Assembly (NCBI GenBank): GCA_031270395.1
Contig: JAISXU010000057.1
Coordinates: forward strand, 18,363-82,362
DNA length: 64,000 nucleotides
DNA from: Oscillospiraceae bacterium
Lineage (GTDB): Bacteria; Bacillota; Clostridia; Oscillospirales; Oscillospiraceae
Reading direction: 5' to 3'
Shown: positions 1 through 64,000 of the stretch, one piece after another
How the letters are laid out: each line of letters starts with the position of its first letter
Position numbering within the stretch: the first letter of the stretch is position 1
Program-made: the position numbers and the translations under genes
Notes under the pieces: generated by a model
Seen by the model: the letters and a program-made list of their open reading frames with translations, nothing else
What the model was told of the DNA's origin: nothing
Database searches by the model: none

Positions 1-961
1 CGCCGGATATGAGGATGTCGCCCCCGCCCGTCGCCCAGCGCGCGTTTTTGAGATATTCGTCTTCGCATTGCGTGGTCATGGTCACGAGGTCGCCGACCGC
101 AAACGAATCGTAGACCCCGCCGTACCCGCCCGCCGCATCCGCCGTGAGCACGAGGTAGCCGTCGCCTATCTCCGCCGCCGCGTCCGACTCCCACTTGTCG
201 GCGACCGCGAGCGCCATCTCGCCGGAAACGGCGGGATACCCGTCAAGTATCTTGAATTTCACGAACCATCCGGGCGAGCTTGTACGCGTCGATACGGTCG
301 AAAACGCGGAAGAAAACAGATACAGGCCACCGGCGGCGTTCCTGTATTTATTGAAGTTTATGACGGAGACGCTCTTGCCGGCGTTGTCCGGGTATTCCTC
401 ACCGCCGTTGTTAGCGAGCGTGATCGCGACCTTCGCGTCCGTGGAGAAATGTACACCGCCGTAGCCGTCAAACGATACCGTGGAGGTCCCGACCGGCCCC
501 GGACTCGATATATAGACGCCGTCCTCGACCGCCACGCCGATCGGGACGCCCGTCTGCATGGAGAAGAAGTCCGTGTTCACGGCCGCGAGCACATTATAGC
601 CCCGCTGCGCCGCGTATTGTGTCACCTCGGTGATAGTCATGCCGCCGTACACGGTATCGTCGGCTATTATTATGGGATACGCCTCGCCCGCGCCCGTCAG
701 CCTCAGCGAATAGCTCTCCCCCCGGCCTACCTCGTCGTGCCATGATACGGAGTCGGTGAATTCGAGGTTGTCCGCGAGCATCCGCGTATCCGTGTATACC
801 GTTCTGCCGACGCCGAGCGCCGACGCCGAGATATTCAGAGCGAGCGCCAATAAGACCAGCGCGGCGAGTGCGCGGACGCGTTTTCCGGCCGCTGCGCGCG
901 GCGGCGGCATACTCGCGGCACACGGCGCGGACGCGCGGGCAGCGGCGCTGTTTTTTGTCAT
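1..961 (-). CDS. secreted phosphodiester glycosidase family protein (C-terminus lies beyond the window edge)
   Basis: I translated the minus strand from the ATG at 959-961. The frame stays open for 320 codons to position 1, which is why it is absent from the ORF track (it runs off the edge). The N-terminus is MTKNSAAARASAP..GKRVRALAALVLLALALNISASA (signal-like). Downstream is ..QRGYNVLAAVNTDFFSMQTGVPIGVAVEDGVYISS.., which resembles the NxDFF / G-P-G-x-DG core of phosphodiester glycosidase (NAGPA-like) proteins. The family call is from memory. Confidence 0.55.
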   Translation of the reverse strand, partial: MTKNSAAARASAPCAASMPPPRAAAGKRVRALAALVLLALALNISASALGVGRTVYTDTRMLADNLEFTDSVSWHDEVGRGESYSLRLTGAGEAYPIIIADDTVYGGMTITEVTQYAAQRGYNVLAAVNTDFFSMQTGVPIGVAVEDGVYISSPGPVGTSTVSFDGYGGVHFSTDAKVAITLANNGGEEYPDNAGKSVSVINFNKYRNAAGGLYLFSSAFSTVSTRTSSPGWFVKFKILDGYPAVSGEMALAVADKWESDAAAEIGDGYLVLTADAAGGYGGVYDSFAVGDLVTMTTQCEDEYLKNARWATGGGDILISG

Positions 962-1145
962 TATGTACTCCTTGCTATATCACGCCGGAAATAACCGATG
1001 GGCAAAAGCCGCGGGATATGGCACAATTATTAATTCTCAAAACCGCGCCGATTGCATATCCGCCACGCGCTTTTTTCGTCTTTATCATACACAACCGCCA
1101 CGCGGTTGTCAACCTCGCGCATTGTCAAGGGTAGAAAAAATTTTG

Positions 1146-1175
1146 TTGACATATCTCTGGACAATATGCTATACT
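1146..1175 (+). promoter_or_regulatory. sigma-A-type promoter of the iron-uptake operon
   Basis: TTGACA (1146-1151), 18 nt spacer, TATACT (1170-1175). It lies about 225 nt upstream of the FTR1 start codon. Confidence 0.4.
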
Positions 1176-1402
1176 AGATGTAGTTAGCAATGTAAAACCG
1201 TTTTCGGTACGCGGCGCGCGATATTTGGCGCGCACACGGACGAGCGCGTATGCCGGGCGCAAAGGCGGGTAGTGTACGGCGGTCTGGATTTTACTTGCCT
1301 AACTGCCGCGGACAGCGGATAACAACGGCGGTTCATATCCGGGCGCGCCGAGCCCGGCGAGCGTACCGCCGCATAACGGAAGAAAGGAGGGGGTATTCAG
1401 AG

Positions 1403-2650
1403 GTGCGAAAGGTGTTTGCCATTGCATCCGCGGCGTTGTTAGTTATCGCCTTTACCGCGACGGCGGCGCTGGCGGCGGAGTACGCCACGTGGCGCGACAT
1501 CGCGGACGAGATGGGAGAGGTGCTCTCCGGCGCGTATGAGCTCTATGCGTCGGGCGACCCGGACGCGGCAAAGGACGAGATCAACGTCGCGTACTACCAG
1601 TATTATGAAAAGCTGGGCTTTGAAAAACAGGTCAATTCGCTCATCTCGGGCAACAGAGCGGCGACGGTAGAGCTGCAATTCAGCTTTGCGAAGTCGGCTA
1701 TAAACTCGGGCGCTTCTCAGGGCGAGGTAAAAGCGATGCTTGACGAGCTCGCGCAGTTCCTGCGAGAGGACGCCGACGCGCTCGACGGCAAAGGCGGCGG
1801 CGGCGAGGACAGCGGCGCGACCGCGAACGAGGGCGGCGCTGTAGTGTTTGTCGAATCGCTGCTCATCATCACGCGCGAGGGCTTTGAGGCCATACTCATA
1901 GTGGGCGCCATAATCGCGTATCTCGTTAAATCGGGGAACGGCGACAAGGTTGGCGCGGTTTACAGAGGCTCAATCATCGCGCTGGCCGCGAGCGTCGCTA
2001 TGGCGTTTATTCTCAACGCCGTCACGAGCGCGAGCGGGGGCAAGAATCAGGAGATCATAGAGGGCGTCACGATGCTGATAGCGGTAGTCGTGCTGTTCTA
2101 CGTCAGCAACTGGATGGTGTCAAAAGCGGAGTCCGCCGCGTGGACAAGCTACATAGAGGGCAAGGTACAGAGCTCGATAACGGCGGGCAGCGTGTTCTCA
2201 CTGGCGTTTGCGGCGTTTCTGGCGGTGTTCCGCGAGGGAGCGGAGACAATACTGTTCTATCAGGCTCTGCTGGCCGATACGAACGCGCACATCAACATGG
2301 TATGGCTGGGTCTCGGCGTCGGCGCGGTGGGACTCGTCGTGATCTACCTGATCATCCGCTTTATGAGCGTAAAGCTGCCGCTCAAGCCATTCTTTATCGG
2401 CACCAGCATACTGATGTTCCTTATGTCGGTCACTTTCATCGGATCGGGTATAAAGGAGCTCAGCGAAGGGGACCTGTTCTACCTGACGCCGGTGCAGGGC
2501 GTGGCGACGATCGATATTCTGGGGATCTACCCGGCGCTCGAGACACTCATCCCGCAGGCCGTGCTTCTGGCGGCGGCAGTCGTCACTTTTGTCATCCAAA
2601 CGGGCAAATGGCGGAAAGCGCGCGAGGCGCGGGATCCGCAGGGAGAGTGA
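1403..2650 (+). CDS. FTR1-family iron permease with N-terminal extracytoplasmic helical domain
   Basis: Track frame 1250..2650. I moved the start to GTG 1403, which follows AAGGAGGGGG (1384-1393). The N-terminus is signal/TM-like (VRKVFAIASAALLVIAF). Two REGxE motifs (REGFEA, REGAET) sit in a polytopic C-terminal half, which is the FTR1/EfeU signature. Confidence 0.85.
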   Translation: MRKVFAIASAALLVIAFTATAALAAEYATWRDIADEMGEVLSGAYELYASGDPDAAKDEINVAYYQYYEKLGFEKQVNSLISGNRAATVELQFSFAKSAINSGASQGEVKAMLDELAQFLREDADALDGKGGGGEDSGATANEGGAVVFVESLLIITREGFEAILIVGAIIAYLVKSGNGDKVGAVYRGSIIALAASVAMAFILNAVTSASGGKNQEIIEGVTMLIAVVVLFYVSNWMVSKAESAAWTSYIEGKVQSSITAGSVFSLAFAAFLAVFREGAETILFYQALLADTNAHINMVWLGLGVGAVGLVVIYLIIRFMSVKLPLKPFFIGTSILMFLMSVTFIGSGIKELSEGDLFYLTPVQGVATIDILGIYPALETLIPQAVLLAAAVVTFVIQTGKWRKAREARDPQGE

Positions 2651-2767
2651 GGGCATGCGCGGCGCTCAATACACAAGGCTGTACCGGAGACTTGGCGCCG
2701 GCCGCGCGCGCGGCCGGATAATGGACAAAATATTGTGAAAAAATATTTAATTCGGAGGTATAATAAA

Positions 2768-3406
2768 ATGAATATGAAAAAAGTGCTTACCATTGCTCTC
2801 GCCGTGTTGACGGCGGTCGCGTTGGCCGTGGCCGTCACCGGCTGCAAACCGGCGGAACAGGCGTCGACGCCCCCCGCCGACAGCCCGTCCGGCGGAGCGG
2901 ACGCCGCAGCGCCGGCGCCCGGCGACGAAGGCGCGGCCGGCTTCACCGAGTATCCCATCGGCGACGAGCTGCAGCTTGGGCCGCTTAACGTGGCGGGCGT
3001 GTACTTCCAGCCGGTGGACATGGAACCCGCCGGCACCAGTCTTCCGGCGGCCGAGTCGGACATGCACATAGAGGCCGACATCGCCGCGCTGCCGAACAAT
3101 GAGCTCGGCTATGGCGCCGGCGACTTCGTGCCGAACCTGACTGTAGACTACAAGATCACCGATTCGTCCGGCGCCACCGCCGCCGAGGGTACGTTTATGC
3201 CCATGAGCGCGAGCGACGGGCCGCACTATGGCGCGAACATCAAGCTCGGCGACGCCGGCACATATAAGGTGCAATTCATAATCAAGAGCCCGGAGAACAA
3301 CGGGTATCTTCTGCACACGGACGCCGAGACGGGCGTTACCGGTAAATTCTGGCAGGAGCCGCTCGTGGCGGAATGGGATTTTGAGTACGTGCCGATAGAG
3401 TGGTAA
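2768..3406 (+). CDS. P19/Tp34-type periplasmic-like iron-transport lipoprotein
   Basis: Start is ATG 2768 after GGAGG (2754-2758). Lipobox AVTGC. Motifs DMHIEADI and FMPMSASDGPHYGANI match the metal-site segments of the P19/FetP/Tp34 family. The gene is adjacent to FTR1, as in characterised P19 systems. Confidence 0.8.
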   Translation: MNMKKVLTIALAVLTAVALAVAVTGCKPAEQASTPPADSPSGGADAAAPAPGDEGAAGFTEYPIGDELQLGPLNVAGVYFQPVDMEPAGTSLPAAESDMHIEADIAALPNNELGYGAGDFVPNLTVDYKITDSSGATAAEGTFMPMSASDGPHYGANIKLGDAGTYKVQFIIKSPENNGYLLHTDAETGVTGKFWQEPLVAEWDFEYVPIEW

Positions 3407-3427
3407 GCCGCGCGGAGGCGTACACGG

Positions 3428-3582
3428 GATAATATCCGCGTTGCGGATATTATACGTTGCTGTCCCCATCGGCTCGCCGCTTCGCGGCAACCGCCGAGGG
3501 ACGACACAGTATACCATCGCCGATGCGCGTCTATGGTATACTGATTGCGATACTGCGGGACATTTCTACGGAAATGTCCCGC
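3428..3582. repeat. string of hairpin modules (family B-related intergenic repeat, copy B1)
   Basis: Consecutive palindromes: GATAATATCCGC-gtt-GCGGATATTAT, a GTCCCCATCGGCTCGCCGCTTCGCGGCAACCGCCGAGGGAC module, GTATACCAT..ATGGTATAC, and GCGGGACATTTC-tac-GGAAATGTCCCGC. The first two modules recur at 14401-14480. Confidence 0.5.
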
Positions 3583-3667
3583 AAAGTGTGCCGGCCCGCC
3601 GCCGGCGTTGACTGTTCGGTTCGCTTTGCGTTATAATGGCTGCAAATTAGTTTAAGGTGAAATATAG

Positions 3668-4918
3668 ATGCTGAAATATCTCATACAGGTTGTGCGTGAC
3701 GCGCTGGCGGTGGGAATGCTTGCGGGACTGCTGCCGGCGTTTGACGCCGCCGCCGGCGCGCACGCGCGCCCAAAGCGGACGGCATGGGGCGTGTTGGCGG
3801 GCGTCGGGGCTGCCGCCGCGTTGGCCGCGCTGCGGTCGGCGTCGGTGATACGCAGACGCGACTACATCAACCTGACTGTGCTTCCGGCCGCGATTGTCGC
3901 GGAGATATTGTTTCTACTGATCATCTGGGGCCTTTTGAGCAAAAAGGCACCGGAGACGCACAGAAAGCTGCGGGGCGCTCTGAGCGTCGCGACCGCGGCG
4001 CTTCTGCCCGTACACAGCATGACGGGCGTATTTTTATATATGCAGGAGTTCGTCAGGGCGGGCGAGAGCGTTTTTGGCGCGGACGTCCTGCTGCGCGTCA
4101 CGGGCTTTCTTTGCGGTCTGCTCATAATAGCTCTCACGGGGACGTCGCTCTACCGTACCGCGGACAAGCTCGGCGAAGGGCGTCTGCGGATACTGCTGAC
4201 GGCTGGACTGGCGGTGAATATAGTCGGTCAGGCGGCGTCCGTACTGCAAACGCTGATGTCGCGGCGCATGATACCCGTCGCCGGCGTACTGTTCAAATTC
4301 GTCACGTTCTCCGTCAACAACAGCGACCTATTCCTGTACGCCGTAATGGCCCTGGCGCTCCTGTCGGCGCTGCTGATGTGGCTGCGGCGCCCGCCGCCCG
4401 ACGACACCTTCCAAAACCCGGCGCAGCGCAGACGCGCGCTGGCGTCGCGCCGCTCCGTCAGACGGTGGTGCGCCGTCACTCTCGCGGGCTGCGTCCTGTC
4501 CGTCCTGAGTATGACGGCGCTGCGCGCGCTCGCCGAGCGCGAGGTGGTGCTGTCTCCGGCGGAGCCGATGGATATTGTGCAGGGGCGCGTCGTGCTGCCG
4601 CTCGAGCGGATAGACGACGGACATCTGCACCGTTTCGCGTACACGGCCGCCGACGGCGTAGAGGTCAGGTTCATAGTGATAAAAAAGAATGACGTGTCCT
4701 TCGGCGTGGGGCTGGACGCGTGCGACATCTGCGGGCCGACGGGCTACTATGAGCGCGACGACGAGGTCATCTGCAAGCTCTGCGACGTCGTTATGAACAA
4801 ATCCACGATTGGCTTTAAGGGCGGCTGCAATCCCGTCCCGCTCGCCTTTGCGATAGAGAGCGGAAGCATGGTGATAGACACGCAAAGCCTGGAGGACGAG
4901 AGCAGCCGTTTCAGATGA
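3668..4918 (+). CDS. DUF2318-type Cys-rich membrane protein (P19-system accessory component)
   Basis: Polytopic N-terminal half. The C-terminal segment is VRFIVIKKNDVSFGVGLDACDICGPTGYYERDDEVICKLCDVVMNKSTIGFKGGCNPVPL, the Cys pattern typical of DUF2318 proteins encoded next to FTR1/P19. Confidence 0.75.
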   Translation: MLKYLIQVVRDALAVGMLAGLLPAFDAAAGAHARPKRTAWGVLAGVGAAAALAALRSASVIRRRDYINLTVLPAAIVAEILFLLIIWGLLSKKAPETHRKLRGALSVATAALLPVHSMTGVFLYMQEFVRAGESVFGADVLLRVTGFLCGLLIIALTGTSLYRTADKLGEGRLRILLTAGLAVNIVGQAASVLQTLMSRRMIPVAGVLFKFVTFSVNNSDLFLYAVMALALLSALLMWLRRPPPDDTFQNPAQRRRALASRRSVRRWCAVTLAGCVLSVLSMTALRALAEREVVLSPAEPMDIVQGRVVLPLERIDDGHLHRFAYTAADGVEVRFIVIKKNDVSFGVGLDACDICGPTGYYERDDEVICKLCDVVMNKSTIGFKGGCNPVPLAFAIESGSMVIDTQSLEDESSRFR

Positions 4919-4943
4919 TCCGGCGGGAAAGGTTTGGTGGCAA

Positions 4944-6224
4944 ATGTTCTGGAGAATGGTGCGGGGGGCGGTTTTCCGTCAGAGGGGCAGGGTGCTGATG
5001 ATCGCGCTCACGGTGGCGCTCGGGGCGTCGCTGGCTACCGCCATGCTCGGCGTCATGCTGGATGTGGGCGACAAGGTAAACAGGGAACTAAAGACATATG
5101 GCGCAAATATCAACGTGATACCCAAGGGCGCGTCGCTGCTCGGCGATCTGTACGGCGTGGAGGACGGCTCCGGCGTCTCGGATCAGTACTTGCCCGAATC
5201 AGAGCTCGGGAGCATAAAGACTATTTTCTGGGCGTTCAACATAGTCGATTTTGCGCCGTATCTCGACGCGCGCGCCGTGCTGAACGGCGGGGGCGACGTC
5301 AGTCTGACGGGTACGTGGTTCGACAAGCGCCTCGAGCTGCCGACGGGCGAGACGCTCGTCACCGGCGTGCGCGGGATGAAGAGCTGGTGGGATGTCACGG
5401 GCGAGTGGCTGGCTCCCGGCGATACGCACGCCGCGATGGTGGGGAGCGCCGTGGCGGAGCGAAACGGCCTCATAGCGGGCGACACTATCTCCGTAGGATA
5501 CGCGGGCCGGAGCGTGGATTTTCTGGTCAAGGGCGTTTTTGACGCGGGAGGGAGCGAGGACGACCGGATATTCGTCCCGCTCGGCGCGGCTCAGGAGTTG
5601 ACGGGGCGCGAGGGACGTGTAAGCCGCATCGAGGTCAGCGCGCTCACCACTCCCGACAACGAGCTGTCGCGCCGCGCCGCGCAAGACCCTCAAAGCCTGT
5701 CCGTCAAGGACTGGGAGACGTGGTACTGCACGGCGTACGTCAGCGCGATCTGCTATCAGATACAGGAGGTCATACCCGGCGCCATAGCAAAGCCGATACG
5801 TCAGGTGGCCGAATCGGAGGGCGCGATACTTGAAAAGACGCAATTTCTCATGCTGCTCATCACCGTGCTCAGTCTGGCCGGCTCCGCGCTGGGCATATCA
5901 AATCTCGTGACGGCCAGCGTCATGGAGCGGAGCCGGGAGATCGGCCTGCTAAAGGCCATAGGCGCCCACAACTCGCCCGTGTCGCGTCTCGTACTGACAG
6001 AGACGCTCGCCATAGCCGCCATTGGCGGCGCGGCGGGATATTTCGCCGGACTCGGCTTCGCGCAGATCATCGGGCAAACGGTGTTCGGCTCGGCGGTCGA
6101 ACCCAAGCCAATGGTGGCGCCCATCGTCGCCGTGCTCGTCGTCGCGGTGACTCTGGCCGGAAGCATCCCGTCGATCAGACTTCTGCTGTCGCTGCGTCCG
6201 GCGGAAGTTTTACACGGCAGGTAG
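4944..6224 (+). CDS. ABC transporter permease, FtsX/MacB-like
   Basis: 426 aa. N-terminal TM helix, a large extracytoplasmic domain, and a C-terminal FtsX-type 3-TM bundle (..MERSREIGLLKAIGA..). Confidence 0.8.
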   Translation: MFWRMVRGAVFRQRGRVLMIALTVALGASLATAMLGVMLDVGDKVNRELKTYGANINVIPKGASLLGDLYGVEDGSGVSDQYLPESELGSIKTIFWAFNIVDFAPYLDARAVLNGGGDVSLTGTWFDKRLELPTGETLVTGVRGMKSWWDVTGEWLAPGDTHAAMVGSAVAERNGLIAGDTISVGYAGRSVDFLVKGVFDAGGSEDDRIFVPLGAAQELTGREGRVSRIEVSALTTPDNELSRRAAQDPQSLSVKDWETWYCTAYVSAICYQIQEVIPGAIAKPIRQVAESEGAILEKTQFLMLLITVLSLAGSALGISNLVTASVMERSREIGLLKAIGAHNSPVSRLVLTETLAIAAIGGAAGYFAGLGFAQIIGQTVFGSAVEPKPMVAPIVAVLVVAVTLAGSIPSIRLLLSLRPAEVLHGR

Positions 6225-6228
6225 GACT

Positions 6229-7359
6229 ATGAAAAGACAGACCATGTATCTGCGGATGATAACGAGCTCGCTCGTCAGAAGGCGGTCGCGGATGATAGTC
6301 GCTCTGCTGGCGGTCGCTATCGGCGCGACTATCCTGTCGGGACTCGTGACGATATATTACGACATACCGCGCCAGATGGGACAGGAGTTCCGCTCCTACG
6401 GGGCTAACATGATACTCACGCCGTCCGGCGGCGGCAGGATTACCCCGGAGGACGCCGCGCGCGCCGCCGCGCTCATACCGCCGGAGAACGCCGTGGGCAT
6501 AGCGCCGTACAGATATGAGAATATAAAGATAAACGAGCAGCCGTTTATCGCGGCCGGCACGGAGCTCGAGGGCGCGCGCGGCGCAAGCCCGTACTGGTTC
6601 GTGTCGGGACGCTGGCCGGAGGAGACCGGCGAGGCGCTAATAGGGCAGGAGGTCGCGGATATCATCGGCATAGGGCCGGGCGGCGTTTTCACGCTCAGCG
6701 GGATAACCGCGGACGGCGACGGCTTCAAGGGCGAGTTCACGGTATCCGGCGTAGTGCAGACGGGCGGCGCCGAGGAGGCGTTCGTATTCATGTCTCTGGA
6801 GGCTCTCGGGGATATTGCCGGCGGGGGCGGTCTGGACGTAGTGGAATGCAGCGTGTCGGCGCCGCAGACGGAGCTCGAGGAGCTGGCGGAGCGCATAGGC
6901 GCCGGGACGCCTGGCGTCACGGCGAGACTTGTGCGGCGCGTCACGCAGTCCGAGGTGACGGTACTGTCGAAGCTGCAGGCGCTTGTCTACCTCGTTACGG
7001 CGGTCGTGCTTATGCTCACGATGATATGCGTCGCCACGACGATGATGGCCGTCGTAGCGGAACGCAGGCGCGAGATCGGCCTGAAAAAAGCGCTCGGCGC
7101 CCCTAACGGGGAGATTATCCGCGAATTTCTGGGCGAGGGCCTGCTTTTGGGCGGACTTGGCGGACTGCTCGGCGCGATACTCGGCTTCGTGTTCGCGCAC
7201 ACGGTCAGTATCAACGTGTTCGGACGCCCCATACTGTTCAAGCCGTTGCTCGTGCCCGTCACGATGCTGGTCTCGATAGCGGTCACGGGGCTGTCGTGCC
7301 TGCTGCCGGTGCGCCGCGCGACGGACGTCGATCCGGCGATAGTATTGCGCGGCGAGTAA
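6229..7359 (+). CDS. ABC transporter permease, FtsX/MacB-like (second copy)
   Basis: 376 aa with the same architecture as the previous gene (..VAERRREIGLKKALGA..). It starts 5 nt after that gene ends. Confidence 0.8.
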   Translation: MKRQTMYLRMITSSLVRRRSRMIVALLAVAIGATILSGLVTIYYDIPRQMGQEFRSYGANMILTPSGGGRITPEDAARAAALIPPENAVGIAPYRYENIKINEQPFIAAGTELEGARGASPYWFVSGRWPEETGEALIGQEVADIIGIGPGGVFTLSGITADGDGFKGEFTVSGVVQTGGAEEAFVFMSLEALGDIAGGGGLDVVECSVSAPQTELEELAERIGAGTPGVTARLVRRVTQSEVTVLSKLQALVYLVTAVVLMLTMICVATTMMAVVAERRREIGLKKALGAPNGEIIREFLGEGLLLGGLGGLLGAILGFVFAHTVSINVFGRPILFKPLLVPVTMLVSIAVTGLSCLLPVRRATDVDPAIVLRGE

Positions 7360-7580
7360 AAAATTTCGTTTGCACTCGTTTTTGCTCTCTCGTCCTTTTC
7401 GCCTGTGGCGAAAAGAATTTTTGCGAAGGAGTGCGCCCCGTGCGACGGAGCAAAAATTGTTATATTTCGCATGTTTCGGAAATTCATTTTCCGGAACATG
7501 CACTCTGCGAGCCGCGCACGGCGAGATCCAACCCTTCGTAACTCGTTTGTAAGCGCGAAGCGCTTGCAAACGAAATTAAT
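7360..7580 (+). repeat. family A modular intergenic repeat, short form (copy A1)
   Basis: Begins right after the stop at 7357-7359. Left terminus AATTTCGTTTGCA, hairpin CTTTTCGCC-tgt-GGCGAAAAG, hairpin CATGTTTCGGAAA..TTTCCGGAACATG, and a conserved core CTCTGCGAGCCGCGCACGGCGAGATCCAACCCTTCGTAACTCGTTTG. The terminal hairpin is CGTTTGTAAGCGC-gaa-GCGCTTGCAAACG, ending in AAATT, which is the inverse of the left terminus. Confidence 0.7.
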
Positions 7581-7595
7581 TCAAGAGGTATTGGT

Positions 7596-8261
7596 ATGGG
7601 AAACAATATTCTGGAGCTCAGGGAAATATCAAAAATTTACGGGAGCGTCGGCGCGCTGCGGGACGTGAGCCTGACCGTGTCGCAGGGCGAGTGGATCGCC
7701 ATTATGGGGCCCTCCGGTTCCGGCAAGACCACGATGATGAACATCATCGGCTGCATGGACAAGCCGACGAGCGGCGCCGTCATACTCGACGGCATGGATA
7801 TATCCCGCGAGAGCCAAAAGGGCCTCACTAACATAAGGCGCGACAAGATAGGACTTATCTTTCAGCAATTTCACCTCATAAACTATCTGACCGCGCTGGA
7901 AAACGTGATGGTCGCGCAGTATTACCACAGTATGCCCGACGAGGGCGAGGCGCTGCGGGCGCTCCAGCGCGTGGGCTTGGGCGAGAGGGCGCGCCATCTG
8001 CCGAGTCAGCTCTCGGGCGGAGAGCAGCAGCGCGTCTGCATCGCGCGGGCGCTGATAAATTATCCGAGGCTGATACTGGCCGACGAGCCGACCGGCAATC
8101 TGGACGAAACTAACGAGGGAATAGTCCTCGACATATTCCGACAGCTCCATGGCGAGGGCAGCACTATAATAGTCGTGACGCACGACCCGGAGGTCGCGGA
8201 GGACGCGCAGCGCACCATAGTGCTGGAGCACGGGCGCGTGGCGCGGGTGACCCACTCGTGA
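7596..8261 (+). CDS. ABC transporter ATP-binding protein (MacB/LolD-type)
   Basis: Walker A GPSGSGKTT, signature LSGGEQQR, Walker B LILADEPTGNLD. 221 aa. Confidence 0.9.
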   Translation: MGNNILELREISKIYGSVGALRDVSLTVSQGEWIAIMGPSGSGKTTMMNIIGCMDKPTSGAVILDGMDISRESQKGLTNIRRDKIGLIFQQFHLINYLTALENVMVAQYYHSMPDEGEALRALQRVGLGERARHLPSQLSGGEQQRVCIARALINYPRLILADEPTGNLDETNEGIVLDIFRQLHGEGSTIIVVTHDPEVAEDAQRTIVLEHGRVARVTHS

Positions 8262-8354
8262 GCGCGAAACGTTTACGGACGCGGCACGCAGACAGACTCG
8301 CTTCCGGCGGGCAAATCAAATAATTTTTTGAACGGAGAAGGAGAAAAAGGTAAA

Positions 8355-8786
8355 ATGAAAAAGATAGCGATGCGCATCATGTGCGCGGTTCTGGCGGCGG
8401 CGGTCGCGCTGGCGCTGACAGGCTGCGGCGGCAAGACGCCGGCATACAAGGACGGCGAGTATACGGGCGTGAGTCAGACAGACGACGACGGTACTTACGG
8501 AGAGGCGACTATAACCGTCGAGGGCGGCAAAATATCGCGGTGCGAGTTCGTCACGTGGCAGAAGGACGGCACAATCAAGGACGCGGAATACGGCAAGGTC
8601 AACGGCGAGGTGTCAAATCAGGAATTCTACGACAAGGCGCAGCTCGCCGTGCGCGCTATGGCGCAGTATGCCGACCAGCTCGTGGAGGTACAAAAGCCGA
8701 GCGACGTGGACGCCGTTTCCGGCGCCACGGTCTCCTACGGACAGTTCCGGGACGCCGTAAACAACGCGCTGAAATCGGCGACATAA
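8355..8786 (+). CDS. FMN-binding-domain lipoprotein (predicted flavinylated, extracytoplasmic)
   Basis: Start is ATG 8355 (MKKIAMRIM..) after GGAGAAGGAG. Lipobox LTGCGG. The C-terminal motif DAVSGATVSY matches the FMN_bind covalent flavinylation motif (S/T-G-A-T/S). Confidence 0.8.
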   Translation: MKKIAMRIMCAVLAAAVALALTGCGGKTPAYKDGEYTGVSQTDDDGTYGEATITVEGGKISRCEFVTWQKDGTIKDAEYGKVNGEVSNQEFYDKAQLAVRAMAQYADQLVEVQKPSDVDAVSGATVSYGQFRDAVNNALKSAT

Positions 8787-8845
8787 TATTAATTCGCACG
8801 ATATGTCGTGCCGAATTAATAGCGGGCAAGTTTTCGGCGTTAGCC

Positions 8846-8876
8846 AAAACGCAACCCAATGAAATGGTTGCGTTTT
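8846..8876. terminator. bidirectional intrinsic terminator between convergent genes
   Basis: AAAACGCAACC-caatgaaat-GGTTGCGTTTT. Perfect 11-bp stem with an A-run on one side and a T-run on the other. It lies between the + gene ending at 8786 and the - gene ending at 8975. Confidence 0.5.
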
Positions 8877-8974
8877 GGAGAGGACGAACCGCGTAGCGAG
8901 CGAGCTTTCGGCTTTAGCCGGAAACGAGACTTAGCGTAGCGCGTGAGGACGAGTCGCGGGGCGCGTCGCTTTTG

Positions 8975-11900
8975 TTACGGCTCGTCGGGCGGCACATCCG
9001 GCGTGTCGGTGATTTGCGTCCACCTCTCATAGTCGTAATCGCGGTTCGGGACGCGCTTGCCCTTGCGCTCGTACTCGTGGCCGTTGGTGGCCTCCTGCAT
9101 ATCGATGTAATACCACTTGTCCGGCGTGTTGTCCGGCCATGTCTTCATCGAATCCGGCAGAAGGTCCTCCGCGGTCTCCGGGGCACGCCGCAGCATGCGG
9201 TTCACCAGAGCCACGAATTCCGCGCGGGTGATAAAACCGTCCGGCTTGAAAGAGCCGTCGGGATACCCGTTGAACCAGCCAATTTCCGACGCCCTGTAGA
9301 TATCGCCCTGTGCCCAGTGCCCGTCCGTGTCGGTGTAGGCGGTGTCAATGTCGCCCGTCTCACCCATGACGGCGGCGAAGCGGACTGCCATCGCGGCGAG
9401 CTCCGCGCGCGTCACGCTGTCGTTCGGGCGGAACGTGCCGTCGGGATAGCCCGTCAATATGCCGCTTCGGACGAGCGTGGACACCTCCGTATTGAACCAT
9501 TCGCCGGGGGCGACGTCCGTGAACTCGTTCGTGTGCGACAGAACTCCGGCGCGGTAACCCTCGGACAGCAGCCGGAAGAACACCGCCGACGCCTCCGCGC
9601 GCGTGAGACTGCGCTCCGGCTTGACCAGGCCGTCGGGATAGCCGTAGACGTACTTGATATGCTCGTCGGTGAATACCCCCGGCTCGCCGCCGTCGTCGAC
9701 CGTCTTCGTCTCGGGGCGCTCGGGCGGATCGTCGGTATAGATGTAAGGCGTAATGACCTCGAAGCTGCCGATTTTTACGAACTTATTGATGTGGGTCGTG
9801 TCGGATGAAGCGGCCGCGTGTCCGTTGCCGTCGAGGTAAAGCGCGTTCTTCGGTTCATTGTCGTCGATTACATAGTTGCCGCCGTCAACGTAGAAGTCAA
9901 CGTAGACGTCCTCTACGTATTCGCCGACGACTTCTCCAACCCAGTTGCCGCCGCTGTCGTAGTACCCGGAGCGGGCGTAGATGCCGTATGTCCCCGCAGG
10001 GGCGCCCTGCGTGTAAGGCGTGTAGAGCTCAATGCCCATATTGGCGAAACCGTCTTCGTCACTCGCTACGATCCCGGTATTATTGATGTCGTCGTATGCG
10101 CCAAGCTCGAATCCGGTATTCCCTGCGCCGTCGCTGTAGTAACCCGCGTTGAATACCGGCCCGGGCTCACCGACCCGGATATTGGGGTAATAAGCCGCCG
10201 GAGCGAGCGGCCGAGGCGTGATCGTGAGGCGTCTGCCGCCTATGACCTCAATGCCCGGATCGCCGCTCATCACGTAAATAAATGTAATGCTGTCGTCAGC
10301 CGCCACGTCAGTCCTATTCTCCAACCCGAGCAGCCACTCGGTGCTGTCCGGCGTCATATAGAGCGGCATGATAAGACGGGAGGTTTCGCCAAAAAAAGTT
10401 AAAAGCATATCCAGTAGCGGTTGATCGGGATTATCGTAATCGATGCCGTCATTGACGTAGGATAGTGATTGTGCGGAGCCGGCGGCGGTGATTTCCAGCG
10501 GGTTGTGATATGACGTGCCGTCGTACACGGCGGTAAAAGTCTCTACCGTGACTTCGGGGAATACGTCATAATGCGTGGACGGCGTGGACGGGAGCATAGC
10601 CCAACGCGCTATGAACGTAGTATTCGCACTTATGGGCAGATTTATGGCTTCATCTGTTGTGAACAGTTCGCCGTCGCCGACTCGCTCCCAATTTAAGAAT
10701 GTGGCGTCGGCGGCGTATTTGGCCGTCGGATTCGATACGGCGTTGCCGGAGTCGGTGACACTCGATTCTTCATTTACGAGAAACGACTTTTCTGTCGGGT
10801 CACTCGCAATTTGCGTCGGGATAAACGTCACGACGTATTTCAGCGTCGGAGGGGGCGGAACTGTCTCCCATTGCGCGTACAGATCGGTAGTGTCCGCGAC
10901 AGGTATGATGACGCCTCCGGGAAGATACCACTTGCCCGTCCCGTTCGCCGCCGTGTTCCAGCCGATAAAATGTTTTCCGGCGGGCTCGGGCGGCCATATG
11001 TCGTCGCCATCGTCGTACGCCGTTCTGTCCGCATATTCACTGACGGTCGTCAGCTCCGTAACCTGTTCGGTTGACGTCGTCATATCCTCATCGCCCGTAT
11101 TCGAGTGGTAGATAAGCTTCGGGTTTACTATGTACATCGCGACTAGGTATGTGACGGCGGCGTTTATAGGCAATTTGCTGTCCGCATTATAAAGCTGATC
11201 CATACTTTGCAGCGGTCTTGACGGCTCATACCAACCTACGAAGTTATATTGCTGACTGTCGACAGTCCAATTGCCATTTCCCTGCGACGCCACGATCTCA
11301 TGGGAAAGAACATCATAGTCTTCGCCTATGTTCACGCCTGCCGGGTGCCTGTAATCATCATATTCCTCATTGCCATCCGGATCGCTCAGATACACCACTT
11401 CCACGCGCTTGTACTGCGCGTACAGTGTGGTGTCACTCGCCAGCTTATACAGCGAACCCGGTGCGTATACCGGAGTGTCAGTCGTTGCGGCGTCGTCAGT
11501 CCACCCCGTAAACACATACCCCGTCGGGGGAGTGGGAGAAGGCGTCTCGTCGTCAGCGAACGCTTGCGCGAACGATTTCACCGAGACGACGTCGTTTGGG
11601 ATGTGGATTTCATCTTCTGATTGCAGTTCAGACGGCGGATCTTCAAGGTACGAGGTGTAATTCGAATTATATACAAGCGTTACCGACTCCGCCGGGATAA
11701 ACACGGGGTAGAGCTTTACGTTGTCGGCGACGGTTATTGTCTGACCGGGGTAATAATCGACTGTACTGCCGCTTATGGTCTTCCAACCGATAAAGGTTGT
11801 GTCGCCGGGCGTATATTCTTGCGCCGTGTATGAGGGCGGCGCCTTCGCGATGGCGGTAGTGCCGAGGCGGTAATCATAGCTGTCCGCAGGGAGCGTCCAA

Positions 11901-14248
11901 TCGGCCGGGGTGTCAGCATCACTCATATACGTAACATCATACGTTGCTACTTGCGGTTCCCAGTCCGCGTAAACGCGCATATTCCCCGTCACGGGGATTT
12001 CGGGCGAGAGCGGAGCGTATGCCCCCGGTCCGAGAGCGACGACCCAGCCTGCGAATGTTCCGAGAGGGTATTCGCCACCGACCACGTATCTGTGCGCGCT
12101 GTCAAGCTCGTCGCTCGGGTTTCCGGCGCGCTCGTTCAACGCGCGACCAAATTCGCCTATCGGCTCCTTTGCGCCCTTGTAGTCGTACACGCTGACGGTG
12201 TACTGCGACACCCTCCATTTCGCGAAAAGCGGCAGATTGGCGGCGGGCATAGTCGCGCCGCCGAACGTGAATTTCTGTAAAAAGCCCGCGTCGAGATACC
12301 AACCGCCAAACGTGTAGGTTTTGTCGCCCTCAGGCGCCCTGACCGGCGCTCTCGCCGGTTCAAAGCCCGACAGGTCCGCGCCGTACATTATGCCGGCATA
12401 GTTGAGACCGGGACGGCGTGCGACGCTGTAGCTCACGTCCCTGTCCACAAAAATCAGAGCGCTGCTGGCCCTGTTGTAAAACAGATATTGATCCGTCGGC
12501 GGCGTACCGGTGATCAGCGCGAACGTCCCGCCCGTGGTGCTCCTGTAGGCTGTGGGGCTGACGGCGGTGAAGCCCTCGATATTTTTCGCGTTGTACGCCG
12601 ACGAGGCGGGGCTGAACACCGGCTGAGTGTATTCGGAGCTTTCGACATAATATTTGCTCCCGAGCTTGACGCCCCCGCTCACGCCGGGCAGCTGCTCAAA
12701 CATATAATGCACCTTTATGGTCGTGCCGCCCGTTATCCATTTGCCACTCAGCGTTATATTGCCGCTATCGTCCGCTGTTGAGGCTATGGCGCTGCCGAGC
12801 GTAAGCTGCCTTGAGGAATACGCCACGCTGTCGCCTTTGGCGAGCCAGCCCTGAAAGTTGTGGGCGCCGACGGTGTTGAATGTCGCAGTATCGCGTACCG
12901 GCCAAACGCCCGCCACGTTCTGCCCCAGCTTCGCTTCGAGAGTGTATTTTTCGCCGCCGCTGTTTGTGTATGTTTTATCCCCGATATTCATCGTGCCGTT
13001 CGCTTGATTTATTTCGAACTCCAGCGTGTATTTCTTGCGCTTGAGGTAGACGTTGACGACCGTACTCCCGTCGCCGGAGAGCGTCTCTGTCGACAATACA
13101 ATGAAGTAGCTGTCCGCGCCGTCGGCATTTGTGTTGAGATAATTGAATTTATCCGTGGTTTTACCCTTTGCGGTGGTCTTCGCGGCGGCGACGGCGGCAC
13201 CGACCGCAGTCTTGATTGCGTCGGCTGTCACGGCGGTTCCGGCGTCTATTTGAGATAAAGACGACAACTTATTTGCGGTATCTTTAGTGGTGTACTGGCC
13301 GTAATACTCGTAATTGGTTGTGTCATCACCCGGGTCGGCGATATTCTCCTTCTCATTCCAGAGCATAATTGTGTAGTCGACGGGCTTCGGCGTCCACTGC
13401 GCGTAGAGTGTCGTGTCGCCGGTTATTGTGGCCCCGCCAAAAACGAAATTATTTTCGGCAAGCACACCTAGCTCATTTTTCGTCTTCCAACCCGCGAAAT
13501 CATACCCCGCGCGGCTCGGGGGGGTGGGTTCCGTCGCATACCCGCCTTCCGCCACAGCTTGAAACGGGATCTGCGTCCCCTCGGAATAGAAAAAGACGTA
13601 GTACGAATCAGCGGCTAACAGTTTGGGTGTGAGAGTGATGTCTTGGGCAACATCGAGCAAAAAGTCATATTGCTCATCGGGCGCCGTTTCCCACCACTGA
13701 AATACTTGATTGGCGGGCGCTGTGAACGCCAGCATTTCGTCCGCCGTGGGCGCCGCGACCGCCGTGTCCGGCTTCACGCTCTTGGTCAGGAACACGTTGC
13801 CTTTTCCGTCGAGGAATGACACGAGATAGTCCTCGCGGAAGTGCGCGTATACCATCTCGTCGCTTACTATGCCGCTGAAGGTGAAGGGCTTTGCGTCCGG
13901 GTCGCCCTGCGGCGCCGTGTACCAGCCGGTGAACGCGATATAGCGCTCTGAGAATTTGGAGGGGGCGCCCGGATTGTCAACCGTACCGTCAGGATTAACC
14001 TCAAGACGGTAGTTCAACTCCGGTACGGCGATGTTACCTATGCCGCTTGTGTCGCTTATATCGCTCATCGTGTAGAAGGACACATAATACGGATTGCTTG
14101 CCGTCGCGTCGTTAGGGGCTATGGGCGGAGCGAGCGTCAGCAGCAACGCCATGAGCAGGACTGTCGCGACAGTCCTGCCGGGTGCGGCGCGCAGCGCTGC
14201 GCGCCGTACAAAATTTTTGCGATTCGATTTTGTCGGTATTCTTAACAT
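8975..14248 (-). CDS. giant cell-wall-anchored surface protein: Listeria-Bacteroides (InlB B-type) repeats plus three C-terminal SLH domains
   Basis: Track ORF 8975..14323. I trimmed the start to ATG 14248 (MLRIPTKSNRKNF..TVATVLLMALLLTLAPP, signal-like) preceded by GGAG. Recurrent F(T/A/G/I/V)GW(Y/K/T) repeat cores (FTGWYTAPQG, FAGWKT, FGGWYLD, FIGWKT, FTGWTDD, FVGWYEP, FIGWNTAANGTG). The C-terminus has 3 SLH units (..GYPDGLVKPERSLTRAEA.., ..GYPDGTFRPNDSVTRAEL.., ..GYPDGSFKPDGFITRAEF..). Confidence 0.85.
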   Translation of the reverse strand: MLRIPTKSNRKNFVRRAALRAAPGRTVATVLLMALLLTLAPPIAPNDATASNPYYVSFYTMSDISDTSGIGNIAVPELNYRLEVNPDGTVDNPGAPSKFSERYIAFTGWYTAPQGDPDAKPFTFSGIVSDEMVYAHFREDYLVSFLDGKGNVFLTKSVKPDTAVAAPTADEMLAFTAPANQVFQWWETAPDEQYDFLLDVAQDITLTPKLLAADSYYVFFYSEGTQIPFQAVAEGGYATEPTPPSRAGYDFAGWKTKNELGVLAENNFVFGGATITGDTTLYAQWTPKPVDYTIMLWNEKENIADPGDDTTNYEYYGQYTTKDTANKLSSLSQIDAGTAVTADAIKTAVGAAVAAAKTTAKGKTTDKFNYLNTNADGADSYFIVLSTETLSGDGSTVVNVYLKRKKYTLEFEINQANGTMNIGDKTYTNSGGEKYTLEAKLGQNVAGVWPVRDTATFNTVGAHNFQGWLAKGDSVAYSSRQLTLGSAIASTADDSGNITLSGKWITGGTTIKVHYMFEQLPGVSGGVKLGSKYYVESSEYTQPVFSPASSAYNAKNIEGFTAVSPTAYRSTTGGTFALITGTPPTDQYLFYNRASSALIFVDRDVSYSVARRPGLNYAGIMYGADLSGFEPARAPVRAPEGDKTYTFGGWYLDAGFLQKFTFGGATMPAANLPLFAKWRVSQYTVSVYDYKGAKEPIGEFGRALNERAGNPSDELDSAHRYVVGGEYPLGTFAGWVVALGPGAYAPLSPEIPVTGNMRVYADWEPQVATYDVTYMSDADTPADWTLPADSYDYRLGTTAIAKAPPSYTAQEYTPGDTTFIGWKTISGSTVDYYPGQTITVADNVKLYPVFIPAESVTLVYNSNYTSYLEDPPSELQSEDEIHIPNDVVSVKSFAQAFADDETPSPTPPTGYVFTGWTDDAATTDTPVYAPGSLYKLASDTTLYAQYKRVEVVYLSDPDGNEEYDDYRHPAGVNIGEDYDVLSHEIVASQGNGNWTVDSQQYNFVGWYEPSRPLQSMDQLYNADSKLPINAAVTYLVAMYIVNPKLIYHSNTGDEDMTTSTEQVTELTTVSEYADRTAYDDGDDIWPPEPAGKHFIGWNTAANGTGKWYLPGGVIIPVADTTDLYAQWETVPPPPTLKYVVTFIPTQIASDPTEKSFLVNEESSVTDSGNAVSNPTAKYAADATFLNWERVGDGELFTTDEAINLPISANTTFIARWAMLPSTPSTHYDVFPEVTVETFTAVYDGTSYHNPLEITAAGSAQSLSYVNDGIDYDNPDQPLLDMLLTFFGETSRLIMPLYMTPDSTEWLLGLENRTDVAADDSITFIYVMSGDPGIEVIGGRRLTITPRPLAPAAYYPNIRVGEPGPVFNAGYYSDGAGNTGFELGAYDDINNTGIVASDEDGFANMGIELYTPYTQGAPAGTYGIYARSGYYDSGGNWVGEVVGEYVEDVYVDFYVDGGNYVIDDNEPKNALYLDGNGHAAASSDTTHINKFVKIGSFEVITPYIYTDDPPERPETKTVDDGGEPGVFTDEHIKYVYGYPDGLVKPERSLTRAEASAVFFRLLSEGYRAGVLSHTNEFTDVAPGEWFNTEVSTLVRSGILTGYPDGTFRPNDSVTRAELAAMAVRFAAVMGETGDIDTAYTDTDGHWAQGDIYRASEIGWFNGYPDGSFKPDGFITRAEFVALVNRMLRRAPETAEDLLPDSMKTWPDNTPDKWYYIDMQEATNGHEYERKGKRVPNRDYDYERWTQITDTPDVPPDEP

Positions 14249-14400
14249 GTCGTAAATCTCCGCCCGATATTGAATATGATGATTGAGACGCCACCCAAAA
14301 ACGGAAATCCCAATATAAACCAACTACCGAGTTTAGTTTATAAGACAGACGTATTTATGTCAACAAAAATTTCTGCGGTTGCGCGAGGGGGTGAAATTCT

Positions 14401-14594
14401 GATATAATATCCGCAATACGGATATTATACGTGGCTGTCCCCATCGGCTCGCCGCTTCGCGGCAACCGCCGAGGGATGACACATTATATCACGCGCATGC
14501 GCCCGCTGTGCGGGCGCGCGCTTAAACTTTGAGCCGCGGCGCGGGACGCGCCGCATGGCGCTATATCAGAAATTGCTTTGCAATTTCTGATATA
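14401..14594 (-). repeat. family B multi-hairpin repeat (copy B2, inverted relative to B3/B4, with extra module)
   Basis: GATATAATATCCGC-aat-ACGGATATTATAC, then the GTCCCC..GGGA module shared with 3461-3504. This is followed by the reverse complement of the 26563-26697 unit (GCGCATGCGCCCGCTGTGCGGGCGCGCGC, GAGCCGCGGCGCGGGACGCGCCGCATGGC, TATATCAGAAATTGC-ttt-GCAATTTCTGATATA). Confidence 0.65.
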
Positions 14595-14706
14595 CTCAAC
14601 GTGACGGCGCGCCTTGAGAAACGCGCGGCGCACAGGCCGGATATTTTGCCCGGACGGCAAGGGGGAACGGGCGGGTGACCATGAGTGACAGAATTGGGAA
14701 TAACCG

Positions 14707-15147
14707 ATGAAAAAAGTAGTTATCTACACCGACGGGGCGTGCTCCGGCAACCCCGGGCCGGGCGGCTGGGGCGCCATACTCATGTACGGCGGGAAGAAAA
14801 AAGAGATGTCGGGCGGCGAGGCGCTCACTACGAACAACCGTATGGAGCTAATGGCCGCAATAGCGGCGCTGGAGGCTCTCCGCGAGCCGTGCGGCGTGGA
14901 GCTGTATACGGATTCGCGCTATCTCTCCGACGCGATAAATAAGGGCTGGATAGAGGCGTGGCGCGCGCGCGGGTGGAGGCGCAAGGGCGGCGAGGTAAAA
15001 AACCCCGATCTGTGGCGCCGCCTTGACGCGCTGATCGGCGCCCATGACGTAAAATTCATCTGGGTGCGCGGACACGCGGATAACGAGTACAACAACAGGT
15101 GCGACGAGCTCGCCGTAGCGGAGAGCCGGCGCGCCGCGACCGGTTGA
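14707..15147 (+). CDS. rnhA: ribonuclease HI
   Basis: 146 aa. [54 protein letters not shown] and [18 protein letters not shown] are classical RNase H1 motifs. Confidence 0.9.
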
Positions 15148-15262
15148 CGTCAGCCGGTTGCCGCGCAGGGGTATATACCCGCCTCCTGAGCGGCTTCACA
15201 ATTCAAAACTGGCGGAAAAAAGGTCATACTATATACAATAAGAGAGGGAATGGTTAATTCAT

Positions 15263-16804
15263 ATGTTCATCAAAGCAGCGCTTCTTGTCATTTTCTTCGG
15301 CGTCACGATAGGCGTGGGACTGTATTTCCGCAAACGCAACAACTCGGTGGACAGCTTCGTGCTGGGGGGGCGGTCGGTTGGGCCGTGGCTCACGGCGTTC
15401 GCCTACGGCACGTCGTACTTCTCCGCCGTCGTGTTCGTCGGGTACGCGGGACAATTCGGCTGGCGCTTCGGCCTGTCGGCGCTCTGGATAGGTCTGGGCA
15501 ACGCCTTCATCGGCTCTCTGCTCGCGTGGGTCGTGCTCGCGCGCCGCACACGCGTAATGACGCGACACCTCGGCAGCGCCACGATGCCCGGCTTCTTCGG
15601 ACGGCGGTACGACTCAAACGGGTTGAAGACGGGCGCGTCGATAATAACCTTTATCTTCCTCGTGCCATACACGGCGTCGCTGTACAACGGACTCTCGCGC
15701 CTGTTTGCGATGGCGTTCAATATCGACTTCACGATCTGCATCGTGGCGATGGCGGTGCTGACCGCCGTGTACGTCATCGCGGGCGGCTACACGGCGACGG
15801 CGGTGAACGACTTCATTCAGGGGATAATCATGCTCGTGGGCATCGTGGCGGTCATAGGCGCGGTGCTGCGCGTGAACGGGGGCTTCGGCGGCTCTCTCGC
15901 GGCGCTCGCGGAGGTGAGCGACGACGCGGTGTCGCAGTCGCCGGGGGTGTTCGCTTCGATGTTCGGGCCGGACCCGCTCTCGCTGCTCGGCGTCGTGCTG
16001 CTGACGTCCGTAGGCACGTGGGGCCTGCCGCAGATGGTGCAGAAATTCTACTCCATACGCTCGGAGCGCAACATAAGCACGGGCACGGTGGTGTCCACGA
16101 TTTTCGCCGTCGTCATCTCCGGGGGGTGCTATCTGCTGGGGGGCTTCGGGCGGCTTTTTGCCGGCAAGGCGGACATAGCGGCGGGCGGGTACGATTCCAT
16201 CGTACCGACCATGCTCTCCGGCTTTGCCCCGCTGCTCATCGGCATTGTGGTAGTGCTCGTGTTCGCGGCTTCAATCTCGACGCTCTCGTCGCTCGTAATG
16301 ACGTCGGCGTCCACCTTCACGCTCGACTTTATCAAGGGGAATTTTGTGAAGAAGCTGGAGGAAAAGAGCCAGCTCGTAATCATACGCGCGCTTATCGCGG
16401 TGTTCATCGCCGTATCCGCCGTGATAGCCGTCGTCCAATACAAGGGCGGCGTCAGCTTCATAGCGCAGCTAATGGGCGTGTCGTGGGGCGCGCTGGCGGG
16501 CGCGTTTTTGGCCCCGTTCCTGTACGGACTGTACTGGAAGGGCGTGACAAAGGCGGCGGTGTGGTGCAATTTCATATTCGCGTCCGCGTTTATGATACTC
16601 AACATATTCTTCCGGAGCTCGTTCCCGCCGATTTTGAGCTCGCCCATCAACGCGGGGGCGTTCACCATGCTCACCGGAATGATAATCGTGCCGCTCGTGA
16701 GCGCCGTGACGCCGAAATTGGGTAAGAAGCACGTCGATAAATGCTTTGCCTGCTACGACGAGCCCGTCGCCGTCAAGGCGAGCAAATCGCTCAAGCCAAG
16801 CTGA
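15263..16804 (+). CDS. sodium:solute symporter family (SSF) transporter
   Basis: 513 aa with about 13 hydrophobic segments. The N-terminus ..FVLGGRSVGPWLTAFAYGTSYFSAVVFVGYAG.. is typical of PutP/PanF-like SSF proteins. Substrate not assignable. Confidence 0.8.
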   Translation: MFIKAALLVIFFGVTIGVGLYFRKRNNSVDSFVLGGRSVGPWLTAFAYGTSYFSAVVFVGYAGQFGWRFGLSALWIGLGNAFIGSLLAWVVLARRTRVMTRHLGSATMPGFFGRRYDSNGLKTGASIITFIFLVPYTASLYNGLSRLFAMAFNIDFTICIVAMAVLTAVYVIAGGYTATAVNDFIQGIIMLVGIVAVIGAVLRVNGGFGGSLAALAEVSDDAVSQSPGVFASMFGPDPLSLLGVVLLTSVGTWGLPQMVQKFYSIRSERNISTGTVVSTIFAVVISGGCYLLGGFGRLFAGKADIAAGGYDSIVPTMLSGFAPLLIGIVVVLVFAASISTLSSLVMTSASTFTLDFIKGNFVKKLEEKSQLVIIRALIAVFIAVSAVIAVVQYKGGVSFIAQLMGVSWGALAGAFLAPFLYGLYWKGVTKAAVWCNFIFASAFMILNIFFRSSFPPILSSPINAGAFTMLTGMIIVPLVSAVTPKLGKKHVDKCFACYDEPVAVKASKSLKPS

Positions 16805-16834
16805 GAAAGCGCGCGTATGCGTACGCCCGCGTGT

Positions 16835-18187
16835 TCATACCGTTTCGTTTTTCTGTGCACTCAATATCCCGGAGGCCCTCAATAAGAGCGCGTCCCGCTC
16901 GTTCGGAAGCTCACCGTCTATCACAAGCTCCAGCAAGAGCCGCAGCGCCGCTCCGACCGCGGGGCCCTGCTCCGCGCCGGCGGCGATGAGGTCGCCGCCG
17001 TTTATTTCCAGCTCGCGCAGCGTGACACACGGGCGGCTTTCAGCTATCACGTCCAGCAATGCGGACGCGGCGTCGAGCTCCGCCAGCCGCTCCCCGCGCA
17101 TATACGGCGAGTGGCCGCACGAGTCGGCGCGCTGTACCGCGATGAGCAGCCGCAGTCTGCGCTCGCCCAGCGCGCCGAGCCAACGCTTTATGTTTTTCGC
17201 GTCGGCTCTGATGCGGTTATCGTGGTGATATATCAGCTCGGCAACGGCCTTAACGGTCGCCGAGCCGAAGCGCAGGCGGTTGAGTATTTTGCGCGCCATC
17301 CCGGCGCCCTCGGCGGGATGTCCGTGGAAGTGCCCTACGCCGTCGAGGTTTGTGTAGCAGCGCGGCTTCGCGACGTCGTGAAGCAGTAAGGCGAGCCTTA
17401 CCACGAGGTCGCGCGGGGCGCTCGCCAGAGCGGTGAGCGTGTGCTCCCACACGTCCTTGTCGTGATATGGGTTGTGCTGCTCGAAACCGACCATCTCGGA
17501 GATTTCGGGTATGACCGTCTCGATTGCGCCGACGCCGAGGGACAGCGCCTCCGCGGCGCCCGTCCCCAGAAGCAGTTTGCCAAGCTCGGAGGATACGCGC
17601 TCGGGGGCGACCGCTTTCAGCAGCGCGCGGCACTCCAGCGCGGCGCTGAGCGTGTCGCCGTCTATGGTGAAGCCCAGCGTCGACGCGAAGCGCAGCGCGC
17701 GCAGTATGCGCAGGGCGTCCTCCCGGAACCGAGCCACGGGCGTCCCCACGCACCTTATGATTTTATCCGACAGGTCGCGGCGTCCGCCGAAGCAGTCGAT
17801 GAGCTCTCCCTGCGGACGGTACGCGATGGCGTTGACCGTAAAATCCCTGCGGGAGAGGTCAGCTCTCAGGTCGCGCACAAACGTCACGGCGTCGGGGCGG
17901 CGGTTATCGGAATAGGGGCCGTCGATCCGAAATGTAGTGACCTCGACGCGCGCCGCGCCGTAAAACACAGTCACCGTGCCGTGCCGGACGCCCGTCTCAA
18001 GGATCCTGTGTCCCTCAAACGTGAGCTTTACCTGTTCGGGCGTCGCGTCCGTACACACGTCCCAGTCGTCAGGACGTATGCCGAGCAGCATGTCGCGCAC
18101 GCACCCGCCGACAAGGTACGCCTCAAAACCGCGCGCCTCAAGCGCGGCGACGACCGCCGCGGTGTCCTCCGGTATAGCAAAGCTCAA
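16835..18187 (-). CDS. cca: CCA-adding tRNA nucleotidyltransferase with HD domain
   Basis: AYLVGGCVRDMLLG..DWDV (polymerase-beta head), RRDFTVNA, and the HD segment LLLHDVAKP. 450 aa. Confidence 0.85.
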   Translation of the reverse strand: MSFAIPEDTAAVVAALEARGFEAYLVGGCVRDMLLGIRPDDWDVCTDATPEQVKLTFEGHRILETGVRHGTVTVFYGAARVEVTTFRIDGPYSDNRRPDAVTFVRDLRADLSRRDFTVNAIAYRPQGELIDCFGGRRDLSDKIIRCVGTPVARFREDALRILRALRFASTLGFTIDGDTLSAALECRALLKAVAPERVSSELGKLLLGTGAAEALSLGVGAIETVIPEISEMVGFEQHNPYHDKDVWEHTLTALASAPRDLVVRLALLLHDVAKPRCYTNLDGVGHFHGHPAEGAGMARKILNRLRFGSATVKAVAELIYHHDNRIRADAKNIKRWLGALGERRLRLLIAVQRADSCGHSPYMRGERLAELDAASALLDVIAESRPCVTLRELEINGGDLIAAGAEQGPAVGAALRLLLELVIDGELPNERDALLLRASGILSAQKNETV

Positions 18188-18192
18188 CGTGT

Positions 18193-18879
18193 CTATCGCC
18201 CCCGCGCGCCCGACAGCGCCGCGCCGGCTGCCATCTGTTCCGCCTCTTTTTTGCTGCGGCCTCTCCCGAGGCCTATACGCTCTCCGTTCAGGCGCGCCTC
18301 CGCGACAAACAGCTTGTCGTGGTCGGGGCCCGTCTCCTCGATGAGATGATATATGAGCGACTGTCCGCTCTTGCGCTGTATGAGCTCCTGCAACGTCGTC
18401 TTGTTATCGACGCCGACGGCTTCGGCGCCGTCGCGCTGTGACAGGATATAGCGCCCGACAAACGAGATGACGGGCGGCCAGCCGCCGTCGAGGTACATGG
18501 CGGCCAGCAGCGCCTCGACGGCGTCCGCCAGTATGGACGGGCGCGTTCTGCCGCCGCTCGCCTCCTCGCCGTGTCCCAGTATGAGGTGCTCGCCGAGACC
18601 CAGACGCTCTGCCACGGAGAAAAGAGTCTTCTCGCAGACGAGCGCGGCTCTCTGACGCGTCATCACGCCCTCGGGCATGTCGGGATTGTTCCTGTAAAGA
18701 TGCTCGGCCACGGTGACGCCCAGCAAGGAATCGCCCAGAAACTCAAGGCGCTCGTTGCATATCACGCGGCTTCTTTTGCTCTCGTTTGCGTACGAACTGT
18801 GCGTCAGAGCGTTCCTGATAAGAGTCCTGTCGCGGAACACATACCCCAGAGCGTCCTCTAAGCTGCTGAATTCACTCAT
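18193..18879 (-). CDS. rnc: ribonuclease III
   Basis: RNase III signature NERLEFLGDSLL. C-terminal dsRBD (KTTLQELIQ..GRGRSKKEAEQMAA). 228 aa. Confidence 0.9.
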   Translation of the reverse strand: MSEFSSLEDALGYVFRDRTLIRNALTHSSYANESKRSRVICNERLEFLGDSLLGVTVAEHLYRNNPDMPEGVMTRQRAALVCEKTLFSVAERLGLGEHLILGHGEEASGGRTRPSILADAVEALLAAMYLDGGWPPVISFVGRYILSQRDGAEAVGVDNKTTLQELIQRKSGQSLIYHLIEETGPDHDKLFVAEARLNGERIGLGRGRSKKEAEQMAAGAALSGARGR

Positions 18880-18880
18880 T

Positions 18881-19900
18881 TTATTTCACGCGCTTGTCCG
18901 GATCAACCCAGTCCGCGTCGGCTCTCGCCTTGGCAAAGCCGCTCTCCTCGAACGAGAGCGCGGCGTCCCCGCCGGACGGCGCGCCGCGCGCTGCGGTTAT
19001 ATCGTAGCCCTCGCGTTCGGACATCATTTCGAGCTCCTCCTGCGTGGGGGGCTGCTTCTGCTTATCCTCCAGATACTTCATCCCCTCCGGAGAGGCGTAA
19101 TGCCTGAACCGCTCCAGTTCAATTTCCACCATGCGCGGCCCGTTGTTATACGGTATGATGAGGAATATCTCGTCCGCCATGCCCTTCTTCAGCCATTCGG
19201 CGAGTACGCGGGGATCCATGCCGTTCTTGTGCATACCGGCGAGGAAGCTCTGGGTGGTCTCCGATACGTTGTAGCCGGTGTCGCGCAGATTTTCCGGTCT
19301 GTTGAGCGCCGCCTCGTATATGCGTGAACGCACGTTGGCCGGGCACAGCGCGGACACGGCGATCCCGTAAGGCTTCAGCGCGTGGTAATAGCTCTCCATG
19401 ATGTTGAGCACCGCCGACTTCGCGGCCGAGTACGGCGCGGTCATCGAACCCGCGCCGAAGGCGCCCCACGACACAGTGGCCGCAATATAGCCGCCCGTGC
19501 CTTTTTTGATCATGCGCGGGACGAATGTCACGAGTCCGTTGACGACGCCGCCGAAGCACACGCCCACGACCCAGTCGTAGTCGTCGTAGGTTGAAGCCTC
19601 GGCCGGCCCGAACACGTTGACGCCGGCCGTGAGTATGAGCACGTCGGGCGCACCTCCGCAGACGCGTTCTATCTCGTCGGCGGCCGCGGCGTACCCCGCG
19701 CGATCCGTGACGTCAAGCCGTATGGCGTGTACGGGCGCGTTCTTCTCCTTGAAGTACGCGACGGCCTCGTCGAGGTGGTCCTGCCGCACGTCCGCGATGA
19801 CCACCCTCGCGCCCGCCTCGGAGAATATCTGCGCCTGTCCAAAGCCCGCGCCGGACGCGCCGCCGGTGATAAAAACTATCTTGTCCTTGAAATCCTTCAT
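18881..19900 (-). CDS. SDR-family oxidoreductase with C-terminal extension
   Basis: ITGGASGAGFG (TGxxxGxG) and catalytic YSAAK. 339 aa. Paralogous by eye to 34254..35180. Confidence 0.8.
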   Translation of the reverse strand: MKDFKDKIVFITGGASGAGFGQAQIFSEAGARVVIADVRQDHLDEAVAYFKEKNAPVHAIRLDVTDRAGYAAAADEIERVCGGAPDVLILTAGVNVFGPAEASTYDDYDWVVGVCFGGVVNGLVTFVPRMIKKGTGGYIAATVSWGAFGAGSMTAPYSAAKSAVLNIMESYYHALKPYGIAVSALCPANVRSRIYEAALNRPENLRDTGYNVSETTQSFLAGMHKNGMDPRVLAEWLKKGMADEIFLIIPYNNGPRMVEIELERFRHYASPEGMKYLEDKQKQPPTQEELEMMSEREGYDITAARGAPSGGDAALSFEESGFAKARADADWVDPDKRVK

Positions 19901-20005
19901 TTTCCGCTCTCCTTAAATATTTAGCAACAAGGCTATTATGAGTTTTCCGAAATAATTATATCACCGCCGGACAAGGATGGCAACAACCGCGCCGCGCCGG
20001 TTGCC

Positions 20006-20770
20006 CTACATGCCGTCCCATCTCCGCAGGGACTGCTTCATAAAGCCGACCACATCGACGCCGTATACGTCGCGGAGCATCCCGGAGTCGATTTGTTCGC
20101 CCGCCCGCCCCTCGGCGGCGGTTATGCCGTCCTTCATCAGAAGCATGTTCTCGGAGAGACGCATCGCGAGGTTAATGTCGTGCAGCACGCCGACGGCGCG
20201 GTGTCCGCCCGCGCGCGACCACTCCTTTAGATATTCAATAAGCTCTATCTGGTACTTGATGTCGAGGTGGTTCGTGGGCTCGTCAAGCAGTATGACGTCG
20301 GGCTCCTGGGCCAGCGCGCGCGCGAAAAACACGCGCTGGAGCTGACCGCCGGAGAGCTCTGATATCCCCCTGTCGGCCACGGACTCAAGGTCGACGGCGC
20401 GCAGACATTCCGACACAAAATCGCGGTCGCGTTCCGACGCCGAGCCGAAGAAGCTGCCGCGCATATGCAGGTACCGTCCCATCATCACGGTGTCAAACAC
20501 GCTGTATGAAAAGTATACGCCCGATATTTGGCTCAGCATCGCGATCTTCTTCGTTATCTCGCGGATCTTCATCCGTCGGAGCGGCTTCCCGTCGAGCTCC
20601 ACGCTGCCGCTGTAGGGCAGTATGCCGGCAATGGCCTTGAGCAGCGTAGTCTTACCGCACCCGTTCGGCCCGATTATACACAGATTCTCGTTTTTATCGA
20701 GGTTGAACGATATGTTCCGCACGACAGGCGCACCGCCGTACCCCACGGAGACATTTTCGACCTTCAGCAT
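20006..20770 (-). CDS. ABC ATP-binding protein, Fe-siderophore/cobalamin importer type (BtuD/FepC-like)
   Basis: GPNGCGKTT, LSGGQLQR, ILLDEPTNHLD. 254 aa. Last gene of the riboswitch-controlled operon. Confidence 0.85.
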   Translation of the reverse strand: MLKVENVSVGYGGAPVVRNISFNLDKNENLCIIGPNGCGKTTLLKAIAGILPYSGSVELDGKPLRRMKIREITKKIAMLSQISGVYFSYSVFDTVMMGRYLHMRGSFFGSASERDRDFVSECLRAVDLESVADRGISELSGGQLQRVFFARALAQEPDVILLDEPTNHLDIKYQIELIEYLKEWSRAGGHRAVGVLHDINLAMRLSENMLLMKDGITAAEGRAGEQIDSGMLRDVYGVDVVGFMKQSLRRWDGM

Positions 20771-20813
20771 ACGCGCCTCTCCCGTCCCCCTCCGGCCGCG
20801 CCGAAAAGAATTT

Positions 20814-21830
20814 TCACGGATGTTTCCTTCTGCTGAAATAGATATACGTAAAAAACGGCGCGCCGATCATCGCCGTTACCGCGCCGACCGGCAGTTCCTG
20901 AAGCGGGACGAGAGTGCGCGCGGCGAGATCGCACAGCACCATAAAGCCCCCGCCCAGCACCGCCGACATAGGTATGACGTATCTGTGCGACGCGCCGAAA
21001 ATTTTCCGGACGATGTGCGGCGCGACGAGATCGACAAAGCCTATTACGCCCACGAACGATATGGCGCTGCCCGTCATGGCCGCCGCCACGATGAGCAGTA
21101 TCCACTTAACGCGCTTTGTGTTCACGCCCATCGTCTTCGCCTGTTCCTCGCCGAAGGTCAGCATGTCGAGCTCGCGGTTGAAGTGGGCCACGACAAACGC
21201 GCAGACGAGTATAATGGGGAACAGCACATAGAGCGTAGACCACTCCTTGAGCTGGAAGCTGCCCATCTGCCAATATATGAGGCGCTGGATATGCTCGCGC
21301 GTCAACGCCGACACAAGCGTCACGACGGCATTTATAAAAAGCGATATGACCATTCCCGTGAGTATTATCGTGTTGTTCTCAAGATTGCCGTCGAGACGCG
21401 AGGAGACGGCGATGGCAAGCAGTATGGTCCCGAGCCCGAGAGCAAAGCCTATGACGGGCAGCGTAAACATTTGCAGCGCCGGCACCGTGACGCCGCAGAC
21501 TATCACGATAGCCGCCCCGAGCGACGCGCCGGACGAGACTCCGAGCGTATATGAGGACGCGAGCGGGTTTTTCAGCACCGACTGCATAACCGCTCCGCTG
21601 ACGGACAGCGCCGCGCCGACGACGAACGCCAGCAGTGCGCGGGGCAGGCGGAGGTCCCATATTATGGCCACGTCGGTGCTCTTGACGAAGTCCGGGACCG
21701 CCGCGCCCGTTATCTTATGCCAAACGATAGCCAAGCTGTCGGCGGGCGGTATATAAACGCTGCCGACAGCCATACCGAAGATCAAAATCACAAGGCTCAG
21801 GGCGATTGTGACCGTGATTTTCAGCCTCAT
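20814..21830 (-). CDS. FecCD-family permease (BtuC-like)
   Basis: 338 aa polytopic protein. ..RLPRALLAFVVGAALSVSGAVMQ..NPLASSYTLGVSSGA.. is the FecCD signature region. The start overlaps the upstream stop (ATGA). Confidence 0.85.
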   Translation of the reverse strand: MRLKITVTIALSLVILIFGMAVGSVYIPPADSLAIVWHKITGAAVPDFVKSTDVAIIWDLRLPRALLAFVVGAALSVSGAVMQSVLKNPLASSYTLGVSSGASLGAAIVIVCGVTVPALQMFTLPVIGFALGLGTILLAIAVSSRLDGNLENNTIILTGMVISLFINAVVTLVSALTREHIQRLIYWQMGSFQLKEWSTLYVLFPIILVCAFVVAHFNRELDMLTFGEEQAKTMGVNTKRVKWILLIVAAAMTGSAISFVGVIGFVDLVAPHIVRKIFGASHRYVIPMSAVLGGGFMVLCDLAARTLVPLQELPVGAVTAMIGAPFFTYIYFSRRKHP

Positions 21831-22870
21831 GCCCCGTATTTATCCGGGTAGACGGCGAGCGCGATCTCACGCAGCGCCTTGACAATGTTGTGGTTGGGGC
21901 GGTTGCTCGCGTCGGCGTCGATATAATAGACATCGCCGGCGGCCACCGCGGAAATCGTCTGCCAGCCCGGACGCGACTTTATCTCGCCGATGGGGTCGTC
22001 GATGTAGTTCACGCTCGTCAGAATGACGTCGGGATTTGCGCCCAGCACGGCCTCGTCCGCCACGGACAGCCATGATTCCTGATCCGCGAGGACGTTCACC
22101 GCGCCGACTATCTCGATCATCTCGTTGAGGAACACCCCCGAGCCGAAGCTGTACATGTACGGCGCGGCGGACAGTTCAAAATACACCGTCTTTTTCTCCG
22201 TTATCGTGTCGCCTACGGCCTTTATCGCGGCGATCTCCGTCTCCATTTTGGTTATCAGCGCCGCGCCGCCCTCCTGGGCGCCCATCACGGCGGCAACAAA
22301 GCGTATATCCTCCTTGATGCTCTCGATGCTGCTGCTCGACGGCACGTATATTACGCATATCCCCGAGTCGCGCAGCGGCTTGTACGGATCCTCGCCGCCC
22401 GCCTGAACCATGCCCGTGACGAAAATAACGTCGGGGTCGAGCGCGACTATCGACTCGACGTCCGGGGCCGCCATGTCAAAAAGCGGCAAATCGGGCGCGA
22501 GCCCCGCTATGGCGCCGGAGTAGGTATCGGCCGCGACTATGGCGTCCCCAAAGCCGAGGTCTACCAGTAGCTCGCAGTTTGACGGCCCGAATATCATAAC
22601 TCTCTCGATGACCTCCGGTAGTGTTATGGGATTGCCCTCCCTGTCGGCGGCGACTCTCGGGCTGTCGGAAGGCGGCGCCTCCGCGCTCTCCGTCGGCGGC
22701 GCTTCGCCGCGCGGCTCCTCGCCGTCAACATTGTCGATAAGTCCGTCCTGCTGCCCATTGCCGGTATCCGTACCGGAGGGCGAGGGGGACGTATTGTTCC
22801 CGCCTCCGCAGGCCGCCAGCGCGGACAGCGCAACCAGCGCCGCCAAAATGATCGCTATAAATTTTTTCAT
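21827..22870 (-). CDS. periplasmic-binding-protein-type substrate-binding lipoprotein (BtuF-like)
   Basis: MKKFIAIILAALVALSALAACGG lipobox, a low-complexity linker, then a class III PBP fold (..PDVIFVTG.., ..PDVILTS..). The start overlaps the upstream stop. Confidence 0.8.
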   Translation of the reverse strand: MKKFIAIILAALVALSALAACGGGNNTSPSPSGTDTGNGQQDGLIDNVDGEEPRGEAPPTESAEAPPSDSPRVAADREGNPITLPEVIERVMIFGPSNCELLVDLGFGDAIVAADTYSGAIAGLAPDLPLFDMAAPDVESIVALDPDVIFVTGMVQAGGEDPYKPLRDSGICVIYVPSSSSIESIKEDIRFVAAVMGAQEGGAALITKMETEIAAIKAVGDTITEKKTVYFELSAAPYMYSFGSGVFLNEMIEIVGAVNVLADQESWLSVADEAVLGANPDVILTSVNYIDDPIGEIKSRPGWQTISAVAAGDVYYIDADASNRPNHNIVKALREIALAVYPDKYGA

Positions 22871-23265
22871 CCTTCATCTCTCCATTGTGTCAGTATTGTC
22901 GGTATCCCGCAAAACATGCGCACGACCTCGTCGGAGCCTCGCGCGAGGCGGGCGCACGCGCGTCCCACGGCCTCTCTCCACGCCCGCCGCTCCGGATCGG
23001 CGGGTACGACGCCGCACGAGACGTCGGTGCAGATGATTATCTTGTCCCGGAGCCCCGGGCGGAGCGCTTCGAGCTCCGCGTCCGGATCAAGCCCCGCCCG
23101 CAGAGCGTCAAATATCCACCGCTCGAGCTTGTATATCACCGGCTTGTCCGTATTGAGTCTCGCCCCCGCGTACTCGCAAAACCACACGTCTCCGGGCGCT
23201 AGGCCGAAACGCCCGAGCGCGTAATCAAGCTTTCCCTGATACTCCCCCCCGACGATCAGCTTCAC
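22867..23265 (-). CDS. CobU-related protein lacking the P-loop (132 aa)
   Basis: Track ORF 22867..23412. I trimmed the start to GTG 23265, which overlaps the cobU stop (GTGA). The C-terminal part IICTDVSCGVVPADPERRAWREAVGRACARLARGSDEVVRMFCGIP resembles the xSNEVGxGxVPxxxxxRxFRDxxGxxNQ segment of CobU. No GxxxxGK(S/T) is present. Confidence 0.5.
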   Translation of the reverse strand: MKLIVGGEYQGKLDYALGRFGLAPGDVWFCEYAGARLNTDKPVIYKLERWIFDALRAGLDPDAELEALRPGLRDKIIICTDVSCGVVPADPERRAWREAVGRACARLARGSDEVVRMFCGIPTILTQWRDEG

Positions 23266-23837
23266 GCGGCGCCTCCCGCGGGAAGAAGACCCTCTCGTCT
23301 CAGCCGCTCCGCTCCGCGGTGGACGACGGCGCCGGAAAACACTATCTCTATCACCGCGTCGCTCCGGGCCGCTACGGCTCTGTCGATCTGCGCGAGCGAC
23401 CGCCGAAACCACTCCGCGGGCCCGTCGTACAGCAAGCCGTCGGAATAGATGAAATCGGAGACCACCACAATATCGCGCACAGAGTCGAGCAGTTCTATCA
23501 TCTCTCCCGTTATCTTGTCCGCCGCGCCGTAATTTATCGCAGCTTTGCCGGGCGGGAACATCTCATTTGACAGGAGCGCCGTGAGGCTGTCGAGAAGAAA
23601 CGACGCGTCCGGGTCGCATTTATCCAAAATCTCCGGGATGTTCTCCGGCTGCTCCACCGTCTCAAAGCCCCAGCCGAGACGCTCGCGGCGGTGACGCAGT
23701 ATGCGTTCGTGGTCTTCGACGTCGCTGGGGCGCATCGTGGCGATATAGTAGAGTCCCGTCCTCCGCATGGCGTGCGCGAGCCGCTGCGCGTAGTACGATT
23801 TTCCGTTTTTGCAGCCTCCCGATATAAAAACCCTCAT
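23262..23837 (-). CDS. cobU: adenosylcobinamide kinase / adenosylcobinamide-phosphate guanylyltransferase
   Basis: Start is ATG 23837 (MRVFISGGCKNGKSYYAQ), which carries the P-loop GGCKNGKS. Also LYYIATM, HRRER..GW.T.E and FLLDSLTALLSNEMF, followed by the VVVSDFIYSDG segment. 191 aa. Confidence 0.75.
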   Translation of the reverse strand: MRVFISGGCKNGKSYYAQRLAHAMRRTGLYYIATMRPSDVEDHERILRHRRERLGWGFETVEQPENIPEILDKCDPDASFLLDSLTALLSNEMFPPGKAAINYGAADKITGEMIELLDSVRDIVVVSDFIYSDGLLYDGPAEWFRRSLAQIDRAVAARSDAVIEIVFSGAVVHRGAERLRREGLLPAGGAA

Positions 23838-23881
23838 CCGCGCCCCGCCCGCTTTCCACATAATGACGATCGCCTCACCCG

Positions 23882-23925
23882 CAACAAAAAATGCAACTCC
23901 GCCTGAAAGGACGAAATTGCATATG
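23882..23925 (-). terminator. intrinsic terminator forming the riboswitch expression platform
   Basis: Minus strand ATGCAATTTCGTCC-tttca-GGCGGAGTTGCAT followed by TTTTTGTTG. About 13-bp stem including G-U pairs. It lies roughly 45 nt upstream of the cobU ATG. Confidence 0.5.
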
Positions 23926-24039
23926 CCATGATCTCGCGGCGCCGCGCGGCGCTTTGACGCCGCAACGCGACCTGACCCACACGCAACTTCATACTCTGTG
24001 AAGGCGATAGAAGCAGTGGCACGGGCAGGTCTTCCGACT

Positions 24040-24262
24040 CAGATCAGGAGTGTACCCGGATAAACACTCGCACACGGTTTTCACCTTCCCGGGAATGGTA
24101 TCCCAGTGGCCGGCGTGAGGCAGCTATACGTCACGCACATTAAAACCGTACTAATCATCACGGCAGCAGGACTGTTCGGGATTCGCACCCGGTTCCCTAT
24201 TCTCGCGCGGATACGCGCACCCGTCCACGGTTTTGGTTCCGGAGTCCCCTCCGACTTCCATG
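24040..24262 (-). promoter_or_regulatory. cobalamin (B12) riboswitch
   Basis: The minus strand contains AATAGGGAACCGGGTGCGAATCCCGAACAGTCCTGCTGCCGTGA (24201-24158). It also contains the B12-box region GCCGGCCACTGGGATACCATTCCCGGGAAGGTGAAAACCG (about 24113-24075). These match the conserved core of the cobalamin riboswitch class (Rfam RF00174). It sits upstream of cobU and the Btu-like genes. Confidence 0.8.
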
Positions 24263-24266
24263 ATGT

Positions 24267-24296
24267 ATTATAGCGCCGCGCGCGCGGGGCTGTCAA
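24267..24296 (-). promoter_or_regulatory. sigma-A-type promoter driving the riboswitch operon
   Basis: On the minus strand: TTGACA (24296-24291), 18 nt spacer, TATAAT (24272-24267). Confidence 0.55.
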
Positions 24297-24420
24297 GCGT
24301 GAATTTGTGCCAATAGCGTGAATTTGCGCCATTTGCGCCCGCTGCGCGAAAGCGCGCCCGCAATGCCCGCGGTCGCGTCCCGTCCGGCGTCCGCGTCCAA
24401 AACGGCCGCGCCCCGCGGCG

Positions 24421-25632
24421 TCAGGGCGTTTTCGGCGGCTTGTTTTTACGCGCCGCGCCGCCTCCGCCTTGATCCTTCCACCTCTTGCCCTTTTTCTGGC
24501 GCGCGTTATCTTTTGCGAATATGATGTCGTCCCGCGGTTCGCGGGTGGGCTTTGACGATAGCGTCCTGTCGAGCTTATCGCGCGCGTCCGGCCTGACGTG
24601 CGGTTGGGGAGCTGGCCGCGGTACGCGCGCCGCGCCGGCGGCGCTCTCCTTTCCGGAGTCGCCGGAGAGCGAGAACAGCACCTCGTCCAGCTTGCTTACG
24701 TCGTGTTTGGCGAGCGCGGCGAGCTCGGGCGGCGGCTGCTCCGAAAATCCGGCTTCCTTCAGTCTGCCCTCCGCCTTGGCGGCGACGTATTCCGCGCGCC
24801 GCAGCTTTCCGCCGAGCACCACCATCTCGCCGAAGTCAAACGTCTTCAGCGCTGTGTCCGTCCCATCCTCAAGACGGACTCGCGCGTTGCCGCGCAGCAG
24901 ATTCACGCTGACTATAGTTCCCTTGCCCGACGGAGTCTCGACAAACGAATCCGTTTTTGGCGCCTGTTTGACTATATCCACATACGCCGCTTCCTCATAT
25001 TTCAGGCAGCACATGAGTCTGCCGCAGGCGCCGGAAATCTTCGTCGGGTTGAGCGACAAGCCCTGCGTTTTTGCCATCTTGATTGATACGGGGTGGAAAT
25101 TACGCAAAAACTGGGAGCAGCAAAACGGTCTGCCGCAAATACCGAGTCCTCCCACGACGCGCGCCTCGTCGCGCACGCCTATTTGTCGCAGCTCGATTCG
25201 CGTTTTGAACGTGGCGGCCATCTCTTTTACGAGCTCCCGGAAATCCACGCGGCTGTTCGCGGTAAAATAGAACACCAGCTTATTGCCGTCAAATGAATAC
25301 TCGATACTCACCAGCTTCATGGGGAGCTTGTACTCCGCTATCTTTCTCCGGCAGACCGTGAACGCCTCGGTCTTCTTCTCCGAATTTTCCACTACGCGCC
25401 GTCTGTCGTCGTCGGTCGCGAGCCTCACCACGGGGCGAAGCGGCTTTACAATCGCGGAGTCCTCGACGCTGTGATTGCCGTACACGCACTCCCCGAAATT
25501 GCGTCCTTTCACCGTATCCACGATAACGCCGGCGCCCCGCTTGACGGTCAAGCCTCCGGGATCGAAGAAAAACACCTTGTTGTTGTCAAAACGAACGCTT
25601 ATAACCTCTGTCACTTGCTCTCCCCTTTCCAT
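24421..25632 (-). CDS. ricT: PSP1-domain regulatory iron-sulfur protein RicT (YaaT) with long basic C-terminal tail
   Basis: VISVRFDNNKVFFFDPGGL.., GGLGICGRPFCCSQFL, PVSIKMAKTQGLSLNPTKISGACGRLMCCLKYE. Positioned directly downstream of holB, as in Bacillus. Confidence 0.85.
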   Translation of the reverse strand: MERGEQVTEVISVRFDNNKVFFFDPGGLTVKRGAGVIVDTVKGRNFGECVYGNHSVEDSAIVKPLRPVVRLATDDDRRRVVENSEKKTEAFTVCRRKIAEYKLPMKLVSIEYSFDGNKLVFYFTANSRVDFRELVKEMAATFKTRIELRQIGVRDEARVVGGLGICGRPFCCSQFLRNFHPVSIKMAKTQGLSLNPTKISGACGRLMCCLKYEEAAYVDIVKQAPKTDSFVETPSGKGTIVSVNLLRGNARVRLEDGTDTALKTFDFGEMVVLGGKLRRAEYVAAKAEGRLKEAGFSEQPPPELAALAKHDVSKLDEVLFSLSGDSGKESAAGAARVPRPAPQPHVRPDARDKLDRTLSSKPTREPRDDIIFAKDNARQKKGKRWKDQGGGGAARKNKPPKTP

Positions 25633-25665
25633 ACATGCGGCACGACGTATCGTGCGAAATAATAA

Positions 25666-26514
25666 TCATTTCTCCGGCAGCAGCTCCGCGCACATCATAC
25701 CGGCGATATGCCCGGCGCTCACGTTAGCTTGAAGATAATCCTGCGCGAGCTCCAGAGCGCGCAGAACGCTCCGCGCCCCGCCGCCGCGCCGCGCCGCGCC
25801 GGACACCTCGTCCCGGAGCCGCGCCGCGGCGGTTTCGCGCGCCCCGGCAATAAATTCGGCAAACGCCGCCCTGTCCAGATTTTGAAGCGAAAACGTGAAC
25901 TTTACGAACGCGAGGGCGTCCGAATCCAGAGCCTCAAAAAACTGCCTTGCCACGGTGTCCGTCCCCTCCTGCCCGCCCTCCGGCGCATCCGCCGCGGCAT
26001 CCGTCCCGCCCGGCCCGGCGCGGAGAGTGACGCACCGCGAGCGCACAGTAGGCAATAGCCGGCCGGGGTCGTCCGCGGCGATAATGAACGATACGTGCGC
26101 CGGCGGTTCCTCCAGAGCTCTGAGCAGCGCGTTCTGTCCCTCCGCGCTGAGCTCAGCGGCATTTTGGAAGACGTACACCTTTCTGTCCGCCTCGTTCGGC
26201 AGTACCGCGGTGTCCTTTACGAGTTCCCGGACGCTCTTTACGGGCAGCTCCTTCTTGTCGGAGGGTTTTTCCACATAAATAATGTCGGGATGCGTCCCGC
26301 TCGCCGCCTTCCAGCAGTGCGCGCACTGTCCGCACGGTTTACGCTCTCCGCCTACGCAAAGCATAGCCGCCGCAAGCACTACCGCCGCCGCGCCCGCGCG
26401 CTCCCCGTGGATTATATACGCGTGTGAGAGCGCTCCCGCAGGAACCACATTCTCAAGCCCTGCGGCGAGCGCCGCTTGCGGCATATCGGCAATTTTGATC
26501 ATAATTATGCCCAT
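25666..26514 (-). CDS. holB: DNA polymerase III delta-prime subunit
   Basis: SHAYIIHGERAGAAA.., zinc module CGQCAHCWKAASGTHPD, NALLRALEEPP, and the SRC-like motif VRSRC. 282 aa. Confidence 0.85.
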   Translation of the reverse strand: MGIIMIKIADMPQAALAAGLENVVPAGALSHAYIIHGERAGAAAVVLAAAMLCVGGERKPCGQCAHCWKAASGTHPDIIYVEKPSDKKELPVKSVRELVKDTAVLPNEADRKVYVFQNAAELSAEGQNALLRALEEPPAHVSFIIAADDPGRLLPTVRSRCVTLRAGPGGTDAAADAPEGGQEGTDTVARQFFEALDSDALAFVKFTFSLQNLDRAAFAEFIAGARETAAARLRDEVSGAARRGGGARSVLRALELAQDYLQANVSAGHIAGMMCAELLPEK

Positions 26515-26562
26515 GCCTTTCGTTTCACTTCGTTCGAGGCATAAAACAACTGTTTGTTATTC

Positions 26563-26697
26563 TATCATAAATTGCTTTGCAATTTATGATAGATCGCCAT
26601 GCGGCGCGTCCCGCGCCGCGGCTCAAAGTTTAAGCGCGCGCCCGCACAGCGGGCGCATGCGCGTGATAAAATATCCGCTCTGCGGATATTTTATCAT
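26563..26697 (+). repeat. family B four-hairpin repeat (copy B3)
   Basis: TATCATAAATTGC-ttt-GCAATTTATGATA; GCCATGCGGCGCG-tcc-CGCGCCGCGGC; GCGCGCCCGC-acag-CGGGCGCATGCGC; GATAAAATATCCGC-tct-GCGGATATTTTATC. Nearly identical to 55217-55352. Confidence 0.7.
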
Positions 26698-26709
26698 ATC
26701 AGTCAATAG

Positions 26710-27780
26710 CTATTTCGTCAGCGTGTCAAATTCCTCCCGGGAGAGCTCGAAGCCGTAAAACAGACTGTAATACTCCTTGACCTCGTCATAGAGTTCAAAT
26801 TCCGCGTACTCCGGATAGAGGACGCTCGACAGCCACAGCATACCCAGATAGCGGTTTATGGACGGCGGAGAGCCCATCCAGTTGTAAGGGCCGGAGGGTG
26901 TCCGGTAAAATTTTCCGTCACTCACCGCGCGCAGCTTGCTCCATGTCGGGTCGCCCGCCACGTCGTCGTAGACGCTGTCCGGCGCGAAAATGATAATCTC
27001 CGGATCCCACACGCTTATCTGCTCGAGGTCAGTCTCATTTCCGCTCCCCTTGGACGACGGTTCGTCAACAACGGCGACGTTGTCGGTCAAGTAATCCAGC
27101 ACCTCGGAGTGGAACGACGTCCGCGCGAGCACGTTCAGTCCGGCGTCGCCGAGGCAGTAGAGCGCGGAGACCTTGCCGTCGCCCACGCGCGCCATGACGG
27201 CGTCCGTCTGCGCCAGAGCTCTCTCACAAAACGCCGCCAGCGCCTCCCCCTTTTCCTCGCGTCCAAGCAGCTCGCCCAGCGTGCGGAACGCCTGCGGCGC
27301 GCTCCGCAGGGCCGCGGTGACGTGTACGGCGGGTATGGCGGTCGCCTGCTCTATGCCGTCCATGTCCTCCACTATCGTGCCCTTGGGCTCACCCACGTCT
27401 ATTACGACGTCGGGATTTATCGAGGCTATCGTCTCGAGGTTCAGGTTATCGGAGCCGTAGAACTGCCCGATCACCGGCAGACCGGCCACCGCGTCCGGTA
27501 TATACTTCGCATATTCGTCCGAATACTCCGAGGCTATCGACACCAGCATATCGGGAGCTATGGCGAGCAGAAACATCTGCGCGAGCGCGCCGGAGGGCGC
27601 TATTCTCGTGATATTCGCGGGCAAATTGACCTCGCGTCCCGCCGAGTCCGTAAAGACCCGCGGTTCCGACGGCGCGGATTCCTCCGGCGCCGCCTTTTTT
27701 GCGCACGACGCGAGCGGCGTCAGCGCAGTCACAAGCGCCAGCAGCAGGGCGGCGCACCTTTTCATTTTCCTCAGCTTCAT
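26710..27780 (-). CDS. periplasmic-binding-protein-type substrate-binding lipoprotein (Fe-siderophore/corrinoid/heme class)
   Basis: Start is ATG 27780 (MKLRKMKRCAALLLALVTALTPLASCAKK, lipobox). Class III PBP-like segments (..NPDVVIDVGEP.., ..DPEIIIFAPD..). Confidence 0.8.
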   Translation of the reverse strand: MKLRKMKRCAALLLALVTALTPLASCAKKAAPEESAPSEPRVFTDSAGREVNLPANITRIAPSGALAQMFLLAIAPDMLVSIASEYSDEYAKYIPDAVAGLPVIGQFYGSDNLNLETIASINPDVVIDVGEPKGTIVEDMDGIEQATAIPAVHVTAALRSAPQAFRTLGELLGREEKGEALAAFCERALAQTDAVMARVGDGKVSALYCLGDAGLNVLARTSFHSEVLDYLTDNVAVVDEPSSKGSGNETDLEQISVWDPEIIIFAPDSVYDDVAGDPTWSKLRAVSDGKFYRTPSGPYNWMGSPPSINRYLGMLWLSSVLYPEYAEFELYDEVKEYYSLFYGFELSREEFDTLTK

Positions 27781-27817
27781 ATTTATGACCATTCCTTTCA
27801 AATCAGACGAGTACAAC

Positions 27818-28585
27818 TTATACTATTGGTTCGCAGCGCGGCAGACCGTTTTCGCCCCGGCGGATGAGCACTCTCACACCGTACAGCGAGGAGATCAACT
27901 CCTCCGAAATCACCGAGGCGGGCTCTCCGAACGCCGCCACGCGCCCGCCGTACAGCGCCAGCACACGATCCGCGAAGATAAAGGCGTGATCCGGATTGTG
28001 CGTGCTCTGGATGACCGTAAGGCCCCTGCGCACGAGGTCCTTCACGCATTTGAGCACGCGGAGCTGATTCCCGTAGTCGAGATTCGCCGTGGGTTCGTCC
28101 ATGATGATGACGTCCGCCTGCTGCGCCAGCGCGCGCGCTATCAGCGTAAGTTGACGTTCGCCCCCGCTTATGCGCATGTAGCCGCGCTCGGCCAGATGCG
28201 ATATGCCGACCCGCTCTATCGAATCGGCGGCGACGCGCGTCTGCTCGGCGCCGGGCGACGATATGCCCCCTACGCGCGCCGTGGTGCCCATGAGCACCAT
28301 GTCAAACACGGTGTAATTGAACGTGGGGGCGTGTGACTGCGGCACAAACGCCAGCTTTCGCGCCAATTCGCGGGGCGGTATTTTTTCCACCGGCGTCCCG
28401 TCCACGAGCACACCGCCGCCCGACGGCGCCAGCAAGCCCAGAATACAGCCGAACAGCGTGCTCTTTCCCACTCCGTTTGGCCCGAGCACACACAGCAGCT
28501 CTCCGCCGCCCGCCTCAAAGCTGACGTCGTCCAGAACGCGGCGGCGCCCGTACGAAAACGTGAGACCGCTGACGCTGACGTTCAT
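27818..28585 (-). CDS. ABC ATP-binding protein (FepC/BtuD-like)
   Basis: Track ORF 27818..29614 is a false fusion. The real start is ATG 28585 (MNVSVSGLTFSY..), which overlaps the permease stop (ATGA). GPNGVGKST, ISGGERQL, IIMDEPTANLD. 255 aa. Confidence 0.85.
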   Translation of the reverse strand: MNVSVSGLTFSYGRRRVLDDVSFEAGGGELLCVLGPNGVGKSTLFGCILGLLAPSGGGVLVDGTPVEKIPPRELARKLAFVPQSHAPTFNYTVFDMVLMGTTARVGGISSPGAEQTRVAADSIERVGISHLAERGYMRISGGERQLTLIARALAQQADVIIMDEPTANLDYGNQLRVLKCVKDLVRRGLTVIQSTHNPDHAFIFADRVLALYGGRVAAFGEPASVISEELISSLYGVRVLIRRGENGLPRCEPIV

Positions 28586-29694
28586 ATGGTGTCCCTCTTT
28601 CGCGTTATCAGCCAGATGAAGAACGGCGCGCCGACGACGGCCGTGAGTATCCCCAGCGGTATCTCCGTCAGCAGCAGATTCCGCGAGACGTTGTCTACGA
28701 TGAGCAGAAACAGCGCGCCCGTGAGCATACTCGCCGGCATGAGATGGCGGTAATTGCTGCCGACCAGTCTTCTGGCCAGATGCGGCACAACGAGCCCCAC
28801 CCAGCCGACGAGTCCCGACACCGATACGCTCGCCGCCGTCACAAGCGTGGCGCAGACGATAACGGCGGCGCGGACAAGACCGACGTTCACCCCCATCGTG
28901 CGCGCCTCGTCGTCGGACAGCGTGAGAATGTTGAGCCGCCAGCGCAGGAGTATGAGCGGCGCGAGTCCAATCGCCATCGGTACGACGGCGAACGAGAGAT
29001 TTTCCGGCCGCGCCTTCGCCAGCGAACCCATCAGCCAGTATGTGATCTCCGGGAGTATATTGTTCGGGTCGGCCACCAGCTTGATAAACGACGTGCCGGC
29101 GTTGCAAAGCGACGAGATCATGATTCCGGCGAGCACTATGCGCAGCAACTTGTTCCCGCGCGCGGTTCCCGAGACAAGCATGACGACGGCTATCGTCAGG
29201 AGACTGGCGCCAAACGCGAACAGCATCACCATGCGCGCGTCCAGCTCCAGCAGTATCGCCAGCGCCGCCCCCACGGCCGCCCCGGACGACGCGCCGAGTA
29301 TGTCGGGCGACGCCATCGGGTTCTGGAATACGCCCTGATACGAAGCTCCCGCCGCGGACAGACAGCAGCCCACAAGGCACGCCAGCAACACGCGGGGCAG
29401 ACGCACGTTGAAGAAGATCGCCAGCATCTGTTCGGTCAGCGCTCCTCCGCTCCCGGCCTGGGGAAGCCGAGTTCCGAACAGCCGGTTCAAAAGCCCGCCG
29501 GCCGCGTCGAGAAAACGCTCGCGCAGCGCCTGAAGTATCTGTCCCGGACTCATGGGGTATCGCCCGAGCGTGAGCGACAGCAGTATGCCTAATATGACAA
29601 GCGCGAACAGGCACACGACCGTCAGCGTGAAACGGCGCCGGGCGCCGCTTTCGCGCTCCCGCGCGCCCTCGCGTCCTCCGCGCCCGCCCGTCAT
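28582..29694 (-). CDS. FecCD-family permease
   Basis: Track ORF 28582..30084. I trimmed the start to ATG 29694, which overlaps the methyltransferase stop (ATGA). RLPRVLLACLVGCCLSAAGASYQGVFQNPMASPDILGASSGA is the FecCD signature region. 370 aa. Confidence 0.85.
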   Translation of the reverse strand: MTGGRGGREGARERESGARRRFTLTVVCLFALVILGILLSLTLGRYPMSPGQILQALRERFLDAAGGLLNRLFGTRLPQAGSGGALTEQMLAIFFNVRLPRVLLACLVGCCLSAAGASYQGVFQNPMASPDILGASSGAAVGAALAILLELDARMVMLFAFGASLLTIAVVMLVSGTARGNKLLRIVLAGIMISSLCNAGTSFIKLVADPNNILPEITYWLMGSLAKARPENLSFAVVPMAIGLAPLILLRWRLNILTLSDDEARTMGVNVGLVRAAVIVCATLVTAASVSVSGLVGWVGLVVPHLARRLVGSNYRHLMPASMLTGALFLLIVDNVSRNLLLTEIPLGILTAVVGAPFFIWLITRKRDTI

Positions 29695-30605
29695 CGCCTG
29701 TCGCGTTGCGTGACGTTCCACAGTATCGCCCCGTACCTGAACAGGCTGTGGCGCCTGATCTCGCCCGCTTTTTCGAGGTACCGCAGTACCAGTCCCGCGT
29801 CGCCGCCGCTCTCGTGACCGCAGCGCGAGGCGAGCTCCGAAGCCAGCGCCATCTCCGGCGCGGCGTCCTCGTCGCGCGTCTCGTCGTAATATGTAGTCTC
29901 GGGGTAGTAGCCCGACAGCCACAGGAGGTTTACGAGCGCGTAGAACCCACTGCCGTTCCACCGCGGCGTGAACCTCTCGCCGAATACGTCGCGCGATACG
30001 CGCTCCGCCAGATCGTCTTCCGCGTGTACGAAAGACGCGTTGTAGCACCAGCCGCGGCTCATGCGTATCAGCTTGTCCATGCATCCCTTAGCTGACGCCG
30101 CGGGGGTGATCGACGTGAAAACGAGGTCGAACGCGCCCGCGAGTCCCTCCGCGTCGATGTCTATGGCGGTGAAGTCGCACACGCGAAACGACACGTTCGC
30201 AACGCCGCGCCCGGCGGCGTATTTTTCGGCGTACCCGATAAACCGCGACGAGTAATCAAACCCCGTTGCGTGTCCCGCCGTCTCCGCAAACTCCGCCACG
30301 AATAGGCCCGGCCCGCAACCGACGTCTATCACCGAGTCGTTCGCTCCGAGCAGTCCGCGGTTTCTGAGGTAGAGCGCGGCGGCCTCGGCGCGGTCGCGCA
30401 TACCGGGTCTGCCGGCGCCGCGTTCAAGTCCGCCGATCCACTCGTCCGCGCGGCTGTCCCAGAGCTCCGGCGTGTGACACACCGGCCCCCTCCCGCGCGT
30501 CTCCCATAACCCGGTAAAATACGCCAGATCGGAACGCGCGTCAAAACCACCGGACGGCGGCGCGCGGTCCGCGTCAGCCGCTGTCCCGCCGTGTAAAACA
30601 GACAC
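29691..30605 (-). CDS. class I SAM-dependent methyltransferase
   Basis: Motif I VIDVGCGPGLF, then an acidic residue after beta-2 (GFD). 304 aa from the GTG start at 30605. First gene of the importer operon. Confidence 0.75.
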   Translation of the reverse strand: MSVLHGGTAADADRAPPSGGFDARSDLAYFTGLWETRGRGPVCHTPELWDSRADEWIGGLERGAGRPGMRDRAEAAALYLRNRGLLGANDSVIDVGCGPGLFVAEFAETAGHATGFDYSSRFIGYAEKYAAGRGVANVSFRVCDFTAIDIDAEGLAGAFDLVFTSITPAASAKGCMDKLIRMSRGWCYNASFVHAEDDLAERVSRDVFGERFTPRWNGSGFYALVNLLWLSGYYPETTYYDETRDEDAAPEMALASELASRCGHESGGDAGLVLRYLEKAGEIRRHSLFRYGAILWNVTQRDRR

Positions 30606-30830
30606 TATACAACCCTCTTATCAGGAAAAATTCATGCGTCCCGTCTCTCTTGTCTCTCACGACGGAGACCATGATAGCACAAAAAAACAAAAAGCGCAAG
30701 TATTGCGCGGACGGGTGAGGGATCAAAACGTGTCGGTGAACGTGTCGGCGAAATGAATAAGGTGAGTATTGCAACAGACGGATTTATGTGATAGATTTCA
30801 TATATTGTGGAATGATTGGGGGGTATCACG

Positions 30831-32870
30831 ATGGAAGCAGTCGGTATCAAGACAGACATCGAGCGGCTCGCGGAGCGGTACGCAAAGGTGTCGCGCATAG
30901 AGGAAACAGGGCCGCAGAAAGGGTATAACGGCCGCCGAATGGCAAAAAGAGGCGTGACATGGCGTATCGTACACGCGGCCGCGTGTGTCGTGGGTGTGCT
31001 GCCGCTCATATTAAAGCTGGCGGGCGTCGCCGTTGAGCCGTGGCTTGTGGCGGTGGGGCTGGGATTTATCGTACCCGGCGGGGGCCTTATGGCGGCCGGA
31101 GGGGCGCTGACGATGCCGCTGGGCGTCGGGCTGTGCTTTTGGCTGTGGAGAAAGCGCGGGATGCGCATACTCGATATTTACGGCTCCGTCGTGGGGGTAT
31201 TCGGGTTTTGGCTGCTCGGGGCGCCGGGCGGCCTGCTGACGCTGATTTCCGGAACGCCCGTCGATTTTCTGTTCGCGATCTCCCCGTATTGGTGGGGATA
31301 CATCCTGACCGTCGCGGCGGCGGTCGTCCTCTTCGGTGATTACGAACGGCGTGTGCGCAAGATGTATACACAGATGGAGCAGGCGCGGCGGCAGCGGATC
31401 GACGCGTTTGACGGGGCGGTGCGGGAGCTGGACGAAATAATGGAGCGGTATCACGACGACTCGCCGCGCGAGCTCAGCGAGGATCAACTGCGCGCGGAGC
31501 GATACCTATTGGAGGCGGCGGTGCGCGATTTCGGCGATTTCAGCAAATTCGACCACTTCAAGATACCCGTACTGACAGACAACCGCTATCAGTTCTCCGT
31601 CGTCGGGATGGCGCTTATGGTACTTCAGGCGAAGTATCTGCCGAATTTCCACGGCTATCTCAAACACGCGCGCGAGTTCTGCATAAACGCCGTCACCGAT
31701 CCGCGCACATGCGGGTACTGGGCGAAAACGTCTCTCATCGGGTACTGGAAGTGGGATCCCGACCCGATAAACCACGCCAATATCATGCTGTCCGGCTGGA
31801 TGCTGCCGATGATTGCGAGCTTCGGAGAGCAGTTCGGAGACCGCAAGTACGAGGAGGAGGGCGCGCTGAAATTCCAGCCGTTTGCCGGCAAACCGGAGCA
31901 GACGTACGACTACAGCGTCAAGGGCGTCGTGGAAGCGCTGTACAAGCAGCTCCACAGTAAGATGTACCCGTACATGTATATCCCGTGCGAGCCGCATGTC
32001 GCGTTTCCGACCTGCAACTCCTACGGGCTTCTCGGTATGTTGATCTACGACCGCGACCACGGCACACACTATATGGAGGATATCTGGGACGACTTGTACG
32101 ACAACCTCTCCTCGGAATTTGTCGAGATCGAGGGGTCGATAGCGCTGCGGAGACAGTACATATTCGGACTGCGCCATCTGCCGGCGTCCCAAATAGGCTA
32201 CGACCCGCTCGCTGACGTGCAGAACTACCTGCATTACGCCCCTATGTTCCCGGGACTGTGCAAACGCGCGTACGCTTTCATCCGCAAATATTCGCTGGAG
32301 CTGCGCGATGGCGTGGCGTATATCCGGGGCAAGAAGTGGGAGGAGGTCTTTGACATGGCGACGCTGTCGTTCAATCCGGCGCTCGTAATGTCACAGCTCG
32401 AGATGGTGGCGACGGAATACGGCGACACGGAGATGGCGGAGGGTCTGCTACGCGCGGAGGAGATATACCTCGAGCGCTCAAAGGATCCCAAAGTCCTCAA
32501 ATGGAAGAACGTCCCCGTCGTCGTCAGCGCGTTTCTGTCGTTCGCGCATCTGGCGAGGAAGGGCGATTGGACGGACATCATCCTGCGCGGGCCTGACGAG
32601 ACGGCAAAGACGGGCCCGATCCTCGCGGACTGCTCATTCCCGGAGGTGATGGTCGCTAGGGCGTCCAGCGGCGGAGACGACTTGGAGCTCGTGCTGTACA
32701 ACGGAGAGGAACCGGGCGAGTATACGATACGGCTCGGCAGACTTAAACCGGACGCGCTGTATACCGTCGAGGGAACGCGGCAGACGTTCCGCGCGGGGAG
32801 CGGGGGCGACGCGGAGCTCGCCGTCTACATCGACGGCCGTACGCCGGTGCATGTCACTCCGGCGGCGTGA
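30831..32870 (+). CDS. membrane-anchored protein with linalool dehydratase/isomerase (LDI)-like C-terminal domain
   Basis: Start is ATG 30831. The first ~190 residues contain several hydrophobic helices. The C-terminal domain carries HANIMLSGWMLPMIASFG and YIPCEPHVAFPTCNSYGLLGMLIYDRDHGTHY. I recall these as closely resembling [16 protein letters not shown] and [32 protein letters not shown] of Castellaniella defragrans Ldi. The match is from memory and needs an HMM check. Confidence 0.5.
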   Translation: MEAVGIKTDIERLAERYAKVSRIEETGPQKGYNGRRMAKRGVTWRIVHAAACVVGVLPLILKLAGVAVEPWLVAVGLGFIVPGGGLMAAGGALTMPLGVGLCFWLWRKRGMRILDIYGSVVGVFGFWLLGAPGGLLTLISGTPVDFLFAISPYWWGYILTVAAAVVLFGDYERRVRKMYTQMEQARRQRIDAFDGAVRELDEIMERYHDDSPRELSEDQLRAERYLLEAAVRDFGDFSKFDHFKIPVLTDNRYQFSVVGMALMVLQAKYLPNFHGYLKHAREFCINAVTDPRTCGYWAKTSLIGYWKWDPDPINHANIMLSGWMLPMIASFGEQFGDRKYEEEGALKFQPFAGKPEQTYDYSVKGVVEALYKQLHSKMYPYMYIPCEPHVAFPTCNSYGLLGMLIYDRDHGTHYMEDIWDDLYDNLSSEFVEIEGSIALRRQYIFGLRHLPASQIGYDPLADVQNYLHYAPMFPGLCKRAYAFIRKYSLELRDGVAYIRGKKWEEVFDMATLSFNPALVMSQLEMVATEYGDTEMAEGLLRAEEIYLERSKDPKVLKWKNVPVVVSAFLSFAHLARKGDWTDIILRGPDETAKTGPILADCSFPEVMVARASSGGDDLELVLYNGEEPGEYTIRLGRLKPDALYTVEGTRQTFRAGSGGDAELAVYIDGRTPVHVTPAA

Positions 32871-32938
32871 CTCACCGCCGCATATCGCATATGGGGTAAG
32901 CGCACAAAAACCCCGGACGGGAAACGCTTGAACAAACG

Positions 32939-33109
32939 ATGAAGGGCTTGGTCGTAATTATGTTGTGCTGTGTGGTCGCCGCGTGTCTCGTTGTGAAGAT
33001 CATGGTACGCCGGCGCGTTCTCGCCCGGTACCTCGGCTTTACGGTTCGGGATGAAGAGGAGCGGTATGGTTACTTTGAACACGGAGAGCTTGACGTTTAC
33101 AAAAGCTGA
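32939..33109 (+). CDS. possible small membrane protein (56 aa)
   Basis: An ORF below the track size cut-off: MKGLVVIMLCCVVAACLVVKIMVRRRVLARYLGFTVRDEEERYGYFEHGELDVYKS. It has one TM helix followed by a charged tail. The RBS is weak. It overlaps the 5' end of track ORF 33051..34151 in another frame. Confidence 0.2.
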   Translation: MKGLVVIMLCCVVAACLVVKIMVRRRVLARYLGFTVRDEEERYGYFEHGELDVYKS

Positions 33110-34151
33110 CGGAGTGTGCGCCCCGCCGCGTATGCGTGAGGCGCGCATACGGATTTTATGCACGTTTGTCCTTTCGGTTTTGGGCGAGCTCGTTTCACTC
33201 GCGGGGCCGCATGGGCGCCTGTACTGGATTATTGCGAGCGTCGTCACGGCGATTTTTCTCGCGCAGCTGTGGTCGGACTCGCGAAACGGCGACCTCACCT
33301 CCGTGTTTTTGCAGCTGCCCGCCGCTGCGGCGGCGCTCGTTTTGTATTGTTTGTGCTCCGCGCGCGCGCTCGCGCCTACGGCGGACGCGGGCGCCTCGGC
33401 CGCCGGCGGGGCGGGGCATTACGCGCACATGGTATATGTCACGACTGTTTTTCTGCTCATAGCGCGATATTTTACAAGGAGCGCGCAGCTCGCCGCGGCG
33501 GAAGCTATGGCAGGGTTGGATGCAGCGGCCGGGGAACCCGGAGAGTATTCGGCGGGCGGAGTCGTCACAGTACCGCGCGGCGGTATCGTTCCCGTTGACG
33601 GACGTCTGGTTTCGGGGGAGACGAGCGCGGACGAATCCATACTCACCGGCGATATAACGCGCGTGACAAAGCGCGCGGGCGATACGCTGTACTGCGGGGG
33701 CGTGAATTATGACCGCGCCGTCGAAATTGAGGCGCTATGCAGCCGTGAGGAGTGCGTATATCCGCGCTTGCTCGCGGCTGCGCGGCGCAGTCTTTCGGGA
33801 GAGCAGGGGGGCTTGAGACTGCGCGCGCAGCGCGTCGGGATATATCTCGTCCCGCTTGTTTTTTTGGCGGCTGCCGCGGTTGTTGCGATTACAGCGGTTT
33901 CGGGCGGGGACGTCCGCTCGGCGGCCATGCGCGCCATAAGCGCGGCGGTCGCCGTGTCGCCGTCCGCTCTCGCTATATTCTCCCCGATTGCGGATACGGT
34001 GGGGTTTGCGGCGCTCGCGGCGCTCGGCATACTCACGTCCGTCTACGCGGGAATGGCCGCGTCGGCGTGCGCGCTCGGGATTGCCGTCCACAACGGACAT
34101 TTTGAAAAAAGCTGCCGCGCGATCACGTTTGAAAAGCTGCTGAGCGTCTGA
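33051..34151 (+). CDS. degenerate, truncated P1B-type ATPase-like membrane protein (possible relic/pseudogene); start may be ATG 33132
   Basis: An actuator-like segment VPVDGRLVSGETSADESILTGD is present (canonical PVDG..G.S.VDES.LTGE). The TM segment reads AVAVSPSALAI where CPC(ALGLA) is expected. The ORF ends ..GILTS..RAITFEKLLSV* exactly where DKTGT would lie. No P or N domain follows. Confidence 0.5.
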   Translation: MKRSGMVTLNTESLTFTKADGVCAPPRMREARIRILCTFVLSVLGELVSLAGPHGRLYWIIASVVTAIFLAQLWSDSRNGDLTSVFLQLPAAAAALVLYCLCSARALAPTADAGASAAGGAGHYAHMVYVTTVFLLIARYFTRSAQLAAAEAMAGLDAAAGEPGEYSAGGVVTVPRGGIVPVDGRLVSGETSADESILTGDITRVTKRAGDTLYCGGVNYDRAVEIEALCSREECVYPRLLAAARRSLSGEQGGLRLRAQRVGIYLVPLVFLAAAAVVAITAVSGGDVRSAAMRAISAAVAVSPSALAIFSPIADTVGFAALAALGILTSVYAGMAASACALGIAVHNGHFEKSCRAITFEKLLSV

Positions 34152-34253
34152 TATGCTTCCGTGAGTCTTGTGTTGCGCGGGAATACGCTGTATAATTGGG
34201 GCGGTTTAAGAAGCTGTCGTACATCCGACAAAACATGGGAAGGGGACTGATTT

Positions 34254-35180
34254 ATGGTAAGGTTCAAGGGTAAGACCGCGTTTATCACGGGAGGCGCGAG
34301 CGGGCTCGGGCTGGCAATCGCTAAGCGGGCGGCAAAGGAGGGTATGAATGTGGCGCTCGCCGATTTACGCCAATCCGCGCTCGACGAGGCGCTGCCGTGG
34401 TTCGAGGAAAACGGCGCGAGAGCACTCGGCCTCTGCTTCAGCGTCACCGACCGCGACGCGTTTGAAAAGGCCGTCGACGAGACGGAGGCGAAATTCGGCA
34501 ATATCCATCTGCTGTGCAATAACGCGGGCATAGGCTGCGCTCACGGGCCGCTGTGGGAGATGTCGTACAAGGATACGGATATGGCTATCGACGTCAACCT
34601 GAAAAGTGTGCTCAACGGCATCAGCGCCGTAGTGCCGCGGATGCTCAGGCACGGCGAGGGCGGACACATTGTGAGCACCTCGTCAAAAAACGGACTGCTG
34701 CCGCCGCCGTCGCTGGGGCTTTACAATATCACAAAGGGCGCCGTTATCTCGCTTACGGAGACGCTGGCGGGAGAACTCCCGGACGGCTACGGCGCGAGTG
34801 TGTTCTGCCCCGGCCCGTTCAAGACAGACCTCGGCAGAACGTCGTTCGAGGTTCCGGCGCTGCTCAGCGGCCTGACGCCCACGGCTCCGCCGCCTCCCCC
34901 TCCGCCGCCCATGTTCGACGACGTGGATCCGGATCTTGATTTCGAGGCGATGAGGAACCGTGAGCTGCATCCCGACGAGGCGGGCAAACTCGTATTCCGC
35001 GGCATAAGGAGAAACGACCTCTATATCATAACGCATTCGGAGTATTACGAGGGCGTGAAGGCGCGCTGCGACGCCATGCTCCGCGCGTTTCCCAAGACGG
35101 CGCCGAACGACGCGTTCAAGCGCGCGATGTCGTTTATGGTATTCAACCCGGTATTCACGCGGCAGAGAGAGTACATGTAG
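34254..35180 (+). CDS. SDR-family oxidoreductase
   Basis: ITGGASGLGLA, NNAG, catalytic YNITK. 308 aa. Contains a run of eight prolines (TAPPPPPPPPMF). Confidence 0.8.
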   Translation: MVRFKGKTAFITGGASGLGLAIAKRAAKEGMNVALADLRQSALDEALPWFEENGARALGLCFSVTDRDAFEKAVDETEAKFGNIHLLCNNAGIGCAHGPLWEMSYKDTDMAIDVNLKSVLNGISAVVPRMLRHGEGGHIVSTSSKNGLLPPPSLGLYNITKGAVISLTETLAGELPDGYGASVFCPGPFKTDLGRTSFEVPALLSGLTPTAPPPPPPPPMFDDVDPDLDFEAMRNRELHPDEAGKLVFRGIRRNDLYIITHSEYYEGVKARCDAMLRAFPKTAPNDAFKRAMSFMVFNPVFTRQREYM

Positions 35181-35623
35181 TCGGATCAATTTCGCATACT
35201 TGGAGGAAGCCGGCGTAGAGGCGTCGGGACGCAGGGCAACACAAAACGCTCCCCCGTGGGGTACTTTGATTTGACCTTTAAATATAGCCAATCGACAGTA
35301 GCAGATGAACTACGCCCCCGCATTTTGGGGGGTGGGGATTCCAAAGGGGCGGGGAGGGGAAGCCCCGCCCCTTTAGCCGCCTTTTGGTGACTTTTCGGCG
35401 GGACGAAAAGTCACCCGCCGGAGGAGTGACCAGAAAGAATAAGCGCCAGACATGTAGGCAGCACAAGCGCCGCACGGAAACCCTACAGCGCAGTCCGTGA
35501 GGACGAAGACATGACCAGCAAGAATAAGCGCCATGCTTGTGGGCGGCGGGAAGAAAAAACAAACAAGAGAAACGAAAAACAAATACACAAGAAAAAAATT
35601 TTTGAATTTTTTGATTCCAGTTT

Positions 35624-35652
35624 TTGACTTATGCGAAGCCCTGTGGTATTAT
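35624..35652 (+). promoter_or_regulatory. sigma-A-type promoter upstream of the MerR gene
   Basis: TTGACT (35624-35629), 17 nt spacer, TATTAT (35647-35652). Confidence 0.4.
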
Positions 35653-35739
35653 GTGATTATTATCTATATAGTGCATAATCCATCACATAACGTCACGCTG
35701 CACGCAAGGCAGCCCTCGGGAAAGGAATTGAAAGACTCA

Positions 35740-36549
35740 ATGAATACAGAACTGCTATCGATAAGCGAGCTCGCAAAGTTTTCGCGGGTATCAAGAACCG
35801 CTCTGATACATTACGATAAGGTTGGTCTGGTAAAACCGATTGCCCGCGGAGGCAATAATTACCGGCACTACTCGGACGAGCATATAGCGCTTGTAAATCT
35901 TATCAGGACGCTGCAGCATCTGGGGATGTCGCTTAAGGAGATAACCCTTGTGGCGCAGCGCCGCACCCCAAAGAGTATTTTGAAGCTCTTTAGGGAGCAG
36001 ATCGACAACATAGACCGCGACATAGTATCGCTGACAAAAGCGCGCAGACTCATGGAAACAATGATAGGCGTGATAGACGACGTCATAGACATCGACGAGA
36101 GCCGGATATATCTGGAGCGGCAGCCGGAGGAACGCATTTTCCTCGGGCCGTACAACGATTACTCGAACGGGCGAACGCTCAACGCCGCGCTGCTCGATTT
36201 CTACAACTGGTGCAAGGTGTACGACAGCGACATGAACCTGAACTACTCCGCGTGGGGCACTTTTTCCGCGGACAGGCTCAAACGCAGCGACTGGATGTGG
36301 CCGGACAGATTCTATTTTAACAACCCTGACGGGCAGGACGTGAAGCCCGAAGGTCTGTATGCGACGGGGTACGCCCGCGGCAACTACGGCGATACCGACG
36401 ATCTGTACAGGCGTCTGATGGCTTTTATCAAGGAGCGTAAGCTAAAGCTGATAGGCCCGTCGTTTGAGACGTATCCGCTGAATGAAATATCAATCATGGA
36501 CCCTACAAACTACCTAATCCGCGTCTCTATCCTCGTTGAAGCCGGATGA
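35740..36549 (+). CDS. MerR-family transcriptional regulator with GyrI-like effector domain
   Basis: Track ORF trimmed to ATG 35740. MNTELLSISELAKFSRVSRTALIHYDKVGLVKP..YRHYSDEHIALVNLIRTLQHLGMSLKEI is a MerR HTH plus coiled coil. The C-terminal ~150 aa are GyrI/BmrR-like (..LYATGYARGNYGD..ETYPLNE..). The gene is AT-richer than its neighbours. Confidence 0.85.
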   Translation: MNTELLSISELAKFSRVSRTALIHYDKVGLVKPIARGGNNYRHYSDEHIALVNLIRTLQHLGMSLKEITLVAQRRTPKSILKLFREQIDNIDRDIVSLTKARRLMETMIGVIDDVIDIDESRIYLERQPEERIFLGPYNDYSNGRTLNAALLDFYNWCKVYDSDMNLNYSAWGTFSADRLKRSDWMWPDRFYFNNPDGQDVKPEGLYATGYARGNYGDTDDLYRRLMAFIKERKLKLIGPSFETYPLNEISIMDPTNYLIRVSILVEAG

Positions 36550-36828
36550 CGCAACAGACCTGGACCCGGACCCGCGCGCTTCCTGACGTTTGTACTTAAG
36601 CCGCGTCGCTATTCCTCCCCTTATGTGCCTCTCCGCCTTGTTGAATTCGAGTATATCCTTTACCTGGAGGTACAGCGCCCTGCTGACGTGCTCCAGACGC
36701 TCGGAAAGATCCTTGTGTACTGTGCTTTTACTAATATTAAATTTCTTCGCCGCGGCGCGAACGGTAGCGCGGGTTTCGATTATGTACGCCGCCAATTCGC
36801 AGGCGCGCCTTTCGATGTCCGTTTTCAA
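36514..36828 (-). CDS. spoIIID: sporulation transcriptional regulator SpoIIID
   Basis: ERRACELAAYIIETRATVRAAAKKFNISKSTVHKDLSERL..VKDILEFNKAERHIRGGIATRLKYK aligns closely with B. subtilis SpoIIID (..YIVETKKTVRVIAKEFGVSKSTVHKDLTERL..HLRGGEATKLKYK). Confidence 0.85.
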   Translation of the reverse strand: MKTDIERRACELAAYIIETRATVRAAAKKFNISKSTVHKDLSERLEHVSRALYLQVKDILEFNKAERHIRGGIATRLKYKRQEARGSGSRSVASSGFNEDRDAD

Positions 36829-36934
36829 TCACACCACTCCCGGAACATATATGCGGGCAAAGCCGTCCGCCGCGCGAATACGCCGCGATCAGACGCTGAG
36901 GCGCGGCCCCGCTTGAATACCGGCGTAACAGTAA

Positions 36935-36963
36935 ACTATATGTCCGTGGGCGCGATAATATGA
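36935..36963 (-). promoter_or_regulatory. candidate sigma-E-type promoter for spoIIID
   Basis: Minus strand TCATATT, 14 nt spacer, CATATAGT. The sigma-E consensus as I recall it is xHATAxx-14-CATACAxT. It lies about 105 nt upstream of the spoIIID start. Confidence 0.35.
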
Positions 36964-37033
36964 GCGCGGCGCGCATACGCGCGCCGCAAAAGCTCCTCCC
37001 GGGAGGCGGCTCACACCGCCGCATTAGACGGCG

Positions 37034-38656
37034 CTACCTCTCCCACTTGTCTGAAAGTGATACGATCTGCTCGGCGAACCTCGTCAGGTCCTTGTTCGCG
37101 CCGCCGCGGTTACGGGCTATGACCTCCATCAGGCGATGTCCGGCGTTTACCAGCTTGCGGTAGGCGGGCGTCTCCCTGCTCGCCGCTGTCTCCGCCCGTG
37201 ACGTCCTGACGGGGTCGCGCCCCTCGTATACGTACGCCCCCGCCGAAACGTCGTATACGGCGGCGTACTTGGGCGCGGAGGCGCTGTGGCCCAAGCCGCC
37301 CAGCGTCTCGGCGAACGCCACGCAGTTACTCGCCTCGCCGTGTACGACAAAGACGCGCTCTGGCTTCGGGGCAAACGCGCCTATCCATTTCAGCAGACCG
37401 TCCCTGTCGGCGTGCGCGCTCAGGTTTCTGAAGCTGAACACGCGGCACTGCACGGATATCTGCTCTCCGTATATCGTGACGCGCCGGACGACGCCGTCCA
37501 CGAGCGTCCGTCCGAGCGTGCCGGCCGCTTGAAAGCCGGTAAAGACTACGGCGCACTCCCGCCTCCACAGATTGTGCTTCAGGTGGTGGCGTATCCTGCC
37601 CGCCTCGCACATGCCGCTTGACGAGACGATCACCTTTGGCGTCCTGTCGTCGTTGAGCAGCTTCGACTCCTCGGACGTCTCGATTATATGCAGATTGCCA
37701 AACCGCAGCGGACTTACACCCGCCGTCAGTATGGCGAGCGCGGCGGCGTCGAGGTATTCCCGCGCCGCCGACGGATCGACGTCGTATATCCTTGTGGCCG
37801 CCGACGCAAGCGGACTGTCCACGTATACGGGAAAGTCGGGCGCGCTTTTGACGAGTCCGCGTTCCTTTATCTCGCGGAACAGATATAAGAGTTCCTGCGT
37901 CCGCCCGACGGCAAACGCTGGAAATATCACGTTGCCGCCCCGCGCCAGCGTACCGTCGATTATCTTCGCCAAGTCCGCCGCGCCCCCCACGGACGGCTCG
38001 TGATTTTTGTAGCCGTAGGTCGACTCCATGACGACGATATCCGCCCGCTTAATATACTGCGGGTCCTTGATTATCGGCTGATCCAGGTTGCCGATGTCGC
38101 CCGAGAACACGATTTTTTTGCGCGCGCCTCCCTCCGACAGCCACATCTCGGCGAACGCGGAGCCGAGCAGATGTCCCGCGTCGGTAAAACGAAATTCCAT
38201 GCCGTCGAACGGTCTTATCATGTCTCCGTATTTACACGGGACTAGCAGCTCCAGAACACGCTCGGCGTCCCGGACGGTAAACTCCGGTTCCTCCTCGCGT
38301 GAACCGGAACGTTTGTTTTTGCGCGACTTCCAGCCCGCCTCAGCTTCCTGTATGCGCGCGCTGTCGCGGAGCATTATTCCGAGCAGACTGCATGTGGCGT
38401 CCGTAGCGTATATACTGCCCCCGTAACCGCTTTTGACGAGCAGGGGAAGTCTGCCTGAGTGGTCGATGTGCGCGTGCGTTATTATCACACAGTCGATCCG
38501 GGAGGGCTCGAACGCGAAATCCTGTTCGCTGCCGTTATCGCTGCCCTGATACATGCCGCAGTCCACCAGCGCCCGTTTTCCGTTTACCTCTACGCCGTGG
38601 CAGCTGCCCGTGACCTGTCTGTCGGCGCCGTAAAACATTAAATTCAATATCCGCAC
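37034..38656 (-). CDS. MBL-fold beta-CASP family RNA-metabolising hydrolase
   Basis: VDCGMYQG, HAHIDHSGRLP (HxHxDH), later GDIGN.., ESTYG, HGE. 540 aa, the usual beta-CASP size and layout. Confidence 0.8.
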   Translation of the reverse strand: MRILNLMFYGADRQVTGSCHGVEVNGKRALVDCGMYQGSDNGSEQDFAFEPSRIDCVIITHAHIDHSGRLPLLVKSGYGGSIYATDATCSLLGIMLRDSARIQEAEAGWKSRKNKRSGSREEEPEFTVRDAERVLELLVPCKYGDMIRPFDGMEFRFTDAGHLLGSAFAEMWLSEGGARKKIVFSGDIGNLDQPIIKDPQYIKRADIVVMESTYGYKNHEPSVGGAADLAKIIDGTLARGGNVIFPAFAVGRTQELLYLFREIKERGLVKSAPDFPVYVDSPLASAATRIYDVDPSAAREYLDAAALAILTAGVSPLRFGNLHIIETSEESKLLNDDRTPKVIVSSSGMCEAGRIRHHLKHNLWRRECAVVFTGFQAAGTLGRTLVDGVVRRVTIYGEQISVQCRVFSFRNLSAHADRDGLLKWIGAFAPKPERVFVVHGEASNCVAFAETLGGLGHSASAPKYAAVYDVSAGAYVYEGRDPVRTSRAETAASRETPAYRKLVNAGHRLMEVIARNRGGANKDLTRFAEQIVSLSDKWER

Positions 38657-38713
38657 CTCTTTCGTTATGCTTTCTCTGTTCGTCCATGCCGCGCGGAGCG
38701 GAACCTCCTATAG

Positions 38714-40669
38714 CTAACAATACCGCCCTATATCGCGCGCGACATGGAATGCGTTGCTGACGGCGCGCTCGAGATTCGCGGCGGCGCGGCAGTCGCCGAC
38801 GACGTGAAATTGCGCCGCGCAATCGAAAAACGCCTTTGCCTCGTCGTGGAGGGGGAGCACGCCGAGCGCGTTTATCACCGTATCGGCCGTAAATACCCGC
38901 TCCTCTCCCGTCACGGTGTCCTCGGCGACGACGCCCGTGTCGGTCACTCTTACGGCTTTGGTGTTAAAATTCATAACGACGCCGTATTTTTTTATCTCGA
39001 GGTTCAGCGCCTTGACGTGCAGGAAATTCCCCCCGTCGCTCACGCGGTCGAGCATTTCGAGCACTTGGACGCTCTTGCCGAGCGAGCCCAGATAGATGCC
39101 GAGCTCCGTTCCGGCCAAGCCCCCTCCGAGGATTATTACCGAACCGCCGGCGAGCGACGCGTCCGCGTAGACCTCCGTCACGCCGGCGACGTTCTTCCCC
39201 GCGATGCCGGGGATGGGCGGTACGGCCGGCCTGCCGCCCAGCGCTGCGACTACGACGTCCGCGCCCGCCGCACTCGCGTATTCCGGAGTGACCTCCGTGT
39301 TAAGCCGCACGTCAACGGCGGATTTCGCGAGCTGCCGCTCCATATAGTCCAGATACGCGCCCACGCGCCATTTGAACGGAGTCTTTTCCTCACAGCGCAG
39401 GACGCCGCCGAGCCGCGCTCCTTTTTCGCAGAGCACAACCTCGTGTCCGCGCCGGACACACGTGAGCGCCGCCTGCATACCGGCCGGTCCGCCGCCTATG
39501 ACCATCACGCGCTGTTTTTCCGGTTTCGCCGTCTCGCCGCGCAATTCGATGTCGTAGCCCTGCTCCGGGTTTACGGAGCACGTATAAAAGCCCGTGGGCA
39601 GCAGCACGGAAAAACAGTTGAGACAGCGCTGACACGGACGGATATCCTCCTCGCGGCCCTGACGCGCCTTGTTCGGCAGATCGGGGTCTGCTATCAGCGC
39701 GCGCGCCATTTCGACGACATCGGCCTTACCGGACGCGATTATCTCCTCCAACTGCTCCGGGTCCCCCAGCGAACCGATGGCCGCGACGGGTATTCTCACG
39801 CGCTTTTTCACATCGGCGGCATAGTGGACGTTGACGCCCTCGTCGAGGAACATGCTCGGGTGCGTCACGGTAAACACCTCGTCCACGTCATAGTTGCCCG
39901 TGGAGACGTGGACGAGATCTATGTATGGCTCAAACGCCTTCGCAAATTCGATTCCATCCTCAATACCGTAGCCGCCGTCGTACGCCTCGGAGCCGGAGAT
40001 ACGGACTTCTATGGGGTAACTCGGGCCGACATATCTCCGGATTGCCTGCAAGACGGCCACCGGCAGCCGCATACGGTTCTCAAGGGAACCTCCCCACCTG
40101 TCCTTGCGGGTGTTTGTCAGCGGGGACAGCCACTGGTGCAGCTGCCAGCCGTGCCCGGCGTGGACAGTCACCATGCCGAAGCCGACGCGCTTGGCAAACC
40201 CCGCCGCGCGCCCCCACTGCTCAATCGTCGCCTCGATCATTTCCTCGGGCATCGCCGGAACAAAACGCCCGTCGTGCTCGCCCTCCACCGGCGCGTAGGC
40301 GGGTCCCGGCTCGCTCCAATGGCGGTTGGCGGCCCAGCCCGCGTGCTGAAGCTCCGCGGAACAGACAGCGCCGTGCCGCTGCACGGTGTTGCACAGCCGC
40401 CCCAAGCTGTTCGCGGCCTTCGGGTCGTCAAGAACGAGGTGCTGATCCCCGTGCTTGCCGTACGCGCCGGACACGCACGTCTCCCCGACGCAGACGGACG
40501 CGGCGCCTCCCAGCGCCTTGCGCTCATAATACGCGATGCCGTCCGGCGTGATGAAGTCCTCGCTCGTGAAATCCCGGAAGCCCGTAGGTGCGGCAAATAT
40601 CCGGTTCTTGAAGAGTGTGTGCCCAAGTCTTATCGGCTCGAACACGCGCGGGTACTTTATGCTTTTCAT
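38714..40669 (-). CDS. Fe-S flavoenzyme of the 2-enoate reductase / 2,4-dienoyl-CoA reductase / BaiH class (ENR paralogue 1)
   Basis: Track ORF 38714..40933. I trimmed the start to ATG 40669 (MKSIKYPRVFEPIRLGHTLFKNRIFAAPTG) after GGAGGAAAG. N-terminal OYE-like TIM barrel, 4Fe-4S motif CQRCLNCFSVLLPTGFYTCSVNP, and an FAD/NAD(P) domain VMVIGGGPAGMQAA. 651 aa. Confidence 0.85.
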   Translation of the reverse strand: MKSIKYPRVFEPIRLGHTLFKNRIFAAPTGFRDFTSEDFITPDGIAYYERKALGGAASVCVGETCVSGAYGKHGDQHLVLDDPKAANSLGRLCNTVQRHGAVCSAELQHAGWAANRHWSEPGPAYAPVEGEHDGRFVPAMPEEMIEATIEQWGRAAGFAKRVGFGMVTVHAGHGWQLHQWLSPLTNTRKDRWGGSLENRMRLPVAVLQAIRRYVGPSYPIEVRISGSEAYDGGYGIEDGIEFAKAFEPYIDLVHVSTGNYDVDEVFTVTHPSMFLDEGVNVHYAADVKKRVRIPVAAIGSLGDPEQLEEIIASGKADVVEMARALIADPDLPNKARQGREEDIRPCQRCLNCFSVLLPTGFYTCSVNPEQGYDIELRGETAKPEKQRVMVIGGGPAGMQAALTCVRRGHEVVLCEKGARLGGVLRCEEKTPFKWRVGAYLDYMERQLAKSAVDVRLNTEVTPEYASAAGADVVVAALGGRPAVPPIPGIAGKNVAGVTEVYADASLAGGSVIILGGGLAGTELGIYLGSLGKSVQVLEMLDRVSDGGNFLHVKALNLEIKKYGVVMNFNTKAVRVTDTGVVAEDTVTGEERVFTADTVINALGVLPLHDEAKAFFDCAAQFHVVGDCRAAANLERAVSNAFHVARDIGRYC

Positions 40670-40817
40670 CGCTTTCCTCCTACTTATAATGTCTGTCACC
40701 CGATGGCAGTATATTACGCCGGTATGTAGACAAGTCAATAGTAATAAAGAAAAATCGTCGGATTTACTAATATCCCACCCGAATAATTGTACATATCGCA
40801 CAAAGAATCCGCGACGC

Positions 40818-40896
40818 GCGTTGACAATCGCCATGCCGTGTGCAATAATGCCATATAGAGGGTAAGTATAGAACACGACGGACGGGGCGGTGTGGA
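40818..40896 (+). repeat. duplicated promoter block, copy 1 (drives the SLH gene)
   Basis: GCGTTGACAATCGCCATGCCGTGTGCAATAATGCCATATA, a 20-nt insert, then ACGGACGGGGCGGTGTGGA. The same sequence occurs at 42548-42607. It contains TTGACA-17-AATAAT. Confidence 0.7.
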
Positions 40897-40912
40897 GGAG
40901 AAAGGTAAAAAA

Positions 40913-41989
40913 ATGAAGCTGATGAATGCACAAGTAAAAATGTTATCCGTCTTTATGGTAGCCGCGCTTTTACTCGTCGGCGGTTTGTTTTGTACAGCAG
41001 CGGCTTCTAACTCAGTGAACAACGAACCTTCCGAAACATCTGAATGGGCGCGTGACGAAATAGCATTGGCACACGAGCTGTATATATTACCTGCGGGAGC
41101 CTATGTTGGCGACCTCACAAGACCGATAACGCGTTATGAGTTTGTACGGTATGCGATGTATTTCTTAGCCGCACAGTACAACATGGAAATTGATGACTTT
41201 ATTACCACGATTATGGCGGTTCGTAAAATCTCGCCGGACTACTCTGCTTTTTCAGATGTTGAGGACGGCGTTGTTGCTTTGGCGAACACTCTTGGAATTA
41301 TCTCCGGCTACGGAGATGGAACGTTCAGGCCGCAGAGTCTGATAACTCGGCAAGAAGCCGCAAAAATGTTGCTTGACGTATACCACTGTTACGCCGAGCA
41401 GCCTGAACAACTAAGCAAAGACGTAGATTATCCGTTTTTGGATAAAATTGCGGATTGGGCGGCGGAGGCGGCTAAGACGATGTTTAACTGGAACGTTATG
41501 CACGGAGTGGGCGACAACCGCTTTAATCCGGGCGGAGATTACACCGTTGAGCAGAGTATTGTCACGTTTCATCGTTTATACCAAAACGCACCCGTGAGCC
41601 GCTCAAGCGCCAACATTAAACCCTTGCTTACGTTTAACGAGTCAATAGCAGACATAGAGAGTCATTTTGGGTTTCGAGTCGGTGGCCGCTTCGACCTTGA
41701 GAATTATACCGTCATATACGGAGTGACGACCGGAGTGCCTCACGGTCCTTACAATCTCTTGTGGATCATATACAAAGGCGGTGGTCGGCGCAACGTATTT
41801 TATCAGACGTTTAACGCGCAGTACACACAAAGCGATGGGTTGGGTAGCGGACTTCAGGGAATTCTAAGCGATTTTCTGATTTCGCCAGACGAAAACACGC
41901 TGATGTTTAACCGCGTTATCCCGGGTTCTGACCTTGTTGAGAAGTTTCGAGTCGACCTTAAAAGCGCAAAATTATCTCTCGACGAATGA
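40913..41989 (+). CDS. SLH-domain surface protein with uncharacterised C-terminal domain
   Basis: Start is ATG 40913 (MKLMNAQVKMLSVFMVAALLLVGGLF, signal). SLH-like units (..ISGYGDGTFRPQSLITRQEAAKML.., ..MHGVGDNRFNPGGDYTVEQSIVTF..). The gene is visibly AT-richer than the flanking DNA. Confidence 0.75.
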   Translation: MKLMNAQVKMLSVFMVAALLLVGGLFCTAAASNSVNNEPSETSEWARDEIALAHELYILPAGAYVGDLTRPITRYEFVRYAMYFLAAQYNMEIDDFITTIMAVRKISPDYSAFSDVEDGVVALANTLGIISGYGDGTFRPQSLITRQEAAKMLLDVYHCYAEQPEQLSKDVDYPFLDKIADWAAEAAKTMFNWNVMHGVGDNRFNPGGDYTVEQSIVTFHRLYQNAPVSRSSANIKPLLTFNESIADIESHFGFRVGGRFDLENYTVIYGVTTGVPHGPYNLLWIIYKGGGRRNVFYQTFNAQYTQSDGLGSGLQGILSDFLISPDENTLMFNRVIPGSDLVEKFRVDLKSAKLSLDE

Positions 41990-42120
41990 AAGGCCATAGT
42001 ACGAAGTACCTACAGAGGAATAGATTGGTCCATTTTTCCGCAGGCGTCTTGAAATCTTGCGGGAGCGACCGAGGGCGGTCGCTCCCTACAGAAATACAAG
42101 CCCCGCAGAGAGAGCCGCGA

Positions 42121-42149
42121 TTGACAGCATGGGCGCTATAGGGTAGAAT
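42121..42149 (+). promoter_or_regulatory. promoter of the small Hol-Tox-like ORF
   Basis: TTGACA (42121-42126), 17 nt spacer, TAGAAT (42144-42149). Confidence 0.45.
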
Positions 42150-42206
42150 ACGGTTGCGTAGGCAGTGATGGGACGGCTCGCCCATCTCCGAAAGGGGGTG
42201 GGGCGT

Positions 42207-42293
42207 TTGAGTGTATACGAATCGCAAATGATAGCATTGACCTTTGGTCTGCTGATTATAGCGTTACTCGCGTACATAGACGAACGAAAATAG
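42207..42293 (+). CDS. 28-aa hydrophobic peptide resembling the putative holin-like toxin (Hol-Tox) family; candidate type I toxin
   Basis: TTG start at 42207 after GGGGGTGGGG. The peptide is MSVYESQMIALTFGLLIIALLAYIDERK, with an N-terminal SVYE, an FG, one TM helix and a charged tail, as in Hol-Tox peptides (from memory). The frame was verified against overlapping track ORFs. The SD can be sequestered in the hairpin CGCCCATCTCC-gaaa-GGGGGTGGGGCG. Confidence 0.5.
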   Translation: MSVYESQMIALTFGLLIIALLAYIDERK

Positions 42294-42370
42294 CCGCCCC
42301 CAGTCCAAGAGTGCGGCTATTTTCATAGTCACTATCTAGGGCGAGCCGTTTCATCGGCTACTGCCTACGC
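42286..42370 (-). ncRNA. candidate antisense (antitoxin-like) small RNA convergent with the Hol-Tox ORF
   Basis: A minus-strand promoter is present: TTGACA (42402-42397), 18 nt spacer, TGaTATATT (42378-42373). The predicted transcript starts GCGTAGGCAGTAGCC..CGGCTCGCCC, the same two blocks as the toxin leader (42156-42183). It would end at the shared bidirectional terminator and overlap the toxin mRNA 3' end. No expression data. Confidence 0.3.
42291..42324. terminator. bidirectional intrinsic terminator
   Basis: AAAA-TAGCCGC..(loop)..GCGGCTA-TTTTC. The stem includes the TAG stop codon. U-runs would follow the stem on both strands. Confidence 0.5.
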
Positions 42371-42547
42371 ACAATATATCACATGGACGCGCTGACTGTC
42401 AAGAGGAAATTTTGACCTGCCCGCCGACGGGCAGGTCAAGGGAACAATTACTTGCCATGCTTGCGGAAAACGCAGAAGAACACCCGCCCCGGAATAGCAC
42501 ACATACGCCCCCACCCCCCACAAAGACACGAAAACCAAACACCCCTG

Positions 42548-42607
42548 CGTTGACAATCGCCATGCCGTGTGCCATAATGCCATATAACGGACGGGGGGCG
42601 GTGTGGA
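42548..42607 (+). repeat. duplicated promoter block, copy 2 (drives the LysR gene)
   Basis: GCGTTGACAATCGCCATGCCGTGTGCCATAATGCCATATAACGGACGGGGGGCGGTGTGGA. Direct repeat of 40818-40896. TTGACA-17-CATAAT. Confidence 0.7.
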
Positions 42608-43495
42608 TTGGAAATTCAACATCTGAGATACTTCTTCTGGATATGTATGTCGGGCAGCTTCGCGAAAGCGGCGGAGAGGTGCAGCGTGTCCCAACAGGGT
42701 ATCAGCATGGCGATCAAGCGGATGGAGAACGAGCTCTCGTGCAAGCTGTTCGAGCGCTCGCGGAAGGGCATCGCGCTTACTGACCACGCCAGATACCTGC
42801 TGCCGGCCGCCGAGAGGATCATTCGCGTCATGGACAACTGCGATGCGTACTTCGCCTCCGGTATGGGGGAGAAGCCCGAGCTCCACATAGCCCTGACGTG
42901 GGGCGCCCCGGAGGAGTTCGCGGAGGCGCCGTTAGAGGAATTCAAACGCGAAAATCCGGACGTCTATCTCAATGTCAGGCATGATCATGACACGGGCTGC
43001 GAGGCCGCCGTAAGCGCGCACGAGGCCGAGTTCGCACTGTCGGCCGGGCCTGTGGAGCTCGCCCTGTATGACGCGCAGTTTCTCTGCGCCTCCCGCTACG
43101 GCATAGTCGCCCGGCGCGACGGGCCGTTTGCGGGGCGCGAGAGCGTGGACATGGCCGACCTCGACGGCGTCCCGCTCATCGTGATGCGCGAGTATCAAAA
43201 GACATTTCATGTTCTGAGCGCGGCCGCGGAGAGCACCGGCGTCCGGCTGAACGTACAGGAGCGCGTTGACAGCACGCTGCTCACGCACCAGTACGACGAT
43301 CCTGCGCGCGCGGGAATAACGACGCAGTCGCTCGCCGCGCGTTTCGCGAGCGCAAAGCTGGTCTTTCTGCCGTTTCGCGACCCGCCGCTGGACTGGGAGC
43401 TGTACCTCATTAAGCTGCGCGGCGGCGAGCTGTCTCCGCTCGCTGCCGAGCTGGAGCGGCGGCTGCTGGCGCATCGTCCGCACGGACTGCGCTAA
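42608..43495 (+). CDS. LysR-family transcriptional regulator
   Basis: TTG start. MEIQHLRYFFWICMSGSFAKAAERCSVSQQGISMAIKRMENELSCKLFERSRKGIALT is a LysR wHTH, followed by a substrate-binding domain. 295 aa. Confidence 0.85.
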   Translation: MEIQHLRYFFWICMSGSFAKAAERCSVSQQGISMAIKRMENELSCKLFERSRKGIALTDHARYLLPAAERIIRVMDNCDAYFASGMGEKPELHIALTWGAPEEFAEAPLEEFKRENPDVYLNVRHDHDTGCEAAVSAHEAEFALSAGPVELALYDAQFLCASRYGIVARRDGPFAGRESVDMADLDGVPLIVMREYQKTFHVLSAAAESTGVRLNVQERVDSTLLTHQYDDPARAGITTQSLAARFASAKLVFLPFRDPPLDWELYLIKLRGGELSPLAAELERRLLAHRPHGLR

Positions 43496-43496
43496 G

Positions 43497-43743
43497 CTCG
43501 CTTCCGGCTAAAGCCGAAAGCTCGCCCGCTCCGTCGTGCGTCCTCTCCGAAGCGAACCCACTTCGTTGGGCTTCGTTTCGGTTTTGGACGCGGGGACGCA
43601 TAAAGCCGAAAGCTCGCTCGCTTCGCGGTTCGTCCTCTCCGAAACGAACCCACTTCGCCCCGGTTGCGATTCGGCTTTGGACGTAGTTCTCGTGCCACAG
43701 CGAAAAGGACGTAAGAGCGATAACGAGTGCAAACGAAATTATT
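43497..43743 (-). repeat. family A-related repeat (copy A6, inverted) containing a tandem ~91-nt duplication
   Basis: It ends with CCACAGCGAAAAGGACGTAAGAGCGATAACGAGTGCAAACGAAATTATT, the reverse complement of the family A left end. Internally there are two tandem units TAAAGCCGAAAGCTCGC..CGTCCTCTCCGAA(G/A)CGAACCCACTTCG..TTGGACG (about 43509-43590 and 43600-43683). Confidence 0.6.
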
Positions 43744-43855
43744 CTATAAACATCACAAATTGTTTATTCCCAAGCCGTCTTTTTTGTGGATAATAGATAG
43801 CGAGACCTGACGGAGCAGCGCGTCAGGCAATTTGTATGGAATAGGAGAATCGAAA

Positions 43856-45082
43856 ATGAAAAAGCTACTTGCAATCCTTCTCGCAATGTGTCTCACCCTG
43901 TCGTTCTTCGCGTGCGCGCCGGAGGCATCGACGCCGAGCGGCGACACCGGCTCCCCGCCGCCCGCGGGCGGCGGGGACGACGCGCCGCCGGCCGACACGG
44001 GGACGCCGGCCGGCGGCGGCGACCAGCCCGGCACGTCGGCGCCGCCTCCGGCGAGCGCGGACGGCGTACCGCTCGGGACGCCGCTCGGCGGCGACCACTT
44101 CAGCCGGGAACCGTTCAAGATCGCCTATATCGTCAACATGCTGACGTGGGCGTTCAACAAGGCGATATCCGACGGGCTGGAGGCCACCGGCAAAAAGCTC
44201 AATTATGAGTACACCGCGTGGGCGGCAAACGGCGATTTCGACGCGTATGTGAACCAGATCTACACCTTCGCCGATCAGGGCTACGACGGGCTCATTCTCG
44301 GCACGGACGACGCGCTCTCCCCGCGCGCCTACGAGGCGGCCACGGAGGCCGGCATAGCGTTCGTGGGCGAATCCACCACGTTTATGAACGACGAGGGCTT
44401 GTGCATCTGGCCTAGCGTACAGCAGGCCCAGGTCCAAAACGGCGCGATGAGCGTTGAGTGGCTCGCGGCAAACTACAAAAACTTCTGGGGCGATGTGGAC
44501 CTCTCCGCCGTGAAGCTCGGACTCATCTGCCTCGACTTCTCCGGCGTATCCGGCATCACCGAGCGCAAGCCGGGCGTGAGCGGCAAGTTTGCCGAGATGT
44601 TCCCGAACGGGGAGTTCTTTGACGCCGACCTCGTCGCGCTCGGCAGCGAGGGCTTTTCCGTCCAGGGCGGACAGGACCTCACGTCGCAGCTTCTCTCCCA
44701 GAACCCGGGTATCGATAAATGGTTTGTCGTGGGTCTTGTGGACGACTGGTCCGTAGGCGCGACGCGCGCCGTGGAGCAGCTCAAGATGGAGGAAGACGTC
44801 CTCGTCGTCAGCATACAGGCCGACGCGTTCCTCGCCGAGATGGGCTCCGGAAATCAAGACAGCGTCTATGTGGCCGCGTGCGCCGTCTCGGCCAACGAGT
44901 TCGCCATCAATATGGCCAACTGCCTCGTCGCCATCCTTGACGGACGTACCACCGCCGAGGACATATGGCCCGAGTGGCGCGACGCCGGCGGCAGCTACCC
45001 GCGCATACAGGTAGCGGGCACTATGATCACGCCGGATACTTATCAGGATTATCTCACCGCGCAGAGCGCGCTGCTTGCCTGA
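43856..45082 (+). CDS. sugar/polyol-type ABC substrate-binding lipoprotein (PBP type I, RbsB-like)
   Basis: Start is ATG 43856 (MKKLLAILLAMCLTLSFFACAPE, lipobox). A Pro/Gly/Ala-rich linker follows, then FKIAYIVNMLTWAFNKAISDGLE..GYDGLILGTDD, typical of CUT2 binding proteins. Confidence 0.85.
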   Translation: MKKLLAILLAMCLTLSFFACAPEASTPSGDTGSPPPAGGGDDAPPADTGTPAGGGDQPGTSAPPPASADGVPLGTPLGGDHFSREPFKIAYIVNMLTWAFNKAISDGLEATGKKLNYEYTAWAANGDFDAYVNQIYTFADQGYDGLILGTDDALSPRAYEAATEAGIAFVGESTTFMNDEGLCIWPSVQQAQVQNGAMSVEWLAANYKNFWGDVDLSAVKLGLICLDFSGVSGITERKPGVSGKFAEMFPNGEFFDADLVALGSEGFSVQGGQDLTSQLLSQNPGIDKWFVVGLVDDWSVGATRAVEQLKMEEDVLVVSIQADAFLAEMGSGNQDSVYVAACAVSANEFAINMANCLVAILDGRTTAEDIWPEWRDAGGSYPRIQVAGTMITPDTYQDYLTAQSALLA

Positions 45083-45155
45083 ACCTCAGCCGGTTTTGTC
45101 CGGGGGCGGGGAACTTCCCTCTCCGCCCCCATATCTTCCATAAGGAGGTCGTCAT

Positions 45156-46127
45156 ATGACGGGTACGAAAGCCGGGAAATTTCTGCGCGGAAAAATCGCG
45201 GCTCTCATAGCGATAATCATAGTAGTGGGCGCTATTTTCACCATAGCGAATAAAAGCTACATAAGCCCTAAGAATATAATGTCCCTGATGACGAGCATAA
45301 GCCTGTCGGGTACGCTCGCGGTCGGTCTCGGATGCCTTCTCATCTCCGGGCATGTGGACCTGGCGTCGGGGACGGAAGGGTGCATAGCCGGTATCGTCGT
45401 CGCGCTCCTGCTCGGGACGGGTATGCCCTGGCCCGTGGCCCTGCTCCTGACGGTCGTGTTCGGATGCGTCATGGGGCTTGTACACGCCTTCCTCGTCCAC
45501 GTGCTCGGCTTTATGGCGTTCATCGCCACTATCGGCATGTCGTCGGTGTACAAGGGTCTCGCGCTCGTCATATCCAACGGGGCGAACGTGTCCATATCCA
45601 ATCAGGCGTTTTACACCATCGGTTCCGGAAGCCTCGGCATATTCCCGCTGCCGTTCATCATAATGACGGTGCTATTCATCGTCTACTCGCTCATACTCAA
45701 ATACACAAAGTTCGGCCGCGCCGTATACCTGTGCGGCGGCAACGTGAACGCCGCGCGGCTCGCCGGAGTGTCGCCTAAGAGAGTGTCCACGATACTGTTT
45801 GTAAACTGCGGCGCCATCTCCGCGCTCGCGGGGGCGATATTCGCGGCGCGCGTCCATATGGGCGGCCCGAACAACGTCTGGGGCGCGGAGATGGACGGCA
45901 TAGCGGCGGCGGTGCTGGGCGGCGTCTCGTTTATGGGCGGCTCCGGAAACCTCGGCGGCGCGTTCGTCGGGCTTATACTCATTAACGCTTTCAATAACGG
46001 CCTGAACGCGATAGGCTTGCAGGCGTACTGGCAGACCGCAGCGCAGGGCGTTATCCTGATTGCGGCGCTGCTGGTGGATTACTTCGGCGAGCGGGGACGC
46101 GTCCGCGCTCTGAAGGCCGCGTCATAG
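45156..46127 (+). CDS. ABC permease (RbsC/AraH-type, BPD_transp_2)
   Basis: 323 aa polytopic protein. ..YLCGGNVNAARLAGVSPKRV.. is a conserved CUT2 permease loop. Confidence 0.85.
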   Translation: MTGTKAGKFLRGKIAALIAIIIVVGAIFTIANKSYISPKNIMSLMTSISLSGTLAVGLGCLLISGHVDLASGTEGCIAGIVVALLLGTGMPWPVALLLTVVFGCVMGLVHAFLVHVLGFMAFIATIGMSSVYKGLALVISNGANVSISNQAFYTIGSGSLGIFPLPFIIMTVLFIVYSLILKYTKFGRAVYLCGGNVNAARLAGVSPKRVSTILFVNCGAISALAGAIFAARVHMGGPNNVWGAEMDGIAAAVLGGVSFMGGSGNLGGAFVGLILINAFNNGLNAIGLQAYWQTAAQGVILIAALLVDYFGERGRVRALKAAS

Positions 46128-46140
46128 GGGGTGTGGGAGG

Positions 46141-47178
46141 ATGAGACAAAAAAGCAAATTCCGCGCGTTCACGGAGACAAAAATGTTCACGCTCTTGCTT
46201 CTTCTGGCGTTCATCGTCGTCGTTTTCGCCGTCCTGACGCCGGAAGGGGGCTTCCTGAAGCCGCGCAACATCAAGAACATAATAAACGGGATGTCCGTCA
46301 ACGCCTTTCTCGCGGTCGGCGCGGGCTGTCTGCTCGTATCGGGGCAGATAGACCTCTCCGTGGGCGCCATAGGCACGCTGTCCGGCGTCGTCTTCGCGCT
46401 CCTTTTCGGCAAATACGGCGTACCGGTGATACCGGCGGTCGTCGTCTCGCTTGTCGTCGTGGCGGCGTTCGGGTTTGTCAACGCGCTGCTCATCAACCGC
46501 TTCCACACGCAGGGCTTTATAACTACGATGGCCACGGGGCTTCTCGCGCAGGGACTCGGATATATCCTTGACGGCGGAAAGGCCATCGCCATAAAGAGCG
46601 ACGCGTTCAACGCGGTCGGCACGAAGTCGATTTTCGACGGCTATCTGCCGATCTCCGTAATCATAGCCGTCGTGGTTTTTATCATTTACGGTCTGCTTAT
46701 GAGCAAGACAAAATTCGGTCAGAGCGTCTACCTCGTCGGGGGGAACCCGACGGCGTCGTATCTGTCCGGCATCAACCCGAAAAGAATATCGTACATACTT
46801 TTTATCAACTGCTCGGTGATGGGGGGTCTCGCCGGACTAATGTACGCCTCGCGCATGAAATCGGCGACGCAATCGGGTATAACTAACAGCTCGTTTGCCG
46901 GCATGACGGCCGCCATACTCGGCGGCATCTCGTTCGGCGGCGGCGCGGGCGGTATGGGTGGGGCGTTTTTGGGGCTTATCATCCTCAACGCGTTCAACAA
47001 CGGCATATCCGGCGTGGGCATACCGCCGTACTGGCAGCAGGTGGCGTCCGGTGCGCTGCTGCTCATCGCGTTGACGTTTGATTACGTGGGTATTCGCCAG
47101 CGGGCGTTCTCGCTGCGCCGTGAGGCGGCGCGCGTCGGCGCGGGGGCAAACGCGGAGACGAAAGGAGACGTGCGATAA
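46141..47178 (+). CDS. ABC permease (RbsC/AraH-type), second subunit
   Basis: 345 aa. ..YLVGGNPTASYLSGINPKRI.. is the paralogous loop. Confidence 0.85.
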   Translation: MRQKSKFRAFTETKMFTLLLLLAFIVVVFAVLTPEGGFLKPRNIKNIINGMSVNAFLAVGAGCLLVSGQIDLSVGAIGTLSGVVFALLFGKYGVPVIPAVVVSLVVVAAFGFVNALLINRFHTQGFITTMATGLLAQGLGYILDGGKAIAIKSDAFNAVGTKSIFDGYLPISVIIAVVVFIIYGLLMSKTKFGQSVYLVGGNPTASYLSGINPKRISYILFINCSVMGGLAGLMYASRMKSATQSGITNSSFAGMTAAILGGISFGGGAGGMGGAFLGLIILNAFNNGISGVGIPPYWQQVASGALLLIALTFDYVGIRQRAFSLRREAARVGAGANAETKGDVR

Positions 47179-48671
47179 TGGCAGGATGCATAGAGTTTTC
47201 AGGCATCTCCAAACTGTTCCCGGGCGTCCGGGCGCTCGCGGACGTATCCTTCAGGGCGGATAGCGGACAGGTGCTCGCCCTGCTCGGCGAGAATGGGGCC
47301 GGCAAGAGCACGCTTCTCAAAATCCTCTCCGGCGACGTGAAGCCCGACGGCGGCCGCATATCGATTGACGGCGCCGAACAGAGCTTCCAGTCCCCGACCG
47401 ACGCGCTCAGGGCGGGCATCAGCGTGATATATCAGGAGCGGCAGCTTGTGCCGGCAGGAAGCGTCGCGGAGAACATCTTTGCGGGAGATCTGCCGGGGCG
47501 CTCCGGCGTGGTGGATTACAAAGCGCTTTACGAGCAGACCGCTGAAATCATCGGCAAGTTCGGGCTCGACATCGATCCCGACGAGCCCGTGGGGCGGCTG
47601 CCCATAGCCCGCCAGCAGATGGTGGAAATTATGAAGGCGTACAGGCGCGACAGCGCGATTATAGCGTTCGACGAGCCGACGGCCAGCCTGACGGACAGCG
47701 AAATATCCATCCTGTTCCGGCTGATAAACGAGCTCAAGGAGAGCGGCAAGATCATCATTTACGTCTCGCACCGCCTGTCTGAAATATTTCAGATTTCTGA
47801 CAAAATCACCGTATTGAAGGACGGGTGTCTCGTCACGACGCTCGAAACCGCCCGGACGGACGAGGCGGAGCTCATCCGCGCGATGGTGGGTCGTGACCTG
47901 GGGGACACCTACGCAAAGCTCTCGCGCAACGACAGACTGGGGGACACGCTCCTCGAGGTGCGCGACCTCGAGACGGAGGATGTCCACGGCGTGAGCTTCA
48001 CTCTCCGGCGCGGCGAGGTGCTCGGCTTCGCGGGCCTTATCGGCGCGGGGCGCACGGAGGTCATGCGCGCCATATTCGGCGCGGATCGCATACTGTCCGG
48101 TGCCGTGGTATTTGACGGCAGGGAGGGCGGCTTCAAATCGCCCAAGGAGGCGATAGACGCCGGTGTCGCGCTGTGCCCGGAGGACAGGAAGGAGCAAGGT
48201 CTCGTGCTGTTCCGCTCGATACGCGACAATATCACCATGCCCGTGCTGCAAAAGCTAAAACGGCTGCTATTCCTCGACAAGCGCGCCGGGCACAAGCTCG
48301 CCCAGAGCGCTATAGCGCGCTATGACATAAGGACGCCGAGCGCCGATAAGGCCGTGGTGGAGCTGTCCGGCGGCAACCAGCAGAAGGTCATACTGGGGCG
48401 GTGGACGTCCGACATGATGGACACAAAGCTGCTGATACTCGACGAGCCGACAAAGGGCATCGACGTCGGCACAAAGGCGGAGGTCTACCAGATCATCTGC
48501 GACTTCGCCAAGCAGGGCATAGGCGTGATCTTCATATCGTCGGAGCTCACGGAGGTCATAAACGTCGCCGACAGGATACTCGTTATGAAGGGCGGGCGCA
48601 TAACGGGCGAGCTGACGCGCGCCGAGGCGACGGAGGAGAACGTCCTCGCGCTGGCAATGAAAGACGTTTGA
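47178..48671 (+). CDS. sugar ABC transporter ATP-binding protein with duplicated ABC cassettes (RbsA/MglA-like)
   Basis: GENGAGKST.., FDEPTASL, a second cassette with GLIGAGRTE, LSGGNQQK and LILDEPTKGIDVG. 497 aa. The start overlaps the upstream stop. Confidence 0.9.
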   Translation: MAGCIEFSGISKLFPGVRALADVSFRADSGQVLALLGENGAGKSTLLKILSGDVKPDGGRISIDGAEQSFQSPTDALRAGISVIYQERQLVPAGSVAENIFAGDLPGRSGVVDYKALYEQTAEIIGKFGLDIDPDEPVGRLPIARQQMVEIMKAYRRDSAIIAFDEPTASLTDSEISILFRLINELKESGKIIIYVSHRLSEIFQISDKITVLKDGCLVTTLETARTDEAELIRAMVGRDLGDTYAKLSRNDRLGDTLLEVRDLETEDVHGVSFTLRRGEVLGFAGLIGAGRTEVMRAIFGADRILSGAVVFDGREGGFKSPKEAIDAGVALCPEDRKEQGLVLFRSIRDNITMPVLQKLKRLLFLDKRAGHKLAQSAIARYDIRTPSADKAVVELSGGNQQKVILGRWTSDMMDTKLLILDEPTKGIDVGTKAEVYQIICDFAKQGIGVIFISSELTEVINVADRILVMKGGRITGELTRAEATEENVLALAMKDV

Positions 48672-48722
48672 CAAGATGGTTGACATGTGAAAAGAGACGT
48701 ACTTGAAAAGAGGTTATTATTA

Positions 48723-49181
48723 ATGGGCAAGCCGATCATGACAAGAGAAGAATTCATGGAGTACGAAAACTATTTTAATACAATGCAGTATGAAAAGGTT
48801 GTGTCATACTTCAACCCCAAATGTACGGTGGAGTACATGGACAGCTTCACGCGCGCTGCGCAGCCAACACCCCAGACCGTGACGGGCCCGGCGGAATTTA
48901 TTGAGAACTACAAGACGCTGCATGAAAATTTCAGGGAATTTCTCACGCTGGGCATATTCCTGAGCGACGAAAAGAACATGATAGTGGAATTCCAGACGGA
49001 ATTTATCGCGCTGCGCGACGGGGATTTTCAGGGCGCATCCATAAAACGCGGGGAGTGCTTCGCCGTCAACCAGTTCTGCGTCTACGACTTCGACGAGAAC
49101 GGCAAATTCAGCCGCATCAGGATATCGCACCACCGCGTCCTGAGCAACGACCCGGCCTTCAAACCGCTCCACAGCATCTAG
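48723..49181 (+). CDS. NTF2-like (SnoaL/ketosteroid-isomerase-fold) small protein
   Basis: Start is ATG 48723 after AAGAGG. 152 aa. The sequence pattern (..YFNPKCTVEY.., ..FQTEFIAL.., ..CFAVNQFCVYDFDENGKFSRIRISHH..) suggests an alpha+beta cone fold. The fold call is not verified. Confidence 0.5.
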   Translation: MGKPIMTREEFMEYENYFNTMQYEKVVSYFNPKCTVEYMDSFTRAAQPTPQTVTGPAEFIENYKTLHENFREFLTLGIFLSDEKNMIVEFQTEFIALRDGDFQGASIKRGECFAVNQFCVYDFDENGKFSRIRISHHRVLSNDPAFKPLHSI

Positions 49182-49196
49182 AATTTTCCCGTGGGA

Positions 49197-49534
49197 ATAA
49201 TTTCGTTTGCACACGTTTTCGCTCTTACGTCCTTTTCGCTGTGGCGAAAAGAATTTTTGCGAAGGAGTGCGCCCTCGTCGGAGCGAACTACACTGCGCTA
49301 CACCGCCCTATGGGCGGTATCCGCTCTGTTGCGTTGCTCCTCCTCTCCGAAATGAACCCGCTCCGCTGGGCTTCATTTCGGCCCCAGACGGGAGATGCAG
49401 AGCAAAAATTGTTATATTTCGCATGTTTCGGAAATTCATTTTCCGAAACATGCACTCTGCGAGCCGCGCACGGCGAGATCCAACCCTTCGTAACTCGTTT
49501 GTTACGGCTCAAGCCGTGACAAACGAAATGATTC
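49197..49534 (+). repeat. family A modular intergenic repeat, long form (copy A2), left flank of the GRE gene
   Basis: Same architecture as 7360-7580 plus a ~110-nt insert module (..GAGCGAACTACACTGCGCTACACCGCCCTATGGGCGGTATCCGC..CCGAAATGAACCCGCTCCGCTGGGCTTCATTTCGG..). The terminal hairpin is CGTTTGTTACGGC-tcaa-GCCGTGACAAACG. Confidence 0.75.
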
Positions 49535-49543
49535 AATAAACGC

Positions 49544-49572
49544 TTGCAAACGTGCCGCTATTGGTATAGAAT
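49544..49572 (+). promoter_or_regulatory. promoter of the GRE gene
   Basis: TTGCAA (49544-49549), 17 nt spacer, TAGAAT (49567-49572). RBS AAGGGGGA, then ATG 49608. Confidence 0.4.
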
Positions 49573-49607
49573 AGATATATCTTAAAAAACAAGGGGGACT
49601 TTATATT

Positions 49608-52052
49608 ATGTATCAATTCAGGCCGTACACCGAGAGGATATGGAACTACCGGGAGAGAGTCCGCGACCGCGTGATTGAGGCGGATTCTGAGCGCACGCAG
49701 CTCATCGTCGAGGCGTGGAGACTCTACAAAAATGTGGTTCCGCTTATCCGCAATCCGCTCACTACCAAGTACATCACGGAGCGAATGACGATCCGCATTG
49801 AGGACGACGAGATCATTGTCGGAAACAAGTCCAAAAACTTCTGCGGCTCCTCCGGCGCGTTCTGGGCGATGTTCGTTGACATCGAGAACCTGTGGGAAAA
49901 GCGCGCCGACGGGAAGTATTACAACGATCCGGCGGCGGACGGCATAGCGCTGTGCGTCCACGAGGACGAGCTGAAGATCATCAAGCAGTACGCGAAGGAA
50001 TACCGCGAGACGAGCGATTCTGTCGTCGGCGACGCGTGGCTGCCGGAGGGTGCTAAGGAGTTCTTCGAGCTCGGCACGAACGACTACGGCGAGCCGGGCA
50101 GAATGGGCCCGATGACGCTCCGCTCGGGACATCTCACCCCCGGCTGGCAAAAGATCATCAACGTGGGTTATGGCGCTATCAAGAGGCAGGCGCAGGAGTG
50201 GATAGACGCGCACAAGGGCAGGATCATGGGCGACGACATGAAGAAATACATGTTCTATCAGGCCGCCGTCTACGAGTGCGAGGCCGCCTCGGCGTTCGTG
50301 CTGCGCTACGCCGACGCCGTCGCCGAAAAGGCGCTGACGTGTACCGACCCCAAGCGCAAGGCGGAGCTCGAAAAGATGGAGGCGGGCCTGCGGTGGATTT
50401 CCGAGAATCCCGCGCGCACGTACTGGGAGGCGTGCCAGGCCGCCCAGTTGTATCAGATTTTCCTGGGCATTGATTGCAGTATGCCCGCTCCGGCGTTCGG
50501 CCGCTTTGACCAATACACGTGGCCGCTCCTCGAAAAAGACCTCGCGGCGGGCACTATAACTATGGACGAGGCGCAGGAGATCACCGACGCGTTCTTCCTG
50601 AAGGTAAACTGCGCGTACGAGGGCGGCATCGGCGGTATAGCCAAGACGACGGGCATCGGCGTCTCGTACCAGCACACGACGATAGGCGGCGTCGATACCA
50701 AGACGGGCGAGGACGCCACAAACCCCGTCACATATATGGTGCTTGAGACGATGGGGCGTCTTGTGCTCCACGACCCCACCATCTCGCTCCGCATAAACAA
50801 GAATACCCCGGATGAGCTCTGGGGCTGCGCTCTGGAGACCTCCAAGCTCGTCGGCGGACTGCCGCTGTTCCAAAACGACGAGGTCATCATTCCCGGGCTT
50901 CAAAAAGAGCTCGGCTTTGAGCTCGAGGACGCGCGGGATTACTCCATCATCGGCTGCCAGGAGATCGTCGGCTCCGGTACGGACTACCCAGCTCCGAACG
51001 GCGTCGGCGCGAACCACGCGACGCTCTACTACGGCGTGATCCTCGACATGGCGATCAACAACGGCATCAACCCGCTGAACGGCAAACAGGCGCCGGCGCA
51101 CCTGTGCAAGGGTTACCTTTACGAGATGAACTCCATAGAGGAGGTACGTCAGGCGTACACCGATCTGTGCGTGTATCTGCACGACTGGTACGTCACTATC
51201 AACAACTACGCCGAGTACCTCATACCCTACAATATGCCTCAGCCCGGCCTGTCGATTTCAATGGTCGGCTGCATGGAGAAGGGCATGGACTGCGCCGAGG
51301 GCGGCTGCAAGTACAATTCCTACGGCGGCACGGCCACCGGTCTCGCGACCATAGCGGACAGTCTCGCCGCCATCAAGTATATGTGCTTTGACAAGAAGCT
51401 CGTCTCGACGCGCGAGCTGTACGACGCCGTCATGGCGAACTGGGAGGGCCACGAGCCCCTTCGCCAGAAGATACTCAACGAGGTGCCGCACTACGGAAAC
51501 GCCGACCCGTACGTTGACGAGGAGCTCGCGTTCGCCGTCAATCTGTACTACGATCTTTGCAAGAGATGTTCGTCGCAGCGCTCAAAGGTCTACAAGGCGG
51601 GCATGTACGGCGCGTCCGACCACGTCGCGCAGGGCTACCTGACGCCCGCGACGCCCGACGGACGCAAGTTCGGCGAGCCCATAGCCGACGCCATGAGCCC
51701 CGCGCAGAGCCGCGACGGCAACGGCCCGACGGCGGTGTTCATGTCCTCATGCTGCTTCGACCACACGAAGTTTATGGACGGCATAGCGCTGAATCTGCGT
51801 ATGCACCCGACGGTACTGAGCCGTGACGACGGCATCGAAAAGCTGCGCGATATGACGAAGGCGTACTTCGACAACGGCGGTCTTGAGTGCCAGTACAATG
51901 TCGTCGACACAAAAACGCTCCGCGCCGCGCAGACGGCGCCGACAAAGTACCGCGACCTCGTCGTGCGTATAGCCGGCTACTCGGCGTACTTCATCGAGCT
52001 GGGCACGGACCAGCAAAACGACATCATCTCGCGCAACGAAAACGTGATATAA
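49608..52052 (+). CDS. glycyl radical enzyme (PFL2/glycerol-dehydratase-like family), substrate unknown
   Basis: 814 aa. The C-terminal glycyl-radical motif is VVRIAGYSAYF (Gly790, nt 51975-51977). The single-Cys loop is IIGCQEIVG (Cys450/Glu452, nt 50955-50963), not the Cys-Cys pair of pyruvate formate-lyase. Confidence 0.9.
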   Translation: MYQFRPYTERIWNYRERVRDRVIEADSERTQLIVEAWRLYKNVVPLIRNPLTTKYITERMTIRIEDDEIIVGNKSKNFCGSSGAFWAMFVDIENLWEKRADGKYYNDPAADGIALCVHEDELKIIKQYAKEYRETSDSVVGDAWLPEGAKEFFELGTNDYGEPGRMGPMTLRSGHLTPGWQKIINVGYGAIKRQAQEWIDAHKGRIMGDDMKKYMFYQAAVYECEAASAFVLRYADAVAEKALTCTDPKRKAELEKMEAGLRWISENPARTYWEACQAAQLYQIFLGIDCSMPAPAFGRFDQYTWPLLEKDLAAGTITMDEAQEITDAFFLKVNCAYEGGIGGIAKTTGIGVSYQHTTIGGVDTKTGEDATNPVTYMVLETMGRLVLHDPTISLRINKNTPDELWGCALETSKLVGGLPLFQNDEVIIPGLQKELGFELEDARDYSIIGCQEIVGSGTDYPAPNGVGANHATLYYGVILDMAINNGINPLNGKQAPAHLCKGYLYEMNSIEEVRQAYTDLCVYLHDWYVTINNYAEYLIPYNMPQPGLSISMVGCMEKGMDCAEGGCKYNSYGGTATGLATIADSLAAIKYMCFDKKLVSTRELYDAVMANWEGHEPLRQKILNEVPHYGNADPYVDEELAFAVNLYYDLCKRCSSQRSKVYKAGMYGASDHVAQGYLTPATPDGRKFGEPIADAMSPAQSRDGNGPTAVFMSSCCFDHTKFMDGIALNLRMHPTVLSRDDGIEKLRDMTKAYFDNGGLECQYNVVDTKTLRAAQTAPTKYRDLVVRIAGYSAYFIELGTDQQNDIISRNENVI

Positions 52053-52383
52053 ATCATTTCGTTTGTCACGGCTGCGCCGTAACAAACGAGTTACGAGGGT
52101 TAGTTCTCGCCGTGCGCGGCTCGCAGAGTGCATGTTGGGGGAAATAAATTCCCCCAACATGCGAAATATGACAATTTTTGCTCCGCATCTCCCGTCTGGG
52201 GCCGAAATGAAGCCTAGCGGAGCGGGTTCATTTCGGAGAGGAGGAGCAACGCAACGGAGCGGATACCGCCCATAGGGCGGTGCAGCGCAGTGTAGTTCGC
52301 TCCGACGAGGACGCACTCTTTCGCAAAAATTCTTTTCGCCACAGGCGAAAAGGACGAGTGAGTGATAATGGGTACGAACACGA
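52053..52383 (-). repeat. family A modular intergenic repeat, long form (copy A3), inverted, right flank of the GRE gene
   Basis: Starts at the first nt after the GRE stop. It is the reverse complement of the 49197-49534 architecture, including the ~110-nt module. The variable hairpin here is CATGTTGGGGGAA-ataaa-TTCCCCCAACATG. Confidence 0.75.
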
Positions 52384-52485
52384 GGTTATATCACATGAAA
52401 GCATCGGTGAAAACGGCGTAACAATGGGCGGCGTTCAATTCAACGCGTTGGCGACATCAAGATATTAGAATTATGAATCGGGTGT

Positions 52486-52716
52486 GTGAATGGTGTGTAT
52501 CAGATTATTGTAAATGCAAGCGCTCTGAGTTTGCCACAAGAAATAGCGGGAAAAATCAGCACCGGACAGGTTGCAATACGTGAGGTGCCCGAAGGTTTTC
52601 TCATAGTACCGATGACAAAATACAACGGAAAACTAAGAGGAATGCTGAAAGGAACCGGATTCTCAACGCAGCGGTATTTCCGTCAAAAGTCTGCCGACAA
52701 GGAACTTGAATTTTGA
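52486..52716 (+). CDS. AbrB/SpoVT-fold antitoxin (VapB-like)
   Basis: 76 aa. ..LSLPQEIAGKISTGQVAIREVPEGFLIVP.. resembles a swapped-hairpin AbrB/MazE motif. It overlaps the PIN gene by 4 nt. The start codon (GTG 52486) is uncertain. Confidence 0.6.
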   Translation: MNGVYQIIVNASALSLPQEIAGKISTGQVAIREVPEGFLIVPMTKYNGKLRGMLKGTGFSTQRYFRQKSADKELEF

Positions 52717-53129
52717 AGCGGCGTTATGTGTTTGACGCCTGTTCGCTTATCGCCTACATTAACGACGAGGATGGCGCGGATATTGTCGACAGGCTTCTTT
52801 CTGAGGCGTTCTCCGGCGGTGTTGCAACACAAATGGGTAAAGTCAACCTGCTGGAAGTTTACTACGGTGTTTTACGCGATTTCGGTCTCAGCCAAGCGGA
52901 GGAAGTACTCAAAGAAATATCGGCATATCCGATACAAATAATTCATGATATATCTGATAGCGTGTTCCGCGAAGCGGGTAAATTAAAAGCGCGGTATAAA
53001 TTGTCGCTTGCCGACGCTTTAGCTCTTGGACTCGCTTCTGTAAGTGGCGACATACTGGTTACGGCGGATCACCATGAGATGGATATTATTGAGCAACAAG
53101 AAAAGATCAAATTTCTGTGGATTCGCTGA
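52713..53129 (+). CDS. vapC: PIN-domain type II toxin (VapC family)
   Basis: 138 aa. The acidic quartet context is YVFDACSLIAY.., ..LLEVYY.., ..LSLADALALGLA.., ..ILVTADHHEMD. Confidence 0.8.
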   Translation: MKRRYVFDACSLIAYINDEDGADIVDRLLSEAFSGGVATQMGKVNLLEVYYGVLRDFGLSQAEEVLKEISAYPIQIIHDISDSVFREAGKLKARYKLSLADALALGLASVSGDILVTADHHEMDIIEQQEKIKFLWIR

Positions 53130-53165
53130 CGACAGCGTGCGCAAAAGAAAGCAAGGTGACTTATT

Positions 53166-55097
53166 ATGTACATTCAACCGTATCCCAATTTGTTCAAGCC
53201 GCTGAATGTAAGGAATCTCAAGCTGAAAAACCGGATCATATCGGCGCCTAACATGCTGTTCCAGACTGTGGACGGCAGGCCGAACGATTACTACATATCA
53301 TACCTTGAGCACAAGGCGCGAGGCGGGGCGTCGATCGTGACGCTCGGAGAGGCCAACGTCTGCGACGGCGGCAACCACACGCCCGGCATGGAGATGACGC
53401 ACGACAACCGCTCGCTCTACGGCGAGATGGCGGCCGCGATACACGAGCACGGCGCTTACGCGAGCGTGGAGCTGACTCACGGCGGAATGAACGCCAGACC
53501 GCAGTTCAACCTCGACCCCGGCCTGATCATGGGCCCGTCCGAGCTGCAAAACCCGATGACGGGCGCGCGCGTCAAGGCGATGACGCCCGAGGATATGGAG
53601 CGCGTCGCCAACGCGTTCGCGGACGCCGCGGAATACTACTTAACGGTGGGCTTTGACACCGTGCTGCTGCACGTGGCGCACGGCTGGCTGCTCACCCAGT
53701 TTTTATCGCCGCTCACGAACAGGCGCACGGACGAATACGGCGGCAGCTTTGAAAACCGCATGAAATTCCCGCTGCGCGTGCTGCGGACGGTGCGCGAGCG
53801 CGTCGGGCAAAATCAGGCGCTCACGATGCGTCTGTCCGGCTCCGAGCGCCGCCCCGACGGGTTTACGACGCAGGATATCATAACATTTCTGGAACGCGCT
53901 CAGGAGTACGTCGATCTGACCGAAATCAGCTCGGAGGATCTCACTTGGTTTTTCGCGACGACGTATATGCCGCACTGTCAGAACGCCCCGCTCGCGGAGG
54001 AGATAAAAAAATCCGGCAAGGTGACAATCCCCGTCTATACGGTGGGCTCCATAGTGCGGCCTGAGGAGGCGGAGGAGATAATAGCGACCGGCAGGGCGGA
54101 CGGCGTGAGCATGTCGCGGGCGCTCATAGCGGATCCGTACTGGCCGAAAAAGGCCGCCACAGGGCGCGCGGACGAGATAACGCCATGCCTGCGCTGCCTC
54201 AACTGCACCGACAGCGATAACTTCAACCGCCATTTAGTGTGCAGCGTCAACCCGCTGCTTGGACGCGAGGCGCGTCTCGGCTTCGGCGGCGGAACGCCAA
54301 AGGCGCGTGAAAAAGCGCGGGTTCTCGTCGTCGGCGGCGGGCCGGCCGGAATGACGGCCGCGATTACCGCGGCGGGGCGGGGCCATGAGGTGACGCTCGC
54401 CGAACGCGGAGAGCGCCTGGGCGGATGGCTGAAATTTACGGACGCCGACAGCCTCAAAAACGATCTGCGACGGTATAAGGACTTCCTCGTGCGCGGCGTG
54501 AAGGATGCCGGAATCAGGGTGCTGCTGAACGCGTCGCCGGACGGGGACTGCGTTGACAGGAGCTCTTACGACCACATCATAGTCGCCACGGGCAGCGTAC
54601 CGGTCGTGCCCACGTTCATCAAAGGGTACGAGAAGGCGGCGCACGCTACCGCGGCGTATTTTGCCCCCGAGCGGATACGGGACGGCGCCGTGGTGATAAT
54701 AGGCGGCGGACTCGTCGGCGTGGAGACGGCGCTGCATCTGGCGAACACGGGACGGAGCGTGACTGTTCTGGAGGCGAGGGACGAGTTGGCGGCGGACGCC
54801 AAGGGCTGCTACAAAATGGGGCTCATGCGCAAGGTGTTCGAGTCCGGGATAGTGGCGATAACGGGCGCCGGCGTCAAGGAGATACTGGACGGTGGCGTGA
54901 GATATGAAAAAGACGGCAAGGAGATGGAGGCGCCCGCCGAGTCCGTGCTGTACGCCGTCGGGATGCGTAGCGACGACGCTCTGTATTACGACCTGTATAC
55001 AAAGGCGCCGTTTGTCACGCTTGTCGGCGACGCGAAAAGAGTAGGCAAGGTGGACGGCGCGGTACATTCCGGTTACTTTGCGGCGATGGATATATAG
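53166..55097 (+). CDS. Fe-S flavoenzyme, 2-enoate reductase/BaiH class (ENR paralogue 2)
   Basis: 643 aa. OYE-like N-terminus (FKPLNVRNLKLKNRIISAPN), CLRCLNCTDSDNFNRHLVCSVNP, VLVVGGGPAGMTAA, and a second Rossmann segment VVIIGGGLVGVE. Confidence 0.85.
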   Translation: MYIQPYPNLFKPLNVRNLKLKNRIISAPNMLFQTVDGRPNDYYISYLEHKARGGASIVTLGEANVCDGGNHTPGMEMTHDNRSLYGEMAAAIHEHGAYASVELTHGGMNARPQFNLDPGLIMGPSELQNPMTGARVKAMTPEDMERVANAFADAAEYYLTVGFDTVLLHVAHGWLLTQFLSPLTNRRTDEYGGSFENRMKFPLRVLRTVRERVGQNQALTMRLSGSERRPDGFTTQDIITFLERAQEYVDLTEISSEDLTWFFATTYMPHCQNAPLAEEIKKSGKVTIPVYTVGSIVRPEEAEEIIATGRADGVSMSRALIADPYWPKKAATGRADEITPCLRCLNCTDSDNFNRHLVCSVNPLLGREARLGFGGGTPKAREKARVLVVGGGPAGMTAAITAAGRGHEVTLAERGERLGGWLKFTDADSLKNDLRRYKDFLVRGVKDAGIRVLLNASPDGDCVDRSSYDHIIVATGSVPVVPTFIKGYEKAAHATAAYFAPERIRDGAVVIIGGGLVGVETALHLANTGRSVTVLEARDELAADAKGCYKMGLMRKVFESGIVAITGAGVKEILDGGVRYEKDGKEMEAPAESVLYAVGMRSDDALYYDLYTKAPFVTLVGDAKRVGKVDGAVHSGYFAAMDI

Positions 55098-55216
55098 CGG
55101 TATTGCCCAAAACGCCGCCGCGCGGCGGCAGTAAACAAAAAACAAAATGCGCTTTGAAGCTGGTCTCACAAAACCATTTCAAAGCGCATTTCCTGTTTTT
55201 CGGGTTTTTGGTTTTC

Positions 55217-55352
55217 TATATCATAAATTGCTATGCAATTTATGATATATCGCCATGCGGCGCGTCCCGCGCCGCGGCTCAAAGTTTAAGCGCGCGCCCG
55301 CACAGCGGGCGCATGCGCGCGATATAATATCCGCTCTGCGGATATTATATCA
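55217..55352 (+). repeat. family B four-hairpin repeat (copy B4) between convergent ENR genes
   Basis: TATATCATAAATTGC-tat-GCAATTTATGATATA; GCCATGCGGCGCG..CGCGCCGCGGC; GCGCGCCCGC-acag-CGGGCGCATGCGC; GATATAATATCCGC-tct-GCGGATATTATATC. The last arm contains the TAA stop of 55345..57315. Confidence 0.7.
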
Positions 55353-57315
55353 TACCGGCTATGAAATACGCCGCCTTAGTAGCCTCGCGTATGTTCCTCG
55401 GCGTCAGACAGTCGCCAATCTGGTGGAACTCGGGCGCGAGGAAGCGCAGCGCGTCCGCCTCGTCCCACAGGGGGCGCTGTCCGACTGCGTAAATAACGGT
55501 GTCGGCGGCAAACGTCACGCGCGCGCTGTCCGGCCCCTGCGCCAATACGCCGTCGCCGCCTATCTCCAATGTTCTCGTACCCAGCGCGAGCTCTACGCCC
55601 ATTTCGCGCAGCTTCACATCGAGCGCCAACCCGTGCAGTTGATTGCCTCCGTCGGACAGCGCGGGCATCAGCTCGACGACGGCGACGCTCCTGCCGAGCT
55701 CCGCCAGAAATATCGCAAGCTCCGTGCCGACGAGTCCGCCGCCCAGCACGACGACGCGTCCGCCGGCGAGTTCCGTGTTGAGATAGATGTCCTCGGCGCC
55801 GTACACGCGCGGGCCGTCGATCCCCACGATATCCGGCTTTACCGGGCGGGCGCCGAGCGCCGCTATGACGACTTGCGGCGCCACGTCGCGCACGAGCTCC
55901 GGCGTCGCCTCAACGCCGAGCCGTAGGTCTATATTCGCGCCCATGACCTTGTATTCCTGTAAATCGAGGTATTTTGAGAGCTTTTCCTTGAACGGGACGT
56001 CGCGCTCGCAGCGCAGCGCGCCGCCCAGCCGCTCCGATTTTTCGCAGAGTATGACGTCGTGCCCGCGCCGCGACGCCGTGAGCGCCGCCTGCATCCCGGC
56101 GACGCCGCCGCCCGCCACGAGTACGGTTTTCCGCTTTGACGCGGGCGCTATTCGCTCGGCCTGCAGCTCGACGCCTATCTCCGGGTTGACGGCGCAGCAG
56201 AACTGCCGGTTGGACAGCAGATTGGAAAAACAGGTGAAGCAGCGCATACACCGGACTATGTCGTCCCCGCGACCCGCGCGCGCCTTTGCCGGCATGTCCG
56301 GATCCGCTATGAGCTCGCGCGCGAGCTCCACGACGTCAGCGCGCCCGGAGGCGATGGTTTCCTCCATCAGCTCGGGCTCGGTGAACGCCCCCACGGTGGC
56401 CACGGGCGTCTTGACGTGTTTTTTTATCTCGGCGGCGAGATACGCGTTGCAGCCGTCGGGCAGAAACATCGACGGGTGAGTAATAACGAACGCGTCCTTT
56501 ACCTCGTGGTGTCCCGCCGACGCGTGTATGAGATCGACATGTCCGTCAAGCGCCATAGCTATCTTGACGCCCTCGTCCACACCGTAGCCGCGCGGATTCG
56601 CCTCCGTGGCGGACATGCGGAATTCGATCGGAAAGCCCTTGCCGCACCTCTCGCGTATGCGGTCGGCGACGGCAAGCGGGAAGCGCATCCTGTTCTCGAA
56701 CGAGCCGCCCCACATATCGTCGCGCGTGTTGACGAACGGCGACAGGAACTGGGACATAAGCCAGCCGTGTCCGCCGTGTATGAGCACCATACCGAAGCCG
56801 CACCGCTTGGCAAACAGCGCGGCCGAGGCGTACGCCTCTATGGTATCCTCAATGACGTCCGCGGTCATCGCCAGCACGCGTGTGCCGTCGCCGGACGCGT
56901 GCGCAATCTCGCCCCGCATCGACTCGACGGCGACGGGCCCGTAGACGGCGTTGCCGAGCTTCCCGGACTGCTCCGCGTACATGCCCGCGTGCTGCAGCTC
57001 CGCGACGGCGACGGCGCCGTATTGCGATATGCCCTCCGCCAGAGCGGTCAGCGCGCCGATAGACTCCGGATCATTGAGCGGTATATGGTTCTGCCCGCCC
57101 TTGCCGTGCTTTGAGTCCACAATGCACTCGCCCACAGCCACGGACGCGCAGCCGCCCTTCGCCTTGCGCGCGTAGTACGCCACCGCCTCCGCCGTCGGAA
57201 ATTCCTCGGCGGTAAGCTCCTGATAGCCCGTGGGCGCGCCGAATATGCGGTTGCGGAACAGCGTATTGCCAAGCCTTATAGGCGAGAAGAGATGCGGATA
57301 CTTACACTCGTACAT
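55345..57315 (-). CDS. Fe-S flavoenzyme, 2-enoate reductase/BaiH class (ENR paralogue 3)
   Basis: 656 aa. FSPIRLGNTLFRNRIFGAPTG, CMRCFTCFSNLLSNRQFCCAVNP, VLVAGGGVAGMQAA, VVVLGGGLVGTE. Closest by eye to paralogue 1. Confidence 0.85.
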   Translation of the reverse strand: MYECKYPHLFSPIRLGNTLFRNRIFGAPTGYQELTAEEFPTAEAVAYYARKAKGGCASVAVGECIVDSKHGKGGQNHIPLNDPESIGALTALAEGISQYGAVAVAELQHAGMYAEQSGKLGNAVYGPVAVESMRGEIAHASGDGTRVLAMTADVIEDTIEAYASAALFAKRCGFGMVLIHGGHGWLMSQFLSPFVNTRDDMWGGSFENRMRFPLAVADRIRERCGKGFPIEFRMSATEANPRGYGVDEGVKIAMALDGHVDLIHASAGHHEVKDAFVITHPSMFLPDGCNAYLAAEIKKHVKTPVATVGAFTEPELMEETIASGRADVVELARELIADPDMPAKARAGRGDDIVRCMRCFTCFSNLLSNRQFCCAVNPEIGVELQAERIAPASKRKTVLVAGGGVAGMQAALTASRRGHDVILCEKSERLGGALRCERDVPFKEKLSKYLDLQEYKVMGANIDLRLGVEATPELVRDVAPQVVIAALGARPVKPDIVGIDGPRVYGAEDIYLNTELAGGRVVVLGGGLVGTELAIFLAELGRSVAVVELMPALSDGGNQLHGLALDVKLREMGVELALGTRTLEIGGDGVLAQGPDSARVTFAADTVIYAVGQRPLWDEADALRFLAPEFHQIGDCLTPRNIREATKAAYFIAGMI

Positions 57316-57392
57316 ATTGAGCCAACCACTCCTTCAAAAAAATATTCACCGGGCGCCGAGTACGGCGGGAGATGGCGTCATCCAATTTTAAG

Positions 57393-58304
57393 CTATTTGC
57401 TCACCGTACATTCAAAGCCGTGCTTTTCAAAAATCGCGCGCGTGCGGTCAAGCTCCTCCGGGGTACACTCGCGCAGCTCGTCAAGCGCGTACTCCATGCC
57501 TATGGAGGCGTACTTGTTGGCGCCATACTTGTGGTATGGCAGAACGGAGATCGCGGCGGAGGGCGCTATACCGCGCACCATCGCCGCCGTCGCCTCCATG
57601 TTTTCCTCCGAGCTGTTGTACTCCGGTATGAGCGGTACGCGTATCGTTATATCGACACCGGAGCCGGCTGCCAGACGCAAATTATCAATTATAGTATCAA
57701 GCGGAACACCCATCAGCTCCTCGTGGCGGCGCGGGTCCATATGTTTGATGTCGAAGTACACGAGATCGGCGTATTCGAGAACGGCGCGCATCGCCTCCGG
57801 GGAGCCGAAGCCCGACGTGTCGGCGCACGTGTGTATGCCCTCCTCACGGCACTTTTTGAAAATTGCCGCGACAAAATCCGGCTGAGCCAGTATCTCTCCG
57901 CCGGAGCACGTCACGCCGCCGCCGGAGGTCTCGTAGTACACGGCGTCGCGCCTTATGACCTTCCACACCTGATTTACGCTCATGCGTTCGCCCTTGACCG
58001 TAAGGGCCTCGGCGGGACACTCGCGAACGCACGTCCCGCAGACTACGCACCTCGCGCGGTCGATCGATATGCCGTCGCCCGTCACGGTTATCGCGCCGTT
58101 CGGACAGACGCCGGCGCACGTCCCGCACTTCTTACAGGACGTGTAGCGGTACTGTAGCTGCGGCGCCGGGCTCTGCGACTCCGGGTTTGAACACCACGGA
58201 CACCGCAGGGGACACCCCTTGAAAAAGACCGTCGTGCGTATCCCCGGCCCGTCGTCTATGCTGTACCGCTGAATATTGAATACAATGCCCTCAATACTGC
58301 TCAT
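57393..58304 (-). CDS. glycyl-radical enzyme activating protein (radical SAM, two extra ferredoxin-like clusters)
   Basis: CPLRCPWCSNPE (CX3CX2C), CKKCGTCAGVCPNGA and CVVCGTCVRECPAEA, GGVTCSGGE. 303 aa. Confidence 0.9.
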   Translation of the reverse strand: MSSIEGIVFNIQRYSIDDGPGIRTTVFFKGCPLRCPWCSNPESQSPAPQLQYRYTSCKKCGTCAGVCPNGAITVTGDGISIDRARCVVCGTCVRECPAEALTVKGERMSVNQVWKVIRRDAVYYETSGGGVTCSGGEILAQPDFVAAIFKKCREEGIHTCADTSGFGSPEAMRAVLEYADLVYFDIKHMDPRRHEELMGVPLDTIIDNLRLAAGSGVDITIRVPLIPEYNSSEENMEATAAMVRGIAPSAAISVLPYHKYGANKYASIGMEYALDELRECTPEELDRTRAIFEKHGFECTVSK

Positions 58305-58345
58305 TACGATAATATACCCTGTTCCTTATCGGTCTCAACGGCCAG

Positions 58346-59167
58346 TCAGCCGTTGCTTCCCGTCGGGGTTTTGCCGAGCAGGAAGCTCTGCGCGTGCGAG
58401 TAGACGTATCCGATGCCCCCGCCGACGTACATGCACAGGCCCGTGATATACGCCGACAGCTCGCTGCACAGAAACAGCGTCGGCCCCGCTATGTCGTCCG
58501 CCGTGCCTATTCGCCCGAGCGGTACCTCGTGGCGCGCTATGCCGTCGAGCAGGCTTTCAAGCTCGTCTCCGGAGGCCAGCTCGTCCCAAAACGACGTGCG
58601 TATCGGCCCGGGCTTTATGCAGTTGACGCGTATCCCCAGCGGCGCCACCTCCATGGCGAGATTCACCGTGAGCGACTCGCAGCCGGCTTTCGCCATATGG
58701 TACGAATACGCGGGCGTGGTGGGATTAAACGCGCCGTTTGACGAGCATATCACGATTTTGCCCGATTTCCGCTCCTTCATATGCGGGAGTACGGTGAAAA
58801 CCGTGTTGTACGTACCCGTCATGTTCGATTCTATGGTCTTCTCATAACTGGTCTTGGGGTCAAGGCCCTCGCCGTCGAAGGTCTTGCCCGCGAACGACGC
58901 TAAAATGTCGATTTTGCCGAATTCCGCGAGCGTCTTATCGACGGTAAGCCTGTTGCTCTCCGCGCTCGTGACGTCAAGCGGCCCGTAGTACCGCGCCGTG
59001 CCGCCCGCGGCGCCTATTTCCGCCGCCAGCCGCTCGCCCTTGCCGACGCTCCTGCCGCCTATTACGACGGCCGCGCCCTCTTTAGCGAACAGTCTCGCCA
59101 CAGCCTCACCCATTCCGCTCGTCGCGCCGGTGATTATGGCGACCTGTCCATCAAGCATTTTTTCCAT
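58346..59167 (-). CDS. SDR-family oxidoreductase (classical, FabG/glucose-DH-like)
   Basis: ITGATSGMGEA, catalytic YHMAKAG, PGPIRT. 273 aa. Confidence 0.85.
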   Translation of the reverse strand: MEKMLDGQVAIITGATSGMGEAVARLFAKEGAAVVIGGRSVGKGERLAAEIGAAGGTARYYGPLDVTSAESNRLTVDKTLAEFGKIDILASFAGKTFDGEGLDPKTSYEKTIESNMTGTYNTVFTVLPHMKERKSGKIVICSSNGAFNPTTPAYSYHMAKAGCESLTVNLAMEVAPLGIRVNCIKPGPIRTSFWDELASGDELESLLDGIARHEVPLGRIGTADDIAGPTLFLCSELSAYITGLCMYVGGGIGYVYSHAQSFLLGKTPTGSNG

Positions 59168-59202
59168 GTCTTAATCACATATCCTTTCCGAAGCCTGCGA
59201 TA

Positions 59203-59607
59203 TTAAAGCAGAACTATTTCGCGCAATTCGTTCAACGGAGCCAGATCCCTTATCTCGGTTGCAAAACCAAATGCCTTGCGCGCATCGCTGTCGCTTATTT
59301 CAAACTCATCCGGATAGCGGGGAACGATGCCGAATTGAGTCAAAAATTCAGAAGCGTTCTTTATCTCATTGAAACGGGCATCATAACTTAAGCACATCCT
59401 ACTCAGGCGCGTAATGTCGTGAGTATACGGCGGCTCGTCTATACCCCTGAATATTAAAAAGGCTTTCAACCACTTTTCGGCCGCCTGTTGACAGTGAAAA
59501 CAAATAATATCGCCGGGTAAGGGGTAATGGCCGAAAATAAACTCTGCTACACTATAATCTCCATCCGCTTTGGCGAACCACATGCGGACATATTTGTCAT
59601 TTGCCAT
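59203..59607 (-). CDS. HEPN-domain protein (toxin partner of MNT)
   Basis: 134 aa. ..CFHCQQAAEKWLKAFLIFRG..YTHDITRL..GIVPRYPDE.. matches the HEPN (PF05168-type) pattern. It overlaps the upstream NTase gene by 11 nt. Confidence 0.75.
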   Translation of the reverse strand: MANDKYVRMWFAKADGDYSVAEFIFGHYPLPGDIICFHCQQAAEKWLKAFLIFRGIDEPPYTHDITRLSRMCLSYDARFNEIKNASEFLTQFGIVPRYPDEFEISDSDARKAFGFATEIRDLAPLNELREIVLL

Positions 59608-59947
59608 ACAGTCGAACCCCTTTTTTGGAAATTACACGTTCAAGAGTGGGGCCGTCTTTTCTGTCCGCGAATATAGCGGACTTTTTGACAAATAAATCTG
59701 CGGAATGATCTAACTTGTCGTAAAAGTCGCCGCGTATTTCCATGGCAATATCCAATTCGCGCTTACTCACAGAATCCGGCACTATGACGCAGATATCAAG
59801 ATCGCTGTCTTTATGCGGATTTCCGTAAGCATATGAACCAAACAGATACATCGCCTCAGTGTTTGGTACAATGGCTAAAACGCTTTCTTTGACGATATCC
59901 AGCTTTTTTTGAATCTCCGGTGTTTCATACGGATACATAGGATGCAA
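59597..59947 (-). CDS. minimal nucleotidyltransferase (MNT antitoxin-type)
   Basis: 116 aa. LFGSYAYGNPHKDSDLDICVIV matches the GSxxxGxxxxxSDxD polymerase-beta NTase motif. Confidence 0.8.
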   Translation of the reverse strand: MHPMYPYETPEIQKKLDIVKESVLAIVPNTEAMYLFGSYAYGNPHKDSDLDICVIVPDSVSKRELDIAMEIRGDFYDKLDHSADLFVKKSAIFADRKDGPTLERVISKKGVRLYGK

Positions 59948-60042
59948 TTCCTTTCACAGGCCGTCGGCGACAGAGTGCCGCAACAAGAGAACCAACCCAG
60001 CGTCCCGTTCACAAGCGCTATGTGCTTGCAAACGGAGTTTTC

Positions 60043-60813
60043 TCAGCTGTAATACTCCGGCGAGCGGCGCAGCGTCTCAAACTGGGCGAGGTCGTGTCCG
60101 TACCATATCTCGGCGCCGCGCTCCTTCGCGAGCGCGAGAGTGTACTCCAGAGCGCGCAGCCAGTTGTCGGGGTCTCTGCATATGCCGGGTCTGCGCAGCG
60201 GCGGCCCGACGTTCTCCGACGAGTAGATCACGTCGGAGATGAGCAGCTTATTTCCGTCATTTTGCAGCTCCAGCAGGAGCCCCAGCATTCCGTAGGAGTG
60301 GCCGCGCCCGAAGTTGACTATCGTCACGCCCGGCATGAGCGCCTTGAACTTCACACTGTCGTCAAACAGGCTCCATTTCAGGCCCTGCTGCATGAAATAG
60401 GCGACGTCCTTTACAAACGGGAAGCGCCCCATCGCAGCATCCTTCAGTATGCCTGTGAATTCATTGTCCGACACTATTATTTCGGCGTTCGGGAATTTGT
60501 CGATGTACCCGAAGTGGTCGGGGTGCATATGCGAGAGCAGGATGTACTTTATATCCTGCGGCTCGACGCCCGCCTCGCGCACGCGGTACACGGGGTCGTC
60601 CTCCGGCTCCATGCGGAGATTTTCCATTATGAACGGAGCCTGACGCTCCGGGTTGAGGTGGCACGCCGCGTCGAACAGTATGTTCCCATCCGGGTGCTTT
60701 ATGAGCACCGTCCACGACGGGAAATTAAACCTCTCGTCCGGGTCGTCACAGGCGATGAGCTCGTTTTTTATACTGTTGATATTCATACCGTTTTTAAGTA
60801 CATATACTTTCAT
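60043..60813 (-). CDS. MBL-fold metallo-hydrolase (lactonase-like)
   Basis: Start is ATG 60813 (MKVYVLKNG..). LLSHMHPDHFGYID is the HxHxDH motif, with a later GHSYG. 256 aa. Confidence 0.75.
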   Translation of the reverse strand: MKVYVLKNGMNINSIKNELIACDDPDERFNFPSWTVLIKHPDGNILFDAACHLNPERQAPFIMENLRMEPEDDPVYRVREAGVEPQDIKYILLSHMHPDHFGYIDKFPNAEIIVSDNEFTGILKDAAMGRFPFVKDVAYFMQQGLKWSLFDDSVKFKALMPGVTIVNFGRGHSYGMLGLLLELQNDGNKLLISDVIYSSENVGPPLRRPGICRDPDNWLRALEYTLALAKERGAEIWYGHDLAQFETLRRSPEYYS

Positions 60814-60840
60814 AACACAGCACCTCACGTAGAATTATCT

Positions 60841-61047
60841 CGTATGTACTCGCTATCGCTCTCTCGTCCTTTTCGCCTGTGGCGAAAAGAATTTTTGTGA
60901 AGGAGTGCGTCCCGTGCGACTAAGCAAAAATTGTTATATCTCCGTCAGTAGATGGAATTCATTTCCATCTACTGACACTTTGCGAGCCGCGCACGGCGAG
61001 ATCCAACCCTCGTAACTCGTTTGTTACGACACAGTCTTAACAAACGA
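60841..61047 (+). repeat. family A modular repeat, short form (copy A4)
   Basis: ..CTCTCTCGTCCTTTTCGCCTGTGGCGAAAAGAATTTTTGTGAAGGAGTGCG... The variable hairpin is GTCAGTAGATGGAA-ttca-TTCCATCTACTGAC. Conserved core TTTGCGAGCCGCGCACGGCGAGATCCAACCCTCGTAACTCGTTTG. Terminal hairpin CGTTTGTTACGAC-aca-GTCTTAACAAACG. Confidence 0.65.
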
Positions 61048-61049
61048 CG

Positions 61050-62498
61050 TCACTCCGCCAGATTTATCGTTATCATCTTCTGCTCGGTGTACTCGAGGAC
61101 GCCCTGCTTGCCGCCCTCCTTGCCTATGCCGCTCTCGCGGACGCCGCCCCACGGCGCTTCCGCGCAGATGAGATTGTGCGCGTTGACCGAGAACGTGCCG
61201 ACGGTGAGGCGCTTGCCGAGCTTGAGCGCGTGGGCGATGTTGCGCGTCCAGATGGACGCCGTGAGACCGTACGTGTTGTCGTTGGCCAGGCGTATGACCT
61301 CGTCCTCGTCGCTCCACTTCGTCGTGACGGCAACCGGCCCGAATATCTCCTCGCGGTATATCTTCATCTCGGGCGTCACGTCCGTGAATATCGTCGGCTC
61401 AATGAATACGCCCTTGTCTCCCCAGCGCTTGCCGCCGTAGAGCAGCTTCGCGCCCTCCTTGACACCGGACTCAATGTAACCCATGACCTTGTTGAAATGC
61501 TCCGTGGAGACCATCGGCCCCATCGTCGTCTCTTTCTTTGTCGGGTCGCCGAGTACCTGATGCTTTGCCACGGTGAGCAGCTTTTCAATAAACTCGTCGT
61601 ACACGCTCTCGTGTATGTAATAGCGCCCCGGCGAGCCGCACGCCTGTCCGCAGTTGAAGAACTGATGGTGTCCGAGACTCTCTATGGCGAGGTCGAGGTT
61701 GGCGTCCGGGAAGATGATGGCGGGGTTCTTGCCGCCAAGCTCCATTATGACCTTCTTGATCGTCGGCGCGGCGGCCTGCATGATGGATACGCCGGTCTCC
61801 GTCGAGCCGGTGAAGCCCACGGCGTCAACTCCGGGGTGCGACGCCAGCGCGTTGCCGACTGACGAGCCGGGCCCTGTTATCACGTTGACGACGCCCTTTG
61901 GCAGCTCGTCCACGCTGTCCACGACCTCCGCGAGGAACAGTCCGACGAGCGAGTTTGTGGACGGCGGCTTGACGACGCACGTGTTGCCCGTGGAGATGGC
62001 CAGCGCTATCTTTTGACTCATGAGGAACAGCGGCAGATTCCACGGGATGATGAGCGCGCAGACGCCTATGGGTACGCGGTCGAGGCAGTACATGACGTTC
62101 GGCGAGCGCCCGGAATTGCTGATGAAATCTCCCATTATGCTGTGCGCGTAGGTGGCCGCCATCTCAAAGTTGCCGCAGGCGCCCATCGTCGGCCCGAAGC
62201 CGAGCTCCTCCGGCATACCGTGCTCCTGCGCGGCGAGGTGCGCCGCCTCCTTCGCGCGGGCGCGCAGCGCGGCGCCTATCTTGCGCAGAACGTTCGAGCG
62301 CTTCTCCTGCGTCAGACCCGACCACTCGGGGAACGCCGCGCGCGCCGCCGCGACCGCCCTGTCGATGTCCTCCGCTCCGGCGCACGGAACCTCCCCGAAC
62401 GTCTCGTCCGTGGACGGGTTATACGTGTTGATCGTCTTGCCCGATACCGCGTCTACCCACTGTCCGCCTATAAGCATTTTCTTTGTTATTGTGTCCAT
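61050..62498 (-). CDS. NAD(P)-dependent aldehyde dehydrogenase
   Basis: Start is ATG 62498 (MDTITKKMLIGGQWVD). MELGGKNP, catalytic-Cys region FFNCGQACGSPGR, EEIFGPV. 482 aa. Confidence 0.9.
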   Translation of the reverse strand: MDTITKKMLIGGQWVDAVSGKTINTYNPSTDETFGEVPCAGAEDIDRAVAAARAAFPEWSGLTQEKRSNVLRKIGAALRARAKEAAHLAAQEHGMPEELGFGPTMGACGNFEMAATYAHSIMGDFISNSGRSPNVMYCLDRVPIGVCALIIPWNLPLFLMSQKIALAISTGNTCVVKPPSTNSLVGLFLAEVVDSVDELPKGVVNVITGPGSSVGNALASHPGVDAVGFTGSTETGVSIMQAAAPTIKKVIMELGGKNPAIIFPDANLDLAIESLGHHQFFNCGQACGSPGRYYIHESVYDEFIEKLLTVAKHQVLGDPTKKETTMGPMVSTEHFNKVMGYIESGVKEGAKLLYGGKRWGDKGVFIEPTIFTDVTPEMKIYREEIFGPVAVTTKWSDEDEVIRLANDNTYGLTASIWTRNIAHALKLGKRLTVGTFSVNAHNLICAEAPWGGVRESGIGKEGGKQGVLEYTEQKMITINLAE

Positions 62499-62536
62499 GA
62501 CATGTACCTCCGATAAATAAATATAGATTGCACCCA

Positions 62537-62581
62537 TTTTCGTAACTCGTTTGTAACGACTTTAGCCGTTACAAACGAAAG
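62537..62581 (+). repeat. family A terminal-hairpin fragment (copy A5)
   Basis: CGTAACTCGTTTGTAACG-actttagc-CGTTACAAACGAAAG, between the ADH stop and the ALDH start. Confidence 0.45.
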
Positions 62582-63724
62582 TCAGTGCTCGTGCCCGCAG
62601 TCGCACGTCCTCTTGCGGTTGTCGATCGCGCCCTTGATGTCCTTGCCGAGACGCATGTTTTCAAGCGCCGCGTCGATGTCCTCCAGCTCATACGTCGCGG
62701 AGAGCATCTTCGAGAAATCGATCTCGTGGCGGTGCGCCTCGATGAATTTCAGCGCCTTGTAGAAGTGCTTCGCGTCGGCGGAGCCCGAGCCGATGACGCA
62801 GGCCTGCTTCTGCTGGAGCTTGTTCGGTATGAACTCCACGGGGTTGGGCGAGGTCTGGCCCATGACGAGGTACGTGGCGTCCTTGCACATAAAATCAAAA
62901 CCCTCGTTGAACGCGCTCTTTGCGCCGGCGGCCTCGATGATGAATTCCGCGCCGCGCCCCTCTGTGAGATCGCGGACGACCTGGACGCGCTCCTCGTGCG
63001 TCGTTTCCAGAATGTTCAGCGTCACGGAGGCGCCCCATTCCTTTGCCAGATTGAGCCGTTCCGCCGGGGCGCCTATCGTGACGACGCGCGACGCGCCCGA
63101 GTAGTATGCCAGCAGCGTGGAGTACAGGCCGATAGGCCCGCAGCCCTGCACGACGACGACATCGCCCGTGCCTATCGGGCTGTGCCTCTGCAAACGCTCA
63201 AAGCCCGACACCACGGTGCGGAACGCGCAGCCGACGCCGATAGCCTCCTCGTCGGTGACGCTCTCCGGCACAAGGACGATCTCCGTTTTAGGCGTCACCA
63301 TGACGTACTCGGCGAAGCCGCCGCGCAGATTGTCGGGATGGACAAACCCGTAGCCCGTGCCGAACGAGTTGCACATGTACGGCTTGCGCGCGACGCGGCA
63401 GTAGTAGCACTCGCCGCAGAACGGGTGCGCCCACATGATGCGGTCGCCCACCTTTAGCTCGCGGCATCCGATGTCGAGCTTGCGGTCGCCGCCTATGGCG
63501 ACTATCTCTCCCAGTGTCTCGTGTCCCTGCAATACCGGCGTGTTCGTCGGGATGGACAGCTCGTTGCGCGCCTGATGCACGTCCGTGCCGCATATGCCCG
63601 CCAGCAGTACGCGCGCGAGCACTCCGCCCTGTTCCAGCTCCGGAACGGGGACATCCTTGATCTCCAGCGGCTTGAAAGCCTCCGTAAGTACCGCCGCCTT
63701 GACCTTTGTCGGGATCTTGCTCAT
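62582..63724 (-). CDS. zinc-dependent medium-chain alcohol/polyol dehydrogenase
   Basis: GICGTDVH, GHETLGEIV, structural-Zn lobe CGECYYCRVARKPYMC, Rossmann segment VVVQGCGPIGL. 380 aa. Confidence 0.85.
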   Translation of the reverse strand: MSKIPTKVKAAVLTEAFKPLEIKDVPVPELEQGGVLARVLLAGICGTDVHQARNELSIPTNTPVLQGHETLGEIVAIGGDRKLDIGCRELKVGDRIMWAHPFCGECYYCRVARKPYMCNSFGTGYGFVHPDNLRGGFAEYVMVTPKTEIVLVPESVTDEEAIGVGCAFRTVVSGFERLQRHSPIGTGDVVVVQGCGPIGLYSTLLAYYSGASRVVTIGAPAERLNLAKEWGASVTLNILETTHEERVQVVRDLTEGRGAEFIIEAAGAKSAFNEGFDFMCKDATYLVMGQTSPNPVEFIPNKLQQKQACVIGSGSADAKHFYKALKFIEAHRHEIDFSKMLSATYELEDIDAALENMRLGKDIKGAIDNRKRTCDCGHEH

Positions 63725-63812
63725 AATATGTTTCCTCCTAAAAAATAATATTTCGCGGCTTAAATGGCCGCAGATAATAATTAAGTGTTACCGCAGGGGA
63801 GGGCCCTATGCT

Positions 63813-64000
63813 TCAAGCAGTCGATTGCGCGAACATGGAGTCAAACGAAATCAAATTGACGCCGCGCGCCGCCGCGTACCTGACGCAGCGCTGTGTAAAG
63901 CCCGCTTTTGAAAATATATAGAAGTGGCGCCTCGTGCAGTTAAACAGCCCGCCGCGGTAGACAAGCGTCTCCGCCGTATCCGCGTCCACTTTTTCGCCGG
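63813..64000 (-). CDS. 3' end of an unidentified gene (start beyond window edge)
   Basis: My translation of the minus strand is open from the edge to TGA at 63815-63813: ..GEKVDADTAETLVYRGGLFNCTRRHFYIFSKAGFTQRCVRYAAARGVNLISFDSMFAQSTA*. No family recognised. Confidence 0.25.
   Translation of the reverse strand, partial: GEKVDADTAETLVYRGGLFNCTRRHFYIFSKAGFTQRCVRYAAARGVNLISFDSMFAQSTA

Follow-up and report, generated by a model that had tools for sequence, protein, structure and literature searches.

The 64-kb stretch of DNA analysed in this work (the window; contig C61, positions 18363-82362, of a 2.17-Mb MAG in 95 contigs with 59% G+C) contains several copies of an intergenic repeat, here termed family A, which a preliminary description had presented as a modular element made up of inverted termini and a row of hairpins whose stems change in a compensated manner. 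The locus raises three related questions: whether these repeats are mobile and, if so, which enzyme moves them; what determines the positions at which they are found; and whether their hairpins are maintained as RNA or as DNA.

Distribution of family A

Every copy listed in the preliminary description is present, and the search was extended to the whole genome holding the window (G000), in which about 26 full or nearly full copies and approximately 100 or more matches and fragments were found, amounting to around 1% of the 2.17-Mb MAG. In particular, 101 matches were obtained in G000 by nhmmer with a profile built from 16 full copies, and family A is thus spread genome-wide and is not confined to the region in which it was noticed. 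When the full element was used as a BLAST query, 20-34 or more matches per genome were recovered from all three genomes of the genus (G000 and the remaining two, G001 and G002), and none from 38 further genomes searched within the family and the order. The number of family A matches exceeds 100 in G002 and is close to 100 in G000, all three genus genomes being fragmented MAGs in which many contigs break within family A copies.

The terminal pattern GAATNATTTCGTTTG has 40 exact occurrences in G000 and 0-1 in each of 300 further genomes from the order, the reversed control giving 0. Furthermore, the exact 21-nt core was found in 104 stretches among 185,579 species genomes; the matches listed, except for one due to chance, belong to the isolates Pcl387_bin43, Pcl387_bin149 and Nm470_bin31, each named 'MAG: Oscillospiraceae bacterium', and Pcl387_bin43 holds more than 100 core matches. 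Copies diverge by approximately 20% across species and by approximately 10% or less inside one species. Family A is restricted to one Oscillospiraceae genus. From the public sequencing runs the organism was absent; at most 5% of words were shared, and those came from a conserved ATPase.

Copies within the window

The features of the first copy (A1) and the remaining copies within the window are collected in Table 1.

Table 1. Position, strand and supporting remarks for family A copies, family-M units and the parts of copy A1 (positions counted from the first base of the window)
Feature	Position	Strand	Remarks
A1, full 224-nt element	7358..7581	+	BLAST/nhmmer, alignment
Left terminal inverted repeat, in A1 AAAAAATTTCGTTTGC, family consensus GAATAATTTCGTTTGC	7358..7373	+	
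Hairpin 1 (CTTTTCGCC-tgt-GGCGAAAAG), then AATTTTTGC; terminator-like on the sense strand	7395..7424	+	
Hairpin 2, stem AATTTTTGC/GCAAAAATT; family-M module in the loop of long copies	7416..7458	+	
TTGTTATAT(T), extended -10-like motif (TGnTATATT), candidate internal outward promoter	7457..7465	+	
Variable 14-bp hairpin, conserved loop TTCAT	7469..7501	+	11/14 pairs with compensatory double changes
Conserved core, short hairpin GCCG-cgca-CGGC (alternative GCGC-cgca-GCGC)	7502..7542	+	helix 4
Terminal hairpin, 14 bp; right terminal inverted repeat as its 3' arm	7543..7581	+	helix 5
Free-standing family-M unit	8844..8970	+	
Left-end family A fragment (43687-43744) and two tandem family-M units	43497..43744	-	
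A3, 340-nt element, 127-nt family-M module at 49275-49401	49195..49534	+	
A4, long element with M module	52051..~52391	-	
Degenerate right-half fragment, weak	59941..60040	+	nhmmer E = 4e-5
A5, 224-nt element	60832..61055	+	
Internally deleted copy, ~62 nt, left-end remnant GATTGCACCCATTTTCG fused to terminal hairpin	~62520..62583	+	

The host site of A1 lies between the permease and ATPase genes of one operon, the left edge of the element falling inside the TAA stop codon of the FtsX-type permease gene and its right edge 15 nt ahead of the start codon (ATG) of the ABC ATPase gene; the interval between A1 and the latter holds no host promoter. No orthologue of this site was found in G001 or G002, a search at the DNA level failing to detect the flanking operon there. 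Two other copies are associated with a glycyl-radical-enzyme gene, A3 being inserted at its promoter, with the right end 10 nt upstream of the TTGCAA -35 box, and A4 at its stop codon, with the right terminus overlapping the TAA (52050-52052) and a degenerate left inverted repeat. A composite transposon formed by A3 and A4 around this gene was considered and is unsupported, since separate insertions explain each copy. As for A5, its right terminus is decayed and coincides in part with the stop codon of a convergent gene (61050-62537).

All the motifs quoted in the preliminary description were found, namely the left terminus, hairpin 1, the core and the variants of the variable and terminal hairpins, and the assignment of several of them to copies was revised. 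The labels A1-A4 given to the variable hairpins had been shifted by one: CATGTTTCGGAAA occurs in the copies beginning at 7358 and 49195, CATGTTGGGGGAA in that beginning at 52051 and GTCAGTAGATGGAA in that beginning at 60832. The copy reported at 43497-43743 does exist, but it retains only the left end of family A beside its two family-M units, and lacks the variable hairpin, the core and the right end. The stretch 62537-62581, regarded as a terminal hairpin only, is actually part of an internally deleted element with a left-end remnant, and the module fragment noted near 8878-8970 is a genuine repeat, but one that corresponds to a free family-M unit.

Element architecture and signatures of transposition

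Anchored on its ends, the element spans GAAT...ATTC and has a modal length of 224 bp. Its terminal inverted repeats are 15-16 nt long (GAATnATTTCGTTTG / CAAACGAAATnATTC), instead of the approximately 13 nt first estimated, and size classes of 47, ~119, 224, 249 and 320-340 nt have common ends. The 47-nt form is a perfect palindrome, composed of two 22-nt ends and a 3-nt loop and nothing else. The coding potential of the copies (47-340 nt) is limited to chance frames, none of which is a called gene. With regard to the optional module of the long copies, an optional insert is certainly present, but what had been measured as approximately 110 nt is a 127-nt unit of a separate, nested repeat family, family M, which has about 45 free copies; in the long copies this unit occupies the hairpin 2 loop, between GGAGC and AGAGC. 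Recombination between subfamilies was also observed, the hairpin variants occurring in mosaic combinations.

Perfect 5-bp target duplications flank 17 of the 53 copies in a first set and 22 of the 47 copies in a second set, mostly from Pcl387_bin43, as compared with 0.1-0.15% identical when a left flank is matched with the right flank of another copy; a target duplication is missing from about half of the MITE copies. Moreover, one empty orthologous site was found: contig L108 of G002 is occupied, with the duplication CTTTA, and reads ...TCT[CTTTA]-element-[CTTTA]CAGCC..., while contig C66 of G000 contains a single copy of the stretch and no element. At another site a full element adjoins a 47-nt palindrome, with duplication of the same five bases, TTCGG. 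The family therefore shows the terminal repeats, the target duplication, the small, non-coding and multicopy nature, the ends shared with a transposase-bearing element and the insertion polymorphism by which MITEs are recognized. The initial view, in which the repeat is intergenic, modular, MITE-like and bounded by terminal inverted repeats, agrees with the ends, the 5-bp duplications and the empty site.

The autonomous partner

No transposase had been seen in the window, which was borne out. Likewise, no transposase is present in G000 between inverted-repeat pairs, those lying 1.3-4.3 kb apart enclosing ordinary genes, and family searches of the three genus genomes gave no rve, IS256, Tn3 or ISL3 transposases. 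A survey of 526 kb of G002 for orphan inverted repeats gave palindromes, members of the 119-nt subfamily and remnants, none of them part of an insertion sequence. For Y1_Tnp (PF01797), one gene was found in G002 and none in the other two genomes. Across the three genomes, three DDE_Tnp_1 genes were found, two in G002 and one on contig C86 of G000. The IS1182 and IS1634 elements of G002 were rejected as partners, each having its own, unrelated inverted repeats.

The transposase gene on contig C86 is an open frame of 417-429 aa, within an intact autonomous element of 1773 bp in total that ends in GGAATAATTTCGTTTGCACCC 190 nt after the stop codon and in a diverged GAATAAATCTCG 315 nt before the start codon. 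The whole element is located 27 nt ahead of a start codon. Its transposase-distal end matches the MITE left end over the first 25 nt of the latter, a resemblance that extends beyond the inverted repeat. The protein passes the Pfam models DDE_Tnp_1 (70 bits, cut-off 23) and DUF772, its best NCBIfam match being IS1182 (NF033551) with 130 bits, below the cut-off of 270, and the IS5 models reach at most 60 bits against cut-offs of 110-275.

In addition, 646 relatives of this transposase (60-80% identity) were identified, chiefly on 1.5-2.5-kb metagenome contigs, and the ends of the elements were read at 16 loci, which represent 14 distinct insertion sites. At 7 of these 14 sites both ends, GAATAATTTCGTTTG...CAAACGAAATTATTC, are present and delimit elements of 1650-1834 bp; at the other seven, one end is visible in the examined DNA, two of them being one element cut at the left end. 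One Logan contig is exactly a 1739-bp autonomous element, end to end. A 5-bp duplication was found in one of the seven autonomous copies with both flanks. As judged from these ends, which are those of the MITE, the autonomous partner is the group of 1.65-1.83-kb elements encoding a 420-430-aa DDE_Tnp_1 (IS5/IS1182-like) transposase. A cognate enzyme with matching ends, for which an IS200/IS605-type transposase had been suggested among others, was therefore found, but it is of the DDE type. Family A is very probably a MITE moved in trans by the DDE transposase of an IS5/IS1182-like insertion sequence with GAATnATTTCGTTTG ends.

A fixed distance to promoter -35 boxes

The preliminary description missed the fixed 14-bp distance that separates the element from -35 hexamers. 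In 22 of 35 cases the right end points in the direction of transcription of the next gene, with a TTGACA-17-TATAAT promoter immediately downstream of it; the remaining 13 right ends face the 3' end of a convergent gene, 10 of them at 9 nt or less from the stop codon and the last three being 0.4-1.4 kb away from the nearest called gene. When both ends are considered, a promoter-like site is found at no more than 16 nt from at least one end in 38 of 54 elements, and from both ends in 9, the chance level being such that approximately 10% of random intergenic 70-mers reach the promoter score. In the younger G002 copies, the -35 box starts exactly 14 nt past the terminal C in 25 of the 41 scored promoters, and TTG stands at offset 14 in 24 of 95 flanks, versus about 2 at any other offset, giving a layout of element end, 14 nt, TTGACA-like -35 hexamer, 17 nt and -10 box. 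The 47-nt palindromes likewise have the -35 box at 14 nt, several of them on both sides, between divergent promoters. Since the 14 nt between the end and the -35 box are unrelated from site to site, the promoter is host DNA; in fact, TTGACA pre-exists in the empty C66 site of G000. An end placed 14 bp upstream of the -35 box means that the 5-bp target lies at about -49 to -45 from the transcription start.

The same arrangement was observed in the parent. Of the autonomous copies found in unrelated metagenomes, 12 have a transposase-distal end that could be identified; in 9-10 of these a -35-like hexamer stands at +14, with a -10 box following after another 17 nt, and one autonomous element shows the +14 spacing at two different sites. 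The promoter-adjacent end of the autonomous copies is the one downstream of the transposase gene, and in the MITE either end can face the promoter, with a right:left ratio of approximately 2:1. The element and its parent, then, adjoin -35 boxes at exactly 14 bp far above chance. Approximately 30% of the elements have no promoter at either end, some of them (A1 included) lying inside an operon or abutting stop codons, and the offsets in G000 are looser, from 0 to 14 nt.

We infer that this spacing represents target choice by the transposase. The spacing is precise to a single base, the copies are young and the pattern recurs in hosts that are unrelated, all of which makes selection after random insertion the less probable cause. 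The lack of insertions within genes must nonetheless owe something to survivorship, which, since such insertions are lost, could also contribute to the promoter association. In its full form, an explanation by selection would hold that insertions are near-random within intergenic DNA and that the survivors are those in which the A/T-rich terminus, or some protein that binds it, comes to lie at about -50, where the element acts as a UP-like, insulator or regulator-binding module. Such an explanation would accommodate the identical A/T-rich terminus on both ends, either of which may face the promoter, as well as the purifying selection seen in the hairpins, the variable spacing in G000 and the necessary purging of insertions from the 89% of the genome that is coding. 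Nevertheless, it is considered unlikely, as random intergenic insertion reaches one given offset approximately 1% of the time, and it would have to produce single-nucleotide precision in young copies with perfect duplications, the +14 spacing of autonomous elements in unrelated metagenomes, including one element at two sites, and the reuse of one site by the full element and the 47-nt palindrome beside it, with duplication of the same TTCGG. Target choice by the transposase could be exerted by direct reading of TTGACA or by contact with promoter-bound polymerase.

Hairpins, covariation and candidate signals

The structure of the element was studied on an alignment of 50 full copies from the three species, with RNAalifold and by counting pairs in five local helices. 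In these helices, 99.6% of 2349 cells are paired, and double-sided changes affect 21 of the 47 pairs, compared with 12.7 ± 1.4 in shuffles (0 of 500 as high) and 2-5 for slid partners, so that the covariation is strong. Hairpin 1 (helix 1) is 100% paired, with double changes in 2 pairs, and 6 of the 14 pairs of the terminal hairpin have compensated double changes. Some variants of the variable hairpin look like swapped cassettes, and stepwise series through G·U intermediates are also found. Moreover, G·U or U·G pairs occur in 16 helix columns versus A·C in 2, and the sense strand is on average approximately 4 kcal/mol more stable than its complement, being the more stable one in 39 of the 50 copies, an advantage contributed mainly by G002. 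A strand bias of this kind is not expected from a constraint on double-stranded DNA or from templated repair, and therefore points to a constraint on the hairpins exerted on the sense strand, whether as RNA or as single-stranded DNA. The claim that compensatory change reveals selection on structure is consequently upheld as far as the pairing changes, which are real, and the single-strand constraint, which is indicated, are concerned, but it does not extend to an RNA function: covariation alone proves none, and propagation from structure-competent source copies would look alike.

It might also be thought that the stems are kept at the DNA level, by hairpin-templated repair, template switching in quasi-palindromes or cassette exchange between subfamilies, in line with the palindromic nature of all the modules, the cassette-like variants of the variable hairpin, which differ at many positions together, and the mosaic hairpin combinations of recombining subfamilies. 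Templated correction, however, predicts perfect Watson-Crick arms and no strand bias, whereas a stepwise series from A-U through G·U to G-C is observed and the excess of G·U over A·C columns, 16 to 2, was counted with singletons included; maintenance at the DNA level is for this reason an improbable explanation.

As regards candidate signals, hairpin 1 has, in the terminator scan, a 9-bp stem with 5 G-C pairs directly followed by AATTTTTG, as in Rho-independent terminators, and looks like an intrinsic terminator; its T-tract doubles as an arm of hairpin 2, pairing with GCAAAAATT. The TGnTATAT motif, which is conserved in the alignment, may be an internal promoter. It was not called by the two-hexamer promoter scan. 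Against the pattern of a -35 and a -10 box spaced by 16-18 nt, or of an extended -10 with A at position 2 and T at position 6, its extended -10 is good in A1 and A3 (TGTTATATT), ends in C in most G000 copies and is accompanied by no -35 box. No terminator was found after the last hairpin, and no copy matches Rfam at the gathering score, only sub-threshold noise being obtained at E < 1.

These features bear on the view that the repeats are primarily structured RNA genes or cis-regulatory leaders, transcribed from the TGnTATAT motif or from upstream genes, and that their mobility is incidental. The compensated covariation, the G·U bias and the stability advantage of the sense strand would fit this view, as would the conservation of the unpaired core and loops and the position of A1, 15 nt before a start codon and without any other promoter. 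Even so, the lack of an Rfam match, the last hairpin with no terminator behind it and the location of most copies, upstream of promoters or facing a divergent gene, where no sense host transcript enters, speak against it, and the inverted repeats, the duplication, the empty site and the ends of the transposase-bearing elements account for the copies, all of which makes a primary RNA role decidedly unlikely. Finally, REP/REPIN-like palindromes moved through single-stranded DNA by a Y1 transposase (IS200/IS605 or RAYT), which the subterminal hairpins, the strand-specific pairing signature and the perfect 47-nt palindromes might evoke, are hardly credible here, given the scarcity of Y1_Tnp genes (none in G000 or G001, one in G002), the presence of true terminal inverted repeats and of 5-bp duplications, both absent from Y1 elements, and the ends that match DDE elements.

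Proposed mode of action

The reading preferred here is that of a MITE mobilized by a DDE transposase, and a mechanism may be outlined on this basis. The transposase would pick its target by reading the -35 region, or the RNA polymerase bound there, and would deliver a cargo which, from its sequence, appears to be a row of five hairpins under sense-strand constraint. Hairpin 1 and its T-tract would stop read-through arriving from the left, and a transcript started at the TGnTATAT motif would open with the variable hairpin and exit through the right end, in such a way that each copy might behave as a portable terminator or insulator, and possibly as a promoter-leader, placed ahead of a host promoter or gene. 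The complete proposal, a promoter-homing DDE system which reads the -35 box or sigma-70/alpha-CTD and integrates at about -49, and whose MITEs spread a terminator/hairpin/promoter-like cassette before hundreds of genes, is put forward as a tentative one, somewhat short of an even chance.

Comparison with known systems

The Correia elements of Neisseria (CREE/NEMIS) are short, abundant intergenic MITEs with terminal inverted repeats; their RNA folds into hairpins, terminator and promoter-like signals are part of them, and they are often found beside genes. They duplicate TA and have 26-bp inverted repeats. To our knowledge, no transposase has been identified for them, nor is any fixed spacing to -35 boxes known. 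Family A resembles them as a structured intergenic MITE and differs in its 5-bp duplication and its DDE partner. In Streptococcus pneumoniae, BOX is composed of modules boxA/B/C, and RUP is a MITE tied to the resident IS630-Spn1 with TA as target. We know of no inverted repeats, target duplication or transposase for BOX, and of no report of either BOX or RUP as promoter-homing. Family A and BOX are both modular, the optional module of the former being a second repeat family in a hairpin loop; family A and RUP are both MITEs linked to an insertion sequence, but the target of RUP is TA and family A produces a 5-bp duplication. No sequence is shared by family A with Correia, RUP or BOX elements, which it resembles in being structured, intergenic and potentially regulatory. 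The REP/BIME and REPIN-RAYT systems, which lack target duplication and are tied to Y1 transposases, are abundant extragenic palindromes, as family A is in its 47-nt form, but the latter has duplications and a DDE partner.

Insertion at a set distance from a chromosomal signal has precedents. Tn7 and CAST insert at a set distance from glmS or a protospacer by means of TnsABC with TnsD or Cascade. Fixed-distance targeting takes place at dif in the IS1202 family (PMC10132070) and at REP/attC in IS1111/IS110 (PMC11187229). All of these are like family A in having a set distance and orientation with respect to a chromosomal signal. They differ in their signals, which are XerC/D, RNA-guided, glmS or protospacer ones, and in their DEDD or TnsABC enzymes, whereas the partner of family A combines a DDE_Tnp_1 enzyme with a signal as general as a promoter element, of which each genome has hundreds. 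In the IS1182 family, the staphylococcal IS1272 is reported to target inverted-repeat structures, often without target duplications (PMC5678879). The partner described here has the same DUF772 and DDE_Tnp_1 (+DDE_Tnp_1_6) architecture as that family, but its score is far below the cut-off and its ends differ. Its autonomous copies, like IS1272, are mostly without duplications, while the MITE makes 5-bp ones. The target is also distinct, being a hairpin for IS1272 and a position 14 bp upstream of the -35 box for family A and its partner. No description of a promoter-homing bacterial insertion sequence was found in a limited literature search, and an earlier one may exist.

Significance

A new MITE family in an uncultured gut bacterium is routine by itself. 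By contrast, it is unusual for a generic promoter element to fix the insertion point of a transposon to the nucleotide; on present evidence, family A itself belongs to a known kind of element, and it is the promoter-anchored insertion that sets it apart. Furthermore, the strand-specific covariation offers a clean case in which to address whether selection on MITE hairpins works through RNA, and the system is a potential tool for promoter-proximal insertion. If the -35 box or the promoter-bound RNA polymerase is what is read, this would be a bacterial counterpart of the promoter-tethered eukaryotic Ty3 and P elements. If true, this would represent a 'safe harbour' strategy that avoids genes and, at the same time, a natural means of placing regulatory cargo upstream of many promoters, the miniature derivatives being mobile transcriptional insulators or leaders able to rewire expression across the genus.

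Family-A insertions at gene ends

Ten copies of the structured 224-bp MITE termed family A in the genome holding the window have a right end that either overlaps a convergent gene's stop codon or lies at most 9 nt from it, and the terminus of the family, GAATAA, presents a TAA in one frame. The two long copies of the window lie on either side of a glycyl-radical-enzyme gene in inverted orientation, both right ends pointing toward it, with one copy 10 nt from the -35 of the gene and the other overlapping its stop codon. This bracketing is explained by two independent insertions of family A; a composite unit, in which both copies and the gene would form a single entity, is less likely.

Location of repeats and associated features
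Feature	Location	Strand	Remarks
Family-A right end	window 52051		at convergent stop codon
Family-A right end	window 61050-61055		at convergent stop codon
Glycyl-radical-enzyme gene	window 49608-52052		flanked by long family-A copies (copies and gene together 49195-52391)
Family M	window 8844-8970
Family M	window 43497-43686
Family M	window 49275-49401
Family M	window 52180-52310 (approx.)
Family B	window 3429-3516
Family B	window 14404-14594
Family B	window 26563-26698
Family B	window 55219-55354
Cobalamin riboswitch	window 24007-24238	-	RF00174; 79.5 bits
IS5/IS1182-like element	contig C86, locus L056 1216-2988		1773 bp
119-nt MITE subfamily	G002, locus L078 3092-3210
119-nt MITE subfamily	G002, locus L127 861-979

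Other structured elements

Distinct from family A is family M, a structured repeat about 120 nt long with a core including ...GTTCGTCCTCTCCGAAACGAACCC..., a hairpin GCTTCCGGCTAAAGCCGAAAGC and compensated stems of its own. It occurs in about 45 copies genome-wide, frequently in tandem. In the long family-A copies, the loop of hairpin 2, the second stem-loop, houses a nested family M with a GGAGC/AGAGC duplication on either side.

A further repeat, family B (about 140 nt, at least 25 copies), is made up of two palindromes, TGATATAATATCCGC-n4-GCGGATATTATATCA and TATCATAAATTGC-n3-GCAATTTATGATA. A perfect extended -10 (TGnTATAAT) lies within the first of these, and copies of the family frequently start at a promoter -10. 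The cobalamin riboswitch of the window lies upstream of the gene at 23262-23861.

Transposase element, size subfamilies and a shared insertion site

The C86 element is single-copy and carries the sole DDE_Tnp_1 transposase gene of the MAG, with an intact frame of 417-429 aa; a family-B copy (L056 2673-2813) is situated between its inverted repeat and the transposase start codon, and a gene starts 27 nt downstream of the element.

Among the size subfamilies, the 119-nt elements, found in a second genome of the genus (G002), share identical terminal inverted repeats with family A around an A/T-rich, unrelated interior. Elements of 249-250 nt represented 14 of the 50 full elements sampled. Both species carry an insertion at one promoter-proximal site: a 249-nt element with the duplication TTTCC in G002 (locus L137) and a short remnant, GAATAATTTCGTCTGCAC..., on the contig of the window (C61 ~90640-90766, outside the window). 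Since the occupants are different family-A members, repeated use of this site by the family is suggested.

Follow-up and report, generated by a model that had tools for sequence, protein, structure and literature searches.

Glycyl radical enzymes (GREs) that act as 1,2-eliminases or isomerases, among them B12-independent glycerol dehydratase (GD; C. butyricum DhaB1, PDB 1R8W), PD, HypD, HpfG, CutC and YbiW/PflD, have the same fold and domains as a GRE that we describe here from an uncultured termite-gut Oscillospiraceae bacterium (Clostridia), in a stretch of 64,000 nucleotides referred to below as the window. GD-type enzymes share with it the glycyl-radical motif, a catalytic Cys with a Glu two residues on, an equivalent of GD His164, and a dedicated activase, a radical-SAM enzyme that carries two additional ferredoxin-type clusters. 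The surrounding locus resembles in outline, as a parts list (OYE-type enzymes, NTF2/SnoaL-like protein, SDR, transporter), the bai operon of Clostridium scindens, which encodes the Fe-S flavin OYE-type oxidoreductases BaiCD and BaiH, the NTF2/SnoaL-like BaiE dehydratase and BaiI, the SDR BaiA and a transporter, and which serves bile-acid 7-alpha-dehydroxylation, a multi-step reductive hydroxyl removal. The ene-reductases (ENRs) of the locus have the three-part architecture, the CxxCxxC...C motif and the two GxGxxG Rossmann motifs of the 2-enoate / 2,4-dienoyl-CoA / 2-naphthoyl-CoA reductase class, and its conserved pairing of an MDR dehydrogenase (Glu_dehyd_C) with an MBL lactonase recalls both the sugar 1-dehydrogenase plus lactonase pathways and the AHL-type MBL lactonases AaL and GcL.

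We tentatively read the region (probability roughly 0.45) as a mosaic catabolic locus for an imported hydroxyl-rich compound, sugar-, cyclitol- or arylglycerol-like, that would be processed by elimination, enolisation, ene-reduction and carbonyl redox. ORF calls with Pfam and NCBIfam recovered, at the same coordinates, every gene listed in a preliminary description of this DNA. That description omitted the SLH protein, the VapB-like/PIN and MNT/HEPN pairs and a dispersed repeat, all of which are included here:

38714-40669, minus strand: ENR1, an OYE (FMN) + 4Fe-4S + FAD/NAD(P)H ene-reductase (Pfam Oxidored_FMN, Pyr_redox_2)
40892-41989: SLH protein
42608-43495, plus strand: LysR-type regulator (Pfam HTH_1, LysR_substrate), transporter operon downstream
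43832-45082, plus strand: CUT2-type solute-binding lipoprotein (Pfam Peripla_BP_4) with a long Pro/Gly/Ala linker
45156-46127, plus strand: BPD_transp_2 permease 1 (Pfam)
46141-47178, plus strand: BPD_transp_2 permease 2 (Pfam)
47178-48671, plus strand: ABC ATPase with two fused ABC domains (Pfam)
48723-49181, plus strand: NTF2-like (SnoaL / ketosteroid-isomerase-like) protein of ~152 aa (alignment, AF2, Foldseek)
49182-49530: dispersed repeat copy, inserted between the NTF2 gene and the GRE promoter
49608-52052, plus strand: GRE of 814 aa, C-Q-E-I clade (Pfam PFL-like and Gly_radical domains)
52053-52380: inverted dispersed repeat copy, 94% complementary to 49239-49487
52486-52716, plus strand: VapB-like small ORF, overlapping the PIN start
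52713-53129, plus strand: PIN-domain toxin (Pfam PIN domain)
53166-55097, plus strand: ENR2, ene-reductase paralogue (OYE + Pyr_redox; Pfam)
55345-57315, minus strand: ENR3, ene-reductase (OYE + Pyr_redox; Pfam), final gene of the apparent minus-strand operon
57393-58304, minus strand: GRE-activating radical-SAM enzyme (AE; TIGR02494, motifs)
58346-59167, minus strand: classical SDR (TGxxxGxG and YxxxK motifs)
59203-59607, minus strand: HEPN (Pfam)
59597-59947, minus strand: MNT nucleotidyltransferase (Pfam)
60043-60828, minus strand: MBL-fold lactonase with an HMHPDH motif, likely start 60813 (Pfam, NCBIfam, PDB relatives)
60829-61049: short-form dispersed repeat copy, between the lactonase and ALDH genes
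61050-62537, minus strand: NAD(P)-dependent aldehyde dehydrogenase (ALDH; Pfam Aldedh, 527 bits)
62582-63724, minus strand: MDR Zn-alcohol/sugar dehydrogenase (Zn-ADH; Pfam ADH_N, ADH_zinc_N, Glu_dehyd_C), leading gene of the apparent operon

Each of the three ENRs carries the CxxCxxC...C motif, in ENR1 in the form CQRCLNC...C. They differ from described members of their class in that three divergent paralogues (35-49%) stand together, ENR1 and ENR3 being 49% identical and ENR2 35% identical to either, and in that none reaches an equivalog cut-off. All three have BaiCD among their top-scoring models, with about 380 bits where its cut-off demands 825, and ENR1 falls below the NCBIfam cut-offs of the BaiCD, mycofactocin-OYE2 and BilR models; in the PDB, ENR3 comes closest to 2-naphthoyl-CoA reductase (NCR, 6QKG, 273 bits) and 2,4-dienoyl-CoA reductase (DCR, 1PS9, 233 bits). 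The likeness to the bai operon has further limits: the NTF2-like protein fits neither the BaiE nor the BaiI model, nor indeed any NCBIfam model, the locus has no CoA ligase or CoA transferase, its transporter is a sugar-type ABC system where that of bai is MFS, and it includes a GRE, which the bai pathway lacks.

The NTF2-like ORF opens at 48687 (164 aa); homologues begin at Met13 (48723), which is probably the true start. The 164-aa protein gave no Pfam match and no PDB sequence match, and the NTF2-like label that it had been given is upheld by its AlphaFold (AF2) model (pLDDT 88), for which Foldseek returned SnoaL-like structures, ketosteroid isomerase (KSI) and LEH, with 3i0y and Trt14 among the matches. 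Its Tyr14 aligns weakly with KSI Tyr14, the family is rare (a search of 1.84 billion representatives gave just 136 clusters at E<=1e-3), and the protein may serve for binding or as a scaffold subunit instead of as an enzyme. The ATPase, binding protein and two permeases upstream amount to a CUT2 layout, with a strong promoter-like box at 42547-42586 by the LysR gene, and the binding protein is weakly similar (E about 1e-5) to known sugar-binding proteins in the PDB.

On the minus strand, Zn-ADH, ALDH, lactonase, SDR, activase and ENR3 apparently form one operon in this genome, with an AT-rich region upstream of the Zn-ADH gene and with the HEPN/MNT toxin-antitoxin pair inside it; the gaps are 44 nt (ADH to ALDH), 221 (to the lactonase), 95 (to MNT/HEPN), 35 (to the SDR), 41 (to the activase) and 77 (to ENR3). 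The ALDH reaches no NCBIfam equivalog cut-off. The lactonase, whose best PDB relatives are AaL/GcL and which weakly matches an ancestral dihydrocoumarin hydrolase, differs from AHL-type enzymes in scoring under the AhlS cut-off (184 vs 475 bits). In contrast to oxidative sugar pathways, no aldonate dehydratase or aldolase is found in the locus, and the lactonase and dehydrogenase genes stand among others that encode a GRE activase and an ENR.

A lack of co-conservation among the flanking genes had been named beforehand as a finding that would refute the preliminary description; as far as gene neighbourhoods can tell, co-conservation is partial, which in part weakens that description. We compared 79 GRE-family loci from other genomes with a reach of 10 kb. 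An ENR lies <=10 kb from a clade GRE in nine of them and <=2 kb in seven; only about 10% of clade loci show the association. Orthologues of ENR2 (61-64%) adjoin GREs in L021 and L025 and NTF2 genes in L107 (NTF2-NTF2-ENR2 type); those of ENR3 adjoin GREs in L055 and L056 (56%) and, across L055, L056, L088, L091, L095 and L098 (54-57%), a GRE, an NTF2 gene or an ABC transporter. The orders ENR-GRE-AE-ENR (L061), GRE-NTF2-NTF2-ENR (L088, L089, L100) and NTF2-GRE-ENR (L098) also occur. CUT2 genes accompany NTF2 genes in L095, L096 and L102 (permease orthologues 53-54% in L095 and L102), and in L091 an ENR diverges from SBP-permease-ATPase-permease-NTF2, the orthologues being 54-77% identical (binding protein, adjoining NTF2 and ENR, 59%; permeases 54%; ATPase 68%). 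Links between ADH and lactonase and among lactonase, SDR and ENR recur as well: in L110 the ADH orthologue (66%) overlaps the start of the lactonase orthologue (64%), with AFOR and SDR adjoining, and L112 reads LysR / TRAP-SDR-ENR-lactonase-SDR. The same families recur side by side elsewhere (GRE-ENR, NTF2-ENR, NTF2-CUT2 ABC, NTF2-GRE), and the grouping probably goes beyond chance. ENR, NTF2-like and CUT2 genes are thus found again beside GREs of this clade or beside one another, whereas none of the 79 loci has a homologue of the ALDH, ADH or lactonase <=10 kb from the GRE.

The 25 kb do not form one conserved unit: at least two recurrent modules are pieced together in it, along with toxin-antitoxin genes and MITE-like repeats. 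The dispersed intergenic repeat (~330 nt, MITE-like) has copies bracketing the GRE, and its 49182-49530 copy is absent from the sister genome or contig L008, 97% identical, where the spacer is 94 bp. The VapB-like ORF (no Pfam match) and PIN gene are an inserted toxin-antitoxin pair outside the pathway. This structure raises the possibility, doubtful but serious, that two or three independent units for different substrates were joined by rearrangement in a repeat- and toxin-antitoxin-rich region: CUT2 ABC-NTF2-ENR, a stand-alone GRE with a genome-wide shared activase, and an ADH-lactonase-ALDH-SDR module for lactones and aldehydes. The closest GRE orthologues (86, 75, 71 and 69% identity) are indeed stand-alone genes in unrelated contexts without these neighbours, a different gene lies directly 3' of the GRE in L008, and the GRE is preceded by a separate promoter-like site, conserved there, while repeats and a toxin-antitoxin pair set it off from the genes around it. 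L091 has no GRE on its 14-kb contig, the lactonase modules of L110 and L112 lack GRE and NTF2 genes, at least three further GREs lie at another locus (L039) of the same MAG, and repeats, VapBC, HEPN/MNT and the SLH gene break up the region. Against such a juxtaposition, the activase and ENR3 share a tightly spaced co-directional string with SDR, lactonase, ALDH and ADH, the ENR2 and ENR3 orthologues and NTF2 genes recur beside GREs in other genomes, and an ENR again accompanies the lactonase in L112.

In line with the preliminary description, the GRE, an oxygen-sensitive enzyme, by its sequence lies outside every characterised GRE family. It reaches none of the NCBIfam equivalog cut-offs (HpfG 409 vs 1000 bits, HypD 395 vs 1100, CutC 339 vs 1050), its best solved relative in a PDB comparison is GD at 32.5% identity, a signature table assigns it to a large clade, so far uncharacterised, in which the Cys loop has the sequence C-Q-E-I, and it is not among the classes of a 2026 GRE review. 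The key residues are Cys450, Glu452 (Cys450-x-Glu452), His175 and Gly790 (RIAG(790)Y). Its alignment retains equivalents of GD His164, Cys433, Glu435 and Tyr640; His175, invariant in 97/97 clade members examined, is the counterpart in the alignment of GD His164, which acts as the acid and gives a proton to the departing hydroxyl (PMC13450708). The C-x-E motif and this His fit a dehydratase-type 1,2-eliminase. The activase scores 349 bits for TIGR02494 (cut-off 174 bits), has CPLRCPWC (CX3CX2C) plus two ferredoxin motifs, and is encoded on the strand opposite to the GRE, at a distance of 5.3 kb. AFOR (7/84 loci) and Fe-ADH (4/84) recur beside clade GREs, which fits an aldehyde or ketone product.

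Alternatively, though this seems unlikely, the locus might act on phenylpropanoids that stem from lignin and not on a sugar or polyol: in that case the GRE would dehydrate an arylglycerol or aryl-diol side chain, the ENRs would be cinnamate- or enal-type reductases, Zn-ADH and ALDH would interconvert cinnamyl-type alcohols, aldehydes and acids, and the lactonase would open dihydrocoumarin-like lactones, in keeping with its weak hydrolase match. Circumstantially, members of the clade are found in organisms that degrade methoxy-aromatics or aromatics and in their kin (Sporobacter termitidis, Papillibacter, Sporomusa, Syntrophorhabdales, Desulfatiglandales), as well as in termite-gut and rumen MAGs. 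The pocket loop matching GD His281/Ser282 has small or hydrophobic residues that depend on clade subtype, and URO-D-like genes, a family that supplies O-demethylase methyltransferases, adjoin clade GREs in 11/84 loci. However, the importer is a CUT2 sugar type with a Peripla_BP_4 binding protein, whereas the known aromatic-acid ABC binders belong, to our knowledge, to other families, and O-demethylase, CoA-ligase and ring-reduction genes are absent from the window. That the GRE is instead a divergent glycerol or 1,2-propanediol dehydratase, with ALDH and ADH disproportionating the aldehyde as in deoxy-sugar fermentation, is very improbable despite its kinship with GD, the retained catalytic equivalents and the presence of ALDH and ADH, given the low identity, the exchange of substrate-binding His281, Ser282 and Asp447 for Pro, Ala and Asn alongside an insertion of five residues, the loop C-Q-E-I in place of C-V-E-P, the lack of any microcompartment shell signature in a motif scan of the window (as reported before), and the ENR and NTF2 associations and many pocket-variant GRE paralogues per genome that it leaves unexplained.

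For the catabolic locus that we favour, we infer the reaction order, the individual enzyme roles and the substrate class from the observed gene content, motifs, fold and pairwise associations. The LysR-controlled CUT2 ABC system would import the compound, and the GRE, activated by the radical-SAM enzyme, would most likely break a C-O bond adjacent to a hydroxyl by radical 1,2-elimination, in the manner of a dehydration, to give a carbonyl. The KSI/SnoaL-like protein might then use enolisation chemistry, either to shift a double bond or for a beta-elimination, and so form a conjugated enone or enoate, whose double bond the Fe-S flavin ene-reductases would reduce; the redox steps at lactol/lactone, aldehyde and ketone level would fall to the ADH-lactonase pair, ALDH and SDR. 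Overall this would amount to a reductive deoxygenation, with a logic akin to bile-acid 7-alpha-dehydroxylation plus a GRE diol-dehydratase step. The partial recurrence of this gene set in related bacteria suggests an anaerobic route that removes hydroxyls from a plant-derived compound and, if this is true, such a route in a termite-gut bacterium would be one that is still unrecognised.

All of the genes that the preliminary description had placed at 38.7-63.7 kb were recovered by ORF calling, Pfam and NCBIfam, as listed here, and a motif scan of the 64-kb window found no microcompartment shell signature.

Genes of the glycyl radical enzyme (GRE) locus, with strand and evidence
38714-40669, minus: ENR1, first of three OYE-Fe-S-FAD ene-reductases (ORF calling, Pfam, NCBIfam)
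40892-41989, plus: SLH-domain protein (ORF calling, Pfam, NCBIfam)
42608-43495, plus: LysR regulator (ORF calling, Pfam, NCBIfam)
43832-45082, plus: Peripla_BP_4 binding lipoprotein (Pfam)
45156-48671, plus: BPD_transp_2 permease pair followed by a double-ABC-domain ATPase (Pfam)
48687-49181, plus: 164-aa ORF, NTF2-like (ORF calling)
49608-52052, plus: GRE, 814 aa (Pfam, NCBIfam)
52713-53129, plus: PIN toxin, overlapped by a small ORF upstream
53166-55097, plus: ENR2 (Pfam, NCBIfam)
55345-57315, minus: ENR3 (Pfam, NCBIfam)
57393-58304, minus: GRE activase (Pfam, NCBIfam)
58346-59167, minus: SDR (Pfam, NCBIfam)
59203-59947, minus: HEPN/MNT pair (Pfam)
60043-60828, minus: MBL-fold lactonase (Pfam, NCBIfam)
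61050-62537, minus: aldehyde dehydrogenase, ALDH (Pfam, NCBIfam)
62582-63724, minus: Zn-dependent MDR dehydrogenase, ADH (Pfam, NCBIfam)

The best-supported reading of these genes, to which we assign a probability of about 0.45, is a single cascade. The CUT2 system would import a hydroxyl-rich compound, the GRE would convert it by radical 1,2-elimination to a carbonyl, and the ketosteroid isomerase (KSI)/SnoaL-like protein would, by enolisation, bring the product into conjugation or beta-eliminate from it; the ENRs would then reduce the resulting C=C, and the ADH-lactonase pair would, with the ALDH and the SDR, take on the lactol/lactone, aldehyde and ketone steps.

We note that the GRE combines a PFL-like barrel (Pfam PF02901, 454 bits) with a C-terminal Gly_radical domain (PF01228, 93 bits), and that motif scanning located both the RVxG-type glycyl-radical motif of the superfamily, VVRIAG(790)YSAYF, and the catalytic Cys in the loop IIGC(450)QEI. 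Its cognate activase scores 349 bits with TIGR02494 (cut-off 174) and contains the CX3CX2C motif, as CPLRCPWC, and two ferredoxin-type motifs (motif scan). No NCBIfam equivalog cut-off was approached by the GRE itself, the scores against cut-offs being 409/1000 for HpfG, 395/1100 for HypD, 339/1050 for CutC, 349/1100 for indoleacetate decarboxylase, 283/1150 for HPAD and 101/994 for PFL; on these cut-offs and on PDB identity the characterised families (HypD, CutC, HpfG/HpsG, the indoleacetate and 4-HPA decarboxylases, PFL and PflD-type enzymes) were rejected. Residues C450-Q-E452, invariant throughout the clade to which this GRE belongs, form the C-x-E motif of GRE 1,2-eliminases and isomerases, in which the Glu hydrogen-bonds the substrate hydroxyl (PMC13450708). 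By the criteria of that review, the enzyme would be a 1,2-eliminase or isomerase working beside a hydroxyl group, as this motif and the conserved His suggest.

In an alignment of 117 GREs from the fetched loci, the C-Q-E-I loop and a YGA[SA]DH motif were common to every homologue of 52-97% identity, whereas the Cys loop reads C-V-E-P in the B12-independent glycerol dehydratase (GD; C. butyricum DhaB1, PDB 1R8W) and in paralogues of 35-40% identity that often stand in tandem with clade members. The loop matching GD residues 281-282 falls into discrete subtypes (SMPAP in the window GRE; RIPSP, RTPSP, DPGVT, xxDIG and CVAF elsewhere), and many genomes encode several clade paralogues; together with the common loop and motif, this therefore defines a large, pocket-diversified GRE clade, which is absent from the GRE classes of a June 2026 review (PMC13450708). 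Its members, which number in the hundreds and show 52-97% identity, are spread over Oscillospiraceae, Lachnospiraceae, Sporomusa and sulfate-reducer/syntroph lineages. The GRE of Oscillospiraceae MAG Pcl387_bin43 is 97% identical to that of the window, and close relatives of the GRE, the NTF2-like protein and the lactonase come nearly all from the same termite-gut MAG/metagenome series. A recurrent tandem was also seen in ruminant and human gut Oscillospiraceae, at about 10001-15900 in each of L035, L038, L041, L044, L047, L050, L066 and other loci (L numbers denote loci from other genomes or contigs): a C-Q-E GRE (RTPSP) is followed by a C-V-E-P-type GRE (~38% identical) and an activase that the two appear to use in common. 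The second GRE likewise falls below every NCBIfam equivalog cut-off, and the C-V-E-P-type paralogues adjoining NTF2 and ENR genes (L098, L087, L050), when considered as characterised GREs, also matched no assigned family.

The 164-aa protein, whose homologues begin at Met13, had no sequence-level match in Pfam, NCBIfam or the PDB, and only the fold search succeeded. An AlphaFold model built from 29 sequences (pLDDT 88, pTM 0.80) gave Foldseek matches with probability 1.0 and TM 0.6-0.78 to SnoaL-like cyclases, to 3i0y, KSI and Trt14, and to limonene epoxide hydrolase (LEH); because of these matches to the alpha+beta cone fold, the earlier "NTF2-like" call was correct. Weak SnoaL or SnoaL_2 matches occur in some homologues. 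Asp82 and Asp122 are invariant and Asp40 is near-invariant in a sequence alignment of the family, and hhalign against an approximate KSI sequence pairs Tyr14 with Tyr14 at E=0.013 and a probability of 3%, too weak to assign a catalytic triad. The family is rare: it comprises 35 clusters when grouped at 90% identity, and a search of 1.84 billion representative proteins gave only 136 matches at E<=1e-3.

Each of ENR1-3 has the Oxidored_FMN barrel, the CxxCxxC...C 4Fe-4S motif and the C-terminal FAD/NAD(P)H domain of the OYE-Fe-S-FAD class, with 49% identity between ENR1 and ENR3 and ~35% of ENR2 to each, and none reached the equivalog cut-off for BaiCD (374-386/825), the long form of BilR (328-364/750) or mycofactocin OYE2 (378-404/793). 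The importer has the Peripla_BP_4 binding protein, BPD_transp_2 permeases and single ATPase with two ABC domains of a CUT2 system. The lactonase has an HxHxDH-type motif, HMHPDH; among PDB entries it comes closest to the AaL/GcL lactonases (163-168 bits), and it scores 184 bits with the AhlS model against a cut-off of 475.

The genome-neighbourhood comparison that the preliminary description had proposed revealed partial conservation: pairings of GRE with ENR and of NTF2 with GRE, ENR or CUT2 genes recur, but the close GRE orthologues stand alone, with no ALDH, ADH or lactonase. The stand-alone orthologues are of 86% (L009), 75% (L004, L005), 71% (L006) and 69% (L007) identity, that of L009 having MutS-like genes and an amino-acid ABC system as its neighbours, and Sporobacter and Sporomusa clade members (62-63%) lie in other gene contexts. 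When the window proteins were compared by tblastn with 79 GRE-centred loci of other genomes, homologues of the ALDH, ADH and lactonase were found in none; nine of the loci have an ENR no more than 10 kb from the GRE, and in seven the distance is at most 2 kb. For instance, ENR2 orthologues (61-64%) are near the GRE in L021 and L025 and ENR3 orthologues (56%) in L055 and L056, and L061 has the order ENR-GRE-activase-ENR.

The sister contig L008 (97% identical) keeps the order binding protein-permease-permease-ATPase-NTF2-GRE, but has a different gene immediately 3' of the GRE. Conservation is marked most sharply by the NTF2-like family, which recurs in independent contexts. L088, L089 and L100 read GRE(59%)-NTF2-NTF2-ENR(54% to ENR3); L098 reads NTF2-GRE(C-V-E-P type)-ENR(57%); L107 reads NTF2-NTF2-ENR2 type(63%); NTF2 genes accompany CUT2 genes in L095, L096 and L102, and in L087 the neighbourhood of the NTF2 gene includes two GREs and LysR genes. 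In L091, which lacks a GRE, an ENR (55%) is divergent from binding protein(59%)-permease-ATPase(68%)-permease-NTF2(77%). After the NTF2-like gene where the GRE is absent (L091, 9606-10691; L092, 524-1609) we observed a protein of 361 aa, weakly TrmB-like at its N-terminus and ending in a 2x[4Fe-4S] ferredoxin domain, which may be an alternative partner. As for the lactonase, its orthologue in L110 (64%) overlaps the end of an ADH orthologue (66%), with an aldehyde:ferredoxin oxidoreductase and an SDR alongside, and in L112 (56%) it lies within LysR / TRAP-SDR-ENR-lactonase-SDR.

Alternatively, independent modules might be merely juxtaposed at this locus; the solitary GRE orthologues fit such an arrangement and the recurring pairings do not, and we regard it as somewhat unlikely. 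In the window, the ADH, ALDH, lactonase, MNT/HEPN, SDR, activase and ENR3 genes lie on one strand with gaps of 35-221 bp (ORF coordinates), with an AT-rich promoter region upstream of the ADH gene, and this co-directional close spacing therefore ties the activase and a "core" ENR physically to the lactone/aldehyde enzymes in this genome. On the plus strand the genes for LysR, the transporter and the NTF2-like protein make up a string, while a separate promoter-like site, TTGCAA-17-TAGAAT, serves the GRE and is conserved in L008. A near-identical 40-nt box (39/40 bases shared), containing a strong promoter-like site TTGACA-17-TGTGC[A/C]ATAAT, occurs at 40818-40857 upstream of the SLH-protein gene and at 42547-42586 upstream of the LysR gene; duplication of a promoter may explain the pair, or a common regulatory site. 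Elsewhere in the window are a cobalamin riboswitch (Rfam RF00174, 79.5 bits; 24007-24238, minus strand), which precedes minus-strand genes and is unrelated to the GRE locus, and, upstream of that locus, a very large ORF of 1782 aa (8975-14323, minus strand).

The locus is interrupted by the SLH gene and two toxin-antitoxin pairs, and a dispersed intergenic repeat, with a long form of ~340 nt, a short form of ~220 nt and a conserved terminal hairpin AACTCGTTTGTTACGGC...GCCGTGACAAACGA, is scattered through the window.

Repeat copies and toxin-antitoxin pairs
7360-7595: repeat copy inside an unrelated ABC operon
43496-43831: repeat copy, diverged
49182-49530: repeat copy upstream of the GRE
52053-52380: repeat copy, inverted, downstream of the GRE
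52486-53129: toxin-antitoxin pair 1, a VapB-like ORF overlapping the PIN toxin, between GRE and ENR2
59203-59947: toxin-antitoxin pair 2, MNT nucleotidyltransferase/HEPN, within the ADH-to-ENR3 gene string
60829-61049: repeat copy
62537-62580: repeat copy, hairpin-only fragment

The copies at 49182-49530 and 52053-52380 bracket the GRE, their 249-nt arms showing 94% complementarity. The repeat has no Rfam match, occurs in both orientations relative to flanking genes, has a copy in the unrelated operon and is missing upstream of the GRE in L008, where the NTF2-GRE spacer is 94 bp; we therefore read it as a MITE/REP-like element of recent insertion rather than a regulatory leader. A riboswitch or locus-specific regulator was rejected on this evidence, as was the repeat as proof that the GRE arrived as a cassette.

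Unbiased clustering of the neighbours of clade GREs in 84 loci recovered ENRs as well as the activase in at least 17, URO-D-like genes in at least 11, SDR and DUF169 in at least 9 each, AFOR in at least 7 and Fe-ADH in at least 4; these counts are lower bounds, the clustering being noisy where the choice of the longest ORF in high-GC loci takes antisense ORFs. URO-D-like, DUF169 and AFOR neighbours of C-Q-E GREs were seen in L001, L007, L059, L087, L110 and other GRE-family loci, and may point to a role of the clade in the metabolism of methoxy-aromatics or aldehydes. A lignin phenylpropanoid might be the substrate instead of a sugar or polyol; the host taxa and the URO-D-like neighbours favour such a compound, but the importer is of the sugar type, and we consider this quite improbable. 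That the GRE is simply a divergent glycerol or propanediol dehydratase is very improbable, for although GD is its best solved relative (386 bits, 32.5% identity) and the equivalents of GD His164, Cys433, Glu435 and Tyr640 are kept in a residue-level alignment, Pro, Ala and Asn stand in place of GD His281, Ser282 and Asp447 and five residues are inserted, so that the pocket of the B12-independent glycerol/propanediol dehydratases (His164, His281/Ser282, Asp447, Tyr640) is not intact.

Bile-acid 7-alpha-dehydroxylation employs the ENR-type BaiCD and BaiH, the NTF2-like BaiE and BaiI and the SDR BaiA, and the logic of the proposed import, elimination and ene-reduction cascade would parallel it in joining ENR, NTF2-like protein and SDR. 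Unlike bai, the annotated genes at 37-64 kb lack the domains of the BaiB CoA ligase and BaiF CoA transferase (Pfam), the NTF2-like protein matches no NCBIfam model, the BaiE-family dehydratase included, and the locus does not qualify as a bai system. More broadly, we speculate, doubtful as it is, that the C-Q-E-I GREs act together with the rare KSI-like NTF2 proteins and with Fe-S flavin reductases of the ENR2/ENR3 type in one new anaerobic pathway of radical dehydration, isomerisation and ene-reduction in termite-gut and rumen Clostridia, dehydroxylating lignocellulose-derived diols, with each pocket-variant GRE paralogue feeding a different substrate into a common reductive module. Candidate diols would be such as quinate/shikimate-like cyclitols, anhydro- or deoxy-sugars, and the arylglycerol side chains of lignin fragments.

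The literature searched held no description of a GRE linked in one pathway with enoate/ene-reductases, old yellow enzymes or NTF2-like proteins, and searches for GRE and termite returned no such cluster; papers on anaerobic benzene and on the reductive uric-acid pathway were set aside, neither involving a GRE-ENR system. The component superfamilies are already known, and the clade, its partners and the cascade that they imply are uncharacterised. GREs perform chemically difficult anaerobic reactions, and each newly assigned clade has so far led to a new gut or environmental pathway, as for choline, hydroxyproline, sulfonates and anhydro-sugars (PMC13450708). This locus gives three testable handles on the clade, namely the diagnostic C-Q-E-I loop, the rare small NTF2-like partner and specific ene-reductase orthogroups. 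Should the cascade prove real, polyols from plants or lignin fragments would be reductively deoxygenated in the guts of termites and ruminants by a new enzymatic logic, which would also be a source of new oxygen-free biocatalysts.
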